This document shows, piece by piece, positions 1 through 64,000 of a DNA stretch of 64,000 nt (positions are counted from its first letter, which is position 1; each line of letters opens with the position of its first letter). The notes under the pieces were generated by a model, which was not told the origin of the DNA, made no database searches, and saw only the letters and a list, made by a program, of their open reading frames with translations. Source of the stretch: Akkermansiaceae bacterium (GTDB taxonomy: Bacteria; Verrucomicrobiota; Verrucomicrobiia; Verrucomicrobiales; Akkermansiaceae). The translations under genes and the position numbers were made by a program. The DNA is taken from positions 8,455 to 72,454 of the forward strand of contig JANYFB010000273.1 of NCBI GenBank assembly GCA_025362955.1, in the 5' to 3' direction.

Positions 1-2084
<2,084 letters not shown>

Positions 2085-2150
2085 TCAAAAGCAATTGCTC
2101 CGCCAAATTCGCGACGAAATACCTCAAAAAATCGCTCATGAATCGGCAAT

Positions 2151-2170
2151 GTGAATAACTTGGGGAAAAT
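2151..2170 (+). repeat. direct repeat copy 1: GTGAATAACTTGGGGAAAAT
   Basis: Read directly. Recurs with one G deleted at 2465..2483 in the same orientation. Confidence 0.8.
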
Positions 2171-2464
2171 GTCAGATACCGTTGATCGGGCGATCATCCC
2201 CGAAAACCACGCCAATCTGGAGCGATTACCACACTCGGATTACTGTGACGAAGTGTTAGAACATTATTCCCAATGTTGAGGGAGCTTCAAACGGATGTTT
2301 GATTTTTGAATCGTTATAAATCAACGAATTACGCGTTTATGCAGAACTTACTCCTACTTGTTGCCAAGTTACGCACAATCGGTTCGTCACATTCGAACTG
2401 TCGAATATATTTCCTTATCCGAAAAGGCTGATACTGGTAAACGAAAACAATTTAGGAAAAGCGG

Positions 2465-2483
2465 TGTGAATAACTTGGGAAAA
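2465..2483 (+). repeat. direct repeat copy 2: GTGAATAACTTGGGAAAAT
   Basis: Read directly. Partner of 2151..2170, and both lie in the icd / hypothetical-gene divergent intergenic region. Confidence 0.8.
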
Positions 2484-2719
2484 TCCCACTTCTTCGTATC
2501 GTTCTGACCGTGTTTTCAAGGCGTTCGGAAATATTTGTAAAAAAGGGTAGAACAGGGGATCAAGGAGTGATTGGCAAATCGACTTCGGTTTTAAGAATCG
2601 TTCGTAAAATCCTGCCCACTCTTTGCGCTTTACGCTTCGCCACGATCCCTTCAAACAGGAACTTCTGTTTCGCGAAAAAGCGCGGAACCAGATTTCAAAT
2701 CCATCCAAACCATCCCATC

Positions 2720-3151
2720 ATGGACATCCAAATTGCCACTCTTTGTGACTTTGCTGCCGACTACAATGGCAAGCTCGTCATCTCTGGAACCTTCGACACC
2801 CTTGCGGCTCGCGCCGTACCGGTCGTTCACCCTGCGTGCGCCCTTGCCATGCGTTTTTGCTTCACTCCCGAAGACGCCGGTCGCCATAAACTCTCCATCA
2901 ACATCATCAACGAGGACGGCGATTCGCTCGATCCTAACAACATGCCGATCGAGCCCGAGTTCGAGGTGCAGCTTCCGAAAAATGTTCCCTTCCTCACACG
3001 CAACATCGTGATGAATCTTCAAGGTCTGCGCTTCGAAGAGGACGGCATCTATTCCATCGATATTGGTTGCGACGGTGAAATGCTGGTGCGTCTCCCACTC
3101 CGCATCGTTCTCGTGACCCAAGGCACGAACGGCGAAACTCAGATGGCGTAA
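2720..3151 (+). CDS. hypothetical protein (~143 aa), no family recognised
   Basis: In-frame ATG at 2720 inside ORF 2510..3151. The protein reads MDIQIATLCDFAADYNGKLVISGTFDTL...GIYSIDIGCDGEMLVRLPLRIV, with globular beta-rich-looking composition. The upstream part of the ORF looks non-coding (low GC). Confidence 0.5.
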   Translation: MDIQIATLCDFAADYNGKLVISGTFDTLAARAVPVVHPACALAMRFCFTPEDAGRHKLSINIINEDGDSLDPNNMPIEPEFEVQLPKNVPFLTRNIVMNLQGLRFEEDGIYSIDIGCDGEMLVRLPLRIVLVTQGTNGETQMA

Positions 3152-3178
3152 TCCGGCGGCATGGTGTAACACAACGCC

Positions 3179-3982
3179 ATGCCTGAAACCAATTTGTATT
3201 CTTGTGCCCTCGTCACCGGTGCTTCCTCCGGCCTTGGCGAGGAGTTCGCCCTTCAAATCGCGCCACGGGTTTCTAAACTCATTCTCGTGGCGCGTCGCGA
3301 ATCCTTGCTGCAACAACTTGCGGACCGGATCCGCGCAAGGTTTCCTCGGGTCGCAGTCGCGGTTTTCGCGGTTGATTTGAATTCCCCTGCCGAGCGTGAT
3401 GGATTGGTGAAAACTCTCGGTGCCAAGGGATTCCAGCCAGACCTATTAGTTAACAACGCGGGCCTCGGCGATTACGGGGAATTTGCCTCGGCCGATTGGG
3501 AGAAAGTCCAGGCCATGTTGCGCGTCAACATTGAGGCGCTGACCCATCTCACGCACGCTCTAGTCCCGGAAATGATCAGGCGCGGTGGCGGCGCGGTGGT
3601 GAACGTCAGCTCGCTGGCCAGCGTGATTCCGATGCCGGATTTCGCGGTGTATGCGGCGACGAAGGCCTACGTGACGAGCTTTTCCGAGGCGCTCCGGCTT
3701 GAGCTGCGCGAGCATCACATTCCGGTGTTGGCGGTCTGTCCGGGGCCGGTTAGAACCGAGTTCGGAAGTGTTTCGCGGCGCTCGCCGGACTCGCCGGGGA
3801 TGCCTTCAAATAAATTATTCTACGTGCCCAAGGAACAGGTCGTAGCTGAATCATTGGCGGCTTTGGACCGGAATTCTGCGCGGGTTTATCCGGGTTTGAA
3901 AACGGCTGCGGCGGCCCTTTTGCTGACAGCCCTACCCATAGTACTAGTGCGGTTCGCGATGGGGTTCAGACTGCGGCGGTAG
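3179..3982 (+). CDS. short-chain dehydrogenase/reductase (classical SDR)
   Basis: TGASSGLG cofactor motif, NNAG, catalytic YAATKAY (YxxxK), and ~267 aa length. Confidence 0.85.
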   Translation: MPETNLYSCALVTGASSGLGEEFALQIAPRVSKLILVARRESLLQQLADRIRARFPRVAVAVFAVDLNSPAERDGLVKTLGAKGFQPDLLVNNAGLGDYGEFASADWEKVQAMLRVNIEALTHLTHALVPEMIRRGGGAVVNVSSLASVIPMPDFAVYAATKAYVTSFSEALRLELREHHIPVLAVCPGPVRTEFGSVSRRSPDSPGMPSNKLFYVPKEQVVAESLAALDRNSARVYPGLKTAAAALLLTALPIVLVRFAMGFRLRR

Positions 3983-4268
3983 TTATACCTTCCCGCTTAT
4001 TTCGTGACGGTTCTTCCTCCCGACTAAGTCAGTTGTAATGCGCTGATTTTCAATGAGCAGTATTTCACACGATAGATGCCCGGATTCACCATTGAACGGC
4101 GTGACTTACTCCGATTTCCACATCCAAGTCCTGCGCGGGGTTCGAGGCTAAAAAGAAAAATGACGAAGATGTCACCGACCAACTTAACTACTGATTTAAC
4201 TGAAAAAATTGGAGGGAGTTTAATTTTCTAAATTCATTCCATAATTCCATTCCCTTTGGATCATACTC

Positions 4269-4304
4269 TATCCTCTTCATCTGCGTTTATCCTGTTCATC
4301 TGCG
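4269..4304 (+). repeat. tandem direct repeat, 2 x 17 nt TATCCT(C/G)TTCATCTGCG, period 19 bp
   Basis: Read directly: 4269..4285 and 4288..4304 differ at one position. The repeat lies in an AT-rich block between convergent genes. Confidence 0.8.
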
Positions 4305-4415
4305 GTTAAGAAATCCGAAAACTAGGGGGTTTCGCAGGTATGACTCTGAATTCTTTGGGGAGCCAATAGTTTTAGGTGCCCTCGCCGAAAATAGCGTCGA
4401 TTCTCGTGCTACTCA

Positions 4416-4465
4416 TGTCATTGGCGGGGGAGCCAATGACAACACGCGAGGCGCGTGTGCTCCCC
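4416..4465 (-). terminator. cluster of GC-rich hairpins downstream of gltA (possible terminator / structured 3' UTR)
   Basis: Hairpin A is TGTCATTGGC-GGGGGA-GCCAATGACA (4416..4441). Hairpin B is ACACGCG-AGG-CGCGTGT (4442..4458). An alternative stem pairs GGGGAGC (4427..4433) with GCTCCCC (4459..4465) and is mutually exclusive with hairpin A. No U-tract follows on the minus strand, so it is not a canonical intrinsic terminator. Confidence 0.35.
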
Positions 4466-4515
4466 TCCAAGAATGCATCCAACAACCTCTTGAATCGTTG
4501 CCTCATTCCTAAAAC

Positions 4516-5835
4516 TTAGACGCGTTCACTCATCGACTTGTAGCTCCGCAGGGTTTCCCCGGTGTAGATCTGGCGGGGGCGGTTGATCCGGCTGTCGGGA
4601 TCGTCCATGACTTCCTTATAATTTGCGACCCAGCCGGGCATCCGGCCAATCGCAAACAGGACGGTGAACATATTCATCGGGATGCCGATGGCACGCATGA
4701 TGATGCCGCTGTAAAAATCGACATTCGGATAGAGTTTGCGGGAGACGAAGTATTCATCGTTTAGGGCGACTTCTTCTAACTTCTTGGCGATGTCGAGCAG
4801 GGGATCGGAAACGTGAAGCTGGCTAAGAACTTTGTCGCACTGTTCCTTGATGATGACAGCACGCGGATCAAAGCTCTTGTAAACCCGATGGCCGAAGCCC
4901 ATCAGGCGGCGGTTGCCTACCTTGTTTTTCACCTGGTCGAGAAATTTGCTGCCGTCATCGCCATCCTTGTGAATCACCTCTAACATTTCGAGGACCGCTT
5001 GGTTCGCGCCGCCGTGGAGCGGACCCCAGAGCGCGCAGACACCGGCGGAGGCAGAGGCGAAAACATTGGCTTGGCTGGAGGCGACCATGCGGACGGTGGA
5101 AGTGGAGCAATTTTGCTCGTGATCGGCATGGAGGAGGAAAATGAGATCCAGCGCTCTAACGACTTCCGGGTTCATTTCGTAGTCTTCGCCCGGCAGCGAA
5201 AACATCATGTGGAGAAAATTCTCGGTGTATTTCAGGTTTGTCCTAGGATAGCTGGGTGGCAGTCCGGCGGCTTTCCGATAGGAACAAGTGGCGATGGTGC
5301 GCGTCTGGGAAATGAGCCGCGCCGCATGAATCGGAAACGCTTCTTTCAGCGTCTTATAGCGGGTCTTCATGCTCGGATAGGCGGACGACGCGTGGATCAT
5401 CGCCGAAAGGATCGACATCGGATGGGCCTTCGGGGGAAACGCGCCGAAGTGATGCTGCATGTCCTGATGGAGCATCTGATTTTCAGTCAGCAGGGCGGAA
5501 AAGCCAGCAAGTTCTGGAGCAGTGGGCAACTCGCCGTAGATGAGAAGGTAAGCGGTCTCGATGAAGGTGCTTTTTTTCGCGAGCTCGGCGATGTCGTAGC
5601 CGCGGTATTGGAGGATGCCTTTCTCTCCGTCGATGAAGGTGATGGCGCTTTTGCAGGCACCGGTATTTCCGTATCCGGGATCGAGCGTGATGCAGCCGGT
5701 CTTGGCGCGGAGCGAGCTGATGTCGATGCCAACCTCGTTCTCAGTTCCTACAATGGTGGGCAGCTCGAGATGCTTGCCGTCGATGATCAATTCCGCTGTT
5801 CCGTTCATGCGAGGAAGTTTTAATCCGCTCTGCAT
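4516..5835 (-). CDS. gltA: citrate synthase
   Basis: 439 aa with LHADHEQNCSTST, GPLHGGAN and GFGHRVYK motifs typical of type II citrate synthase. Confidence 0.95.
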   Translation of the reverse strand: MQSGLKLPRMNGTAELIIDGKHLELPTIVGTENEVGIDISSLRAKTGCITLDPGYGNTGACKSAITFIDGEKGILQYRGYDIAELAKKSTFIETAYLLIYGELPTAPELAGFSALLTENQMLHQDMQHHFGAFPPKAHPMSILSAMIHASSAYPSMKTRYKTLKEAFPIHAARLISQTRTIATCSYRKAAGLPPSYPRTNLKYTENFLHMMFSLPGEDYEMNPEVVRALDLIFLLHADHEQNCSTSTVRMVASSQANVFASASAGVCALWGPLHGGANQAVLEMLEVIHKDGDDGSKFLDQVKNKVGNRRLMGFGHRVYKSFDPRAVIIKEQCDKVLSQLHVSDPLLDIAKKLEEVALNDEYFVSRKLYPNVDFYSGIIMRAIGIPMNMFTVLFAIGRMPGWVANYKEVMDDPDSRINRPRQIYTGETLRSYKSMSERV

Positions 5836-5874
5836 GAATTATGCCAGCTTCCATTGCAGCGATTTTTCGCCCGT

Positions 5875-6945
5875 TCATTCACCCGCATCTGGATAAGAGC
5901 CGAGCAGTTTGACGAGCGAGCAATGGTTGCCGAGTTCTGCGAGGGCCTCTGAAACTTTCACGTCCTCGCAGTGGCCGGCGAGATCGACGTAGAAAATATA
6001 CTCCCAGTCCTTGCGCTTGGACGGGCGGGACTCGATTTTCGACAGGTTGATGTGAAATTGGTCGAAGGCTTGAAGTGCTTTCACCAACGAGCCAGGCCGG
6101 TCGTGGATGGCAAAAAGGATGGAAGTCCGGTCGTTACCGGTCGGCGGGCAGGGTTTTTCGCCGATGACGAGGAAACGGGTGGTGTTAGTGGCGCGGTCTT
6201 GGATGGATTCCTCCAGCAAGGTCAGCCCATACATTTCCGCTGCGAGCGGGCCACCGAGGGCCGCTGCTCCCTGAGCCGCTTGATCGCGGGCAATCTGCGC
6301 GGCCTTGGTGGTGGAGGAAACTTCGACGAGGTCCGCTGCCGGAAAATTTCTCAGAATCCAAGCCCGGCATTGCCCGAAAACCTGCGGATGCGAGTAGAGC
6401 GTCCTGATTTGCTCGCGCGGAATTGAGGCCATCAGACCGTTTTCGATGCGGAGTAAAATTTGCGCGCAGATATGCAGCGGAGAGTCCACGAATAAATCGA
6501 GCGTATGGGAGACGGCACCTTCCGTGGAGTTTTCGATCGGCACGACCCCGTAGCTCGCGGTCCGCCGGGCGACTTGGTCGAAGACATCGGAAAAATTCGG
6601 CTGTGCGGAATAGTTCACCGAGTGGCCAAATTTCTTGATCGCCGCCTGATGCGTCCAGGTTCCTTCCGGGCCCAGATAGGCGATGGTTAGATCGTCCTCC
6701 AGCGCGAGAGCTGCGGACATGATTTCTCGATAGATCGCCCGGATCGACTTTTCCGGCAAGCGGCCTTGGTTCATTTCAATGAGGCGCCGCAGCAGCGCTT
6801 CCTCACGCTCAGGCGCGTAAATTTGCAGGCCGTCGCGCTTTTTCACCAAGCCCACCTCATGGACAAGTTCCGCACGGCGGGAAAGCAGGTCCAACAGGTC
6901 GTGATCGATGCTGTCGATTTGGCTGCGGATGTCGTCGAGATTCAC
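5875..6945 (-). CDS. pheA: bifunctional chorismate mutase / prephenate dehydratase (P-protein)
   Basis: N-terminal chorismate mutase helix (IRSQIDSIDHDLLDLLSRRAELV), PDT domain (IAYLGPEGTWTHQAA, TRF), and a C-terminal ACT domain with ESRPS. Confidence 0.9.
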   Translation of the reverse strand: MNLDDIRSQIDSIDHDLLDLLSRRAELVHEVGLVKKRDGLQIYAPEREEALLRRLIEMNQGRLPEKSIRAIYREIMSAALALEDDLTIAYLGPEGTWTHQAAIKKFGHSVNYSAQPNFSDVFDQVARRTASYGVVPIENSTEGAVSHTLDLFVDSPLHICAQILLRIENGLMASIPREQIRTLYSHPQVFGQCRAWILRNFPAADLVEVSSTTKAAQIARDQAAQGAAALGGPLAAEMYGLTLLEESIQDRATNTTRFLVIGEKPCPPTGNDRTSILFAIHDRPGSLVKALQAFDQFHINLSKIESRPSKRKDWEYIFYVDLAGHCEDVKVSEALAELGNHCSLVKLLGSYPDAGE

Positions 6946-6962
6946 GGAAAACGGGATGGATG

Positions 6963-7688
6963 TTAGGATTCGTCTGAGGATTCATCCGCCGCAGCCGCTG
7001 CGGGAATCCCGGTCGTGCCCAAGGCGAGTTGTAGCTCGGGATCACCGACGGGAGCCGCGTTGTCCTTGGCTTCTGGCAGTTTCACTTTGCGGAGTTCCGT
7101 GGCGTTCGGCAGGTCATCAATGGAGCGGATGCCGAAGTGCTCGAAGAAAAGATCGGTCGTTTCATAAAGCAGCGGGCGTCCCGGAAGTTCCGCCCGGCCA
7201 CCGATGCGGATCAGATCGCGGTCGAGCAGTTTTTGAATCATCCCGTCGCAGGCCACACCACGCACGGCCTCGATGGCGGCCTTGGTGATCGGCTGCCGGT
7301 AAGCGATGATGGCCAGCGTTTCCATCGCCGGGCCGCTCATCCGCTCGGGCTTGCGTCCAGGGAAAAGCTGGCGGACGAAATCGCCGTATTCGATGCGCGT
7401 GTAAAGCTTCCAGCCCTTCGGACGCTCGATGAGGGTGAACGCGCGACTACTATCCTGATAGGTCCGATTCAGTTCTCCGATGGCCTCCGCAACTTGCACC
7501 GACGACGTAGCCGCCAGCGCCATCAGCCAATCTGGGAGAACGGGAGCTTCCTTCCCCTCCTCCGTTTCTCGGACTCTCAGATCGTCTGCTTCCGCGACGC
7601 GGGCACGAACCAGTCTCGCAATTTCCTCCGTGGTGAGAGGATTTTGAGAGGCGATGAGAAGTGCTTCGACAATGGCGCTGAGCTGCAT
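6963..7688 (-). CDS. scpB: segregation and condensation protein B
   Basis: IVEALLIASQNPLT..., ETLAIIAYRQPITKAAIEAVRGV and GRPLLYETTDLFFEHFG match ScpB. I prefer the MQLSAIVEAL start at 7688 over the ORF-track start at 7754. Confidence 0.85.
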   Translation of the reverse strand: MQLSAIVEALLIASQNPLTTEEIARLVRARVAEADDLRVRETEEGKEAPVLPDWLMALAATSSVQVAEAIGELNRTYQDSSRAFTLIERPKGWKLYTRIEYGDFVRQLFPGRKPERMSGPAMETLAIIAYRQPITKAAIEAVRGVACDGMIQKLLDRDLIRIGGRAELPGRPLLYETTDLFFEHFGIRSIDDLPNATELRKVKLPEAKDNAAPVGDPELQLALGTTGIPAAAAADESSDES

Positions 7689-7891
7689 GGCGGGGCCGCA
7701 CTCTATTGATCCGCGAGGGCATTTCAAGCCTCCTGCGGAAAACCTTCGAATCACTTATTTTCCAAACCGTTAACTTTCCGCTTGATGGACCTAGGTTCAC
7801 GGGCTAACCCACCGCGCTCGTCACGCTCCCGGGAATTCATCCGGGGTCGTGCAGGGAAAGTTTTCATCACCCGTATCCTCATCTCTGCGCC

Positions 7892-8917
7892 ATGGCCGCG
7901 AAGAAAAACACCACAAAACCCGCTCCCGCCAAGGGGGCCGCCAAGCCCGTCGTGAAACCCTCGAAGCCTGCCCCGGCGGCGAAAAAACCTGCCGCAAAAG
8001 CCGGGAAAAAGCCGACCCCGGTTAAAGCAACGCCCGCGAAAAAGCCGGTCTCTGCGAAAAAAACCGCGCCCGCGAAAAAACCTGCTCCCGCGAAGAAACC
8101 CGCTCCCGCGAAAAAGGCACCGCCGCTCAAGAAGGCCATCGTCGAGAAGCCGGTGAAGAAGGCTTCCCCACCGGTGAAGCCCGTTGAAAAAGCGCCCGCG
8201 AAGAAGCCCGTTGCAATTGCTCCGGTCAAAGCCGAGGCGCCGCAAAAGCCCGTCATAGCCGCGCCAGTCAAGGCCGAAGTCCCACAAAAGACGACCCCAC
8301 CAGCGAAAAAAATCCCCGCTGTCAAACCCCGCTCCTCGGTGGTTGACTTTCCCGCCCCTCCCGCACCCATCAAACCGCCCTTTGTTCCACCCAAGGCAGC
8401 CCCGAGCCCCTCGGGCGATCCCGTGGCTCCCGGCAGCAATGGCACCCACAGTCCTGCCTTCGTCCAGAAGCAACGCCAGCGCCTCCTCGATCTCCGCGAC
8501 GACCTCGTCGATGCGGTTTCCGGGATGGCCCGCGACACCATCCGCAATGCACCCGAGGGTTCCGAAGCATCGGGCAGCGGCCAGCATCAAGGCGACGCAG
8601 GCAGCGATGCCTACGACCGCGACTTCGCTCTTTCCGTCCTCGCGAAAGAACAGGACGCACTCTATGAAATCGAGCAAGCCCTCCGCCGCATTCAATCCGG
8701 CTCCTACGGCATTTGCGAAATGTCCGCCCGGAAAATTCCACAGGCCCGTCTCGAAGCCATTCCATTCGCCCGTCTAACGGTCGAATGCCAAGCCCAGTGG
8801 GAGAAGGAATACGGCAACCGCCGCTTCCGTCCGTCCAATGAAGTCGGCTTCAGCGGCGGAAAATATGTCGATGATGAAGAAACCGAAACAGTTTCTCTTG
8901 ACGAAGACGACGATTAA
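7892..8917 (+). CDS. DksA/TraR-family protein with long Lys/Pro/Ala-rich (histone H1-like) N-terminal tail
   Basis: Residues ~1-170 are [10 protein letters not shown]-type repeats. The C-terminus reads [46 protein letters not shown], the DksA/TraR coiled-coil plus finger. Only 2 of the 4 usual Cys are present (CxxS ... TxxC). Confidence 0.7.
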
Positions 8918-8940
8918 AGCATCCTCCCGCCCCCAAAGTC

Positions 8941-9114
8941 ATGCCACGCGAGATTATTATTCTAGAATGCACCGAAGCGAAAGCTGAGGGCAAGCCGACT
9001 TCCCGTTACGTCACCACGCGTAACAAGAAGAGCCTCCGCACGCCAGGTCGTCTGGAGAAAGTGAAATTCAATCACTTCCTCAAGCGCCGCACCCTTCACC
9101 GCGAACTCCGCTAA
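8941..9114 (+). CDS. rpmG: 50S ribosomal protein L33
   Basis: 57-aa ORF, below the track cutoff, translated by hand: [57 protein letters not shown]. It has a single Cys and is therefore the Cys-less (C-) form. Confidence 0.9.
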
Positions 9115-9132
9115 CACGCGCCACCCATTCCC

Positions 9133-9375
9133 ATGTCCGAGCCAAAAACAATCCAGCGCCGTATCAATTTCCGCAAGGCGAACCGCAAGATGACGCGCCG
9201 TCGGCACGACATTCCTGCCGATCAAGTCGTCGCGACCAATCCCGAGCTTCTCACCAAGTTCACCACTGAAACCGGGAAAATTCTCCCTCGCCGCGTCACC
9301 GGCGTTTCCGCCAAGTTGCATCGCAAGATCAACAATGCGATCAAACAATCCCGCGCGATCTGCCTGCTGCCCTAA
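9133..9375 (+). CDS. rpsR: 30S ribosomal protein S18
   Basis: [42 protein letters not shown] is the conserved S18 core. Confidence 0.9.
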
Positions 9376-9400
9376 CTGATAGCAAAATTCTTTTTCCCGA

Positions 9401-9440
9401 AGAGCCGGCCCGTGAAAACGGTCCGGCTCTTTGTTTTTTC
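9401..9440 (+). terminator. rho-independent terminator after rpsR
   Basis: AGAGCCGG.CCG-TGAAAA-CGG.CCGGCTCT stem (8 bp + 3 bp with one mismatch), followed by TTGTTTTTTCC. Confidence 0.7.
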
Positions 9441-9527
9441 CGCAGCTCCGCCGGAAATTCTTCCAGAACTTTTACCTTGGTGCCATCCGTTTGACTTTCT
9501 ACATTTCGCCCGGCGCAAGCCGCTACC

Positions 9528-9794
9528 ATGGCCAAAAAAGACTTCACCATCCTCAACAAGCTCGGCATTCACGCCCGCCCCGCCGCGCAGTTCGTCAAAA
9601 CGGCCAATCGCTTTCAGGCGGACATCTTTGTGGAAAAGGACGGCGAGGAAGTGGACGGAAAAAGCATCATGGGTCTCATGATGTTAGCCGCAGGCCATGG
9701 CTCGGTCATCTCCGTCAGCGTGGACGGCCCGGATGCCGATGCCGCGCTCGAAGCGATCGCCGACCTGATCGCCCGCAAGTTTGAGGAAGATTGA
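9528..9794 (+). CDS. ptsH: phosphocarrier protein HPr
   Basis: 88 aa with the His15 site GIHARPA and the Ser46 regulatory site GKSIMGLM. Confidence 0.9.
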   Translation: MAKKDFTILNKLGIHARPAAQFVKTANRFQADIFVEKDGEEVDGKSIMGLMMLAAGHGSVISVSVDGPDADAALEAIADLIARKFEED

Positions 9795-9836
9795 ATGGAC
9801 TGCGGAATTTGTCCGCCTCCGCCCTGACCGCCAAAT

Positions 9837-10247
9837 TCATTCCGCAGGGCTGGCCCGTTCAACGATCTCCATACAACCCCACCCATCCGCTCTCCCATCG
9901 AACCGGGCGGCTATTGCGTCCAAGCTCAGTTCGATCGCCGAAATCTCATCAAGCACCGGCACCATCCGAACGTGTACCGCTGTCAGCCAGGCGTTCTCCT
10001 CTTGGCAGAAATCGTGATCCGCCTTGGAATAACCCTGCGCGCGCACAGATTCCAGAAAAGCGACGGCGTCCTCCGCCCTTGCGAACAGATGATGGAAGTC
10101 GAGATCGTGCGGGGCGGTTAGCTTGTCGCCGGCCTCAGCCATGCGCAGTAGCACGCCCGCATTTTCCTCAGCAGGAATGTCTGGACCGTCCGGGTCAAGA
10201 ATGCGCTTGAGCCAATTCAAATGCTTTTTCACGCGATTAAGATGCAA
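9837..10247 (-). CDS. RraB-like (regulator of ribonuclease activity B family) protein
   Basis: 136 aa. The pattern HDLDFHHLF...AFLESVRAQGY...DGWGC resembles the RraB/DUF695-type fold. Assigned from memory of the family only. Confidence 0.5.
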   Translation of the reverse strand: MHLNRVKKHLNWLKRILDPDGPDIPAEENAGVLLRMAEAGDKLTAPHDLDFHHLFARAEDAVAFLESVRAQGYSKADHDFCQEENAWLTAVHVRMVPVLDEISAIELSLDAIAARFDGRADGWGCMEIVERASPAE

Positions 10248-10276
10248 GGAATCGTTCGTCGCGTCAAGGCGCGGTT

Positions 10277-12559
10277 CTATCGGGAAAGTCCTTGGAGCAG
10301 TTGATTGGCTTCAAGAAAATCCGGGCGAAGTTGAAGCGCACGGCTAGCGGCAGCGAGGGCTTCGTTTTTCTGACCTAGCCTCGCATGAACGGTAGCGCGG
10401 GCGTAGGGAATAGCAGCGTCAGCGGGATCGGCGACTTCACCATGGCGGAGGGCGTCGATTGCTTCGCGGAGTTGGTTCATGGAGCTGCGGGCGAGTCCAA
10501 GATTATACCACGCTCGGGCAAAATGAGAGTCTAACCGGACGGTTTCTTCCAAGGCAGTGATTGTCCCCGGAAGGTCGCCTGACTCATTGAGCGAGAGAGC
10601 GAGGGTGAAATAATATTCAGGACTGCCAGGATCGAGTCGAATGGCTCGCCGGAATTCTTGGATAGATCCGTTAGAATCGCCAGTGGTGTTCAGAAGGATG
10701 GCGAGGTCGTGATGAAAAGGTGCGGAATTAGGATCCCACTCGATGGCTTTCCGCATCTGGCGGATGGCGGAGGCTTGGTCCCCGCGGAGCGATGCGAATT
10801 GGCCGAGCTGCATTCGTCCAGTCGGTTGGTCAGCATTAAGATCAAGCATGTGAACAAGCTCCCGACCGGCGCGAGTTTCGAGGTCGAGGGTGTCGCACAG
10901 CGCCCACGCGGCGGCGATGCGCACCGAGCGCGAAGAATCATCCAGCAGAGGTTGGAGCGCGTCGCGAACAGGGTTGTTTTTTTCACGGGCAGGGATTTCG
11001 AGTGTGCGGGCGGCGGCTTCCCGGACAAGTGGGCTGGTATTGGTAATTTGGCCCAGCATGGCTTGGATGACGGGTGGTTCTAACCCCCAATGGGCAAGGA
11101 GACGGCAGGCGGTGGCCTGCCAGGCAGGGATGGGTTCGCTGGCTAACAGTCTAACGAGGCCATCGCGGGCGGCGTGCTCCCCCCGCCGGGCTTGGGCGAC
11201 GAGCAGGGCGCGGGTGCGGGTGGAGCGGTCGGGTTTTTCCCCGTAGAATTGCTTCATGGCGGAAATGGCCCAGTCGGCATCCTTGTCGCTATGGCAGCGG
11301 TTGCAGGCGTTTGGCACGGTTTCCTCCTTCGTTAGACGCGGATCGGGAATGGTGAAGCCGTGATCGTGACGCGGGTCACGTTGCATGTAGGTGGTGACCG
11401 GCATGTGGCAGGAAACGCATTGGTTGCCGGTGCTATCAGAACCATGATGGCTGTGGGTAACGGGATTGATCACAGGCGCGGAGGGGAAATCCTTGCGAGT
11501 TCCCGCATGGCAATTCATGCAAAGTTGGTTTCCGGGAGTTAGGAGTTCGTTAGAGTGCGGATCATGACAATCGGCGCATCGGACTCCCGCGTGGTGCATT
11601 TTGCTAGAGAGGAAGGAGGAATACTCGTAATTTTCGCTATGAATCTGACCGTCTGGATAAAAGGTGTTCGTTTCGTCGGCGACGGTCAGGCTGAAGTGGT
11701 CGTCGAATTTTTCGCCGGGGATGAGATCGCCAGTAAGTTCTCCACGACGGGCGTGACAGGCGGCGCAGGTCTCAGTGACTTGGTCGCGGCTGAAGGGATG
11801 AAGGGTAGGATCCTTCTTCGCGCCTAACAGCGGCTTTTTCTGCCATACGACGTGATCCTTCATCGGGCCGTGGCAAGCTTCACAGCTCACGGTCATTTCG
11901 GCCATGGTGGTGTGATAGCTGTTGGCCCGCGGCTCGTAGTTTTTTCTAACACGGGTGTTGTGGCAGGCGGCGCACATCGAGTTCCAGTTCATGCCCTGGC
12001 CGGTCCAGTGCCCCCAATCGCCGGGGACGCGTTCGTCGTCCCCAAAAACACCGAACCATTCGTTTTTGGTGGGGTCCAATGCCGCATCGCAGGCCTGCAT
12101 CCGCCCGCCGGGAGCAGCGATGAGGAACTGACGCAGGGGATCGTGGCCAATGACTCTAACGACTGGAAAAGAATGCTGCTTTTTATCGAGTCCAAGCGTG
12201 AGGATTTTCGCAAGACCATCGGCATCAACGAAAGCTTCGGACGTCTCCTGGCTGTGGCCGAAAGTTTGTTTCGGTGAAAAAAATGGGTAGTCCTTATCCT
12301 TACCGACTGCTCGCTCGGCGAGGCCATGGTGGGAATGCAGCCATTTTTCAACCGCCGCTTGGTGGCACTCGCGGCAGGTTTCCGAACCGGAATATTTCGC
12401 ATGGATCTCGGCCTCGGAAACGAGAATGGGGCCAACCAAAGCCGCTGGCTTTTCCACAGGATGCGGCGTGTTGAAAAAATCGGGAATCAGCAAAAAAGCC
12501 GTGGCAAAGGCGGCAACTGCCAGAGCAATGAAGGTAAGTGACTTTTTCCCGATGTTCAT
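10277..12559 (-). CDS. membrane-anchored octaheme c-type cytochrome fused to HEAT and TPR repeats
   Basis: Eight CxxCH motifs: CRECH, CAACH, CEACH, CAACH, CADCH, CMNCH, CVSCH, CNRCH. An N-terminal TM helix is present; I prefer the MNIGKK start at 12559, while the ORF track extends to 12592. The C-terminus carries HEAT-like repeats (SPLVREAAARTL, SRSVRIAAAWAL) and then about 5 TPRs. Confidence 0.85.
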   Translation of the reverse strand: MNIGKKSLTFIALAVAAFATAFLLIPDFFNTPHPVEKPAALVGPILVSEAEIHAKYSGSETCRECHQAAVEKWLHSHHGLAERAVGKDKDYPFFSPKQTFGHSQETSEAFVDADGLAKILTLGLDKKQHSFPVVRVIGHDPLRQFLIAAPGGRMQACDAALDPTKNEWFGVFGDDERVPGDWGHWTGQGMNWNSMCAACHNTRVRKNYEPRANSYHTTMAEMTVSCEACHGPMKDHVVWQKKPLLGAKKDPTLHPFSRDQVTETCAACHARRGELTGDLIPGEKFDDHFSLTVADETNTFYPDGQIHSENYEYSSFLSSKMHHAGVRCADCHDPHSNELLTPGNQLCMNCHAGTRKDFPSAPVINPVTHSHHGSDSTGNQCVSCHMPVTTYMQRDPRHDHGFTIPDPRLTKEETVPNACNRCHSDKDADWAISAMKQFYGEKPDRSTRTRALLVAQARRGEHAARDGLVRLLASEPIPAWQATACRLLAHWGLEPPVIQAMLGQITNTSPLVREAAARTLEIPAREKNNPVRDALQPLLDDSSRSVRIAAAWALCDTLDLETRAGRELVHMLDLNADQPTGRMQLGQFASLRGDQASAIRQMRKAIEWDPNSAPFHHDLAILLNTTGDSNGSIQEFRRAIRLDPGSPEYYFTLALSLNESGDLPGTITALEETVRLDSHFARAWYNLGLARSSMNQLREAIDALRHGEVADPADAAIPYARATVHARLGQKNEALAAASRALQLRPDFLEANQLLQGLSR

Positions 12560-12853
12560 GTCCGTGACGTGCTCTAGCGTCCGCGAGCCCAATGTGAAGC
12601 GAAAGGAAATTCTGGGAAGGCGGTTCTTTCACGATTCATTGCCGAGCTGACACATTCCTTCAATTCTTGGATTACTGCCGTCAGACAACTACAGCCGCCG
12701 CATCAATTTTTCCCCATGAAGAAGACATCTCATCGGGATAATGGAGTGCATTGCAAATTGTTTCAATAGGCTTGCAGGTGGCACGATTCGTGTTTCATGG
12801 TCGCTGTAGCGGACCCTATTCCACAGATCCGCCCGAACCAAAACCACGTCCAC

Positions 12854-14272
12854 ATGAACCTAGCATTCTCATCGAATCGTCCTCCGGTCCGCGGCCTCGT
12901 CACCCAACTGACAATGGCAGTCGCTCTCGTTCCGGTCATCGGTCAAGCGGCCGAAAAGGACGTCCCGCTCTTCGACAGTTGGCTTCACCAACAACTGCCA
13001 GAGAGCCAGGCTTGGGACATCGGCGCGGAATTCCGCGCACGTTACGAGAACAAGGAGGATGCGGGAGTTACCCCGAACACCGATTTCATTTCGGGTCTGG
13101 CAGACAGCCGGGAAGCGACCTATCTGCGAGAGAAAATCCACGTCGGATACAAGGCGGCGCCATGGCTCAGCGCCTTTGTGGAAGCACGGGACGCCTCGGC
13201 CCATGAAGATCTCAAGGCGGTTGATGTTTTCGACCTTCACCAGGCGTATTTAAGCTTGGGAAATGCCAAGGAATTTCCTCTCACGGCGCAGATTGGCCGA
13301 CAGGAGTTGTCTTACGGCGACCAAAGATTCGTCGGCAAAGGTGACTGGAACAATACCGGACGCTCGTTTGATGCGATCAAGCTGCGGATGGAAAATTCCT
13401 TCGGCTGGGTTGACGTTTTCACCAGTCGGGTGGTGCTCGTGGATGACGGGAATTTCAACATCAGCAATGACTACGATTATTTTTCAGGTATCTACGCTGC
13501 TTCCAAACAACTGATGCCTTGGCAGGAGACACAGGCATATTTCCTCGCCAGAAATTACGGGGTCAAGGCACCTAACGCGCTCTCGACAGGCATCCCCGGT
13601 TCCCCATCCACGCAACGGGACATTTACACCCTCGGCACGCTCTGGAAATCCAATCCCGAGGATTTCTGCGGCTGGGACTATAGCATGGAACTCGCCTATC
13701 AGTTCGGCAGCGTCTATAACACGGCGCTGAACTCCCGGCTCGACCAGCAATCCTACGCCGCCTTTCTGGATACGGGTTACACTTGGAAAAACTCCTTTGG
13801 CACACCGAGGATCGGACTCGGCTATGAGTTCGGTTCGGGAGACAGCGACCCCACCGACGGCAAGGTGGAAACCTTCGAGAATCTCTTCGGTACCCAACAC
13901 AAACCCTACGGCCTGATGGATTTGGCCGGAGCACGGAATATGCATATTCCCAAGCTCGAGTTCTCCGTGAAGCCGACCAAGGGACTCACCCTGTCTGCGG
14001 ATTACCTCGTCTTCATTCTAGCAGACACAAATGACTCATTTTATCCTGAATCCGGCAGCGCCCGCAGTGGCAATGGCTACGGGATCAATCCTGGATACGG
14101 CGCGTTCGTAGGTTCGGAGCTAGATCTCTACGCCAGCTACGCGGTCACCAAGTGGGCAAATTATCAAATCGGTTACGGCCATTTTTTCACCGGAGATTAT
14201 ATCAAGGACTCCGTCGGATCTGCTGCCACCGATGCGGATTGGTTCTACACCCAGCTCACGCTGACGTTCTAA
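12854..14272 (+). CDS. alginate-export (AlgE-like) family outer-membrane porin
   Basis: Signal peptide present. Family-like motifs are EFRARYE, LHQAYLSL, IGRQELSYGDQRFVG.GDWNNTGRSFDA, a beta-barrel-type alternating pattern, and a C-terminal F. Start taken at MNLAFSS (12854). Confidence 0.7.
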   Translation: MNLAFSSNRPPVRGLVTQLTMAVALVPVIGQAAEKDVPLFDSWLHQQLPESQAWDIGAEFRARYENKEDAGVTPNTDFISGLADSREATYLREKIHVGYKAAPWLSAFVEARDASAHEDLKAVDVFDLHQAYLSLGNAKEFPLTAQIGRQELSYGDQRFVGKGDWNNTGRSFDAIKLRMENSFGWVDVFTSRVVLVDDGNFNISNDYDYFSGIYAASKQLMPWQETQAYFLARNYGVKAPNALSTGIPGSPSTQRDIYTLGTLWKSNPEDFCGWDYSMELAYQFGSVYNTALNSRLDQQSYAAFLDTGYTWKNSFGTPRIGLGYEFGSGDSDPTDGKVETFENLFGTQHKPYGLMDLAGARNMHIPKLEFSVKPTKGLTLSADYLVFILADTNDSFYPESGSARSGNGYGINPGYGAFVGSELDLYASYAVTKWANYQIGYGHFFTGDYIKDSVGSAATDADWFYTQLTLTF

Positions 14273-14280
14273 CCTAATCC

Positions 14281-15033
14281 ATGAATGCGTTCATCTGCAT
14301 TTCCGCAATCGCACTGTCATTCCCCGCTACAGGAGGACTTCACGCTGCGGAAATCATGGTGTTCGCCGCCGCCAGTCTAACGGAATCCCTCAAGGACATC
14401 GCCGCCGGTTATGAAAAAACCAGCGGTGATGTGGTGCGGTTCAACTTCGCCGCCTCCAACACCCTCGCCCAACAGATCCAAGCAGGTGCGCCCGCTGACG
14501 TGTTCTTTTCTGCCGATGAGGCGAAGATGGAAGCGTTAGATAAGGCCGGACTCATCGCGCAGGACACCCGCAAAGATCTGCTAGGGAATTCGCTGGTCGT
14601 CATTGTCCCGGAAGGCGGCCCGGCCATCGCGAAAATCGCGGATCTAACCACACCCGCGATCAAGCACTTGTCGCTGGGCGATCCCAAGGCCGTGCCTGCG
14701 GGAGTTTATGCGAAAGCCTGCCTGGAAAAAGCCGGGTTTTGGCCCGCTCTCGAGCCGAAGGTCGTCCCAGCGGATAATGTGCGGGCAGCGCTGGTTGTGG
14801 TGGAATCCGGCAACGCAGAGGCCGGGATTGTTTACAAAACAGACGCAGCCATTTCAAAAAAAGTGAAGGTCGCCCTCGAAATCCCCGCTGCCGATGGGCC
14901 GAAAATCACCTACCCTGCCGCCTTACTTAAAGACCCGCGCAACCCGGAAGCGGCGCGAAAATTTCTGATATATCTCGCGGGCAAGGAGGCAGATGAAACA
15001 TTCGTGAAGTTCGGCTTTTCTGTGATCGACTGA
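14281..15033 (+). CDS. modA: molybdate ABC transporter substrate-binding protein
   Basis: 250 aa with a signal peptide. FAAASL..., FNFAASNTLAQQI..GAPADVFFSAD and PAGVYAKACLEKAG are typical ModA. Confidence 0.9.
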   Translation: MNAFICISAIALSFPATGGLHAAEIMVFAAASLTESLKDIAAGYEKTSGDVVRFNFAASNTLAQQIQAGAPADVFFSADEAKMEALDKAGLIAQDTRKDLLGNSLVVIVPEGGPAIAKIADLTTPAIKHLSLGDPKAVPAGVYAKACLEKAGFWPALEPKVVPADNVRAALVVVESGNAEAGIVYKTDAAISKKVKVALEIPAADGPKITYPAALLKDPRNPEAARKFLIYLAGKEADETFVKFGFSVID

Positions 15034-15054
15034 GCGGGCATCCTTGCTCGGATC

Positions 15055-15717
15055 ATGACTGCCGAAGAATCCCAGATCGTCGCGTTTTCCATCGCGATGG
15101 CACTTCTCGGTACCACCTTGATCCTGCCACCCGGAGTGGCGCTCGGCTGGTTGCTGGCGCGGAAGAACTGGCCGGGAAAAACGTTGGTGGAAACACTCGT
15201 TGCCCTGCCGCTCGTACTTCCACCGGTGTTGACGGGGCTGGTTCTGCTGCGCTTGTTCGGAAGGCGCGGGCCGTTAGGCGCTTGGCTGGACCAGACTTTT
15301 CAAACGGACATCATTTTTACCTGGAAGGCAGTGGTGCTGGCTCTATCCGTAATGTCGCTACCCTTGTTAGTCCGCAATGCCCGCGCCGCGATCGAAGAGG
15401 TGGACCCGGAACTGGAGCAAATGGCCCGCACGCTGGGCTCCCCGGAATGGCGGGTTTTCCTTTTCATCACCCTGCCACTCGCCAAGCGCGGAATCCTGGC
15501 GGGCATGTTGTTAGCGTTCGCCCGCGCGCTCGGTGAGTTCGGAGCCACCATCATGGTTGCTGGGAACATTCCCGGAAAAACCACCACCCTATCGGTGGCG
15601 ATCTATCAGCACGTCCAGCTTGGCCAGGACGATACGGTGTGGAAGCTCTCCGCCATTTCCGCAGGGATCGCCTTCGCCGTACTCTATCTGAGCGAGATGC
15701 TTCAGAAAAGGAGGTGA
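15055..15717 (+). CDS. modB: molybdate ABC transporter permease
   Basis: 220 aa. EAA-loop region EEVDPELEQMARTLG, then FARALGEFGATIMVAGNIPGKT, characteristic of ModB. Confidence 0.9.
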   Translation: MTAEESQIVAFSIAMALLGTTLILPPGVALGWLLARKNWPGKTLVETLVALPLVLPPVLTGLVLLRLFGRRGPLGAWLDQTFQTDIIFTWKAVVLALSVMSLPLLVRNARAAIEEVDPELEQMARTLGSPEWRVFLFITLPLAKRGILAGMLLAFARALGEFGATIMVAGNIPGKTTTLSVAIYQHVQLGQDDTVWKLSAISAGIAFAVLYLSEMLQKRR

Positions 15718-15729
15718 TCCCCGCTACAT

Positions 15730-18240
15730 TTAGATTCTCCGCATGGCGATGCCGCTGATGAGGAAGGCGAATCCTGCATAGACGAACCAGTGCGCGATGT
15801 CCTGATAGACGGCGGAAGATGGGAGATCGGCCCTTACTTTTTCGGGATCGAAATGGGCCATAACTGCGAGCGCGGCGTCTGGCTCGCGGTCGAGGCGATA
15901 TTCCGCAGGATAGTCGCGCTGCCAGCCGAGTGTTTTCATCAACGAGTGATCGGTATCTCGCAGACTGAGATTCACGCGGTCACGGCCTATCAGATTAACA
16001 GATGCCTCGTAGCGACCCACGCCGGTCTGACGAATGCTAACAGGTAAATCCGCTCCGTTTCCGTCGATGGCCTTAGCATCCCATTTCACACGATCCACGG
16101 GGCGGTCCTGTTCGTCACGGCGTGTGATGTCCACGATCCAGCGTTCGCGATCCACCGAGCCAGCGGCTGATAGACCGGTGGATTGTTCCTTGCGGACGAT
16201 TCCCCGAAAGATCTGCGCCCAGAATGCGCCGCCATTTCCCCAGCCGAGCCATTCACCGCCCCATTTCTCGGTGAGATCGGAGGTCCAGCAGAGGCCAGTG
16301 CCGAGGCCGTAGTGGCAAATGGCTAACAAGGGATCGCCGGTTTCCGCTGCGAGTAACAGATTGGCGGTTGGCTTGGTCTGGGTCATGACATAGCCGAGGA
16401 CGTAAGGAAGCTGAGCCTTCCCGTAACCTGATAGAATCGGATGATCACCCGTGACAACTGTGGCGTAGAGGTCTTCCTTAATCGCGGAGCGAGATGCCTG
16501 CATCGTTTCCTTGGTGAAAATCTGCGGCATGTTCGCTGGATCATCCGTCTCGTAATAGCGTCCACCGCCTTCCTGAGCAATCAACTGCATCACGCCCTTG
16601 GCCGCGCCCGCGCCGAGGCAGACGCTGGAAACCGTCATCCCTTGCGCCCGCATGTCGCGGGTCAGGCCGGCGAAGTCGTTATCCGGCGTCTCACCGTCTG
16701 ATAGCACAATCATGTGCTTCACCTTGGCCACGGCGTTTTGCAACAGCTCACGACCCTTGACCATGCCCGGATAAGCATCGGTGCCGCCGTCGGCTTGTAG
16801 GGAGTCGATGGCATTCATGACCGTCCCGCGATCTGCGGCGCTGGTCATGTTAAGAATGACGCGAGTCTCGCTGTCGAAGCCGACGACCGCGATCTGGTCC
16901 TGCGCGCCTAACAATTCAGCTGCCGCTTTGGCGGAGGCACGGGCGAGAGCGATCCGCTCGCCATCCATCGAGCCGCTCTTGTCGATGACTAACACCATCG
17001 CCAAACTCGGTTTCTGCTTTTCCTTTTCATAGCGCGAAGTAAGCGGGAGTGCCTCCTCGACCGGAGTGCGGAAATAGCCGCCGAGGCCGAACGAATTTTC
17101 CGAACCCAGCATTGCAAGCCCACCGCCGAAGTCGGAAACGTAACGCCGCAGTAGTTCCATCTGGCGCACGCTCATGGAGGTGGCGGGCACGTCTGCTAGA
17201 ATCACGGCATCGAAGGCGAGCAGCTCCGCCATCGTGTCTGGCAAGCCGCGTTCGCCGCGCAGTTCGAGTTCGAGCCCTTGTTTTTTCAGGGCGCGTGCCA
17301 AGGGGCGGAGTTGTTTCTCGTCGCGATGAAGTGCTAACAGCCGCGGCTCACCTTTGACCGTGATGGTGGTGGCGACCTTGTTATTGATCGGAAACCAGTC
17401 TTTCTCCGGAAGTAGCTCGGCCTCCCAACGGCTCTCGCCAGCTGCGGTCATTTCCACATCGAGCGTGACGGAGGTTTCCTTGCCCGCTTCGAGTTTCAAG
17501 GGTGCCGAGGCCACCGCCACACCTCCGTGGAGAATCCGGGCGGTGGCATTCATCGCTTCGTTCGCCCGCATCCGCAGGCGCATTCGGACGATTTCACCGC
17601 GATAGGCGACGCGGGCTAACGGCTCTAACGCGACCAGCGCGGCTTCGGGCCGACGCAGACCTTCCATCGGCCGGAAACGAAGATCCACGCCTTCCTCATG
17701 GAGGGTTTTGATCGCCGCCTGGACGCCGGGTGTGGTCGGACAGCCATCGGAAAAAACCACCAGCCTGCGAGCCATCCCGGCATCGAAAGCGAGCCGCGAG
17801 CCTAACAGAGCTTCAGCTAATTTCGTCGAATCCCTCGCCGAGGCATCCGCCGTACCCGCCGTTGCTTCATCGGCCAGCTTGCGAAGACTTTTCGAGTCCG
17901 CCGTAGCCAAGCGGGTGCCAAACGCCAATAACGACGAACGATCCGAACTATGGAGCATGGATGATGCCTTTTCGATTTCCGTCACCGCGCCGCGGATCGC
18001 GTCGGGATCGACAGACTCCGAGACGTCAACCAGATAGACAACATGCAGGCGGTCACTTTTTGAAAGCCAATACGGCCTGCACAATGCGAGAATCAAACAC
18101 ACCGCGCCGAGCAAGCGAAGACTGTGAGCCAGCCACTTGCGGGCGGGCGGACGATCCACAAGGGAGCGCCGCCAGACGTACACGCTGGCGATGGCGCAGG
18201 CGACTAACAGCCAAAGGGGAAGGAAGGTGGAAAACTGCAT
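15730..18240 (-). CDS. multi-domain vWA / glutamine-amidotransferase-like membrane protein (Bat-operon type)
   Basis: 836 aa. N-terminal TM helices are followed by vWA MIDAS-like VVYLVDVSESVD and a GATase1-like block (FDAVILADVP...LRRYVSDFGGGLAMLG). A second vWA domain reads MVLVIDKSGSMDG...ADGGTDAYPG...MIVLSDGET. A C-terminal TM helix is present. Confidence 0.8.
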   Translation of the reverse strand: MQFSTFLPLWLLVACAIASVYVWRRSLVDRPPARKWLAHSLRLLGAVCLILALCRPYWLSKSDRLHVVYLVDVSESVDPDAIRGAVTEIEKASSMLHSSDRSSLLAFGTRLATADSKSLRKLADEATAGTADASARDSTKLAEALLGSRLAFDAGMARRLVVFSDGCPTTPGVQAAIKTLHEEGVDLRFRPMEGLRRPEAALVALEPLARVAYRGEIVRMRLRMRANEAMNATARILHGGVAVASAPLKLEAGKETSVTLDVEMTAAGESRWEAELLPEKDWFPINNKVATTITVKGEPRLLALHRDEKQLRPLARALKKQGLELELRGERGLPDTMAELLAFDAVILADVPATSMSVRQMELLRRYVSDFGGGLAMLGSENSFGLGGYFRTPVEEALPLTSRYEKEKQKPSLAMVLVIDKSGSMDGERIALARASAKAAAELLGAQDQIAVVGFDSETRVILNMTSAADRGTVMNAIDSLQADGGTDAYPGMVKGRELLQNAVAKVKHMIVLSDGETPDNDFAGLTRDMRAQGMTVSSVCLGAGAAKGVMQLIAQEGGGRYYETDDPANMPQIFTKETMQASRSAIKEDLYATVVTGDHPILSGYGKAQLPYVLGYVMTQTKPTANLLLAAETGDPLLAICHYGLGTGLCWTSDLTEKWGGEWLGWGNGGAFWAQIFRGIVRKEQSTGLSAAGSVDRERWIVDITRRDEQDRPVDRVKWDAKAIDGNGADLPVSIRQTGVGRYEASVNLIGRDRVNLSLRDTDHSLMKTLGWQRDYPAEYRLDREPDAALAVMAHFDPEKVRADLPSSAVYQDIAHWFVYAGFAFLISGIAMRRI

Positions 18241-18252
18241 GGAGATTGGGAA

Positions 18253-20016
18253 TCAGCCAACTTTGCGGCGGTGATAGAGAATTTCCTCAACGAAGAGGGC
18301 GACCAGCGCGGCGAGCAGAAACCAAGCAGCCAGCGGCCAACCTGAGGCGAGCTTCACTTGTGGCGGAGTGACACCGCCAGCGGCTGGACCGGATTCACCG
18401 GCGGACAAAACCGCGCCTCCGAGCTGCCAGTTCGTCGAGTTTCGTGAAAACCCATAATTGCCGATGCGGTCGATAGTGACGGGCGTTTGCAGCGGTAGCG
18501 GGCCAACTTTTTCGCCTTGGCGGAGGGTTGCCGCACTGAGTGCCTCGGTGCCGGGGACTTCCACCAAACTGCCGGTTGCGACTGCCGATGGAAAGGTGTT
18601 GTCTCTACCTGTTAGGAGAACCGCCGCATCGTGGACCAACACCGGGAACCAAGGTGACAGAAAGAAGTCCTCGCGCGACGGATCGAAATTCATCACCACG
18701 GCACGACGGCCGTTCACCGAACAGGTGTAGAGCAAGGGCGTGCCATCGGCATGGGCTAGAACGATGACAGCACCGGGCGGAGGTGTTAGCTTCCTCGCCC
18801 CATCGAAGGTGAGTAACGCGGGATCAATGCGGGCGATCAGCGCGTGTTCCTTGGCGACCACTTCGGGAGCACCCGGCGACAATTCCGCGCCGAGCTTGTT
18901 CCAAAATGGCGACTCGCCAGAGGGCGCGAAGACGATCGTGGTTTCCGTATCCGGCGGCGAACCTTCCGCAAGTGAAAGCCTGCCAAAGCCATCGATCTGC
19001 TCGAACAACGAGTCCGCCCGACTGAAGGCGGAGATGCATTGTTGGAAGAAAAACGGATTTTTCGCGGCCACTTGCACGGGAATCGGCTGGGGTGCGTTGA
19101 AGCCTAACGGTACGATGTCATCGCTTGCCAGAGCATCCGATCCGCGCAAGCGCAGCAGCCAAGCGCCGGGTGCGATGCCATCCAGCGGGATCGACTCACT
19201 CGCCTCGCCGCGGGCGGGTAAATGCATGGAAAATAAGCGCGCCAGCTTGCCGGAGTCTGCCGTCACTAACTCCAGTTCCACCTCCCGTGCTTCGGGAAAA
19301 TCCGACACCAGCGAGACGAACAAGGAGGCGCGGCCCGGACCATCCCAGTGCAAGTCAGCCGCCGTGATTCCCGCGTTGCCCGCCTGACCGCCTAGGGTGA
19401 CGACTTCCACACCGGGAGGGATTTCCAGCGCTGCGGAATGCATATCAGTTAGAAGCAGTATCCTTGTTTTCGCAGTGTTCCCCGTGGCTGTTAGTAAGGC
19501 GAGTTCGTCGAGTGCATGGGGATCGAGGGATAAGTCCGTGGCGGTGACGCCATCGAGCGCGTCACGCAACAACCTCGCATGGTTCGTTAGATTCGCACGG
19601 TATTCAATTTTTCCCGCCACCGTCGCAATGGCTGCCCGCTGCGAGCCGCCTAGCGCCGAGATCCATGAATCCGCCAATTCCTTGGCGCGGGTGAGACGTG
19701 ATTTCCCTTCGTCGATGCCGTTCATTGATACTGAGCGGTCGATGACAATAAGCAGATCTGGAGCCTTGCCGTCACCGATGCGTGGCTTGGTTAGAGCAAA
19801 TACCGCTGCGCTGAAGCCGAGCGCGACTAACAGCAGTGAAAGCAGATTCCGCAGTCGTTGGAAGAGCGAGTTCGATGCCTTTTGTTTAAAAACCTGCTGC
19901 CAGAGGAAAAACGCATTCACCGACTGGCGGCGCGGGCGGATCTTGATGAAATAAACCGCAGCAAGTGGCAGCAGTGCCAGGGAAGCCCAGAAAAACGCGG
20001 GAAAACCAAAGGTCAT
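18253..20016 (-). CDS. BatA-N (aerotolerance regulator N-terminal) domain / vWA-like membrane protein
   Basis: The preferred start MTFGFPAFFWASLALLPLAAVYFIKIRPRRQ is a BatA_N-type motif. Its ATG overlaps the DUF58 stop as ATGA (plus strand tcat at 20013..20016). Also present are vWA-like LLIVIDRSVSMNG and a C-terminal TM helix. Confidence 0.75.
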   Translation of the reverse strand: MTFGFPAFFWASLALLPLAAVYFIKIRPRRQSVNAFFLWQQVFKQKASNSLFQRLRNLLSLLLVALGFSAAVFALTKPRIGDGKAPDLLIVIDRSVSMNGIDEGKSRLTRAKELADSWISALGGSQRAAIATVAGKIEYRANLTNHARLLRDALDGVTATDLSLDPHALDELALLTATGNTAKTRILLLTDMHSAALEIPPGVEVVTLGGQAGNAGITAADLHWDGPGRASLFVSLVSDFPEAREVELELVTADSGKLARLFSMHLPARGEASESIPLDGIAPGAWLLRLRGSDALASDDIVPLGFNAPQPIPVQVAAKNPFFFQQCISAFSRADSLFEQIDGFGRLSLAEGSPPDTETTIVFAPSGESPFWNKLGAELSPGAPEVVAKEHALIARIDPALLTFDGARKLTPPPGAVIVLAHADGTPLLYTCSVNGRRAVVMNFDPSREDFFLSPWFPVLVHDAAVLLTGRDNTFPSAVATGSLVEVPGTEALSAATLRQGEKVGPLPLQTPVTIDRIGNYGFSRNSTNWQLGGAVLSAGESGPAAGGVTPPQVKLASGWPLAAWFLLAALVALFVEEILYHRRKVG

Positions 20017-20885
20017 GCGACGAGTCCTCCCTTTCTCAACATCGACTGGATGACGACCTCGAAGGGCACGTCCGAAGTCGTGCTGGCGAGACCCACGCCA
20101 CGGCGCGCACACTCGACCCGCAGGCCTTCATTCCATGTCGCGACGGCCTCCCGATAGATGCGGGCTTCCTTTTCCGTGATCGTCACCCGTTGGCGGGCGG
20201 ACGTTTCCACGCACTCGATTTCAAGGTCGCCGAGCCAAGGACATTCGAGGTCCGACGGGGCATTGACTTGAAGGGCGAAAACATCGTGGCCGGACCATTG
20301 CAGGAAGCGCAAACCTTCCTCAAAGCCTTTAGGGAAAAAGAAATCCGAGATCACTAACACCACACCCTTTTTGCGATGTTGCGCTTGGAAGAAACGCGCA
20401 CAGGCGGTAAAATCGCTGTCAGTGCCAGACGTTTCCGCGCCGTCAAGATCGCGGAGGAATGGGAAAACTTTTCCCCTGCCTCGAGCACTATCGACGATAG
20501 TGCCTAACCGTTCCGTGATGCCATGAACGACGACGCGATCCATTCCGTTAAGCGCGATGTAGCCAAGCGCGGCGGCGAGCCTGCGGGCATAGTCGAACTT
20601 GGGGGCCATCGAGCGGCTGCAATCTAAGAGGATATAGACGGTGGTATCTTCTTCCACCTCGAACAACTTGATGAGTAGTTCCTCGGTCCGGGCGTAGATT
20701 TTCCAATCAATCGCGCGGTAGTCATCCCCGAAACTGTAAGGCGCGTAATCGGCGAAGGTGATGCCGGTGCCACGCCGCTGGGTGCGCCGATCCGCTTGCA
20801 ACGAGCCGCGCAGGACGCGGCGGGCCAGCAAATTCAGGGCATCTAGCTGCTTGATGAAAGCGGGATCGGTGAGGGAGGTTTTCAT
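20013..20885 (-). CDS. DUF58 domain protein
   Basis: GDDYRAIDWKIYARTEELLIKLFEVEEDTTVYILLDCSRSM is the canonical DUF58 core. There is a 4-bp overlap with moxR upstream and with the BatA-N gene downstream. Confidence 0.85.
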   Translation of the reverse strand: MKTSLTDPAFIKQLDALNLLARRVLRGSLQADRRTQRRGTGITFADYAPYSFGDDYRAIDWKIYARTEELLIKLFEVEEDTTVYILLDCSRSMAPKFDYARRLAAALGYIALNGMDRVVVHGITERLGTIVDSARGRGKVFPFLRDLDGAETSGTDSDFTACARFFQAQHRKKGVVLVISDFFFPKGFEEGLRFLQWSGHDVFALQVNAPSDLECPWLGDLEIECVETSARQRVTITEKEARIYREAVATWNEGLRVECARRGVGLASTTSDVPFEVVIQSMLRKGGLVA

Positions 20886-21862
20886 GCCTTCGCCGCCTTA
20901 ACCGCGTCATCGACTAACATATCCGGCTTGATCCCTTCCGCCTCACCCTCGAACGAAAGGATCAGGCGATGGCGTAGCGCGGGGAGGGCGACGGAATCCA
21001 CATCTTCACGGGAAACATGGAAGCGACCATCTAGCAAAGCACGGGCTCGGGCAGCGGCGAGCATCGCCTGACCCGCACGCGGCGAGGCTCCGTGGCGAAC
21101 GAATTGTTTCACCGACTTTGCCGCATTTTCGTTAGGATGTGTACCCCGGACAACCCGGACGAGATAGTCCTGCACTTCCGGCGCGACAGGCACTTCCCGC
21201 AGCGTCTCGCCCATGCGGATGATGTCCGCGCCGTGGGCGACCGGGCTGACGTGTGGGCGGGAATTTCCGCCGGTGCGGTCAAGAATTTGTTTGAACTCAT
21301 CGTGCGATGGCAGGCAGACTTGGAGCTTGAAAAAGAAGCGGTCAAGCTGGGCTTCCGGCAGCGGATAAGTCCCGTCATTCTCGATGGGATTCTGCGTGGC
21401 CATGACGAAAAACGGCAGTGGCAGAGGGTGCGTGTGGTTCGCGACGGTCACGCGCTTTTCCTGCATCGTCTCTAACAAAGCAGACTGGGTTTTAGGAGTG
21501 GCGCGGTTGATTTCGTCAGCTAACAGCATGTTGCAGAACACCGGGCCAGGTTGGAATTCCAACTCCCGGCGGCCATCCCGATCCATCAGGATCTGGGTGC
21601 CGACGACATCGCTCGGCAGCAAGTCCGGGGTGAACTGGATGCGCTTGAATTGCACGTCGATAGCCTGTGCCATCGTATTGACCAGCGAGGTTTTCCCAAG
21701 ACCCGGCACGCCTTCTAGCAGAACATGGCCACCACAACAGATAGCGATGAGGACATCATCAATGATTTCCTGCTGGCCCACGATGAACGTGGAGACGGCG
21801 GTGCGAATGCGGTCGAAGGTATCTTTGAAATGGGCGATGTTAGGTTCGTTAGCAGTTGTCAT
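20882..21862 (-). CDS. MoxR-family AAA+ ATPase
   Basis: 326 aa with Walker A LLEGVPGLGKT, Walker B LLADEINRATPKTQSALLE, and VMATQNP...PLPEAQLDRF typical of MoxR (AAA_3). Confidence 0.95.
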   Translation of the reverse strand: MTTANEPNIAHFKDTFDRIRTAVSTFIVGQQEIIDDVLIAICCGGHVLLEGVPGLGKTSLVNTMAQAIDVQFKRIQFTPDLLPSDVVGTQILMDRDGRRELEFQPGPVFCNMLLADEINRATPKTQSALLETMQEKRVTVANHTHPLPLPFFVMATQNPIENDGTYPLPEAQLDRFFFKLQVCLPSHDEFKQILDRTGGNSRPHVSPVAHGADIIRMGETLREVPVAPEVQDYLVRVVRGTHPNENAAKSVKQFVRHGASPRAGQAMLAAARARALLDGRFHVSREDVDSVALPALRHRLILSFEGEAEGIKPDMLVDDAVKAAKA

Positions 21863-21895
21863 TTGGGAAGAGCAGGATGGTTGATAGAAAAAAGG

Positions 21896-23590
21896 TTATT
21901 TGCCCGAGGCTGGTGCGGGTGCGGCAGATTGCAGATTTTCAAAATAGTTACGGACGCCCAGTTTTAAGGATTCCGGGACATCGTCGCGCTGGACAAAGGA
22001 TTCCACTTGGCGGGCGAATTCGCGTTGTTTCGCCTCGCCATGGCGACCGGAAACACCGGTGCCACTCTCAGCCTCCTCGACGGCACTAAGCGATGGACCG
22101 GAGCCGTGCTGGCCTTGGAGCTGGGTGAGAGCGCCGTTTTTTTGAGAATCATCGTGCTCTTTCCGCTCGCTCCATGACGAGCCAGTGCCAGGTTTTTGTC
22201 CACCGGGTGACTGACCCATGGCAAGCGAGTCCGACTGGCCTTGGGAAAATGATTGGGCTTGGCCAAGCGCTTGTCGGAGTTGGTCGAGTTTGCTTTTTGC
22301 CATGCGCTTGCCGTGCATCCCGCGCATGTGTTTTCCGAGCTTGTCTAGGGCTCCGTTTGCGCGGGCCATCGCGTCTCCCTCACCGTCGTCAGGTTCCGCA
22401 TCCGGGTCCATTTCCATTTCATCCAACTCCTTTTCCGCATGGGCGGCGGCATCATCGAGTTCTGCCATTCGGTCTTCGAGCGGCTTGGCTTGTTCGCCCG
22501 CGCCTTCGGTCATCTGGCCGTTTTCCGAGCCTTCGCCCTGTCCTTGGCTGCCAGCGCCATTTCCTGCCTGCGCTTGGCGTGCACCTTGACGTTGTTTACC
22601 CGCAGCCGCCAGGCGTTTGCTGGCGGCCCGCATTTTCGCAAGCTCTTGTTTTGCTTCGTCGATTGCTTTTTGTTTTCCGGCACGGTCGGCTTTTTTCAAA
22701 TCTTTCGCATCGAACTTTTTCGCCGCGAGTTTTTCTAACATTTCGGCAGCTTCCTTCAATTCCTTGGCATCCAGTTTTTTACCGAGCTGGCGGGCTTCGG
22801 TTTCCTCGGCCTTGGCCAGTTCACCGGCGGCGAGCTTGAGCGTTTCCTCGTCGCGTTGTTGATCGAGCGCGTGGCTGGCATCGCGGATTTTCTGCTCGAT
22901 GCGGGCGAACTCGCGGGCGGCTTCGGCACGGTTTCCGGTTTCGTCGATGGATTTTACAAGCTTGCGGAATTCATCCAGCTTCATGCCTTCCTTCTCCTCC
23001 GGCGCGACGATGTCCTGTTCGAGGGCTTCGATGAATTGCTCCAACTGTTTCTTTGACTCGCCGACGCGGAGCTTGGTTTCACTGGCGATTTTCTCCTCAG
23101 CTCTAACCGATTGCGATGGTGGTAGCAGGCCAAGAACCATCGCGCATAAGGTAAGTGCCACGGCTAACAGAGCGGGGCGGTTGGGGAATTTTTCGGAAAT
23201 AGTCTCAACCTTGCATGACTCCAACCGCGGCTCCAACCACTTCCATTGGAGCGCGGTGGCGGGGTCGTCCGGGTGACACATGGCCAGGTGGCGGGCAGTG
23301 GCGATGCCGTCCTTCAAATGGAAAAACCGATCCGCTTCACGCGCGGCAGCGTTTGGACACATGCGTTTCCGGCACCACCAACCACCGCAACCCACCCCGC
23401 CAAGGATCACGATGGCTAACAGCAATATTTTGGGGACTGAATGACCGCGCAGCACCCAGAACAAAGACGCAATGATCGCCAAGGCAGACGTGTAAACAAG
23501 CGTTCCAATCACCACCCGGCGGGCAAGGAATCCGTCGTGACGACGGGCCACCCGATGGATCAGCGATTCAATTTCAGATCGTACAGACAT
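21896..23590 (-). CDS. membrane-anchored coiled-coil protein of unknown function (operon partner of MoxR/DUF58)
   Basis: 564 aa with 2-3 N-terminal TM helices. These are followed by long K/E/A/Q-rich heptad-like segments, a G/Q/S-rich acidic region, and a conserved-looking tail VPESLKLGVRNYFENLQ. It begins 7 bp after the giant gene. Confidence 0.6.
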   Translation of the reverse strand: MSVRSEIESLIHRVARRHDGFLARRVVIGTLVYTSALAIIASLFWVLRGHSVPKILLLAIVILGGVGCGGWWCRKRMCPNAAAREADRFFHLKDGIATARHLAMCHPDDPATALQWKWLEPRLESCKVETISEKFPNRPALLAVALTLCAMVLGLLPPSQSVRAEEKIASETKLRVGESKKQLEQFIEALEQDIVAPEEKEGMKLDEFRKLVKSIDETGNRAEAAREFARIEQKIRDASHALDQQRDEETLKLAAGELAKAEETEARQLGKKLDAKELKEAAEMLEKLAAKKFDAKDLKKADRAGKQKAIDEAKQELAKMRAASKRLAAAGKQRQGARQAQAGNGAGSQGQGEGSENGQMTEGAGEQAKPLEDRMAELDDAAAHAEKELDEMEMDPDAEPDDGEGDAMARANGALDKLGKHMRGMHGKRMAKSKLDQLRQALGQAQSFSQGQSDSLAMGQSPGGQKPGTGSSWSERKEHDDSQKNGALTQLQGQHGSGPSLSAVEEAESGTGVSGRHGEAKQREFARQVESFVQRDDVPESLKLGVRNYFENLQSAAPAPASGK

Positions 23591-23597
23591 GGCTTGG

Positions 23598-26500
23598 TTA
23601 AGGTTGCTCGGGAGTAGTTAGACTTTTCCCGAGTTTCACGTATTTTTCTTTCTGAGGCTTACCCACCTGGTTCGGCGGGATGGAGGCGTAAATGGATTTG
23701 GCCTCGTCGAGCTGCTTGTTTTCAAACAAGGACTGCGCGAGATCGTATTGAATCATCGCCCGGAGTTCATTGCGCTCAGGACCCGGCTGGCATTCCGCCA
23801 GCGCTGCGCGGTATGCCTCAATGGCCGGTTGGTATTCTTTCCTCATATGGAAATGGTCGCCACGATAATCCATCAACTGAGCGCGGACTTCAGGGATGAA
23901 AGCCGCAGGCATTGGCGAAGTGATCACCATAAAATCATCGCCCACCGGGCCTGCTGCCATCTGATAGGTCCACGCGTTTTGAGGTGGGAACAATGGTGCA
24001 AGGAATGGCTGGGAAAATAGCGCGGTGAAAAACTTCCGGCGGACCTCAGTGAAAGCGGGCGATTTCCATAAATTGTTCCGTGCCGTGCTTTCTACAAATG
24101 AGGCCGAACATTTCTCCACAGGCAACGTTTTATCAAGATCGTTGTGGGTTTTCATGCGGGAGAGAACGTTCTTGAAACGTTCCGGCTGGCCGATCCAGTG
24201 GGCGAGAAACTGGCAGAGCCGGAGAGATGTCGTCATGTCGTTAGAATCAATTTCCGACCGCCCGTCACAACTGACGGCGAGATCCTCGAAGCATTTCAGG
24301 GATTTCTCAAACCCGGCCATTTCGCCCTTACTGATGGCATTGCAAATGGAGATGGAGGAAGAGTTAAATACATCGCGTAGGCTGTTCCTCACTGCGTAGG
24401 AATTATCATTGCTCTCAGACGATGGAGGTGCTGCGACCAGGGCCGATGTCATTTTTTCCAGCAGTCCAGTGTCACCTAACACCATCTTTGCGAATGCGGC
24501 GCGGCGGTAAATAAGGCAATCCGTCTTCGCTATCAGAAATCTCGGATTCATGTCGGTAGGTGCTCCAACCCCCGCTGTCCAATCTTTCAGTGAAGTCTCG
24601 TAGTTCGTGCCTTCAGCGTAAGCGGCGAGTTCATCACGCAGTTCGAGAAGTTCGAGGTAGTTTGTCGCCGTGATGGTATTCAGCATTTCCATCTGAAGTA
24701 GCCGATTCTTGGGCGGATCTTTCTTGTAAGCGGCGGCAAGACGCGTGCTGCGATCCTCGGATTTTTGACGCGGCGCCAGGTCGCCCTCAGCGGCTTTGAT
24801 TTGGAGGAGTTGGCACTCGAGGCGCATCACTTGAATCGGGTCCACACCGGACTTGGTGAACGCATCGAGCTTTTCCTCAAGTGTGCGGCTGTAAACGATA
24901 GCGGAGTTCGGGTTTCGATAAGTGCATCCCAATTCAGGCATGAGCGATTTAGCGAGATCGAATTGGTCAGTGGAGATCAGGGCGATGAACGTCGCCAGAT
25001 CACCCGTAATGGATTGCTTCACTTGGCCTAACAGTTTTTTGACCATTGCATCGTCACCCACCCGGGCGGATGCGATGAAGAATGTGGTGGCCATGGTCGC
25101 GGGGAGGGACGGATGCCCGCCTGCTTTGGGGCTGTTCGCATTTTTCCAAAACGCGTCATTCATACGCCGGGCGAGCGGCTTCGTTTCTGGCCCGAATTCA
25201 ACCGTGGAAATGGCTTTGATTACGGCCATGCCTAATGGATTCACGGCACTGCGAGGTGCCTCGCAGTAGGATTCGTAGAGTAGGGCGATGACCGCGGTGA
25301 TGCCAGAATCGGTGAGGATACCCGGCGTATGGGACACACAGTTGAATGCGAACTGCATCCGCGATGTTTCTGCCCGGGACTTATCTCCGATGATGGAGAC
25401 GAGCAATGCGGATGTGGCCGTGTGGTTCTCTGCCTTGTCCGTAGCCCAACCGGACAAGCCGAGGGTTAGATCGCGATAGGAGAGGCCTTTCAATAACGCA
25501 TCGGAGTCCTTACCGCCCTTTTTGATTAGCTCGTCACGGGTGGTTTGGACAATCTTCCGTTCGCGGGTCGTGTAGGCAGCGCCGGATGAACTGTTATTAT
25601 TCATTTCATAAGTGGTGAGGGCGAGGAGGGCATCGCTGCGGATGTCCTCCGGCATTTCCATGGCGGGCCTCAGACTTCTCAGCCAGTCAGGTTCATTCGA
25701 TGAATTCCCGCGATCCCACCTTGTAAAAGTGGCGCCCATTCTGAATAGCAGTGACTGCCCGTTGTAACTATTATCCGCTAGGCTGAGTCGAGCACCTTCG
25801 GGACTTTTTACGACTGCGGCGATGAACCGGAATGCCAGTGGCTGGTTCTGATAGAATGGAGAGTCCGAGTTATTTAGAAGGCTTATGATCGATTCGTCCC
25901 GCTCGGTGATTTGAAGATCGTTAGAAGTGTAGGAGGAGAGCCGCCCGCCTTGGGTGAGGCTCGTGGTGAAACGGCGCTCGGCCTCAAGGAATAGATCCAC
26001 GGATTTTTGGAAATCCAGAGGCGCTATTTCTGCTAGAATCTGCCTGATTTCACCGAATGGACTACTATAATTGACCTGGCGTTGTTTATTAGATAAAAAT
26101 TCATCAGCACGTTTCACCATCTCTTTGCGGCGGACTTCCTCGGTGGCCTTGGCCTTGTCACGGAAAACGGGTGGCAGCTTGGCTATGGCCTCTGCAGGGA
26201 GCCATGGCAGCAGCAGAGAAAATCCCTCGATACGGGAAGCGGGAAGTTTCGCTAGGGCCGGACCCGCATTTGCGAAGGCTGCGGCGGTGAGATCTGAACG
26301 TTCTTTCCCGGAAGATAGCGCGGCAGCGCTGATGAGATAGCCGAACGTGGATGGCTTGTGATCGCTCAGGCGTTTGACCAGATCGCTGCGGGAGAACGAT
26401 GTGTTCATGTAAGACATCATGCGCTCATTCAGCAACTTCGGCTGGCGGATATAGGTCATCTTTCCACCTACCTGCTGCACCTCCACAAGAATGGCGGCGT

Positions 26501-29500
26501 AAGGTTCCCAGTTCGAGATATCGGATAGCCAGCCGAGCGACTCGAACAAAGCCTCCACTTCCTCCGGCTTCTGATAGTTGTGATTTCGAAACGAACGGAA
26601 CAATTCATACTCGTTATTTCCCACAGGAATCCCGAGGCGGAACAAGGTGCGGTGGAGCCGGATCGCATCTGGAGGATTGAGAGATTGCTGGCGGAGGAAG
26701 CTCTCGATGACATTGATCTGCTGATAGAGGAGCTGTTTGCCATCTTTGCTTTCCCAGTCGATTTTCTCGCCAAAGACCGCTTTTGAGATCGCGACGCAGA
26801 TGGCGTCAAGGTCTTCTTGGCTACCGGCGACACCAGCAGTTAGAGCGGCGCTGAGCAAACTGATGTCCGACCCTGGATTTCCATTAGACATACCGTTTAC
26901 CAATTTCCCCGGTGGAGTTTCGCGGATACGGTCGAGAAAAAACCTGGACGCGCCGGGCACCGTTCCCGCGCGCGTTAGCACTCCCTGGCGCAACATGACA
27001 CTCACCCTGTCATTGCCACTTTTCAGGCTATCAGAATCCCACAGCTTACTGAGCTGTTCGATGGTGGAGATGTTTGCCATCGCGGAAACGAGTCCGCCTA
27101 CCTTGGGATTGCGTTCGACCAACTCTTTCAGATAAGCAGGTGGCAGAATTTCATTTGGAGTTTTTGCCTTCGCTAGCCGAGCTGTTAGCCAACCGACGGA
27201 TGAATAGGAACCCAGATCGTCTCCACTGCTGCTGGAACCGCCATTGCCAAGGATGAGGGTGAAGAATGATTGGTTTGAGTACTGGGTCTGTGCGGTTTCG
27301 ATTTTCGCCACTGCGAGAGCTTCGCGGGCTTTTGCATCCAGTTCTTCGGGAGTGGTTTTCCAAGCCTTCGCTCCCGAATACAGCCTGAAGCCCTCCTCAC
27401 TGAGGGTGGGATAACGGAGCATCGCAAGTGCCAGGCGTCTCGCAATCGCGAGACGCCGGTTCGCAGTCTCTTGGTCCTTCACCTTTTCCTTGGACTCAGA
27501 GAAAAGGTCCGGTAGCGCGTTGGTATTCTGGGTGCTGTAGAACTCTTTCGCAAGATAGGCTGCCCATGATAGATTCGCCTTCGCGAGATCCTCCGGGGTA
27601 GCGCTCTCGAGCCATCCGGTGACTGTTTCAAAATACTCAAGGGTTTCCTTATTATCCTCGCGGTTAGAAAGTGCCTGGCCTCTTTCATACGCAAGCATGA
27701 CAAAATCCTCGGAAGCGGCAGATCGCGACATGAGCTTCTTCACCCGGCCACGCTGCGCTGAGGGTAGTAGGAATGCCATTTTCGCAGCGACGGATGCATC
27801 ATCAGGGCGCTCCACGATGAGCAATTCCAGAGTGGCAAGCGCCTGCTCGTTTTTTCCTACCGCAGTACAAATATCGGCGTATTCCAAGCGTTTTGTTAGG
27901 CTTTTTGATTCGCCGGGATCGGTAATTTTAACGAGTTCCTTGCGGACATCCTCGCTGAGTTTGGTAAGCAGTTCGCGGATTTCATAGCTACTATTACCAC
28001 GATTCGATTTCGCTTGGCGGAAGATCAAAAGCGCCTCACGCGCGGCGGCATCATACTTTTTCTCGGAGGAAAGTTTGATGACTCTTTCCATCGTGCCGTT
28101 TGTGCGGGAGGAAGAAGATGACGAGCTGCTGGAGGCTTGCCCAAAACCCGCTGGGCCGAGCGGAGAGCCACCTGTCTTGGAAATTGCGGGTGCTTGGAAT
28201 CGTTTCGCGAGATCCTCGAAGCCGAGTTCCGTGGCTTTCGCGGCTAATACCGGAGCCCCTTGTAATCCTAACACCTGACGGCACTGGACCAGCACTGTTC
28301 TTAGGGAATCTGCGATTTTTGCACGTTCCTCCGGCTTCATTTCACTAGCTAGTGCGATCAATGTCGTGTTGAGCCAAGTCGTATAATTCTGGTCCGATGC
28401 GCGGGCGGCACGAGATTGGTCTAACAACGAATAGGCCTCGCTGAATTTCTTACCCTGCACCGCCTGATAGGTCCGCAGCAGCGCGAAATCTCCAGCTTCT
28501 TCTTTCGGCGGAGTGACAGAGAGTAATTTTGCGGCTGCGGCTTGATCCCCGGCTCGGAGCATGACCCAGGCGCGCAGGACCGGCGACTCGATACGATCTA
28601 AATATGTCCTCAAGTCTTTCGGGTCGATGCCACCATAGCCGCCATTACCCTGCGTCTCAGAGGCCGGACGAATCTGATAGAGGTAGATGGAGGGAAGTGA
28701 AGTGTAGGATAGATTTTCAAATGTGGGTAATGCGAATGGCGTTTCACCGTTCATCCATGGATTGTAGCCGCGCATCCGCCCATAGGACATTCTGGCTTGT
28801 AACTGTGATGACATACCGGAAGCGCCGTTTGGTTGCTTTCGGAAACGTTTCACCATGCTATTGAGTGCATCAATCCACTGTTCACGGGTGCCTGCCACGG
28901 CAAGTCCGTATAGCCGGAACTGATCGAGCTTTTCATCATCTACCGGAGCTTTCGCGATGAGTTCCAAGACGATTTTTTTCAATGCCTCCCGCTGTGTTTC
29001 AGGCATGGCGCTCTTCTCATCGGCAATGATCTGGACCAGTTGGTAGGCGGTCTTCATCACCATATCGGAATCCTTGGATTCCAAGCATTGTCCAGCAGCA
29101 GTGAGGATCTGTGCCCACGTTGGATCATCGGCTTTTGCGTCCTTCGCGAGGATAACCGCAGCTTGGAAGCGGGTAAGCGGTGAGAGATGCGGCTGTTTTT
29201 CCAACGCCATTTTCAGAAGCGCCACATTTATCCCTGATCCGCTAGAATTATAGCTGTTATACATCATGACCATGCCTAGCAACCCAGGTTCTTCCGGGTG
29301 GGCCTGCAATAACTTCGGGAAATCTGGTTGACCAGCACCGCTAGAGTCCACGAAATCTGCCATGAATGCGGCGTTCGTCACGCCTGCCGCCCGGATCTGC
29401 GCTTGAATCTGAGTGCCGCCATCGCCGCTTTTTTTCGCGAGTTTGCAAATATGGACCATCGCCATCCGGTGAACTTCTTCCGTGTCTTGTGGCAGTGCGA

Positions 29501-32453
29501 ACGGCCCGGTCATCGTCGCACCGGGATAGCGATACGATTGCTGCTGATTTTGATGGGCGTAAGCGGTCTGCACCGAACTCATGAGAGTTAGCAGAGTGCG
29601 GACGTCCTCGGGATAGTTCTTGATGTAGTTTCTCTGATTTTGCGGATTGACCGGAATTCCAGTTAGGTCTCCGTTCGCTTGTTGTAGTGCGAGGAAAATA
29701 GGCAGCGCCTCGGCCTCGCGGCCATCCTGCTCCAACATCACCGCTAACAGGTAGCGGCAACGCCAATCCCCGCCATCCGGTAAGGATTCGCGGAGGTAGC
29801 GAATCGCCTCCTCATACATTCCGGCTCCCGCGAGAGTGGCCGCGCTGCTCTCGATAGAGCGTGGATCGTTCGCCTGTTTTCCAGACATCGCTTGCAGTTC
29901 GCGCATCCCTTTCAAAGTCTGACCTTGGCGCAAATACGCCTGCGCCAAAGCTCCACGGACACGATTCGTCGTGTCCTGTGCAAGTGCCTCCTCTAACACC
30001 GCCACCACCCGATCCGGGTTCCCGCTTTGTTCTTCAAGATTGGCGATTTGTAAGCGCAGATCAATGTCCTTTGGCTGAAGGCGCACCGCTTCTAACAATA
30101 AGTCACGCCGTTTGTCCTCATTCTGTGTGACCCGCGCCAGTTCGGCCTGCGCGAGAATTGGTCCGATAGAACGACGGTTGCCACGAGCGCGCTCCTGCAG
30201 TTTTTCAGCCAGTTCCTCGACCTTTCCATTTCGCATCGAGAGTTGTGCCAATTGCGCTGCCCACCGCGCCTGATCCGCCGGACTTTGCGACTCGTCGTAC
30301 AAGCGCCAATAAATCGCCTCCGCATCCGCCCACTGCCCGGATTCCTCGTGCAGCGACGCGAGATTTGCCGCCAAATCCGTATCCCCCTCGAAACGCGCCA
30401 CCGCCTGCCGCGTCATTTTTACCGCCTCCTCCGGCTTGCCACTCTCTCGCAGCAACCGGCTGCCTGCGATCCATGCCGCCTTATCGCCCGGCGCACTTTG
30501 TTTCCAACGCTCCACCGTGGCGAGCGCATCTGCGGTCTTTCCTGCTCGCTGTTGGAGTTCGGACAGGTCTTTGAAAAACGCCGCTTTCCTCCCCTCCTCG
30601 GTATCTGCGAGATGGGAAAGTGCTCCGATTGCTTGGTCAAACTCTCCTCGCCGATCTAGCAGCGCAGCGTAAAAATGCAACACCAGCGGGTCTGTCGCGC
30701 GGTCTAGCAGTTTCGCTACCGCATCGAAGTCCCCCTGTCCCTCCATCAACTCCGCTAACAGGCATGTTTCCGCAGCCGTTCGCGTCGCCTGGGCATCCAG
30801 TGTGGTCCGCCATTCCAGCACCTTGTCCGCAGCCACCAGCACGCGATTCGCCAGGCCGATGTGCTCGGCGATTTCCGCCGTCTGTTTCGATAGCCGCACC
30901 AGCTTGACTGCTTGCGAAACGGCATCTACCGCCTTGTTCGCTGCCAGAGCGGTCTGGGCCACTGCTGCTAGATAACGTGGCTCTGAGGAAAATTTATCCG
31001 CCTTCGCCGTTAGAATCTCGAACGCCACACCACTCTCGCCTAGCGCGGAAATCGAGCTTGCTACTCTAAGCACCACTTCCACTTCGTCCGCCCCACCGGC
31101 TTTTTTCAGCAACTCCAATGCCTCCGCTTTATGGTTCGTTTTACCGTATTGCGCGGCTAATGCTTCCGCTGGTGCCGGTCCCGCCCCTTTCGCGACAGCG
31201 AGTTCTCTCAGCAGCGCTTCACCCGGTTCGTTCTGGCTGTATTGAAACATCAAGCTCGCGATGCGGATGCCGTTACCCTCATCCTTGCCGAGAAGTTCGA
31301 GCGCTTTCTTTAGCGCCGCTAACACGGCGTCCGGCTTGCCTTGGCGACTGCGTAGTGCCGCCATCTGAAGTTGCAAGGCAGCCTCCGTCGGAGCCAGCTC
31401 GATCATTTTATCTAACTCTGCCGCCGCATCGTCGAAACGCTCGCCATCTGATAGAAGGCGCACGAATTCCTCGCGGAGTTCACGATCTCCCGGCGAACGC
31501 TTGAGCACTTCACGGAACCGCCCGACCGCTGAATCCGTCTCGCCCTGCGCTGCCTCTAACTTCGCAAGCTGGCGGTGGATCAGCAGCCGCCGAGGATTCG
31601 CTTCCGCCAGCTTTTTCAACTCTGCGGACAAATCTGCCAAGCGATCTTGCTTGCGGAAAACTTTCTCAATCTGCGCCAGCACCTCGATCTCTAACCACGA
31701 CCCCTCGCCGACTTGGGCCAGCGTGGCCGCGTAGGCTTCTGCCGCCTCGTCATTTTTGCCCGCCTGTGCCAGCAAATCCCCACGGCGCATGGCTCGCAGC
31801 GTTTTCTTGTAGGGATCCGCGCTCGCATCGATCAGCTTGGAAATGTAGGTTAAAGCCTGCGCCGTCTCGCCATCTGCTGCGGCGGATTCCACCAGATCTT
31901 CCAGTAAATCCTCGTCGCCCGGATGCGCCGCGAGCAGCGCGTCCCAGGCCTTCACCGCTTCGTCGGACTTGCCTTCACGCAGCCAGGATTTCCCAACCAT
32001 TTTCGCCGCTTCCAGTGCAAGCGCCTCGTCCTTTCCCGCGACTACCTTGGCCAAATCCGCGCGCGCGGCCTCGAACTCCAAACGCCGCAAACGGATTTTC
32101 GCGCGCTCCATCGGCAATGCGGGATCATCCGCCACGGCATCAATCGCCTTCGCCAATGCTGCCAATGCATCATCTTCATGCCCACGCCGCAGCTCGTAAG
32201 TTGCCAGCACCGTCCACTCTTGCCCGCCATTCGCTTGTGCCTGTGCCTTCAGGAACGCATCCAGTGTCTCGATCGGTTGCTCGTCGATCCATGCGCCAAA
32301 AAAGCGGTCGAACAAGGCCGCATTATGAGGCCGCTTCAACAACACCTCGTGGTATTTCAAGGCCTTTTCCGGCGCTTCACCCGCCATGGCCAATGGAGCC
32401 ACCAGACAGGAAATCGAAATCATCAAGACAGGCAAGCCGGAGGGTTTGAACAT
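23598..32453 (-). CDS. giant secreted TPR / alpha-solenoid protein (2951 aa)
   Basis: Uninterrupted 8.86-kb ORF. Signal peptide MFKPSGLPVLMISISCLVAPLAMAGE. Residues ~30-900 are Ala-rich TPR-like repeats. Residues ~900-2900 are helical-looking with no motif I recognise, and include a poly-Ser run (9 x S, nt 28107..28133) and GGSSSSGDD. One more TPR-like unit sits at the extreme C-terminus. Confidence 0.85.
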   Translation of the reverse strand: MFKPSGLPVLMISISCLVAPLAMAGEAPEKALKYHEVLLKRPHNAALFDRFFGAWIDEQPIETLDAFLKAQAQANGGQEWTVLATYELRRGHEDDALAALAKAIDAVADDPALPMERAKIRLRRLEFEAARADLAKVVAGKDEALALEAAKMVGKSWLREGKSDEAVKAWDALLAAHPGDEDLLEDLVESAAADGETAQALTYISKLIDASADPYKKTLRAMRRGDLLAQAGKNDEAAEAYAATLAQVGEGSWLEIEVLAQIEKVFRKQDRLADLSAELKKLAEANPRRLLIHRQLAKLEAAQGETDSAVGRFREVLKRSPGDRELREEFVRLLSDGERFDDAAAELDKMIELAPTEAALQLQMAALRSRQGKPDAVLAALKKALELLGKDEGNGIRIASLMFQYSQNEPGEALLRELAVAKGAGPAPAEALAAQYGKTNHKAEALELLKKAGGADEVEVVLRVASSISALGESGVAFEILTAKADKFSSEPRYLAAVAQTALAANKAVDAVSQAVKLVRLSKQTAEIAEHIGLANRVLVAADKVLEWRTTLDAQATRTAAETCLLAELMEGQGDFDAVAKLLDRATDPLVLHFYAALLDRRGEFDQAIGALSHLADTEEGRKAAFFKDLSELQQRAGKTADALATVERWKQSAPGDKAAWIAGSRLLRESGKPEEAVKMTRQAVARFEGDTDLAANLASLHEESGQWADAEAIYWRLYDESQSPADQARWAAQLAQLSMRNGKVEELAEKLQERARGNRRSIGPILAQAELARVTQNEDKRRDLLLEAVRLQPKDIDLRLQIANLEEQSGNPDRVVAVLEEALAQDTTNRVRGALAQAYLRQGQTLKGMRELQAMSGKQANDPRSIESSAATLAGAGMYEEAIRYLRESLPDGGDWRCRYLLAVMLEQDGREAEALPIFLALQQANGDLTGIPVNPQNQRNYIKNYPEDVRTLLTLMSSVQTAYAHQNQQQSYRYPGATMTGPFALPQDTEEVHRMAMVHICKLAKKSGDGGTQIQAQIRAAGVTNAAFMADFVDSSGAGQPDFPKLLQAHPEEPGLLGMVMMYNSYNSSGSGINVALLKMALEKQPHLSPLTRFQAAVILAKDAKADDPTWAQILTAAGQCLESKDSDMVMKTAYQLVQIIADEKSAMPETQREALKKIVLELIAKAPVDDEKLDQFRLYGLAVAGTREQWIDALNSMVKRFRKQPNGASGMSSQLQARMSYGRMRGYNPWMNGETPFALPTFENLSYTSLPSIYLYQIRPASETQGNGGYGGIDPKDLRTYLDRIESPVLRAWVMLRAGDQAAAAKLLSVTPPKEEAGDFALLRTYQAVQGKKFSEAYSLLDQSRAARASDQNYTTWLNTTLIALASEMKPEERAKIADSLRTVLVQCRQVLGLQGAPVLAAKATELGFEDLAKRFQAPAISKTGGSPLGPAGFGQASSSSSSSSSRTNGTMERVIKLSSEKKYDAAAREALLIFRQAKSNRGNSSYEIRELLTKLSEDVRKELVKITDPGESKSLTKRLEYADICTAVGKNEQALATLELLIVERPDDASVAAKMAFLLPSAQRGRVKKLMSRSAASEDFVMLAYERGQALSNREDNKETLEYFETVTGWLESATPEDLAKANLSWAAYLAKEFYSTQNTNALPDLFSESKEKVKDQETANRRLAIARRLALAMLRYPTLSEEGFRLYSGAKAWKTTPEELDAKAREALAVAKIETAQTQYSNQSFFTLILGNGGSSSSGDDLGSYSSVGWLTARLAKAKTPNEILPPAYLKELVERNPKVGGLVSAMANISTIEQLSKLWDSDSLKSGNDRVSVMLRQGVLTRAGTVPGASRFFLDRIRETPPGKLVNGMSNGNPGSDISLLSAALTAGVAGSQEDLDAICVAISKAVFGEKIDWESKDGKQLLYQQINVIESFLRQQSLNPPDAIRLHRTLFRLGIPVGNNEYELFRSFRNHNYQKPEEVEALFESLGWLSDISNWEPYAAILVEVQQVGGKMTYIRQPKLLNERMMSYMNTSFSRSDLVKRLSDHKPSTFGYLISAAALSSGKERSDLTAAAFANAGPALAKLPASRIEGFSLLLPWLPAEAIAKLPPVFRDKAKATEEVRRKEMVKRADEFLSNKQRQVNYSSPFGEIRQILAEIAPLDFQKSVDLFLEAERRFTTSLTQGGRLSSYTSNDLQITERDESIISLLNNSDSPFYQNQPLAFRFIAAVVKSPEGARLSLADNSYNGQSLLFRMGATFTRWDRGNSSNEPDWLRSLRPAMEMPEDIRSDALLALTTYEMNNNSSSGAAYTTRERKIVQTTRDELIKKGGKDSDALLKGLSYRDLTLGLSGWATDKAENHTATSALLVSIIGDKSRAETSRMQFAFNCVSHTPGILTDSGITAVIALLYESYCEAPRSAVNPLGMAVIKAISTVEFGPETKPLARRMNDAFWKNANSPKAGGHPSLPATMATTFFIASARVGDDAMVKKLLGQVKQSITGDLATFIALISTDQFDLAKSLMPELGCTYRNPNSAIVYSRTLEEKLDAFTKSGVDPIQVMRLECQLLQIKAAEGDLAPRQKSEDRSTRLAAAYKKDPPKNRLLQMEMLNTITATNYLELLELRDELAAYAEGTNYETSLKDWTAGVGAPTDMNPRFLIAKTDCLIYRRAAFAKMVLGDTGLLEKMTSALVAAPPSSESNDNSYAVRNSLRDVFNSSSISICNAISKGEMAGFEKSLKCFEDLAVSCDGRSEIDSNDMTTSLRLCQFLAHWIGQPERFKNVLSRMKTHNDLDKTLPVEKCSASFVESTARNNLWKSPAFTEVRRKFFTALFSQPFLAPLFPPQNAWTYQMAAGPVGDDFMVITSPMPAAFIPEVRAQLMDYRGDHFHMRKEYQPAIEAYRAALAECQPGPERNELRAMIQYDLAQSLFENKQLDEAKSIYASIPPNQVGKPQKEKYVKLGKSLTTPEQP

Positions 32454-32596
32454 AGCGGTTAAAGTTGATAGACTTATTTCAAATTAAACAATGCCTGTCG
32501 CTCAAATTATCGTCACATCTTCGAACGAGGCTACTCTTACCAAGGCGGGTGCGGAACCATTTGCACCGTCCCCGCTCGCCATGTAAGAACTCCGGC

Positions 32597-33133
32597 ATGT
32601 GGGAGGCGATGCAATCAAACAACGTTTGGCAGGATGTAGGAACCGGCGCGGCGTGGTTGGTCACAAGTTGCCTCTTACTCGCTGGAGCGGTCGGCTGCGT
32701 GCTGCCTGTTCTACCAGGACACTTAATCATCCTGATCGCAGCCATCGCCCACCGGCTGATGCTTGGGGAGGCATCCGGCTTGCGTTGGTGGTCCTTTGTG
32801 GTTCTGGTGCTATTGATGGCGATTTCCCAGACCTTCGAAATGGTCAGCGGGGCGGCAGGATCGAAATGGTTCGGTGGCACGCGCTGGGGCGCGGCGGGGG
32901 CCATGATCGGAACCATCGTGGGGCTTTTTTTCCTCCCGTTCGGACTGCTGCTAGGACCGCTGATCGGAGCTTTTGTGTTCGAACTCGCCTTTGCGAGGAA
33001 GGAAACACGGACGGCGGCGGTTTCCGGCGTAGGCTCAGTGGTCGGCACTTTGGCAGGGATGGGATTCAAGATGGTCGTCGGGGTTTTGATGATCGGCTGG
33101 TTCTTCCTGGATGTGTTTTTGATTGGACAATAG
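32597..33133 (+). CDS. DUF456-family membrane protein
   Basis: Start at MWEAMQ (32597). Four hydrophobic helices, VLPVLPGHLIILIAA and GGTRWGAAGAMIGTIVG motifs as in DUF456. Confidence 0.7.
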   Translation: MWEAMQSNNVWQDVGTGAAWLVTSCLLLAGAVGCVLPVLPGHLIILIAAIAHRLMLGEASGLRWWSFVVLVLLMAISQTFEMVSGAAGSKWFGGTRWGAAGAMIGTIVGLFFLPFGLLLGPLIGAFVFELAFARKETRTAAVSGVGSVVGTLAGMGFKMVVGVLMIGWFFLDVFLIGQ

Positions 33134-33152
33134 GCGCGGGCGGGACAGTTTC

Positions 33153-33549
33153 GGCGTGCCGCTCCCCGGACGGTCGCAGTTTTCGCGCAAGCGGGAGCTG
33201 AGGAAAGTCCGGACACCACAGGGCAACGCGCCTCATGAAAGTGAGGGACGGGTAACGTGAGGAACCCGGACAGAAAGTGCAGCAGAAAGATACCGCCGAT
33301 GGCCCGCAAGGGCACAGGCAAGGGTGAAATGGTGGAGTAAGAGCCCACCGCGAATCCGGGTAACCGGACGGCACGGCAAACCTCGCGTGGTGCAAGACAG
33401 AACAGGGGAAGGGCTGCCCGCCCGTTCATCTCCGGGTATTAGTCGCATCCTGCGCAAGCAGGGCGCTCCGCCTCGGCGGGGTGAGAGAAATGGCCGTCCA
33501 GCCTCGCAAGAGGGGGACAGAATCCGGCTTACAGGGGAGCGGCACTCCT
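33153..33549 (+). ncRNA. rnpB: RNase P RNA, bacterial type A
   Basis: Conserved GAGGAAAGTCCGGAC (P4 5' strand), ACAGAAAGTGCAGCAGAAAGATACCGCC, GGAGTAAGAGCCCACCGC, and ACAGAATCCGGCTTA (P4 3' strand). P1 is formed by GTGCCGCTCCCC (33155..33166) pairing with GGGGAGCGGCAC (33534..33545). ORFs listed across this region are spurious. Confidence 0.9.
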
Positions 33550-33685
33550 TTTCCTGCACCGCGGACGTGCAAGCTGCACCGGGCGGGATACACAGGACGG
33601 TCAGAATCCGACCTTTTTCAGGTTTATCCTTGCGCGAGGGAGACTGAAGGGAAGAATCCGCCCCCCCGCGCCGCGGTTCCACCCC

Positions 33686-34693
33686 ATGAGCGAATCAAAC
33701 AGCACTTCTGAGAACGCCAGCTTCGAACAAATCGGCGAAGTCCTGCATAAGCACCAATCGTTTGTCCTCATCAGCCACGTCCGTCCAGATGGCGATGCGA
33801 TCGGCTCGCAGCTTGCACTCGGATTTTCCCTCATCGCTGCGGGAAAATCCGTCCGTTTGATCAACGAGGACGGCCTGCCGGACAATCTCGCGTTTATGGC
33901 TGGAGCGAAAAAAATCGAATTGCCCCCCACCGAACCGCTCGACGTGGAAGTGGCCATCGCTCTCGACACGGCGACGAAACCTCGCCTCGGCGACAATGCC
34001 TTGCACGCCGCGTCCAAGGCGAAGATCTGGCTCAACATTGACCACCACGTTTCCAATCCGAAATACGGCGATTTGAACCTCATTGACTCCACCAGCCCGG
34101 CAACCGGACAGATCCTTTATCAACTTCTAACCGCACTCAATCTTCCATTTCCTGACGAAACGCGTGATGCGATCTACGTCGCGGTTTCCACCGACACCGG
34201 TTCCTTTCAGTATCCCTCCACCACCGCAAAGACCTATGAAATGGCCGCCGATCTCGTGCGCCGCGGGCTTGATGTGGGAACGATCAATTCCAGCACTTAC
34301 GACAACCATCCCTACCGCCGTGTGGAGCTGATGCGCGCGCTGCTAAACACGCTGGAGCTTTCCCCGGACGGCCTAGTCGCGAATTGGGAACTGCGGGACG
34401 AAACCCGGCTTGATCTCGCGCTGCTGCCCGAGGACAGCGAAGGGTTGATCGACATCATCCGCGCGATCCGCGGAGTGCTTCTTGCGGTATTTTTTGAGGA
34501 GCTGGTGGATGGTAAAATCCGGGTCTCGATGCGTTCAAAGGATCGCCGGATCAACGTGAGCGACATCGCCCTGGAATTTGGCGGTGGCGGCCACGCTCTT
34601 GCCGCCGGCATCCGCATGAAGGGGCCGCTGGACGAAGCGAAACCACTTGTGTTAGCTGCCATCCGCCGCCGCATCGCAGAGATCGGCATTTGA
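33686..34693 (+). CDS. nrnA: DHH-family phosphoesterase, NrnA-type oligoribonuclease/pAp phosphatase
   Basis: DHH motifs ISHVRPDGDAIGS, LDTA and DTGSFQY, plus DHHA1 GGGGHALAAG. Confidence 0.8.
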   Translation: MSESNSTSENASFEQIGEVLHKHQSFVLISHVRPDGDAIGSQLALGFSLIAAGKSVRLINEDGLPDNLAFMAGAKKIELPPTEPLDVEVAIALDTATKPRLGDNALHAASKAKIWLNIDHHVSNPKYGDLNLIDSTSPATGQILYQLLTALNLPFPDETRDAIYVAVSTDTGSFQYPSTTAKTYEMAADLVRRGLDVGTINSSTYDNHPYRRVELMRALLNTLELSPDGLVANWELRDETRLDLALLPEDSEGLIDIIRAIRGVLLAVFFEELVDGKIRVSMRSKDRRINVSDIALEFGGGGHALAAGIRMKGPLDEAKPLVLAAIRRRIAEIGI

Positions 34694-34709
34694 TTTTCAC
34701 CATTCTTTC

Positions 34710-35444
34710 ATGAGAAATAATCCCACGGATTTCGACGGCCCGAGCGGCGTCCTGTTAGTCGATAAGGCGGAAGACATGACTTCCCACGATGTCGTCGCAA
34801 TCGCCCGCCGCGCCCTGAACACCAAGAAAATCGGCCACTGCGGCACACTGGATCCGATGGCCACCGGCCTGCTGATGTTAGTCATTGGGCGCGCTACGAA
34901 AATACAGGATTTGCTGATGAGCGAGGACAAGCAATACGTCGGCACGCTCACGCTCGGCTCGACCACCAGCACTCAGGACCGCCAAGGCGACACCTTGGAA
35001 ACGAAACCCGTTGGAGATTATTCCAGGGAGCAGATCCACCACGCCTTCGACGGCTTCATGGGCGATTTCGAACAGATCCCGCCGATGGTTTCGGCGATCA
35101 AAAAGGACGGGGTGCCGCTTTATAAACTTGCTAGAAAAGGCATTGAGATCGTCCGCGAACCGCGCAAAGTGCATATCACTTCCTACGAGGTTTCGCGCAT
35201 CGAGCTGCCGGAAGTGGATTTCACCGTGAACTGCTCGAAGGGATTTTATGTGAGGACTTACGCCCACGACATCGGAGAGAAACTCGGTTGCGGCGCCCAT
35301 CTCAGCGCCCTGCGACGCACGCGCTCGGGGAAGTTCACGTTAGATCCCGCGGTGACCATCGCGGATTTGAAAACAGCGCCCCGCGAGAATCTTTACAAGG
35401 CACTAATTTCCCTAGCAGAAATCTCCCTGATGCGGGGTGCTTAA
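34710..35444 (+). CDS. truB: tRNA pseudouridine(55) synthase
   Basis: GVLLVDK, GHCGTLDPMATGLL (catalytic Asp), and QIPPMVSAIKKDGVPLYKLAR. Confidence 0.9.
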   Translation: MRNNPTDFDGPSGVLLVDKAEDMTSHDVVAIARRALNTKKIGHCGTLDPMATGLLMLVIGRATKIQDLLMSEDKQYVGTLTLGSTTSTQDRQGDTLETKPVGDYSREQIHHAFDGFMGDFEQIPPMVSAIKKDGVPLYKLARKGIEIVREPRKVHITSYEVSRIELPEVDFTVNCSKGFYVRTYAHDIGEKLGCGAHLSALRRTRSGKFTLDPAVTIADLKTAPRENLYKALISLAEISLMRGA

Positions 35445-35481
35445 GGAGAGACAAGGAGTGTTAGCGGATTCGCCGACTCTC

Positions 35482-36885
35482 TCAACCCAAGTCGGCCACA
35501 GTCCGAGTCTCCTCATCTGCCAACTCATCTGGCAGCTTGCGGAAATGCACCTGCCCGACCCGGCGTCCGTCGGTGCTGGTGATCCGCGCTTCATAGCCTA
35601 ACACCTCAACCGTTTCCCCCACCTCCGGAAATCTCTCTAACTGTTGCGTGAGATACCCCCCGACGGTGGTGACTTCGCCGCTTTCGAGGAACAGCTCCGG
35701 GACGTGGCCTGCTAGATCGTTGAGGGTCATTGCGCCTTCAATCACGAATTGTTCCTCATTCACGCGGGTGAAAGCGGACCGCTCGTTGTCGAACTCGTCC
35801 TGGATGTCGCCGACGAGTTCCTCCATCACATTGTCGAGGAAAACGATGCCGACGGGCGTGCCGAATTCATCGACCGCCATGGCCAGGTGGGCGTGCTCCC
35901 GAAGGAAAAAAGTAAGCAGCGTGTCCAGTGGCATGGTATCCGGGACGATTTTCAACTCACGCTTGATCCGCATCAGATCGGGGTCCGGTTCCTTGATCAG
36001 CTTGAACAAATCCTTAATGTGAATGAGGCCGATGGCGTGGTCGAGGTGGCCTTTGACCAGCGGAAAGCGGGTGTGCTTGCTGCGCATCGCAATTTCGAGA
36101 GTCTTGTCGAATGGCTGATCCGCATCCAAAATGATAACCTTGTTGCGGGGCGTCATCACGTCGCGCACCCAGAGTTCGTTTAGACCGAGGGCGTTGATGA
36201 GAATCTCGCGCTCGGTTTCCGTGACTTCCTGGGAATTCCCGCTCTGGGTGACCAGGAGGGCAAGCTCTTCCGCAGAGTGAGCTTCGTCGTGGCCGGTGGA
36301 TGGCTCGATGCGGAAAACCACGCGGGCAAGTCGGTTCGATGCGCCGTTGAGCATGCGGATGGGCAAGCTGCAAAGGTTGTAAAATAAATGCATGGGCCTG
36401 GCTAGAACCAGCGTGGTTTCCAGCGATTTGCGGATGGCGATCATCTTGGGCAATTGCTCGCCCACCACCACGTGCAAGATGGTGAATGAACCGATCGCCA
36501 GCACCCAAGACAGACCGGAGACCAACCCCGGAGGGAACCAAGGGATTCCCTGCAGCGGCGGCCCCACCAATTTTTCGATGAATGGCTCGCCCAAAGCGCC
36601 GAGAGCCAGCGAAGCTACCGTGATGCCAAGTTGGGCGGCGGAGAGGTAGGGATTAATGTCCGCGACGATTTTCCGGGCGGCGATTCCCTCCGGTGATTTG
36701 TCTTTGCCCTCGGCCTCGATCTGGCTGGGTCTCACCTTGACGAAGGCGAATTCCGCAGCCACGAATAGCGCGTTGAGGAGAAGAAACAAAAAAATACCTC
36801 CTAGGTAGAATAGCGTCTCGCCAAGCGTCGGCCATTGATAATGAACCTCGGCTGTGGATGCCAGCCACTTGAAATCCGCAATCAT
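35482..36885 (-). CDS. CNNM/DUF21-CBS-CorC_HlyC family transporter-associated protein (hemolysin family)
   Basis: 467 aa. N-terminal DUF21 TM region (AEFAFVKVRPSQIE), a CBS pair (VRDVMTPRNKV..., RFPLVKGHLDHAIGLIHIKD), and a C-terminal CorC_HlyC domain. Confidence 0.85.
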   Translation of the reverse strand: MIADFKWLASTAEVHYQWPTLGETLFYLGGIFLFLLLNALFVAAEFAFVKVRPSQIEAEGKDKSPEGIAARKIVADINPYLSAAQLGITVASLALGALGEPFIEKLVGPPLQGIPWFPPGLVSGLSWVLAIGSFTILHVVVGEQLPKMIAIRKSLETTLVLARPMHLFYNLCSLPIRMLNGASNRLARVVFRIEPSTGHDEAHSAEELALLVTQSGNSQEVTETEREILINALGLNELWVRDVMTPRNKVIILDADQPFDKTLEIAMRSKHTRFPLVKGHLDHAIGLIHIKDLFKLIKEPDPDLMRIKRELKIVPDTMPLDTLLTFFLREHAHLAMAVDEFGTPVGIVFLDNVMEELVGDIQDEFDNERSAFTRVNEEQFVIEGAMTLNDLAGHVPELFLESGEVTTVGGYLTQQLERFPEVGETVEVLGYEARITSTDGRRVGQVHFRKLPDELADEETRTVADLG

Positions 36886-36888
36886 CGG

Positions 36889-37149
36889 TCAAAGTTTTTC
36901 GTAAACGCCCTGATCGCGTCGCTCGAGGATGGTAAATCCGGCCTTCTTGGCATCGCTCACGGAGAGCGGCTTCGTGATGGTGGGGGTATTGATCCGCGAA
37001 ATCACTTTTTTCACCGGATTCTTGCAGAGCGGGCAAACCAACAACGGAGCCCGGTCGATAGGGCGTCTGAGCTCGAATCCACGGGCGCAGACGCGGCACG
37101 AATGCTCAGGGTCATCCGTTGCTTCGGAAACGTATTCGTAAATTGGCAT
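36889..37149 (-). CDS. FmdB-family zinc-ribbon protein
   Basis: Internal start MPIYEYVSEA... (37149), with CRVC ... CPLC Cys pairs typical of the FmdB/CxxC_CxxC_SSSS family. The upstream part of ORF 36889..37329 overlaps rpsN and is unlikely to be coding. Confidence 0.7.
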   Translation of the reverse strand: MPIYEYVSEATDDPEHSCRVCARGFELRRPIDRAPLLVCPLCKNPVKKVISRINTPTITKPLSVSDAKKAGFTILERRDQGVYEKL

Positions 37150-37211
37150 GGGCAGGACGCGGGAGCGGGAGAATTTCCGACCCGCGTCAAAATAGCGCGA
37201 ACTGTGCCAGC

Positions 37212-37481
37212 TTACCAGCTCGACTTGGTCACACCCGGAAGCATCCCGGCGGAAGCAAGCTCGCGAAAGGTAATCCGGGACAGGCGGAAGCGACGCAGAA
37301 ATGCCCGGCGGCGGCCGGTGATTTCGCAACGGTTCACCAGGCGCGTCGGACTCGCATCACGCGGAAGCATGGAGAGACCCACGTAGTCCTTCGCTTTCTT
37401 GAGTTTGAGACGGAGGTCAGCGTATTTCGCTACGGTTTCTTTTTTGCGCGCGTTGCGGGCGATCCAACTTTTCTTAGCCAT
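37212..37481 (-). CDS. rpsN: 30S ribosomal protein S14 (long, non-zinc form)
   Basis: Start at [24 protein letters not shown]... (37481). [26 protein letters not shown]...LPGVTKSSW is the S14 C-terminus. 89 aa. Confidence 0.9.
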
Positions 37482-37637
37482 AATTCGGGGCGCAGGTGTT
37501 ACGGGATGGGCCGAGGGTTGCAAGCCCAAAGTCGCGGTTTCTTGGATTTTTAAGAAAATCCACTTCAAGCGTCTGCCCCTTGCGCGGGTTTCACATTTGA
37601 CACATCCGCCGAAATCCCACCCCTTTCCTACCGGCCA

Positions 37638-38705
37638 ATGACCCATTCCATAAAAAAGCATCTGTTCATCGTGACCTATGGCCGCACCGGTTCAACCCTC
37701 CTGCAAGGAATTCTGAACGCCCACCCGAAAATCCACATTTCCGGGGAAAATTCCGGCCTCTTTCTTAGTCTCTACCGCGTCCTTGGCTCGCTGGAATCGT
37801 ATGAAAGCCATTTGATCACGCCAGATAAAGACACGCCGTCCATACCCTTTTTTGGAGTGTCCGCCTTCCCTTTCGCTAAGGTGCGAACCGAGATTACCCA
37901 TTTATTTCAGAACTTTTTCCCAGTGGACGAAGCTGCGGTGACCCGTGGTTTCAAAGAGGTTCGCTACGACATGCCGGACCTTGACAACTACCTGGATTTT
38001 CTCAGGAAATTCCACCCCGATTCCTGTTTTATCTTCCTTACCCGCGAACATGACGCGGTGTTGAAAAGCGGTTTCTATCAAAAATCCGCGCCCATGGTTC
38101 TCCGTCGGCACCTGGCTATTCTCGACAACCGCTTTCATGGATACGCCTCGAAAAATCCCGAATGTTCGTTCGAGATTACCTACCAGGACCTGCTCGAATT
38201 CGGCCCTATCCAGAAGATGTTTTCATTTATTGGACATGAAGTGAGCGAAGCCTCATGGAAGGATGTGATTGGGCAGAGCCACAGCTATGATGTGCAGTCC
38301 GTGCTTAATCTGGGGCAAAAAAGCCGTTTGGTGGTATTTGACGCCGCCAAGGTTTTCTTCGAGAAATGCGTGTTTGAGCTTACCAGCCACGAAGTGACGC
38401 ATGCACTTAAAATGCCCCTTACCGGCGTCATTGTCCCGCTGGCCGCCACAGGAAAATTGGAATCCCTGTATTTTCAAAGTGCTACCACCCGGCACCAGGC
38501 TAAGATCGGTATTCCGTCACCGGGTATTGGGAAAAAATTCCCTGACAACGCACTTGCGACAAACGCCCGTTTTTCATTCGCGGTCGATCCGCCGACTGTC
38601 GCCCATGGAATCGGGGACTACGAGTTGATTGGTAATTTCGCCCATATCGGTCCTCAAGCAATTGCCCGCTTGTTTGTTGCCCCGCCGCCGGAAACCGCAA
38701 CCTAA
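37638..38705 (+). CDS. putative sulfotransferase-family protein
   Basis: The N-terminal [21 protein letters not shown] resembles the PAPS 5'-phosphosulfate-binding loop of sulfotransferases. The rest is unassigned. Confidence 0.5.
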
Positions 38706-38820
38706 CAAATAGGGCAGAGCAAGCCCACTTTTCAGTTGAACCGATTTCGTTGAAAAAGTGTGAGGACTGCGAGAGTATTCATTGATTCAACCCTACCCAC
38801 TTCTAACTCATTTCCAACCC

Positions 38821-40170
38821 ATGAATCGTCGTGAAATCATTCGCACCGGCTCGCTCGGCACCCTCGGCTTGCTTGCCTCCCAGACATTCCAAACTGCCCG
38901 TGCCCAAGCCCGCGTCGCCGGATCTAACGAGCGCATCCGCATCGGCATCGTCGGATTTTCCGACCGCTTGAACAGCACCCTCCTTCCAGCATTCAAGGCG
39001 GTGGCCGATGAGTTCAACTGCGAGATCGTCGGCGTTTCAGATCTCTGGAGCCGCCGCCGCGAAGAGGCCAAAGCGTATTTCACCAAGAACTTCGGCAAGG
39101 AAATCGAGACCTACCGCAACAACGAGGAGATGTATGAAAAGGCCAAGCTGGATGCCGTCATCATTTCCACTGCGGATTTCCAACATGCCACCCACGCCAT
39201 CGAAGCCATTGCCGCGGGATGTGACGTCTATTGCGAAAAGCCTTTTGCCGAAACGATGGAGGACGCGCGCGCCGCGCTCAAGGCCGTTAGAGCATCCGAC
39301 CGGATTCTCCAAGTCGGCTCGCAACGCCGCTCGGGCAACACCTACATCGCCGCCAAGGAATACCTCAACAGCGGAAAATTCGGCCCCATCGTCGCAGCTG
39401 AAATGACATGGAATGTCAATCAACCCGGACGCTGGCGCAGACCGGATCTCGTCGCCGCCATCCAGGAAAAAGATACCGATTGGAAACGCTTCCTCTGCAA
39501 CCGCCCCGATGCGAAATGGGACCCGCGCAAATATTTGGAATTCCGTCTGTTCTGGCCCTATTCATCAGGCATCACCGGACAATGGATGTGCCACCAAATC
39601 GATACCATCCACTGGTTTACCGGACTCCCCCACCCCCGCTCCGTCTCGGCGAACGGCGGCATTTATCAGTGGAAGGATGGACGCACGAATTTCGACACAC
39701 TTACCGCCGTCTTCGACTACGGCCCGCTCGACGATCCATCGTCCGGCTTCCAGGTCACCTACGGCTCCCGCTTCAGCAACTCCGCTGGCGGCACCAAGGA
39801 GATCTATTATTCTAACGGCGGCGAACTCAACCTGGACACCAGCAAAGTCACTTCGAACGGCGGCTTGGCAAAAAAGGAAGCCGAGGCCATGAAGCTGTCT
39901 GCGAACCTGCTTGACGACTTCAAGCTTGAAGGCTCCGGCCCGGCCACCACTGCCGCGAACATGGGGGCCGACGAAATGACCACTGCCCACATGAAGAACT
40001 GGCTGGAGTGCCTGCGCTCCCGCAAGCAACCGCACGCCCCGGTCGAGGCCGGCTATCAGCACTCCATCGCCACCATCATGGCCAATGCCGCCGCCCGCAC
40101 TGGCGAACGGGTTACTTTCGACGAAAAAACCCAGGAAGTCATGGCGGGCGGCAAAGTCTTCCATCTCTAA
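38821..40170 (+). CDS. Tat-exported Gfo/Idh/MocA-family oxidoreductase
   Basis: Twin-arginine leader MNRREIIRTGSLGTLGLLASQTFQTARA. Rossmann motif IRIGIVGFSDR and EKPFA, typical of the Gfo/Idh/MocA family. Confidence 0.85.
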   Translation: MNRREIIRTGSLGTLGLLASQTFQTARAQARVAGSNERIRIGIVGFSDRLNSTLLPAFKAVADEFNCEIVGVSDLWSRRREEAKAYFTKNFGKEIETYRNNEEMYEKAKLDAVIISTADFQHATHAIEAIAAGCDVYCEKPFAETMEDARAALKAVRASDRILQVGSQRRSGNTYIAAKEYLNSGKFGPIVAAEMTWNVNQPGRWRRPDLVAAIQEKDTDWKRFLCNRPDAKWDPRKYLEFRLFWPYSSGITGQWMCHQIDTIHWFTGLPHPRSVSANGGIYQWKDGRTNFDTLTAVFDYGPLDDPSSGFQVTYGSRFSNSAGGTKEIYYSNGGELNLDTSKVTSNGGLAKKEAEAMKLSANLLDDFKLEGSGPATTAANMGADEMTTAHMKNWLECLRSRKQPHAPVEAGYQHSIATIMANAAARTGERVTFDEKTQEVMAGGKVFHL

Positions 40171-40182
40171 CACACTTCGTGT

Positions 40183-41076
40183 ATGTCTCCTGATTCCATT
40201 CCTCGTAGAAATTTCCTCCATGCAGGCGGCATGGCACTGTTAGGGGCCGCATTCCTGCCTCGAATGATCGCCGCGCCCGTGACGGCGGAGAAAAATTTTT
40301 TCTCCGCCATGGGCATCGCCGCCTCTCTCGACAAGGCAGCCGCCCTTAAAGAAGCGGGAGCGCAGTTTCTAACTGAGAGCGTTGGTAACTTCCTCGTCCC
40401 TGACCAACCAGATGACGTTTTCCAGAAAAACCGCGCCAGACTTGCAGCATCTCCCCTGCCCATCCTTGCCTGCAACGGCTTCCTCCGCCCAGCGCTGCTC
40501 CGCTGCGTAGGCCCGGACGCCCGCCCCGACCTCATTCTCCCTTGGGCCGAAAACGCCTTCCGCCGCATGAAGCTCGCCGGCGGAAAATTTATCGTCTTTG
40601 GGAGTGGTAGCTCACGCCAACTCCCCGAGGGCTGGGCTAGGGAAAAAGCGGACGAGCAATTTGTTTCTCTTCTCAAACAACTCGGCCCCCTCGCTGAAGC
40701 CAGCGATATCACCCTCGTGGTCGAGCAGCTCCGCGCCGAGGAGTGCAATTATATCAACCACATCGCCCAAGGTGCGGCCCTCATCCGCGCTGCCAATCAT
40801 CCGCACGTCCGGATGCTTGCCGATCTCTATCACATCGCCTGCATGTGCGACAGCCCCGCCGATTTGAAAGCCGCCATGGATGTGGTTGTCCACGTCGAGA
40901 TCGCAGAAAAGCAAAGCCGCACCCTGCCGGGCGTTACGGGCGATGACTTCCGCCCCTATTTTCACGTTCTGCGAGAAAGCGGCTATCGCGGTGCTGTTAG
41001 TATCGAAGGCAAATCCACTGACGAGCAAATCGCCCCCGCATTCTTGGAAATCGCCAAACAGGCACGGGAAGCCTGA
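40183..41076 (+). CDS. Tat-exported sugar phosphate isomerase/epimerase (xylose isomerase-like TIM barrel)
   Basis: Leader PRRNFLHAGGMALLGAAFL. Body shows LVVEQL...ECNYINH, RMLADLYHI, and HVEIAE, a metal-ligand-like His/Glu pattern of AP-endonuclease-2/XylA-like TIM barrels. Confidence 0.75.
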   Translation: MSPDSIPRRNFLHAGGMALLGAAFLPRMIAAPVTAEKNFFSAMGIAASLDKAAALKEAGAQFLTESVGNFLVPDQPDDVFQKNRARLAASPLPILACNGFLRPALLRCVGPDARPDLILPWAENAFRRMKLAGGKFIVFGSGSSRQLPEGWAREKADEQFVSLLKQLGPLAEASDITLVVEQLRAEECNYINHIAQGAALIRAANHPHVRMLADLYHIACMCDSPADLKAAMDVVVHVEIAEKQSRTLPGVTGDDFRPYFHVLRESGYRGAVSIEGKSTDEQIAPAFLEIAKQAREA

Positions 41077-41143
41077 AGGAACGCGGGATTCATCTCGCTT
41101 GTAATTTGGGATATGCGCGGAATGAAGTTTCGCGCTCCAATTG

Positions 41144-42040
41144 TTATTTGCCCCAGCGTTCGAGCAGCGTCTTCGCCATGTCGGAGGGAGTCTCCGCGAC
41201 GGCGATTCCGCACTCGGCGAGGATGCGCTTTTTGGCTTGGGCGGTGTCTTCCTCACCGCCGACGATGGCGCCGGCGTGGCCCATCCGGCGGCCCGGGGGC
41301 GCGGTGGCTCCGGCGATGAATCCCGCGATGGGCTTTTTGCAGTTTTCCATGGCCCAGCGTGCGGCGTCCACCTCGGCGTTGCCGCCGATTTCGCCGATCA
41401 TGATGATGGCTTCGGTCTCAGGATCGTTATTGAACATTTCTAACACTTCGAGGTGGTTGGTGCCGTTGATCGGGTCGCCACCGATGCCGACGCAGGTGCT
41501 CTGGCCGTAGCCGAGCTGAGTGAGTTGAAAAACAGCTTCATACGTTAGAGTGCCGGAGCGGGAAACCACGCCGACGTTGCCGCGCTTATGGATGTAGCCG
41601 GGAGCGATGCCGATACGGCAGCCGCCGTGGGATTTATCGCCGCGACCGGGAGTGACAAGGCCGGGGCAGTTAGGGCCGACGAGGCGGGATTTGGAACCGC
41701 GTAGGGCTTCCTTAACTCGCATCATGTCCATGACCGGAATACCTTCGGTGATGCAGACGATGAGCTCCACGCCCGCGTCGGCGGCTTCGAGGATGGCATC
41801 GGCGGCGAACGGAGGTGGCACGAAAATGGCGGATGCAGTGGCTCCGGTTTCGTTCACAGCCTGGCTGACGGTGTCGAAGATCGGCACGATGTCTTCAAAC
41901 TTCTGCCCACCTTTTCCGGGAGTGACGCCGGCGACGAGTTTGGTGCCGTAGGCGAGTGAGAGTGAGGCGTGACGTGCGCCGAAGCTGCCGGTGATCCCCT
42001 GAACCAGGAGCTTGGTGTTTTCGTCGATAAGGATGGCCAT
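41144..42040 (-). CDS. sucD: succinyl-CoA synthetase alpha subunit
   Basis: [23 protein letters not shown] and MGHAGAI (catalytic His). Confidence 0.95.
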
Positions 42041-42117
42041 GAGAAAAAGTTGCTAGATTTCAGTTTGAAGTTTTAAGGAAAACACCTGTTTAGATTCGAG
42101 GGGTTGGGTCATCAATT

Positions 42118-43299
<1,182 letters not shown>

Positions 43300-43395
43300 G
43301 ATGGCGTCTGGAATCGTGCGCTGACACAGGGAAATCGGCGCGACGGTATTCCCCCGAGCCTTGCCGGGTCAAGGACTCCTCAAGGAAAATTCGGG

Positions 43396-46083
43396 TTATC
43401 GGCCCGAGGCTTCGATGAGGCGGCGGATCTTGCCATTGAAGGCATCAGCTACCGCAAGTTCCTCAATCCGGAGATGCATTCGATAGCGCCAGTAATAAGG
43501 CATGATCGCGGGAACATTTATCCGCTCCGCCGCTATGTTGGGATTGCGGATCGCTTCGTCGATGGCTAACAAATCCTGGAGTGGAAAAATGGCCCACATC
43601 GCGGGAGATTGAAGGTGCTGCCAGACGATGCGGCTGGCAACCTCGCCTGATAGCTGGTTTTCCGTAAAAGGAATACCGAACATCTGCCAAGCAAATCTAG
43701 CAGTCGCACCGGAGTCTTCCTTCCACCAGGCACGCAGCGTCGGCATGTCGTGGGTGGAAGGACTCACCACACTTAAGTAGGGCGCGTTTTCGGGATTGAA
43801 AAACTCGACTTCATGGGTTTTGGGCATCCGTTGGATTTCCAGCGAGAGGATGCCGAGTTCCTTAAGCACCCCCGGCACGCATGCGGGAACCATGCCGAGA
43901 TCTTCACCGCAGAGGAGCATCGGGCTGGCTTGCCGCATCGCGGGTAGTTTCTCATAACCACGGGCCTGCCAGAAATCTTCCTGACGGCGGTAAAAATAGT
44001 CATTATAAAGATTTTCCACCAGCCATCGGGTGTGCGAATCAAGCTCTTGATAGGATCGAGTCGCCTGCATCGAACAACGCGGATGGAACAACGTGCCATG
44101 CGAGCCGGTTACTTCGAAGAAAAGCACCTCGCTTACACAATCAAACAATCCATCTCGAATAAAATCATCATGCGGGTGATCCTTGAAATAATCAACAATT
44201 CGGCGCTGGGTGGAGACTTGCTCGCGAAGTTGGAAATAGCCCGAGCCTGAATCATGGAGGAATTGTCGTTTCACATAGTCCACCGCATCACCGAAACGAT
44301 CCCGCAAAAAATTCCCGCGAATATACGGACGGCAGTAGCGGTTGTAATCAAAATCAATTCCTAACTTGCGAATTTCATCAATATGAATCGGAAGTGCCGG
44401 ATCGAAATATCCCATAATGCCTTCCACCTGATCCGACGGAACCTGCCATATCCGAAAAAAACCAAGTATATGATCAATTCGATAGGCATCGAAGTAACAA
44501 CTGAGTTTTTCAAATCTCGACCGCCACCATGCATAACCGTCCTTTTGCATGACCTCCCAATGATAAGTAGGAAATCCCCAGTTCTGACCTTTCAAGGCAA
44601 AGGCATCCGGCGGTGCGCCCGCCTGCGCGTCCATCTTGAACAAATGCGGCGAGGACCATGCATCGACCGATTGACGATCAATACCGATGGGTAAGTCTCC
44701 CTTCAGCGCCAGCCCACGGCTGTGTAAATGCTTAACAGCGTCCGCGAGTTGGTAATCCAGCTCGCATTGCAGCCAACAATGATAGGCGACATCCGGCCAT
44801 TCGGGGTGATTCGGGTTTACCAACTCATTCACCTGCTCCTTGTCGAACTCCGCCCAGTCTTCCCATTTTGAGAAATCGGCAGTCCCGAATTGATCGCGCT
44901 TCACGCAAAACACCGCGTAAGGGATCACCCAGTCGCCGTTGGTTTCCATAAACTCTTTAAACGCCGCGCTGGAAATGATTGTATTTCGATGCTTGTTATA
45001 AATTTGGCGGGTGAGTATGGATTTTGCTTTCATCACCGCCTCGTAATCCATCTGGTCCAGAGGATTGAGTTGCTCACGCGTGCTACTTATTTCCTGTGCA
45101 AAACTTAGCGGCATGGTATAGCTCAAGTCATCTATTCTCAGATAGATTGGATGCAACGCGAAAACACTGATCGCTGAGTAGGGATAGGAATCCGTCCAGT
45201 CGTGAGACGAGGTAGTATCATTAATCGGTAAAATTTGGATTAACTTTAGACCAATCCCCTGCGCCCAGTCCGCCAAGGGTTTGAGATCCGCGAACTCGCC
45301 GACACCCAAACTTTTTCCGCTGCGGAGTGAAAAAACCGGAATGGCAACCCCCGCGGCCCGCGGGAGCGTGGTGCTATCCCTGCGATAAGATTCATCCTCT
45401 ACTTTCGTCCACTGCCGGGAAGCGTGGGCATGATATGGAATCTTTCTATTCTCACCAAGCTCAAGGCTCACAACACACTTCAAAGTAGTGTCAAATAAGC
45501 CATATTTATACTCAATATCCAACTCCTCAGGGAGATAAAGATATTGCTGCCAGATATGGCTGGCCATTTCCTGCAAGGGGATCGCAGAATGCCAGCCCCA
45601 ACTGCCGATTTCCGTACAATTTCCGATCAGACAGGGCACTTGGCCCGCAGGCACGGCGGCCATCCGAAGTTGGAAGGAATGGTTGGCATTTGTGGGAATC
45701 GCCGCTTTTTCAAAAGGTCCACGGGATGCCAGCATGGCAGGAAAGGCATTCGTTTCAAAAGCGTAGTCCGCAGTCCCGGCCGAGCACCATGAATCGAGCA
45801 GCAATACCACATCATGCACCGCGAAATTCACCTCTGCGGTTCTCGGCCCATGCCATTCATCCAGTTCCACTCCGTTGACCTGCCGGAGCTGATAGTGATA
45901 ATCCACATGGAATTCCCCTTTTCCGTGCGCTTCAACCGTTGCTTCCCACTGCTGATCGTTAAGCCAGTGCATGGGGACAACTTGATCAAAGCGAATGGCG
46001 TTCGCACCTAGCACAACCGAGTATTTCAACCACAGTGATTGACCGGGCACCGTATGATAATCGAGTTGGAAAATTATTTTCAT
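43396..46083 (-). CDS. malQ: 4-alpha-glucanotransferase (GH77) with N-terminal CBM20-like domains
   Basis: AGVAIPVFSLRS..SLGVGEFADL..LADWA...LIQILPINDT, GDLPIGIDRQSVDAW, WGFPTYHW, RIDHILGFFRIW, and CGEDLGMVP. Start preferred at MKIIFQLDY (46083). Confidence 0.85.
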   Translation of the reverse strand: MKIIFQLDYHTVPGQSLWLKYSVVLGANAIRFDQVVPMHWLNDQQWEATVEAHGKGEFHVDYHYQLRQVNGVELDEWHGPRTAEVNFAVHDVVLLLDSWCSAGTADYAFETNAFPAMLASRGPFEKAAIPTNANHSFQLRMAAVPAGQVPCLIGNCTEIGSWGWHSAIPLQEMASHIWQQYLYLPEELDIEYKYGLFDTTLKCVVSLELGENRKIPYHAHASRQWTKVEDESYRRDSTTLPRAAGVAIPVFSLRSGKSLGVGEFADLKPLADWAQGIGLKLIQILPINDTTSSHDWTDSYPYSAISVFALHPIYLRIDDLSYTMPLSFAQEISSTREQLNPLDQMDYEAVMKAKSILTRQIYNKHRNTIISSAAFKEFMETNGDWVIPYAVFCVKRDQFGTADFSKWEDWAEFDKEQVNELVNPNHPEWPDVAYHCWLQCELDYQLADAVKHLHSRGLALKGDLPIGIDRQSVDAWSSPHLFKMDAQAGAPPDAFALKGQNWGFPTYHWEVMQKDGYAWWRSRFEKLSCYFDAYRIDHILGFFRIWQVPSDQVEGIMGYFDPALPIHIDEIRKLGIDFDYNRYCRPYIRGNFLRDRFGDAVDYVKRQFLHDSGSGYFQLREQVSTQRRIVDYFKDHPHDDFIRDGLFDCVSEVLFFEVTGSHGTLFHPRCSMQATRSYQELDSHTRWLVENLYNDYFYRRQEDFWQARGYEKLPAMRQASPMLLCGEDLGMVPACVPGVLKELGILSLEIQRMPKTHEVEFFNPENAPYLSVVSPSTHDMPTLRAWWKEDSGATARFAWQMFGIPFTENQLSGEVASRIVWQHLQSPAMWAIFPLQDLLAIDEAIRNPNIAAERINVPAIMPYYWRYRMHLRIEELAVADAFNGKIRRLIEASGR

Positions 46084-46305
46084 GGATTGCAATCGGGATT
46101 CTCTATGAAATGTCGGAAATCGGGAAATGGTTGGCGACTGGAAAAAAATCCAGGTTTCCTGCGCGTCATATCGCTTGACCACGGCAATTTGCCGCCCAAC
46201 TTGATTTTATGCTGCATATGGTCACCGTCGTTCTTGTGGTATGCTTGGCGGTGGCCGGCCTGGCACTCGCGCGGGTGATCACGAATTGGTTCGCGGACCG
46301 CTGAT

Positions 46306-47352
46306 TTAATGGTGAGAAGCCTTTCTTAGAAGTTGAAGGCGATCCAGGGCGGCTCCGCTGGTGATCATCTCCCGGGAAATCGCAATGCCATCGCCCATGT
46401 TGTCGGCTAGCCCGGCGCAGGCCAGGGCGGCCCCTGAATTCATGAGCACCATGTCACGTTTGGCCCCGGTTTCGCGGCCTGATAGAATGGCTTCTAGGAT
46501 GACCGCATTCACCTTCGCGTCACCACCTTGGAGTTCGTTAACCTCGGCGTGCTGGAGGCCAAAATCGCGAGGCCGGATTTCCTCGTCGCTGAGATCCTGC
46601 AGGGTGCCGCATTTGCAAATGCGGGTGGAACCCATCAGGCTGACCTCGTCAACCGAGCGTCCATCGCCGGTAGTGCCATGGACTACCCAGGCACTCTCGC
46701 GTCCGAGCCGCTGGAGGATTTCCGCAAATGCGGGACAAAGATCTCGTGAAAAAACGCCCACGAGTTGGCATTGTGGACGGGCTGGGTTGAGCAGCGGGCC
46801 TATCAGATTGAAAATCGTTTTAACGCCTTTTGCCGCGAGGGATTTCCGGACGGCGACGACGGATTTGAAAGCCGGATGATAGATGGGCGCGAACATGAAT
46901 CCGAGTCCCGCCCGCTCGACGCAACCCCTGAATTCATCCGCTGATAGATCGATGCGGATTCCCAGCGCTTCGAGCACGTCCGCTCCCCCGCTCTTCGAGG
47001 TGATGCCGCGATTGCCATGCTTTACGACGACTGCTCCGGCGGCGGCGGCGATGAACATGGCGGTGGTGGAAACGTTGAAAAGGTCGAGCTGATCGCCTCC
47101 AGTCCCACAGACATCGAGAGTGGGTCCTTCTAATTCCAAGAGACCGAGGTGGGGATCGACGGCGTGTTCGAGAAATGCCTCAACGAAGCTGGCGATTTCG
47201 TCCGGGGTTTCCCCCTTGAGGGCTAGCGCTTCCAGCAACCGTTCCTTTTTCGCGTCAGGGGCTGCAGGATCCAACAGGAGCGCTGCCGCAACTTCCACTT
47301 CGCGGAATGACAGTTCCTGCTTTTCTTCCAAATGACGAATCAAGGCGTCCAC
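46306..47352 (-). CDS. trpD: anthranilate phosphoribosyltransferase
   Basis: DVCGTGGDQLDLFNVSTTAMFIAAAAG, KHGNRGITSKSGGADVLEALG and IGPLLNP. GTG start. Confidence 0.9.
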   Translation of the reverse strand: MDALIRHLEEKQELSFREVEVAAALLLDPAAPDAKKERLLEALALKGETPDEIASFVEAFLEHAVDPHLGLLELEGPTLDVCGTGGDQLDLFNVSTTAMFIAAAAGAVVVKHGNRGITSKSGGADVLEALGIRIDLSADEFRGCVERAGLGFMFAPIYHPAFKSVVAVRKSLAAKGVKTIFNLIGPLLNPARPQCQLVGVFSRDLCPAFAEILQRLGRESAWVVHGTTGDGRSVDEVSLMGSTRICKCGTLQDLSDEEIRPRDFGLQHAEVNELQGGDAKVNAVILEAILSGRETGAKRDMVLMNSGAALACAGLADNMGDGIAISREMITSGAALDRLQLLRKASHH

Positions 47353-47476
47353 GCCGGGAGTGTGGGCGTAACACGCGTGACCGACCAGAACGAATGCTCA
47401 GATAGCTGTTATAGAGCGCGATGCCTTGGTCAATAATTGTTCGATGGTCGCTCGGTCGCTTTTTGAGGATTTCTAC

Positions 47477-49816
47477 TCAGCGTCCCACTGGCACGAGGCC
47501 GAAAGGTTGGTCGCTCACAAAAACACGGTAATCTTTGATCCGCCCCGGCGTGCCGGAACCGGGGCGAGCTAGGTAGCGAATGCCGCCCAGATCCACGGAT
47601 TCCCCTAGATCAATCACTACCCGATGAGGGAAACCCGGGTTGGCCTTGCTGTATTGGCTATGCCAGATGCTGGCAGGCTGACCATCTAGCATGTTCTCCG
47701 CGTCGCCCGATTCCGCAGTGGTTTCCTCACTGCTCACCCAGAAAATGGCCCATTTGTTTTTGGACATCACTTCGCCCTTGGCGTTGAGGGCGTCCAGTTC
47801 GGCAATCGATGCGTTATTGCCTTTTTCCGCGTTCAAGGCTTCGAGGCACAGGAAGCGGCCTCGTTCCGATTTTGCGAAGCGCGATTCCTGCCATTCCGCG
47901 TCCGGTTTGAAACTCCCCTGCGCCGCCGGGGCTTGAGTTCCTGCGGAAAATGTGCCGGTCGCACGAGTCTTGCGGGCGAAGTCAAGGTCGAGCCGGACTT
48001 CATCGAGAACCGGCTTGGAAAGACCCGCGAGGGTCGGTGTGAGCGGGCCTAACATGTCGAGGACGACCACTTGGTTACTCCCGGATTTTAACCATGGACC
48101 GGGGACATACATCGTTTGGGTGGGACCAATGTTCCAGAAACGCCCGAGACAATGACCGTTGATCCACACGACACCTTTACCCCAAGCGCGGACGTCGAGA
48201 AAGGTATCGCCGGGCTGCGCCACGTTGAAACTTCCGCGCCAAAATGCCGGGCCGTTGTCGGTCCCCGCAGGCTGATAGTGGAGGGAGGCCAACTGCGCGT
48301 CGTCAAGCGGGAGCGAAAAAATTTCCCAATTCGCCACTTCACTGCCATTGATCTGAACGGGACCATGCAAGCCTTTGCGGTCGAAGATTTCGCTCCCGAA
48401 ATTCACCCGGCCCATTGCTTCTATCAGAATATCCAACTGCATCGGTTGGCTGCGGGCGGGCAGCTTCAGTTGATAGCGTTTGCTGCGGCGGTCCATCAGT
48501 CCGACTTTTTTGCCGTCGAGAAAAATCCAGGCAAAATCGTGGATCTCCTTCACGCTCAACAAGCCTTCAGGCCCTGCGGGTAGTGTGGTGCGGTAAAGAA
48601 TGTCGCCACGGCTTTGGCCGTAGAACTCCATGGTCTTCGGTTGGGTGTCCTTGACCGGAGTTGGCAGATTGTTTCTAACGGGAGCCATTTCCTTCAAGGT
48701 GAACGCCGGAATTTCGATCACCGGATTCGCGGGTGGCACGGCGGGAAGCGTCTCGCCGGGGAGCAGGTGCTTGGACATGACCTCGCGGACTCGATCAAAT
48801 TTTCCCGGCGCGGCCCACCCAGCCTCGCTGATCGGCGCGTCGTAATCGTAGCTGCTAGTGTCTGGAGAAAACGGTCGATCCGCGCCGGCCCATAGGCCGA
48901 ACGAGGTGCCACCGTGCGCCATGTAAATGCTGAAAGATTGGTCGTTTTTCAACATGGTATCGAGATCGCCAACGAAGCTGTTGACGTTGCTGGTGCGATG
49001 GCCCCGACCCCACATGTCGAACCAGGCGGGGTAGAACTCGCCATTCATGAGCGGACCGGTTTTTTGGAATTTCCGCAGCGTCTCAAAGGCCTTGGTCGAT
49101 GCTCCCGGACTGAAATTCACCACCTGAAAAAGATCCTCGCGGAAGCCGCTGCCGATGGCCCCCGGCGGGTTGCAGGCGAAAAGCGGAACGTTCATCCCGC
49201 CGTCGATGAGCGCTTGGCGAAGGAGGCCCATGTATTCGTTATCCTTGCCGAAAGAGCCGTATTCATTTTCCACCTGCACCATCAGGATCGGGCCACCGTG
49301 AGTCACTTGGAGCGGCGCCAGCACTCGGGAAACTTCCTTCAGGTAGCGAGTGGCCGGGACCAGAAATTTCGGGTCTTTCGAGCGCAGGCCGATGCCATCG
49401 TTTTTCACCAACCACCATGGCAGCCCGCCCATTTCCCACTCGGCACAGGCGTATGGACCGGGCCGGACAATGACCCACAAGCCTTCTTCTTGGGCGATCT
49501 TGCAAAACTCGGCGGCATTGCGCCAACCAGTCCAGTCGAATCTTCCTTCCTCCCATTCATGGAAGTTCCAAAAAAAGTAGGCGCAAACGGTGTTCAGGCC
49601 CATCGCCTTGGCCATTTTCAACCGGTGCCGCCAGTATTCCGGCGGGATGCGGGCGAAGTGCATTTCCCCGCAACGGATCACCAACTTGTGGCCGTCGATC
49701 GTGAAATTTTGCTCACCGATGGCGAACTCGTGTTTCACGGGAGCGGACGAAGCGGGCATGGCGAAGATGAGGAAAAAGAATGCAAGAAGACGGGGGATTT
49801 TCGAGGACATGGTCAA
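47477..49816 (-). CDS. GH35 beta-galactosidase with C-terminal F5/8 type C (discoidin-like) domain
   Basis: Signal peptide present. GEMHFARIPPEYWRHRLKMAKAMGLNTV, MVQVENEYG (catalytic acid/base), and a C-terminal WHSQYS...PHRVVIDLG discoidin-type motif. Confidence 0.8.
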   Translation of the reverse strand: MTMSSKIPRLLAFFFLIFAMPASSAPVKHEFAIGEQNFTIDGHKLVIRCGEMHFARIPPEYWRHRLKMAKAMGLNTVCAYFFWNFHEWEEGRFDWTGWRNAAEFCKIAQEEGLWVIVRPGPYACAEWEMGGLPWWLVKNDGIGLRSKDPKFLVPATRYLKEVSRVLAPLQVTHGGPILMVQVENEYGSFGKDNEYMGLLRQALIDGGMNVPLFACNPPGAIGSGFREDLFQVVNFSPGASTKAFETLRKFQKTGPLMNGEFYPAWFDMWGRGHRTSNVNSFVGDLDTMLKNDQSFSIYMAHGGTSFGLWAGADRPFSPDTSSYDYDAPISEAGWAAPGKFDRVREVMSKHLLPGETLPAVPPANPVIEIPAFTLKEMAPVRNNLPTPVKDTQPKTMEFYGQSRGDILYRTTLPAGPEGLLSVKEIHDFAWIFLDGKKVGLMDRRSKRYQLKLPARSQPMQLDILIEAMGRVNFGSEIFDRKGLHGPVQINGSEVANWEIFSLPLDDAQLASLHYQPAGTDNGPAFWRGSFNVAQPGDTFLDVRAWGKGVVWINGHCLGRFWNIGPTQTMYVPGPWLKSGSNQVVVLDMLGPLTPTLAGLSKPVLDEVRLDLDFARKTRATGTFSAGTQAPAAQGSFKPDAEWQESRFAKSERGRFLCLEALNAEKGNNASIAELDALNAKGEVMSKNKWAIFWVSSEETTAESGDAENMLDGQPASIWHSQYSKANPGFPHRVVIDLGESVDLGGIRYLARPGSGTPGRIKDYRVFVSDQPFGLVPVGR

Positions 49817-50076
49817 AATGGGCGGAGGGTTTCAGGAAACGGTTTTGAAATTTATCATAATCTCGACCGCTTTTGTGTTAGGCAGGACACTTTCGCCCCC
49901 TGCTTGCTGACACCATGGCCGACAACCGTTGTGGGTTTGCCGTTGAGGGTGGTCGATGTCAACGTTCGATCTTGAATCGTGGCGAGTTCCATAGGGGAGG
50001 AAAATGGCTCTTTACTGATTTCCCATCCCGGTGAATTTCAGGTTTCCCCTTGCGGGTTTTCCGGCATGATCGCGCT

Positions 50077-51213
50077 GTGGATTGGATCACGCAGGCAGCG
50101 CTGGGCGCATTGATCGGAGAGTTACTGTTAGGGAGACCCTTGGGCAACCGGGCGCTCGCGTGGGGTGCGCTTTTCGGGATCTTGCCTGAGCTGGACATCG
50201 TGATTTTCCCGCTGCTAGATACGGCGCGGAAACTGGCATGGCAGCGTGGGCCTAGCCACTCGCTGGTGATGATGGCGCTCGGGTCGTGGGGCATTGCTTT
50301 CGGTTTGAATAAGATTTGGAAGAAGGAAAAAATCAGCAAGGCGCTGGCGTTCGGGCTGGTATTCACGGCTTGGGCGGCGCACGGGCTGGCCGATTGCCTA
50401 ACAGTGAAGGGAGCATCGGTCCTATGGCCCCTATCTGAAAATCGGGTGGCTTTCAACTGCCTCTATCCCGTTGATCCCCTGTTTACCGCTCCACTGGTGG
50501 CGGCGGTGTTGTGGCTCGCATTTCTGCGGGAACCCGTGCCGAAAAAGACCCGCTCGAAGAAACCACCACCGCCCTCGAAACGCAGGAAACTTTGTAAATG
50601 GGGCCTGGGACTCAGCGCTGGATATGCCTTGCTGGCGGTGGGGATGAAATTCTTGGCATCGGCCGGATTTGAGGCGGATCTCGCCCGGCGCGGGACGAAA
50701 TACGAACGCCGGATGGAGGGGCCGACACCCTATAATTGCCTGCTATGGCGCTCGGTGGTGGATCGAGGAGACGAGCTGTGGGTGGGATACCGGACGGTCT
50801 TTGAATTTCAAAAAACGCCGGTGCGCTGGACAGTCTATCTGAAAGACGCGGAGGCGCTTGGCAAGGTTCAAGAGCTGCGCGAAACGACATCGCTGCTTTC
50901 TAACACGGAGGGCTGGTGGATCGCCCGGCCGAATGCAAAAGGCGCGTGGCTTGGTGATCTCCGGTCGTGCGAGGCCCGGATCTGGGGCGGCAAGGAAGGG
51001 ATGGTTGATAGCCGTCTGGCGATTTCCTGGGATATCAATCTAACGGTCAAAGGCGATCCATTGCAGGAAATTTTCCCGGATCATGAAGCACCACTTGATT
51101 ACCTCCAACGAATGTCAGCCCGAATTTTTGGCAGCCGTGCATCTTGGGAAGCAAATCCACGGCTTGCGGGTGTGGCCGGGAGTTTGCCAGAGTTTTTACC
51201 GGTGGAAGATTAA
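50077..51213 (+). CDS. YdjM/DUF457-like membrane-bound metal-dependent hydrolase with extra C-terminal domain
   Basis: In-frame GTG at 50077 gives (M)DWITQAALGALIGELLLG, the typical family N-terminus. His-containing TM segments (PSHSLVM, AAHGLADC) are present. The C-terminal ~200 aa are unassigned. Confidence 0.5.
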   Translation: MDWITQAALGALIGELLLGRPLGNRALAWGALFGILPELDIVIFPLLDTARKLAWQRGPSHSLVMMALGSWGIAFGLNKIWKKEKISKALAFGLVFTAWAAHGLADCLTVKGASVLWPLSENRVAFNCLYPVDPLFTAPLVAAVLWLAFLREPVPKKTRSKKPPPPSKRRKLCKWGLGLSAGYALLAVGMKFLASAGFEADLARRGTKYERRMEGPTPYNCLLWRSVVDRGDELWVGYRTVFEFQKTPVRWTVYLKDAEALGKVQELRETTSLLSNTEGWWIARPNAKGAWLGDLRSCEARIWGGKEGMVDSRLAISWDINLTVKGDPLQEIFPDHEAPLDYLQRMSARIFGSRASWEANPRLAGVAGSLPEFLPVED

Positions 51214-51257
51214 ACGGAAATTTCGCGCTGCCGTGCTGCATTTCGTTAGAGTCAGTT

Positions 51258-53504
51258 TTATTTGCGGTTTGCCGGCACAATTTGCGCAGGAGGCGTGACC
51301 ATCCGCGCGTGAGAGCCGGCAAGTTTCTTCACCAGCCCGACAAATTCGGCCCGGTCCTCGGTGGCGTCGTCGGCGAGGCCGGGCTTGGCGAGGTCGATCA
51401 CTTTTTCCCAAGCGATTTCCCTCACCTCCTCCATGCCCCGGAGCTTCATGCCGAAAAGCGCCGCGGCAGTGGCGGACTGGAAATCGGCATCCGTCTTGTC
51501 GAGAGCGAGGGGGTCGCCTGTTAGAGGGAATTCGATCTTGCTGCTTTCATCGCCATCCGGGTGCTTGTAGCGGAGTTTCACGGTGAGCCATTCGTTGGTG
51601 GTGACGGGCTTCACGGCCTCAGTTTGATATTTCAAAACGTCTGTCCCGGCAGCCGCGCCTGGAGGTGTTAGCTCATAGAATGCGGTGACGGTGTGGCCCG
51701 CGCCGATGTCGCCGGCATCCACCTTGTCGTTGTTGAAATCTTCGTTACGCAGCACGCGGTTCGAGTAGCCGATTAAGCGGTAACCGCCGACTTTCGCCGG
51801 GTTGAACTCGACCTGAATTTTCACGTCCTTCGCGATGGTAACGAGGGTGCCGGTTAAATTTTGCAGGAACACTTTCCGACCCTCGCGATCGGAGTCGATG
51901 TAGAAATAGTTGCCATTTCCGTCACGGGTGATGGCGTCCATCATCGCGTCGTTGAGGTTGCCGCTGCCGAAACCTAACACGGTGAGGAACACCCCGCTTT
52001 GAGCGCGGTCTTTCACGAGTTTCACCAATGACTCCTGTCCGGTGACGCCCACGTTAAAATCGCCGTCGGTGGCGAGGAGGACGCGGTTCACGCCGCCTTC
52101 GATTTTTTCCTTCATCGCGATTTCGTAAGCGCGCTTGATTCCCGCGCCGCCATTGGTAGAGCCGCCAGCTTCGAGTTTTGCGAGGGACTTGAGCACGGTG
52201 GCACGGCCCTCCGCATCAAGGCGCGTGGACGGCAGCGCGACGCCTTCCGTCCCGGCGTAAACGACGATGGCCACCCGGTCACGCTCGTCGAGTTGCTCCA
52301 CCAACGTCGCCATCGACTGCTTGAGCAACGGCAATTTATCCGGACTTTGCATCGAGCCGGAAACGTCGATCAGGAACACCAGATTCGAGGCAGGGCGCTG
52401 GTTTTTTTCGATTTCACGCCCCTTGATGGAGACGCGGACGAGCTGATGCGCGGGTGCCCAAGGACAAGCGGCCAAGGTGGCGCTAACAGCGAACGGCGCG
52501 TCGCCTTTCGGTTGCTCGTAATGATAGCTGAATGCATTGATGCATTCTTCGATCCGCACGGCATCTTTGGGAATTTCGCGGCCCTCACGGATCATCCGGC
52601 GGACGTTACTGTAGGAGGCGGTATCGACATCGATAGAGAAGGTGGAAAGCGGATCGTGGTCCGGGGATTTCCACGGTTGCTCGATGAAAGTGCCGTAGTG
52701 GTCGCCGGTGGTTTGTTCAGAAGCCGATTCTTCTCGAGGAGCAAAGCCCCCGTGCCGAGCATCGACTCCTGCCATCGGAGCAGGCTGGGGCACGATTCGC
52801 GGCCTTGGTTGCCGCGCAAGCTGACCGTTCTCCGCGATCGCTCTAAACTCGCTCGAAGGTGCGGATCCCAATCCCGCCCCTGAGCCCGAACCGGAGCCCT
52901 GCCCCTCCTGCTTGCCCTTCATCGCTAGCAATTGTTGCTGATCGGCTTCGAATTCGCGATTCACGTCAACATAATTCTGGGCATCAAGGCCGCGTTTGAT
53001 GCCCTCCTCACGCATGTCGTTCTTGACCACCTTCCCTCCGGCACTCCTGGAACCTTGATCTTGGTCAACACCCGACTGGCCATAAAACGAGTCTTGGCCT
53101 TTATAGATGATACCCTTGGTTCTAACGATAGTAGCCAGCGCTTTCCGGCGTTCCTCGACTTTATCCTCCTGATCGCGAATGGTCTTGTTGATTACCTGTA
53201 AGGCCACCGCAGCTTTCGCCTTGTCAGTCGCGGCGCCTCCCGAGTGATTTCCACCACTCGTGGCGACGGCCGGTTGCGGATGCTGGTTTTGCAAGTAGGA
53301 CCACATGGAAAGCCCAACAGCCAAGCCGACACTTGCCGCGATGGCGAGGCGGCCGTAGCGGCGTGGAGTTGGAAGTTGCGCCGTGCGGATCGGCCCGGTA
53401 TCGAGCGCCGCTTCAATGTGTTTGAGAAACGCCTCGTCCGGGGCGTGAGACTGCTCGTGGAGAAGTTCATCGAGCAAGCGGTCTTCTGGAGAATTTGGAT
53501 TCAT
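51258..53504 (-). CDS. anti-sigma-like membrane protein with YfbK-type vWA ectodomain
   Basis: Short cytoplasmic N-terminus plus one TM helix, located directly downstream of the ECF sigma gene. The ectodomain has FSIDVDTASYSNVRRMI, NLVFLIDVSGSMQSPDKLPLLK (MIDAS) and LATDGDFNVG, followed by a DUF3520-like tail. Confidence 0.7.
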   Translation of the reverse strand: MNPNSPEDRLLDELLHEQSHAPDEAFLKHIEAALDTGPIRTAQLPTPRRYGRLAIAASVGLAVGLSMWSYLQNQHPQPAVATSGGNHSGGAATDKAKAAVALQVINKTIRDQEDKVEERRKALATIVRTKGIIYKGQDSFYGQSGVDQDQGSRSAGGKVVKNDMREEGIKRGLDAQNYVDVNREFEADQQQLLAMKGKQEGQGSGSGSGAGLGSAPSSEFRAIAENGQLARQPRPRIVPQPAPMAGVDARHGGFAPREESASEQTTGDHYGTFIEQPWKSPDHDPLSTFSIDVDTASYSNVRRMIREGREIPKDAVRIEECINAFSYHYEQPKGDAPFAVSATLAACPWAPAHQLVRVSIKGREIEKNQRPASNLVFLIDVSGSMQSPDKLPLLKQSMATLVEQLDERDRVAIVVYAGTEGVALPSTRLDAEGRATVLKSLAKLEAGGSTNGGAGIKRAYEIAMKEKIEGGVNRVLLATDGDFNVGVTGQESLVKLVKDRAQSGVFLTVLGFGSGNLNDAMMDAITRDGNGNYFYIDSDREGRKVFLQNLTGTLVTIAKDVKIQVEFNPAKVGGYRLIGYSNRVLRNEDFNNDKVDAGDIGAGHTVTAFYELTPPGAAAGTDVLKYQTEAVKPVTTNEWLTVKLRYKHPDGDESSKIEFPLTGDPLALDKTDADFQSATAAALFGMKLRGMEEVREIAWEKVIDLAKPGLADDATEDRAEFVGLVKKLAGSHARMVTPPAQIVPANRK

Positions 53505-53524
53505 GATAGTTAGAGTGTTAGGTT

Positions 53525-54073
53525 TTAGTTAGCGGATTCAAGGCAGTGCCGGAGCGCCGTGCGGGCGCGTTCGAGGCGTTTGCGAAAGGTCGGTGTCGGA
53601 ATCCCGAGCGCTATCGACGCGCTCTCGCCGTCTCGGTCCTCGTCGTAATAGGCATGGACTGCCAGCGAGAGGGATTTTGGCAGTTTCGAGCGGCAGTCGG
53701 CCAGCCGGTCGAGCAGACCCTCCTGTCCGTCGTGGGCGCTCCAAGTGCGGATGGCCTCCTCCAGTCCCGCCATTTCAGCATCGCCCAGCAAGTCTTCGCG
53801 CCGGTGTTTACGGCAGTCTTCGCGCCATTTGTTGCGAACGATTCCCCGCAGCCAGGAGCCGAAATCGCGAGTGATATCGAAGCGTCCGACGGCTTGCCAT
53901 GCGGCGACAAACGTATCTTGAACGAGTTCGCGGGCGCGCTCGGGATGCCCCGCCAGCACTCGGGCGTAGGCGAGCAATGGCTGGTGATGATCGCGGATCA
54001 GTTCGGAAAATTGAGTGCGGTCCATGTCAGATGGGGAATAGGCAACGGCGAGCGGTTTCATGGTTTTCACCAC
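53525..54073 (-). CDS. ECF-type RNA polymerase sigma-70 factor
   Basis: 182 aa with region 2 (LLAYARVLAGHPERARELVQDTFVAAW) and a region 4 HTH (SASIALGIPTPTFRKRLERARTALRHCL). Confidence 0.85.
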   Translation of the reverse strand: MVKTMKPLAVAYSPSDMDRTQFSELIRDHHQPLLAYARVLAGHPERARELVQDTFVAAWQAVGRFDITRDFGSWLRGIVRNKWREDCRKHRREDLLGDAEMAGLEEAIRTWSAHDGQEGLLDRLADCRSKLPKSLSLAVHAYYDEDRDGESASIALGIPTPTFRKRLERARTALRHCLESAN

Positions 54074-54186
54074 TTATTGATCTGAGCCTGCCTTTTTGTG
54101 ACATCGGCATGAAATTATTTTCCTGAAAATCCCTCGGCGAAATTCTTCGCTTTCGTCGGCCAGTGAATACGCTATGGATTTCTTCA

Positions 54187-56112
54187 GTGAAATTCATTTC
54201 CGTTCTGCTCGCGATCTCTCTGACCGCGCACGCCGCGCCGAGCGATCCTGGCAAGGTGGCCATCGACTTCCTCGAAAAGGTGCGCCTGCGGAAACTCGAC
54301 CTCGAACCCGGCGGAGACACCGCACTTTCTGCGCAAACCGCCGATGAAAAAAAACTCCAAATCGCCCGCCGTCTCGAACGCATGGCCCGCGATCTCGGGA
54401 GCGATCCGTTAGAAGTTGGCGAGGTGAGGCTGGATGAGAATTTCGCCGCCGTCCTCGTGCGGAAAATCGGCGGCTTCGATCCCGGTCGTCTGCAGGTATT
54501 TCCCGTGGCCTTGGTGAAGCGGGGGGCGGAATGGATGGTCGCCCCCGTACCCGCATCCTTTGAAAATGCGGGAACCGGTTATGCCATCGAACTGCGAAAG
54601 CGACTCGAACTCCTTGAAAACTGGATGCTGCGCGAGCAAATCGTCGATTTGGAAAAACTTCGTGATGATGCGGCTGCTAACATGCGGCGGAAAATCGAAG
54701 CGCACCTCTCCATCAAAGAACTTCGGAGCTTCAGCCCGGAGCAGGCTACCACACGTTTTCTCTCCGCCTGTGAGCAGAGGGATTTACCATCGCTGTTAGG
54801 CCTGCTGGGTGGTCTGGCAGCGAAGTTGCCCGACGACTGGGCGGCGAGACTGAAGGCTGCCGACCACGCCATTTCCACTGCGTCCGCAGTTCGTCCCTGG
54901 CGCCTCCTCACCGCGCCAGAAGTTATCCGGGTGCTCGTACATGATGAGATTACCAACGACAACCATGTCGTCACCATCGACTGCCTCGATCCCGCCAGAA
55001 ACGGATCAAGTCCACCTCGGATCGAGTTTGTACAATTCGAGTTAGTGAAAGGACCGGATGATCTCTGGCTCATCAACCCTCCGCAGTCGTTTCTCGAGGA
55101 ATCAGAAGATCCGGCTGAAGAGCCAGACGAAGACGCAGATGCGGATCTGCTCGATGCATTTCCGAAAAAATGGTCCGAACTCCATCCTCCAGCTTCTTTT
55201 CCTACGGCGGAGCTCATCTATCAGGCATTGATCCACACATTACAGAACGGAAATTTACCTGACATTCTCAAATTGGCAAAATTGGAAAAAAACTCGCAAG
55301 CTGCCCGTAAATCCTGCGTTCAGGCTGCCCAAACCTGGTGGGCCATCCATGATCCTTCGGTCGTCCGCCAGGCAATGCCACTGGCCTTCAAAGCGGACGA
55401 AACTTCCGCCGCCGCACTCTTCCAATTTTTTTCCGCACGCGATCCTGACCAACTGGATGCAAAGGTCATGTATTTTGAACATTCCCCGTCAGGTTGGCTG
55501 TGGACCCCAGCTCCTGCCCGCGGCATCTCCGAGACATTCCAAGCCTGGATCGATGCAGAAACCCTCCATGGCGCGGAACAATGGCAGCAATCACTCCTTA
55601 AAAACTGTATTCAGTTAGATAAACTGGATAACATGGAAGCGCCTGCGGAAGAGGACGCGCGGAAATGCGTCGAGGCATGGCTCGATGCCATCCGTCGCGG
55701 AGATCTCCTATCCGCGCTAAGTCGCACCGCCCGCCTGGGAGATGCCCAAAGTGGCTCGATCGTTCTTCAAAATATAGGTTACGAAATCAACAGCTCCCGG
55801 CGCAGCAATTTACCATCCACCATCACTACAATCTATCAGGGGAAAATCTGGTCCGCTGTGGGAGCGGAAACCGATTCAGAAGGCAAATCTAACTACCCTC
55901 TCTACCCCCTCATCCAAACCCCTGGAGGTGCTCGGATCCTGATTGAGATTGACCTCTTCGCCTCCGGTAACAGGGGTCGGGATTTCCTCAATCGCACCGC
56001 GCTGGATCGCCTCCGCAATTCCAGCTCCCCAGCGGTCGCTGACGAATTACGGAGCCTTTATGCGAGCTATCAGACCCACATTGAAAGTAGGGGCGTGAAG
56101 CCATCTCACTGA
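54187..56112 (+). CDS. secreted protein built from about four ~150-aa repeated modules, function unknown
   Basis: In-frame GTG at 54187 gives a clean signal peptide (M)KFISVLLAISLTAHA. Four modules each open with a helix of the type xxFLxAxxxxDLxxLL: VAIDFLEKVRLRKLDL, TTRFLSACEQRDLPSLLGLL, LIYQALIHTLQNGNLPDILKL, CVEAWLDAIRRGDLLSALS. Each ends in beta-like segments. Confidence 0.6.
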   Translation: MKFISVLLAISLTAHAAPSDPGKVAIDFLEKVRLRKLDLEPGGDTALSAQTADEKKLQIARRLERMARDLGSDPLEVGEVRLDENFAAVLVRKIGGFDPGRLQVFPVALVKRGAEWMVAPVPASFENAGTGYAIELRKRLELLENWMLREQIVDLEKLRDDAAANMRRKIEAHLSIKELRSFSPEQATTRFLSACEQRDLPSLLGLLGGLAAKLPDDWAARLKAADHAISTASAVRPWRLLTAPEVIRVLVHDEITNDNHVVTIDCLDPARNGSSPPRIEFVQFELVKGPDDLWLINPPQSFLEESEDPAEEPDEDADADLLDAFPKKWSELHPPASFPTAELIYQALIHTLQNGNLPDILKLAKLEKNSQAARKSCVQAAQTWWAIHDPSVVRQAMPLAFKADETSAAALFQFFSARDPDQLDAKVMYFEHSPSGWLWTPAPARGISETFQAWIDAETLHGAEQWQQSLLKNCIQLDKLDNMEAPAEEDARKCVEAWLDAIRRGDLLSALSRTARLGDAQSGSIVLQNIGYEINSSRRSNLPSTITTIYQGKIWSAVGAETDSEGKSNYPLYPLIQTPGGARILIEIDLFASGNRGRDFLNRTALDRLRNSSSPAVADELRSLYASYQTHIESRGVKPSH

Positions 56113-56242
56113 AATATCAAGCACCACATTCGGCAAAAATTTAGTTAAAAGCCATTCTGGACGCCCGCCCACCTCCGTTTTTCAAAATTTATTTGATTTT
56201 TACAGGTTTTCATGTTTTCTTGAATGTCTCAACAATAGATTC

Positions 56243-56698
56243 ATGCTGCTTCTAAATCATCGGCGATCTTCGCCGCCTTCCCATCTTCTTCGTCGCTCTA
56301 GGCGAAACGGAGTTCCTGGAATGACGATACTTGAGTTGACGATAGTAATTCTAGTTTTGATGGGATTGGTAGGCATTTTGTTTATTGGAGTCCGCGGATG
56401 GAAGCGGGGATCCGACAGCGCCTTATGTATCATCAACATCCAGAGTGTTCAGAAAGGCGTGCGCAGTTATGCGAATCTCTATGGCTTCGCTCCCGGCGAT
56501 AGTGCTCCAAACCTGCAAAATCAAGTCATCGGTCCTGGAAAATTCGTGGAAACTACGCCCACTTGCTTTGCTAACGGAATCTACAGTTTTGGCCGGACTT
56601 ACGGAAATAATAAAATCCCGCCACTAGGAGAATTGTATATGCAATGCTCCCTCGCAGGAAACGACGAACACGAGCCACCGAATCACGCGGACTGGTAA
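56243..56698 (+). CDS. prepilin-type N-terminal cleavage/methylation domain protein (pseudopilin)
   Basis: Basic leader, then G/MTILELTIVILVLMGLVGILF, the class III signal and hydrophobic helix with Glu at +5. Confidence 0.7.
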   Translation: MLLLNHRRSSPPSHLLRRSRRNGVPGMTILELTIVILVLMGLVGILFIGVRGWKRGSDSALCIINIQSVQKGVRSYANLYGFAPGDSAPNLQNQVIGPGKFVETTPTCFANGIYSFGRTYGNNKIPPLGELYMQCSLAGNDEHEPPNHADW

Positions 56699-56824
56699 AA
56701 TCCCGCGATGACGTAGGTTGTTTATGGCCGGTTTTCGTGCTTGGATAACCGCATCACTTTCTTAGCCCCCTGCCGAAGTTCTGAGACTCGGAGTGCGGGG
56801 CTCCCCCCAGCATAGTGTGTGTAG

Positions 56825-56859
56825 CTGCCCCGGTTGCCCCCCAAAAGTGGCCGGGGCAG
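56825..56859. terminator. GC-rich hairpin between convergent genes (possible bidirectional terminator)
   Basis: CTGCCCCGG (56825..56833) pairs with CCGGGGCAG (56851..56859) across a 17-nt loop. There is no clear U-tract on either strand. Confidence 0.3.
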
Positions 56860-56875
56860 TGGGAAGGGAAAATTC

Positions 56876-57445
56876 CTAACGCTGCCAGATTTTGGCAATC
56901 TCGCTGGCACTGAGTTTCTCCCATCTTCCTGAGGTGAAATCAGCTCCCTCGAGCTTGCCGATCTTCACCCGGATCAATCGCAGCGTGGGAAATCCCAGAG
57001 CGGCCGTCATCCGCCGAACTTGGCGGTTTTTCCCTTCAATCAATTGCAACTCCAGCCACGCCGTCGGAATTGCTTGCCGGAAACGTATTGGCGGCTCACG
57101 CGGCGCGACATCCGGCTCCGAATCTAGCAGGCGGGCCTGACAAGGACGGGTCCGGTAGTCTTGGATCAAGATACCCCCACGCTGTAGATTCGCCACGGCA
57201 TCCTGCGAGGGAACGCCCTCGACCTGGGCAAGATAAGTTCTCGGATGCGCCGTCGCAGGATCTAACAATTTATGATTTAATCCCGGTTCGTCACTTAGTA
57301 ATAGCAAACCCTCGGAATCCATATCTAACCGTCCCAGCGGATAGACCTCTGCGGGAAATCCGAAATCCGCAAGTGTCTTCTGCCCCGGTTGGTCGGGAGT
57401 GAACTGGCACAGGACGCCATAAGGCTTGTGGAATGCGATCACCAT
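56876..57445 (-). CDS. RsuA/RluE-family rRNA pseudouridine synthase (no S4 domain, RluE-like)
   Basis: FHKPYGVLCQF, catalytic GRLDMDSEGLLLLSD, and EGKNRQVRRM. Confidence 0.85.
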   Translation of the reverse strand: MVIAFHKPYGVLCQFTPDQPGQKTLADFGFPAEVYPLGRLDMDSEGLLLLSDEPGLNHKLLDPATAHPRTYLAQVEGVPSQDAVANLQRGGILIQDYRTRPCQARLLDSEPDVAPREPPIRFRQAIPTAWLELQLIEGKNRQVRRMTAALGFPTLRLIRVKIGKLEGADFTSGRWEKLSASEIAKIWQR

Positions 57446-57496
57446 GGCGGTTCGATACTATGCGACCGCAGCGTGGGCAAGCTCCACACCAACCGA

Positions 57497-57931
57497 ATGA
57501 GCCGTGACGAATATCGAATGCGCGTTGACACATTTTGGCGCGATCATCAGAACTTCCTTCGAATGACTACTACAAGCTTCATGGGCGTCGGGTTTTTGCT
57601 GTCCTCAGTGCCTTTGTTGATCGGCCAATGGGTAGGGATCATCGGGTTGGGTAAAGCGAACCGGAATGCGGCTTGGTGGTGCATGATGATCGGCATCTTG
57701 GGGACCACACTTGGAATCATTTCCTTCAGTGTTTTCCTCTGGCTTCCACAAACCGGCTTTCGCGCATTAAGTTTTGGATCGTCAATCTTAAGCCGACTTG
57801 GCTCACTGCTATTTGCCATCGGCTTCACCATTCACGGTCTTCAAGCATCCAAAATTCATCAGCGCATCACTGAACTGGAAACCATCGCCGCTGCCCAAGG
57901 CGAGGAACTCAATCGTCTCCGTGCGTCCTAG
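57497..57931 (+). CDS. small membrane protein with C-terminal coiled coil, unknown function
   Basis: Start at MSRDEY (57497). Four hydrophobic segments, then ITELETIAAAQGEELNRLRAS. Confidence 0.45.
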   Translation: MSRDEYRMRVDTFWRDHQNFLRMTTTSFMGVGFLLSSVPLLIGQWVGIIGLGKANRNAAWWCMMIGILGTTLGIISFSVFLWLPQTGFRALSFGSSILSRLGSLLFAIGFTIHGLQASKIHQRITELETIAAAQGEELNRLRAS

Positions 57932-58206
57932 ACCTCGGCCATTTTGAAGGCCTTCCGCTCCCATTTGCAGCGGAACGGTAAGGCCGCATCATTTGGCTTC
58001 CAGCCATTCGCATTTCCAAAATCAATTGCCGCTGTGACCATGTCGTAGCTAACGATTTTCGGCAGCTCGGCAATCAGATTCTGCCCGTTCACCGGCGCAC
58101 TGGCCTCGATGACCAACTCGTTGATGCCGCGCCGATTTTGCATGATCCAGCGGTATTGCACGTCGCGATGATTGATGACTTTGTAACCTTTTTGGGGAGG
58201 GGGCAT
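57928..58206 (-). CDS. hypothetical protein (92 aa)
   Basis: ORF only, with no recognised motif. Its 3' end overlaps the convergent gene by 4 bp. Confidence 0.35.
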   Translation of the reverse strand: MPPPQKGYKVINHRDVQYRWIMQNRRGINELVIEASAPVNGQNLIAELPKIVSYDMVTAAIDFGNANGWKPNDAALPFRCKWERKAFKMAEV

Positions 58207-58309
58207 GGGATGGAGTGGCAGAGTGAGTGAAATGCAGCCCGATGAGAATGCTTATGTCGAAATTTCTCCAACCTTGCATCCCGGCCCGTGATCTGCTCCC
58301 TTTCACCGA

Positions 58310-58633
58310 ATGGGCAAACTCACCACTCACGTTCTCGACACGGCTTCGGGCAACCCTGCCCACGGCGTCCGCATCCGTCTCTATCACGCCGGCCAGCAGC
58401 TTGCCGACATCCTCACTAATGCAGATGGCCGCTGCGATTCCCCGCTGCTTAGCGACGCGCTTCCCGGCACATACCAGTTGCTCTTCTCCATCGGCGACTA
58501 CTTTTTAGCTCAGGGAATTTCTTCCCCTTTCTTAAATGAAATTCCCGTCCATTTTACCATCGAGGCCGGGCGGAATTACCATGTGCCCCTTGCCTGTTCG
58601 CCTTACTCCTACTCGACCTATCGCGGCAGCTAA
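58310..58633 (+). CDS. uraH: 5-hydroxyisourate hydrolase (transthyretin-like)
   Basis: LTTHVLDTASGNPA..., YHVPLACSPYSYSTYRGS, and the diagnostic C-terminal YRGS tetrapeptide. Confidence 0.9.
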   Translation: MGKLTTHVLDTASGNPAHGVRIRLYHAGQQLADILTNADGRCDSPLLSDALPGTYQLLFSIGDYFLAQGISSPFLNEIPVHFTIEAGRNYHVPLACSPYSYSTYRGS

Positions 58634-58645
58634 GCCATCTAACTG

Positions 58646-59866
58646 ATGTCCTCACCTCTCGAAACCGCACTCGCTCGCCTTGATGAACTCGGCGGTATTT
58701 CCGACTCGCCGTCCTACCTCGTCCGTACTTTCCTCTCCCCTGCTAACCTTCTAGCCGCCGAAAAAATCCTCCAATGGATGGCTGATCTAGGCATGGAAAC
58801 CTCCCACGCCGCGGATGGGACCGTCCGCGGAATCCTCGTGGGCAGCAATCCCACCGCTCCGCCTCTGTTGTTAGGTTCGCATTTTGATACCGTGATCGAC
58901 GCCGGGAAATTTGACGGCGCACTGGGCATCATTGCCGCCCTCGCCGCGCTCGAATCTCTCCACGAGGAAAAAATTACCCTTCCATTCCCTGTCCACGTTC
59001 TCGCGTTTTCGGACGAAGAAGGCACTCGCTTCCAAACCACTTATCTCGGCAGCCGCAGCATCACCGCCCCGCTCGATCTGGAAACGCTCAATGCCCCGGA
59101 CGCCGCAGGCATCACTATCGCCCAAGCCATCGCATGCGAAGGCTGGCATTCAGTCGCTACCGCCATCCGCTACGACCCCGGCGAATGCCGTGGCTATGTC
59201 GAGCTTCACATCGAACAAGGCCGCGTGCTTGAGGAGGCTGACCAACCCGCCTGCGTCGTTTCCTCCATCGCCGGACAATCTCGCCTAACAGTCACTCTCA
59301 CAGGTCGGGCAGATCATGCGGGGACCACTCCCATGCCACTCCGCCGCGACGCTCTAACTGGCGCTGCCCAGTGCATCCTCGCTGCGGAAATATTAGCGGA
59401 ATCTCACCCTCCACTCGTCATCACCGTCGGGAAAATCCAGATCCATCCAGGAGCGTCCAACTCCATCCCACAGAGCGCCACTTTCACCATCGACCTCCGC
59501 CATCCCGTCGATTCCGACCGCCGCGAATTTTTGGGACACCTGCATGAAACTTTCATCCATATCGCCACGCAGCGCTCTCTTGAACTCCAGTGGATCCCGA
59601 TCCAAGACAACAACGCCACCCCCTGCGATCCGGCCTTAACCGCCCGCTTGCAGACATCCCTCGCCGCGGTCACCGGCTCCCGACTTACCTTGGCCAGCGG
59701 GGCTGGTCACGATGGTGTGGTGATTTCAAAAGTTTGCCCCATCGCCATGCTGTTCATCCGTTGCCGCGACGGACTCAGCCATCATCCAGACGAATTTGCC
59801 AGCCCCGAGGACATTGGCACTGGCATTGAAATCCTCACCCATTTCCTCAAATCCTGCCCGTCATGA
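58646..59866 (+). CDS. allC: allantoate amidohydrolase / N-carbamoyl-amino-acid hydrolase (M20 family)
   Basis: GSHFDTV, DGALGI, FSDEEGTRF and GRADHAGTTPM. The purine-catabolic context supports the call. Confidence 0.8.
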   Translation: MSSPLETALARLDELGGISDSPSYLVRTFLSPANLLAAEKILQWMADLGMETSHAADGTVRGILVGSNPTAPPLLLGSHFDTVIDAGKFDGALGIIAALAALESLHEEKITLPFPVHVLAFSDEEGTRFQTTYLGSRSITAPLDLETLNAPDAAGITIAQAIACEGWHSVATAIRYDPGECRGYVELHIEQGRVLEEADQPACVVSSIAGQSRLTVTLTGRADHAGTTPMPLRRDALTGAAQCILAAEILAESHPPLVITVGKIQIHPGASNSIPQSATFTIDLRHPVDSDRREFLGHLHETFIHIATQRSLELQWIPIQDNNATPCDPALTARLQTSLAAVTGSRLTLASGAGHDGVVISKVCPIAMLFIRCRDGLSHHPDEFASPEDIGTGIEILTHFLKSCPS

Positions 59867-61155
59867 GCGACCACGATTTACTCGTTCACGGCACTTTCGC
59901 CAATGGCACGCGCGGCTACCTCGCCATCGACGAGGGCCGGATCACCGCGACAGGATCTTACATTTCCGCCACCGCGAATGAGGAAATCGACTTCGGCGAA
60001 AATCTCATCCTCCCCGGTTGGATCGACGCCCATGTTCATTTCAACGAACCAGGCCGCGCCGATTGGGAAGGCTTTACAACCGGCTCCCGCGCCCTCGCAG
60101 CAGGTGGCGGCACGACGTTTTTCGACATGCCATTGAACTCCAGCCCGCCGGTCATCACGCGAGCCGCCTTCGAGGAAAAAAGGCGCATCGGGGAAAATTT
60201 ATCCTGCCTCGACTTCGCCCTGTGGGCGGGCCTAACACCCGACTCGCTGGACCACATGGAAGCCATGGCCGAAGCCGGAGCCATCGGTTTCAAAGCCTTC
60301 ATGTGCCCGTCCGGCCTCGACGAATTCCAATCAGCGAATCCCTCCACGCTGCGCAAGGGCATGGAAATCGCCGCCCGCCTCGGCCTCCCTGTCGCCGTCC
60401 ACGCGGAAGACCCGGAAACAATCCGCCGTCACCAAATCGCCCACCTACCGACGGCCACTGACATGCGGGCATGGTTGGATTCCCGCCCTATCGAAGCCGA
60501 GCTGTCCGCCATCCGGATTGCCATCGAACTCGCAGGCGAAACGGGCTGCGACCTCCACATTGTCCACGTCACCTGCCCGGAAGGAATCGACCTCGTCACT
60601 GAGGCGAAAGCCCGAGGCATCCGTGTCACCGTCGAAACCTGCCCGCACTATCTTCTGCTAGACGACACCGCAGCCATCGAAATCGGTCCTCCCGCGAAAT
60701 GTGCGCCGCCGCTGCGTTCCGCCCAAAAAGTCGCCGGACTCTGGCGGCAACTCATCGCGGGACATATCGACACCATCGGCTCAGACCACTCGCCCTCGCC
60801 CCCCGAATTGAAACAGGGCGACGACCTTTTCGCCATGTGGGGCGGCATCGCCGGAATCCAGCATGGCTTGCCGCTCCTCCTTAGCCACGGAATTAATCTC
60901 ACCCCACAGCTTTCCTCGAACGTTGCCAGCCGTTTCCGCCTTCCTGAAAAAGGCGCCCTAACACCTAGGCACGACGCAGACTTCATGGTTCTAGCAAAAA
61001 AGCCTTTCGAAATCACCCGCGAAAGCCTGCTCACCCGCCACCCGATTTCTCCCTACCTTGGCCTTTCCACCATCTTCACGGTTGCCGCCGCTTATCTTCG
61101 AGGCCACAAAGTAAACTCTCTCACCCGAGGAAAATTCCTATCTCCTACACGTTAA
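59863..61155 (+). CDS. allB: allantoinase (cyclic amidohydrolase)
   Basis: PGWIDAHVHFNEPGR, GFKAFM (carboxylated Lys), VHAED, HIVHVT and GSDHSP. There is a 4-bp overlap with allC. Confidence 0.85.
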   Translation: MSDHDLLVHGTFANGTRGYLAIDEGRITATGSYISATANEEIDFGENLILPGWIDAHVHFNEPGRADWEGFTTGSRALAAGGGTTFFDMPLNSSPPVITRAAFEEKRRIGENLSCLDFALWAGLTPDSLDHMEAMAEAGAIGFKAFMCPSGLDEFQSANPSTLRKGMEIAARLGLPVAVHAEDPETIRRHQIAHLPTATDMRAWLDSRPIEAELSAIRIAIELAGETGCDLHIVHVTCPEGIDLVTEAKARGIRVTVETCPHYLLLDDTAAIEIGPPAKCAPPLRSAQKVAGLWRQLIAGHIDTIGSDHSPSPPELKQGDDLFAMWGGIAGIQHGLPLLLSHGINLTPQLSSNVASRFRLPEKGALTPRHDADFMVLAKKPFEITRESLLTRHPISPYLGLSTIFTVAAAYLRGHKVNSLTRGKFLSPTR

Positions 61156-61215
61156 GAAAATTCTTCATTCCCATTTCATTCAGCGTTCAACGTTTTCTTT
61201 CGACCCACCAACCCC

Positions 61216-61953
61216 ATGACCCACTTCGGCCAAACCCGCACTGTCATTTCCCGTCGTCACGCGCTCATCGCCCCGGACAGTCACGTTCCTTCCGCCTTTC
61301 CCGGTTGGGAAAATGCGACCGCCTTCGTAATCCTTTCCCCCGCCATCGGGGCGAACCTAACACAGATGCTGGTGTCCTTCGGTCCTGTCGAAGGTAGGGC
61401 CGCTTTCCCATCCGACATCCACGAACACGCGATTTACGTGGAGGCCGGTGAATGCCGCGTGGAACTCACGGAAAAATCGCTCCAACTTCTAACGACCGGC
61501 TTCATCTTCATCCCTAACGACACTCCATTCACCCTCCACGGTAACGCCACTACCCGTCTTACCATTTTCCGCAAGGTGTTTGAAATGGACCCGGATCTCA
61601 AAGCGCCACCCATGATCCATGGCCAAGCCTCCGACATTCCAAGCGAACCCTTTCTCGGCAATCCTCGCGCACTCCTCCAGACACTTTTACCCATCGACCC
61701 TCGCTACGATCTGGCGATGAACATCTTCACCTATCAGCCCGGTGCCACGCTGCCCTTCGTCGAGACCCACATCATGGAGCACGGCCTGCTGATGCTCTCC
61801 GGGCAAGGGCTCTACCGGTTAGAGGAAAGTTATTACCCCGTCGCCGCCGGAGATGCGATCTGGATGGCTCCTTACTGTCCGCAATGGTTTGTCGCCGTGG
61901 GTGACGAACCCGCCAGCTATCTCTATTACAAAGATGTCCACCGCCTGCCCTAA
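61216..61953 (+). CDS. (S)-ureidoglycine aminohydrolase-like bicupin
   Basis: 245 aa. The two-cupin layout, the motif HIMEHGLLMLSGQGLYRL, and the position after allB/allC all fit UGlyAH (AllE/YlbA type). Confidence 0.7.
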   Translation: MTHFGQTRTVISRRHALIAPDSHVPSAFPGWENATAFVILSPAIGANLTQMLVSFGPVEGRAAFPSDIHEHAIYVEAGECRVELTEKSLQLLTTGFIFIPNDTPFTLHGNATTRLTIFRKVFEMDPDLKAPPMIHGQASDIPSEPFLGNPRALLQTLLPIDPRYDLAMNIFTYQPGATLPFVETHIMEHGLLMLSGQGLYRLEESYYPVAAGDAIWMAPYCPQWFVAVGDEPASYLYYKDVHRLP

Positions 61954-64000
61954 CATCATTATCATCAACGGCACGGCGGTTGACGTTTCGGAGGTGCCCA
62001 TCCATACCAGCATTCTGGATTTCCTCCGGGGCGGCGAAGGCACCGGATCGAAGGTCGGCTGCAACGAAGGCGACTGCGGAGCCTGCACTCTTCTGCTAGT
62101 GGAAAAGGCAGGCCCGCCCCGCGCAATCAACGGTTGCCTGGCCCTCGTCGCCTCCCTCGTCGATCGGGAAATCATCACCGCCGAGGGTCTTTCCCAAAAA
62201 AACGGAACCCTCCATCCCGTTCAAAAAGCGATGGTCGAATGCAACGGCTCCCAATGCGGCTACTGCACTCCAGGTTTTATCTGCTCCATGGCCGAGGCCC
62301 ACCAGCGTCAACTCACCGACCCCGCCCTCATCGCCGATCAACTGTGCGGAAACCTCTGCCGCTGCACCGGTTACCGCCCGATCCGCGAGGCGATGGTCCA
62401 ATCCCTAACCGAAACCGCCCCCGTGATACAGGCATTCCTGCCTGTTCTTCCCTCCCCTCCCCCTTCCTCCCCTAACTGGCACCGCCCCGCTACCGTCCAG
62501 GAAGCTCTCACTCTGCGCGCAAAATATCCAAACTCCCCCTTCATCGCCGGAGCCACCGAACTTGCGGTGCTCATCAACAAACGCCACATCCGCTACCCGT
62601 CCTTCATCGCCCTCGATGGCATCGACTCTCTCCAACAGATCGTAAAATCCGACACCCACTGGAAAATCGGTGCCGCCGCCCCGCTTACCGATATCGAAGA
62701 AACCCTCGCCAGCGAATACCCCGCGATCAATCAAATGATGCGCCTTTTCGCCTCGCGCCAGATCCGCCACCGCGCCACTCTGGGCGGAAATCTCGTCACC
62801 GCCTCGCCCATCGCCGACGCTCCGCCCGTCTTGTTAGCTCTCGACGCAGCGGTGGTGCTCGCCTCGCTGACAGGCACGCGCACAGTTCCGCTCGCGGAGT
62901 TCTTCACCGCCTACCGCCAGACCGTCATGGTCGCCGGCGAGATCATGACCTCCATCCTTCTCCCACGAAATTTGGCAGGTCGCTGCGAATTTTTCAAAGT
63001 CTCCAAACGCCGGGAAATGGACATTTCAACCGTCTCCGCCGCGTTCCGCATCGTCACCGACGCCGCAGGCCTCGTCACCCAAGCCCGCCTCGCCTACGGC
63101 GGAGTCGCCGCCACTCCCGCCCGCGCCCTCAAGACCGAATCGGCCCTCATCGGCAAACGGCTCGAAGCCACCCCGGAAATCCTCGATCTGCTAGACTCCG
63201 AATTCACTCCCCTCACCGACCTTCGCGGCACCGCCACCTACCGAAAATCCCTCATCCGCGACCTCTTCCGCAAGTTCGTCTTATCCCCCTCTTCCTCTCA
63301 AATCAGCAATCCACAATCATCAATCTCCAATCAGCAATTCTCCCTCCCCCACGAGTCCGCCATCCACCACGTCACCGGCCAAGCCCTTTACGTCCACGAC
63401 ACTGCCCTCCGCCGCGATGCTCTAACGGTCTGGCTCGTCCGCTCCACCCAAGCCCACGCCACCATCACCCGCCTCGATATTTCAAAAGCCACGACCGCTT
63501 CCGGCGTCCGCATCGTTCTAACCGCCGCCGACATCCCCGGCCTCAACAACACCGGCCCCGCCCGCCATGACGAACCGCTTTTCGCCACCGACCTCATCCA
63601 GTTCCACGGCCAACTCATCGCCGCCGTCATCGGCGAATCCCTTGAAGCCTGCCGCCTCGCAGCGTCTCTGATAGAAATCGACTACTCGCCGCTCCCACCC
63701 ATCCTCGGAATTCAAAACGCCATCGCCGCCGAGTCCTTCCATACCGCCCCCCACTTCCTCGTCCGGGGCGAAGCCCAATCCGCTCTGCTAGAATCCCCTA
63801 ACATTCTCGAAGGTGAATTCCACATCGGCGGCCAGGACCATTTCTATCTGGAAACCCAAGCCGCCTGGGCCGAACCCGACGGCGAGGGCGGCGTCCACGT
63901 CAGCAGCTCCACCCAACACCCGTCTGAGGTCCAAACCATCGTTGCCGAGATTCTCGGTCTTCACAGACACCGCGTGGTCGTCGAAGCCCCCCGAATGGGC
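61934..64000 (+). CDS. xanthine dehydrogenase, single-chain fusion of 2Fe-2S, FAD and molybdopterin-binding parts (3' end outside window)
   Basis: Hand translation from ATG 61934. 2Fe-2S motifs: CNEGDCGACT, CGYCTPGF, CGNLCRCTGY. FAD domain: FIAGATELAV, GGNLVTASPIAD. The reading frame continues without a stop through a linker SPSSSQISNPQSSISNQQ into an XdhB-like N-terminus (HESAIHHVTGQALYVHD, GGQDHFYLETQ). Not in the ORF track because it has no stop in the window. Confidence 0.85.
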   Translation, partial: MSTACPNIIIINGTAVDVSEVPIHTSILDFLRGGEGTGSKVGCNEGDCGACTLLLVEKAGPPRAINGCLALVASLVDREIITAEGLSQKNGTLHPVQKAMVECNGSQCGYCTPGFICSMAEAHQRQLTDPALIADQLCGNLCRCTGYRPIREAMVQSLTETAPVIQAFLPVLPSPPPSSPNWHRPATVQEALTLRAKYPNSPFIAGATELAVLINKRHIRYPSFIALDGIDSLQQIVKSDTHWKIGAAAPLTDIEETLASEYPAINQMMRLFASRQIRHRATLGGNLVTASPIADAPPVLLALDAAVVLASLTGTRTVPLAEFFTAYRQTVMVAGEIMTSILLPRNLAGRCEFFKVSKRREMDISTVSAAFRIVTDAAGLVTQARLAYGGVAATPARALKTESALIGKRLEATPEILDLLDSEFTPLTDLRGTATYRKSLIRDLFRKFVLSPSSSQISNPQSSISNQQFSLPHESAIHHVTGQALYVHDTALRRDALTVWLVRSTQAHATITRLDISKATTASGVRIVLTAADIPGLNNTGPARHDEPLFATDLIQFHGQLIAAVIGESLEACRLAASLIEIDYSPLPPILGIQNAIAAESFHTAPHFLVRGEAQSALLESPNILEGEFHIGGQDHFYLETQAAWAEPDGEGGVHVSSSTQHPSEVQTIVAEILGLHRHRVVVEAPRMG

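Follow-up and report, generated by a model that had tools for sequence, protein, structure and literature searches.

A conserved six-gene cassette of Verrucomicrobiota in which the gene for a giant signal-peptide-bearing TPR protein adjoins a MoxR–DUF58–VWA module

Six genes lie on the minus strand at positions 15730-32453 of the window, that is, of the whole 64,000-nucleotide stretch of Akkermansiaceae DNA that was analysed, and the gaps between their open reading frames are 7, 33, -4, -4 and 12 bp. The gene at 23598-32453 encodes a protein of 2951 aa, which we call the giant. It is followed by g2 (21896-23590), which encodes a coiled-coil protein of 564 aa with three predicted TM segments from a family without a name, and then by the genes for a MoxR AAA+ ATPase of the MRP type (20882-21862, 326 aa) and for a VWA-like DUF58 protein with a MIDAS motif (20013-20885, 290 aa), both predicted to be cytoplasmic. 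The last two are g5 (18253-20016), for a BatA-type membrane VWA protein of 587 aa when the ATG at 20016 is taken as the start, and g6 (15730-18240), for a membrane protein of 836 aa that combines a GATase1-like fold with two VWA/MIDAS regions. ATGA start/stop overlaps join MoxR to DUF58 and DUF58 to g5, and the second of these 4-bp overlaps is also present in four further loci (L001, L061, L064 and L065). The cluster, its gaps and both overlaps agree exactly with the preliminary description. Moreover, a sequence scan detected no promoter-like or terminator-like site between the giant gene and g2 or in any other of the five junctions. The close spacing suggests that the six genes are co-transcribed.

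Upstream of the giant gene, the divergent intergenic region 32454..32596 is presumed to be the promoter region of the unit. No sigma-70-like match was detected on its minus strand, so the promoter is assigned to the region as a whole. The divergent gene on the plus strand encodes a DUF456 protein (Pfam 9e-33; likely ATG 32597), and an RNase P RNA gene lies at 33158-33547. A minus-strand ORF of 316 aa (32479-33429) was considered as a further gene of the operon and rejected as spurious: its GC content by codon position is atypical and resembles that of non-coding DNA, related loci lack homologues of it, and it lies across both the DUF456 gene and the gene for RNase P RNA. Thus, the giant is the first gene of the unit. 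The core proteins of the cassette are encoded in single copy among housekeeping genes.

The giant begins with a signal peptide (residues 1-24, ...LAMA/GE; 32382..32453, minus strand), the sole hydrophobic segment in its 2951 aa, in which a short basic stretch leads into a hydrophobic one and then an A-x-A-like site; a conserved mature N-terminus, PEKALKYHE..., follows. The signal peptide had been proposed from this one protein, and we found it conserved together with the mature N-terminus in 21 of the 22 aligned homologues; the exception, P0018, has its start called downstream of the signal-peptide stretch. Next comes the N-terminal TPR domain (residues 26-925; 29679..32378, minus strand), which matches Pfam TPR_19 (88.6 bits), TPR_14 (67.4 bits), TPR_16 (60.0 bits) and related families, all within residues ~70-920, so that the giant belongs to the TPR repeat superfamily. 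Over 23 homologues, pairwise identity averages 71% in this domain and 31-45% in the remainder, and even the most distant giants still match residues 26-925 at 234-606 bits.

The fast-evolving residues 926-2951 (23601..29678, minus strand) are predicted to form an alpha-solenoid. Pfam gave just a weak TPR match near residue 1522 and a weak TPR pair at residues 2859-2930, and a PDB sequence search with the C-terminal 2000 aa returned no match. The AF2 models consist of helical hairpins almost throughout, both for residues 1760-2951 (pLDDT 86.3, pTM 0.70) and for residues 900-1960 (pLDDT 78.5), and Foldseek matched the C-terminal models to generic TPR/HEAT alpha-solenoids alone, with TM-scores of 0.1-0.25. 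The earlier statement that about 2000 aa of the giant fit no family is thus borne out, and the models indicate with high confidence that this part is an alpha-solenoid of no specific family. The top Foldseek matches, Ski3, the TPR subunits of IFT-A, Ctr9, karyopherins and the N-terminus of mTOR, share with the giant the stacked helical hairpins. This likeness is one of fold class and not of homology, because the TM-scores stay at 0.1-0.25 and the identities at ~10%; moreover, unlike these eukaryotic scaffolds, the giant is bacterial and exported, and it is longer than most of them. Since TPR solenoids are generic interaction modules, the fold tells little about function. The sub-regions 1451-1760 and 2301-2850 are still detectable in most of the distant giants, and the few invariant His and Cys residues of the homologue alignment are scattered. 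The length of the giant is 2870-3063 aa (CV 1.3%) among 38 intact copies, counted from the first possible start codon and therefore possibly a few residues too long, though large parts of these proteins can no longer be aligned. Such constancy of length despite fast divergence is unusual and may reflect a constraint on dimensions within the cell envelope.

The g2 protein has hydrophobic segments at residues 26-44, 54-72 and 139-157. It has no match in Pfam or NCBIfam, and a PDB sequence search gave nothing useful. A word-index search found 90 homologues, a search with a g2 profile added none to these 90, and an exhaustive search gave 206 clusters (50% identity) at E<=1e-30. Some of the homologues carry the name DUF4175 in UniRef, which we rejected as an identity for g2: Pfam listed no DUF4175 match for the window's g2 at any E-value up to 10, the family is not among the 25 most often shared of the 62 families that 21 g2 members matched, and in the literature found it was represented by an Acinetobacter division protein alone, which is unrelated to g2. 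By hydropathy and the positive-inside rule, the loop between TM2 and TM3 (residues 73-138; 23177..23374, minus strand) is probably cytoplasmic; A82, D87, F90, L92, K93, L114 and Q115 of this loop are invariant among 21 sequences down to 31% identity. The large domain that follows would be periplasmic, with a ~400-aa coiled-coil/low-complexity stalk as predicted from the sequence. At its end, the motif R..F.RQ.ESFV.RDDVPE.LK.GVR.YFE (~residues 516-554; 21929..22045, minus strand) has invariant columns at a higher density than any other part of alignment A1. The tail VPESLKLGVRNYFENLQ, pointed out before, is indeed there and is the best-conserved part of g2.

The domains assigned in the preliminary description (AAA_3 MoxR, DUF58, BatA_N with VWA, VWA with a GATase1-like fold, and TPR in the giant) are those that Pfam also gives. 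MoxR matches AAA_3 (3e-63, 212 bits against a cut-off of 27) and AAA_lid_2 (3e-18, 66 bits), and its nearest solved structure is PDB 2R44 (1e-78). Its Walker A GVPGLGKT and the stretch LLADEINR, which by our reading sits at the Walker B position, are conserved in at least 95% of 54 orthologues. With an AAA_3-type domain bearing Walker A/B, a lid and an adjoining DUF58 gene, this ATPase has the features of the MRP subfamily. Hydropathy revealed in MoxR no signal peptide, no real membrane segment and none of the N-terminal hydrophobic stretches of the other proteins; the sole peak, at 37-55, extends into the Walker A loop. MoxR identity is 84-95% among the cassette genomes. The DUF58 protein matches DUF58 (4e-35, 121.5 bits) and weakly VWA_2, its MIDAS motif D88-x-S-x-S is conserved in 50 orthologues, and hydropathy likewise detected no signal peptide or hydrophobic segment.

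The g5 protein matches BatA_N (PF07584) at residues 1-78 (5e-07, 30.4 bits against a cut-off of 25.9) and VWA_2 at residues 88-192 (36.1 bits), and a PDB sequence search with it gave nothing useful. Its MIDAS motif D93-x-S-x-S (DRSVS) is conserved in the orthologues. TM segments are predicted at 3-21, 58-76 and ~555-577. Residues 24-57 form a basic loop, and the conserved tail, ..LY.RRK.G, is basic as well. In g6, Pfam detected VWA at residues 415-576 (2e-22) and GATase1_like (1e-17). PDB matches put one half of the GATase1-like fold at 337-415 and the other at 589-684, and the VWA domain thus sits inside this fold. DxSxS motifs at residues 72 and 420 of g6 are both conserved, TM segments are predicted at 4-22, 36-54 and 815-833, followed by an RR tail, and g6 identity is 70-93% in Luteolibacter-like genomes and ~50% in distant ones. 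Walker A/B and all four MIDAS motifs of the cassette are conserved in at least 95% of the orthologues. Topologies were assigned by hydropathy and the positive-inside rule, and on this prediction g5 and g6 both expose their VWA domains to the periplasm. For BB0173, a BatA homologue with three TM segments, the periplasmic location of the VWA domain has been determined by experiment (PMC5700661), and the topology of g5 agrees with it in the same three-TM layout, in hydropathy and in charge distribution.

It had been suggested that the linkage of the giant to the MoxR/DUF58 set might be conserved, and this turned out to be the case. Patterns of the conserved C-terminal motif of g2 by themselves recovered 57 loci from the genome collection. 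A giant-like ORF abuts g2 in 42 of 45 species-representative loci, counted as species-level genomes in which 9 kb or more of sequence precedes g2, and g2 stands between the giant and MoxR in 42/45 loci. MoxR, DUF58, g5 and g6 follow g2 in the same order wherever downstream sequence exists, and the gene order holds even at g2 identities of 30-35%. When the search was started from the giant, the full cassette was recovered at L001, L061, L064 and L065, with unrelated flanking genes, and every giant homologue that could be checked was linked to g2, MoxR, DUF58 and VWA genes. Because the same six genes occur in the same order in dozens of species, the arrangement is far beyond chance. The labels of the cassette genomes include Luteolibacter, Haloferula, Akkermansiaceae, Verrucomicrobiaceae, Opitutaceae and two Planctomycetota-labelled bins. 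Two loci (L060, L066) carry two tandem giants before g2. The parts of the cassette are separable, since a Phragmitibacter locus (L047) has g2-MoxR-DUF58-g5-g6 and no adjoining giant, two loci (L042, L052) have lone g2-like genes and the giant of L032 is just 2095 aa. A metagenome scan with the giant alignment gave 6 loci, mostly partial. In the literature found on Luteolibacter or Haloferula with MoxR, BatA, VWA or TPR, there was no description of the cassette. In gene content and linkage, the cassette is therefore a conserved and apparently undescribed unit and not a generic Bat operon, as the preliminary description had proposed, because the linkage is conserved, the junctions are free of promoter- or terminator-like sites and the searches with the C-terminal region hit no characterised family. 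A possible link to the mucin-utilisation loci of Akkermansia was discarded: it found no support in the literature, and no Akkermansia genome is among the 57 loci.

Bat-type MoxR-DUF58-VWA clusters are widespread, and their role is biochemically known for methanol dehydrogenase maturation only; elsewhere, the function of MoxR(MRP)-DUF58-VWA clusters "remains elusive" (PMC3557215). A periplasmic complex of Bat proteins, formed through their VWA and TPR domains, has been proposed; deletion of bat genes in Leptospira biflexa gave no phenotype, and the aerotolerance phenotype is disputed outside Bacteroides (PMC3557215). The Bat operons of Bacteroides, spirochaetes and Francisella resemble the cassette in their MRP MoxR, DUF58 protein, BatA-type protein, further membrane VWA protein and TPR partners, the last known as BatC/BatE and BB0170/0171 (PMC5700661). 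It seems rather unlikely that the cassette is an ordinary Bat stress-tolerance operon, with the giant as an oversized BatC/BatE equivalent, g2 as an accessory and no new function, even though MoxR, DUF58 and BatA_N with VWA are all there, g5 combines the double-TM BatA domain with a MIDAS VWA domain as BatA does, and TPR proteins are standard in the Bat-like clusters of Bacteroides, Borrelia and Leptospira (PMC5700661, PMC3557215). No BatD family match (E<=0.01) and no SH3 domain were found in the six proteins, TPR repeats occur in the giant alone instead of in small proteins like BatC/BatE, and the NCBIfam BatB model matches g5 alone, at 25 bits where the cut-off is 350. Moreover, the second VWA protein, g6, carries a VWA domain inserted in a GATase1-like fold, g2 is an addition with no counterpart among the described Bat components, and the TPR partner is one secreted solenoid of ~2950 aa, tandem-duplicated in some lineages, whose length is tightly conserved. 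The giant is presumably about ten times the size of BatC/BatE, which also counts against an ordinary Bat operon.

Insertion of a metal or cofactor, into the giant or into an unlinked enzyme recruited by it, would make the cassette a counterpart of MxaRSACKL. Insertion of Ca2+ into periplasmic methanol dehydrogenase requires MxaR, S, A, C, K and L together and is the sole biochemically defined role of an MRP MoxR with DUF58 and membrane VWA proteins (PMC12276312). Both clusters combine a MoxR ATPase, a DUF58/VWA protein and VWA proteins (MxaS, MxaC and MxaL in MxaRSACKL) with a periplasmic protein, all four MIDAS motifs of the cassette are conserved, and NorQ/NorD is given as a second example of metal insertion (PMC9976466). 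We nevertheless judge this unlikely: the client of MxaRSACKL is a defined metalloenzyme, whereas in the giant, a repeat solenoid, no active or cofactor site can be recognised and the few invariant His/Cys are scattered; no mxaF/mxaI-like gene or PQQ dehydrogenase was detected by Pfam among the 23 neighbouring window ORFs scanned, and the flanks vary between genomes. That the giant merely adjoins an independent MoxR module, their linkage being gene order inherited within a clade, would fit the Phragmitibacter locus with its five-gene module and no adjacent giant, and the evidence for association is wholly genomic. However, the order is kept though both flanks are replaced and g2 identity falls to 30-35%, which is not expected without selection, so that we regard independence as very improbable. 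Even less credit is due to a MoxR-vWA conflict system, as in multicellular prokaryotes, although MoxR matches Pfam bpMoxR (1e-12) and such systems are reported to combine MoxR, vWA and repeat proteins (PMC7159879). AAA_3 scores 212 bits against 48 bits for bpMoxR, most components are exported or membrane-bound, no effector domain was detected, and the core proteins are highly conserved and in single copy in a housekeeping context. We rejected the defence reading, since PADLOC was negative for system components, with weak generic AAA+ matches to MoxR and none for the other five proteins. Similarly, the MoxR-vWA-transglutaminase degradation system (Zhang and Aravind) was set aside because it has other partners and no TGL domain is present in the six proteins.

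We favour, by a modest balance of probability, the interpretation that the cassette encodes one envelope machine of Verrucomicrobiota, in which a Bat/Mxa-type MoxR–DUF58–VWA module has been elaborated and the giant is its scaffold or client. The core would consist of the cytoplasmic MoxR ATPase, DUF58 as a cytoplasmic adaptor, and g5 and g6 in the inner membrane with periplasmic MIDAS VWA domains. Lineage-specific additions would be g2, with its three TM segments, cytoplasmic loop, stalk and C-terminal motif, and the Sec-exported alpha-solenoid of ~2950 aa. The N-terminal TPR domain of the giant may dock on g2, g5 and g6 at their periplasmic parts; candidate contacts are the tail of g2 and the MIDAS sites. 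The long, fast-evolving solenoid of fixed length would serve as a scaffold or be a client of the module. The preliminary description had imagined the MoxR/vWA machinery as chaperone-like, assembling or remodelling the giant. Direct action of MoxR on the exported giant does not stand, because MoxR and DUF58 have no signal peptide or TM segment and the giant has a signal peptide; coupling must go through the membrane proteins or precede export, which modifies the preliminary model. Energy from ATP hydrolysis by MoxR-DUF58 might be relayed across the membrane via the cytoplasmic loops of g2, g5 and g6, in a direction and for a purpose that we would place in the assembly or remodelling of a periplasmic complex. 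Conserved Walker A/B and MIDAS motifs, the signal peptide and the length of the giant may be taken as signs of function. An envelope role of the module is also pointed to by the MRP-type MoxR RL3499 of Rhizobium leguminosarum, which affects membrane integrity and cell morphology (PMC3893208). The novel parts here are the size and architecture of the giant, together with g2, while TPR partners of Bat-type clusters are already known. The RL3499-RL3502 operon is not known to contain a gene for a giant TPR protein or one like g2.

In the cassette, the module is joined to two dedicated, co-encoded partners across dozens of species-level Verrucomicrobiota genomes, and gains for the first time an obvious candidate client or scaffold, the giant, and a candidate transmembrane link. 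An improbable but far-reaching version of the envelope machine is a periplasmic superstructure specific to Verrucomicrobiota, in which the ~2950-aa solenoid would act as a ruler or girder and g2 as a TolA-like force-passing stalk powered by MoxR-DUF58, not by the proton-motive force. If true, this would be a new way to energise the periplasm, and the widespread Bat/MoxR-MRP-VWA modules would have a concrete mechanical role for the first time. The question is open to experiment, because the cassette is carried by the cultured hosts Luteolibacter ambystomatis, Luteolibacter sp. LG18 and Haloferula chungangensis.

The six minus-strand ORFs of the cassette (15730-32453) lie where the preliminary description had put them, in the order giant gene (23598-32453, 2951 aa), g2 (21896-23590, 564 aa), MoxR (20882-21862), DUF58 (20013-20885), the BatA-like g5 (18253-20016) and g6 (15730-18240), with junctions of 7, 33, -4, -4 and 12 bp and ATGA overlaps at MoxR/DUF58 and DUF58/g5. 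No promoter or terminator site was detected in any of the five junctions, and the scan totals did not exceed those of shuffled sequence; this argues only weakly against an internal promoter or terminator, because promoters of Verrucomicrobiota may depart from the sigma-70 consensus used. A 316-aa minus-strand ORF (32479-33429), 25 bp upstream of the giant gene, was rejected as a gene, as its codon-position GC differs from that of real genes and related loci lack a homologue. The same DNA holds on the plus strand a DUF456 membrane-protein gene (32597-33133, by Pfam, 32597 being the likely start), divergent from the giant gene, and the gene for bacterial class A RNase P RNA (33158-33547, 197 bits, full length), which also makes an overlapping minus-strand ORF (33233-33682) spurious. 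L062, a locus from another genome, has a DUF456 gene as well, about 8 kb upstream of its giant. The giant is thus the first gene of the unit, behind a 143-bp divergent intergenic region, and a convergent ABC-permease gene lies 12 bp past the end of g6.

The domain calls made from the sequence were upheld by Pfam: AAA_3 (3e-63) and AAA_lid_2 in MoxR, DUF58 (4e-35) in its namesake, BatA_N and VWA_2 in g5, VWA (2e-22) and GATase1_like (1e-17) in g6, and TPR families only in the giant (residues ~70-920 and 2859-2920). The 564-aa g2 matched no Pfam family, and additional NCBIfam matches were generic (TPR, VWA, AAA+) and all under cut-off.

The linkage of the giant to a MoxR-type module, claimed earlier for this DNA, recurs across genomes. 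Residues 901-2951 of the giant retrieved 29 proteins, every one from Luteolibacter-like Verrucomicrobiota, 26 of which are 2921-2999 aa long, the three shorter entries being 1821, 2001 and 2473 aa. For g2, a word-index search gave 90 homologues and an exhaustive profile search 206 clusters (50% identity) at E<=1e-30. Its alignment was scanned against one genome per GTDB species, yielding 57 loci with 10-kb flanks, in which ORFs were called and matched by BLAST to the six window proteins. A giant-like ORF, frameshift-split in three MAGs, abuts g2 in 42 of the 45 loci in which the sequence ahead of g2 extends for 9 kb or more, and MoxR, DUF58, g5 and g6 come next in unchanged order wherever downstream sequence is present. 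This linkage persists where g2 is 30-35% identical, among records carrying the labels Haloferula, Opitutaceae, Verrucomicrobiaceae and Planctomycetota; the Planctomycetota label may reflect a binning error. Every checkable giant-anchored locus agrees: L001 (Luteolibacter sp. LG18), L061, L064 and L065 carry the whole cassette among unrelated flanking genes, and no giant homologue lacking the module was found among those with enough downstream sequence.

The giant has one hydrophobic segment, which is N-terminal, and its homologues begin with a signal-peptide-like sequence followed by a conserved mature N-terminus. Among 23 homologues, residues 26-925 show a mean identity of 71% with hundreds of invariant columns, and the other 2000 aa are 31-45% identical. 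The latter had been assignable to no family in the preliminary description, and our searches found none specific: for residues 920-2850, Pfam gave one weak TPR and nothing else, and the PDB gave no sequence match. AF2 models built with 22 homologues were rated confident (residues 1760-2951, pLDDT 86.3 and pTM 0.70; residues 900-1960, pLDDT 78.5 and pTM 0.50) and consist of helical hairpins almost throughout, the exceptions being two or three short beta-hairpins. Foldseek against the PDB returned only generic TPR/HEAT scaffolds (Ski3, IFT-A, Ctr9, karyopherins, mTOR, CAND1) with TM-scores of 0.1-0.25 and sequence identity near 10%. These models and matches together indicate that the C-terminal 2000 aa is, by structure prediction, a genuine folded solenoid outside any characterised family. 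In sub-region HMM searches, the N domain, 1451-1760 and 2301-2850 were kept in most distant giants and fewer in L041, L049 and L055, so that homology over the full length is likely as judged from sub-region presence. The 38 intact giants measure 2870-3063 aa (median 2951, CV 1.3%), and no other feature of the locus is as unusual as this constant length in a protein whose sequence diverges.

MoxR retains Walker A and an LLADEINR stretch where Walker B would lie, the DxSxS MIDAS motifs of DUF58, g5 and g6 (two in g6) are at least 95% conserved, and hydropathy gave no real membrane segment in MoxR or DUF58. In g5, a basic loop lies between TM segments 3-21 and 58-76, and a conserved basic tail follows the C-terminal TM segment; this three-TM layout is like that of Borrelia BB0173, whose VWA domain faces the periplasm by experiment (PMC5700661). 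The layout of g6 is of the same kind, with its VWA domain (415-576) inserted in a GATase1-like fold (337-684) whose two halves each match a different part of GATase1-like proteins in the PDB. From its N-terminus, which is basic, g2 runs through two TM segments, a loop of 65 aa in which D87, F90, L92, K93, L114 and Q115 are invariant, and a third TM segment, and it ends in a stalk of about 400 aa (charged coiled-coil, Gly/Gln-rich) and an invariant C-terminal motif; the positive-inside rule would place the loop in the cytoplasm and the stalk in the periplasm.

Since cytoplasmic MoxR-DUF58 and the exported giant cannot meet directly, we propose a transmembrane complex, in which the three membrane proteins g2, g5 and g6 would be the sole possible link. 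MoxR-DUF58 may act upon their cytoplasmic loops, the g2 tail, together with the VWA/MIDAS domains in the periplasm, may hold the conserved N-terminal TPR domain of the giant, and the variable but fixed-length solenoid would serve as scaffold or client; we infer all these contacts and the direction of energy coupling. Three precedents show this kind of module at work on the periplasm or envelope: insertion of Ca2+ into methanol dehydrogenase, a periplasmic enzyme, requires MxaR/S/A/C/K/L (PMC12276312), the MRP-type MoxR proteins RL3499 and that of Francisella influence membrane integrity and cell morphology, and stress tolerance, respectively (PMC3893208), and a periplasmic complex of Bat proteins has been proposed (PMC3557215).

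The cassette could instead be a plain Bat operon, but BatD and SH3 features are missing, the BatB model is matched by g5 alone and far below its cut-off, and g2 and the giant are without Bat counterparts. A metal-insertion module would fit the Mxa precedent, but Pfam scans of 23 neighbouring ORFs in the window show no client enzyme. Chance adjacency of giant and module is made unlikely by a gene order that stays the same between differing flanks. A defence system is disfavoured by the negative PADLOC result, by the export of components and by a highly conserved core set among housekeeping genes, which in the window are DHH/DHHA1, TruB and CNNM/CorC. The MoxR-DUF58-BatA-VWA core is already known, and TPR scaffolds themselves are common; we found no description in the literature of this core in a fixed cassette with a secreted ~2950-aa solenoid and an unnamed three-TM coiled-coil family, and Pfam, NCBIfam and PADLOC do not capture it. 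The cassette itself is a solid finding, and experiments can start from it.

Some loci depart from the common arrangement. L047 (Phragmitibacter sp., OZ260079.1; 9917-17915) has g2-MoxR-DUF58-g5-g6 without an adjacent giant upstream, and L042 and L052 have a g2-like gene alone. In L032 (3580-9867), the giant is just 2095 aa and lacks a counterpart of residues ~2300-2951, yet stands directly before g2. Two tandem giants precede g2 in L060 (2931 and 2923 aa; 10001-27581) and L066 (2947 and 2934 aa; 10001-27663), and probably also in L063 (10001-23587). Such tandem genes, of ~2930 aa each and ~17.6 kb combined, occur ahead of g2 in some Akkermansiaceae lineages, and the 3' end of a second copy is visible in the g2-anchored L009, L010, L017, L019, L022, L023 and L025-L027. 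In L063, genes resembling those for type II secretion or type IV pili (3759-9847; T2SSF, an N-methyl pseudopilin and two MshEN+T2SSE ATPases) immediately precede the giant and share its strand; they were not seen in the other upstream regions examined. Elsewhere in the window are a 649-aa plus-strand ORF that matches nothing in Pfam at E<=1e-5 (54163-56112), a second VWA protein of YfbK type (vWF_A, VWA and YfbK_C; 51258-53504, minus strand), unlinked to the cassette, and a 771-aa minus-strand protein with multihaem cytochrome c motifs (Cytochrome_C7, paired CXXCH) and HEAT and TPR repeats (10277-12592).
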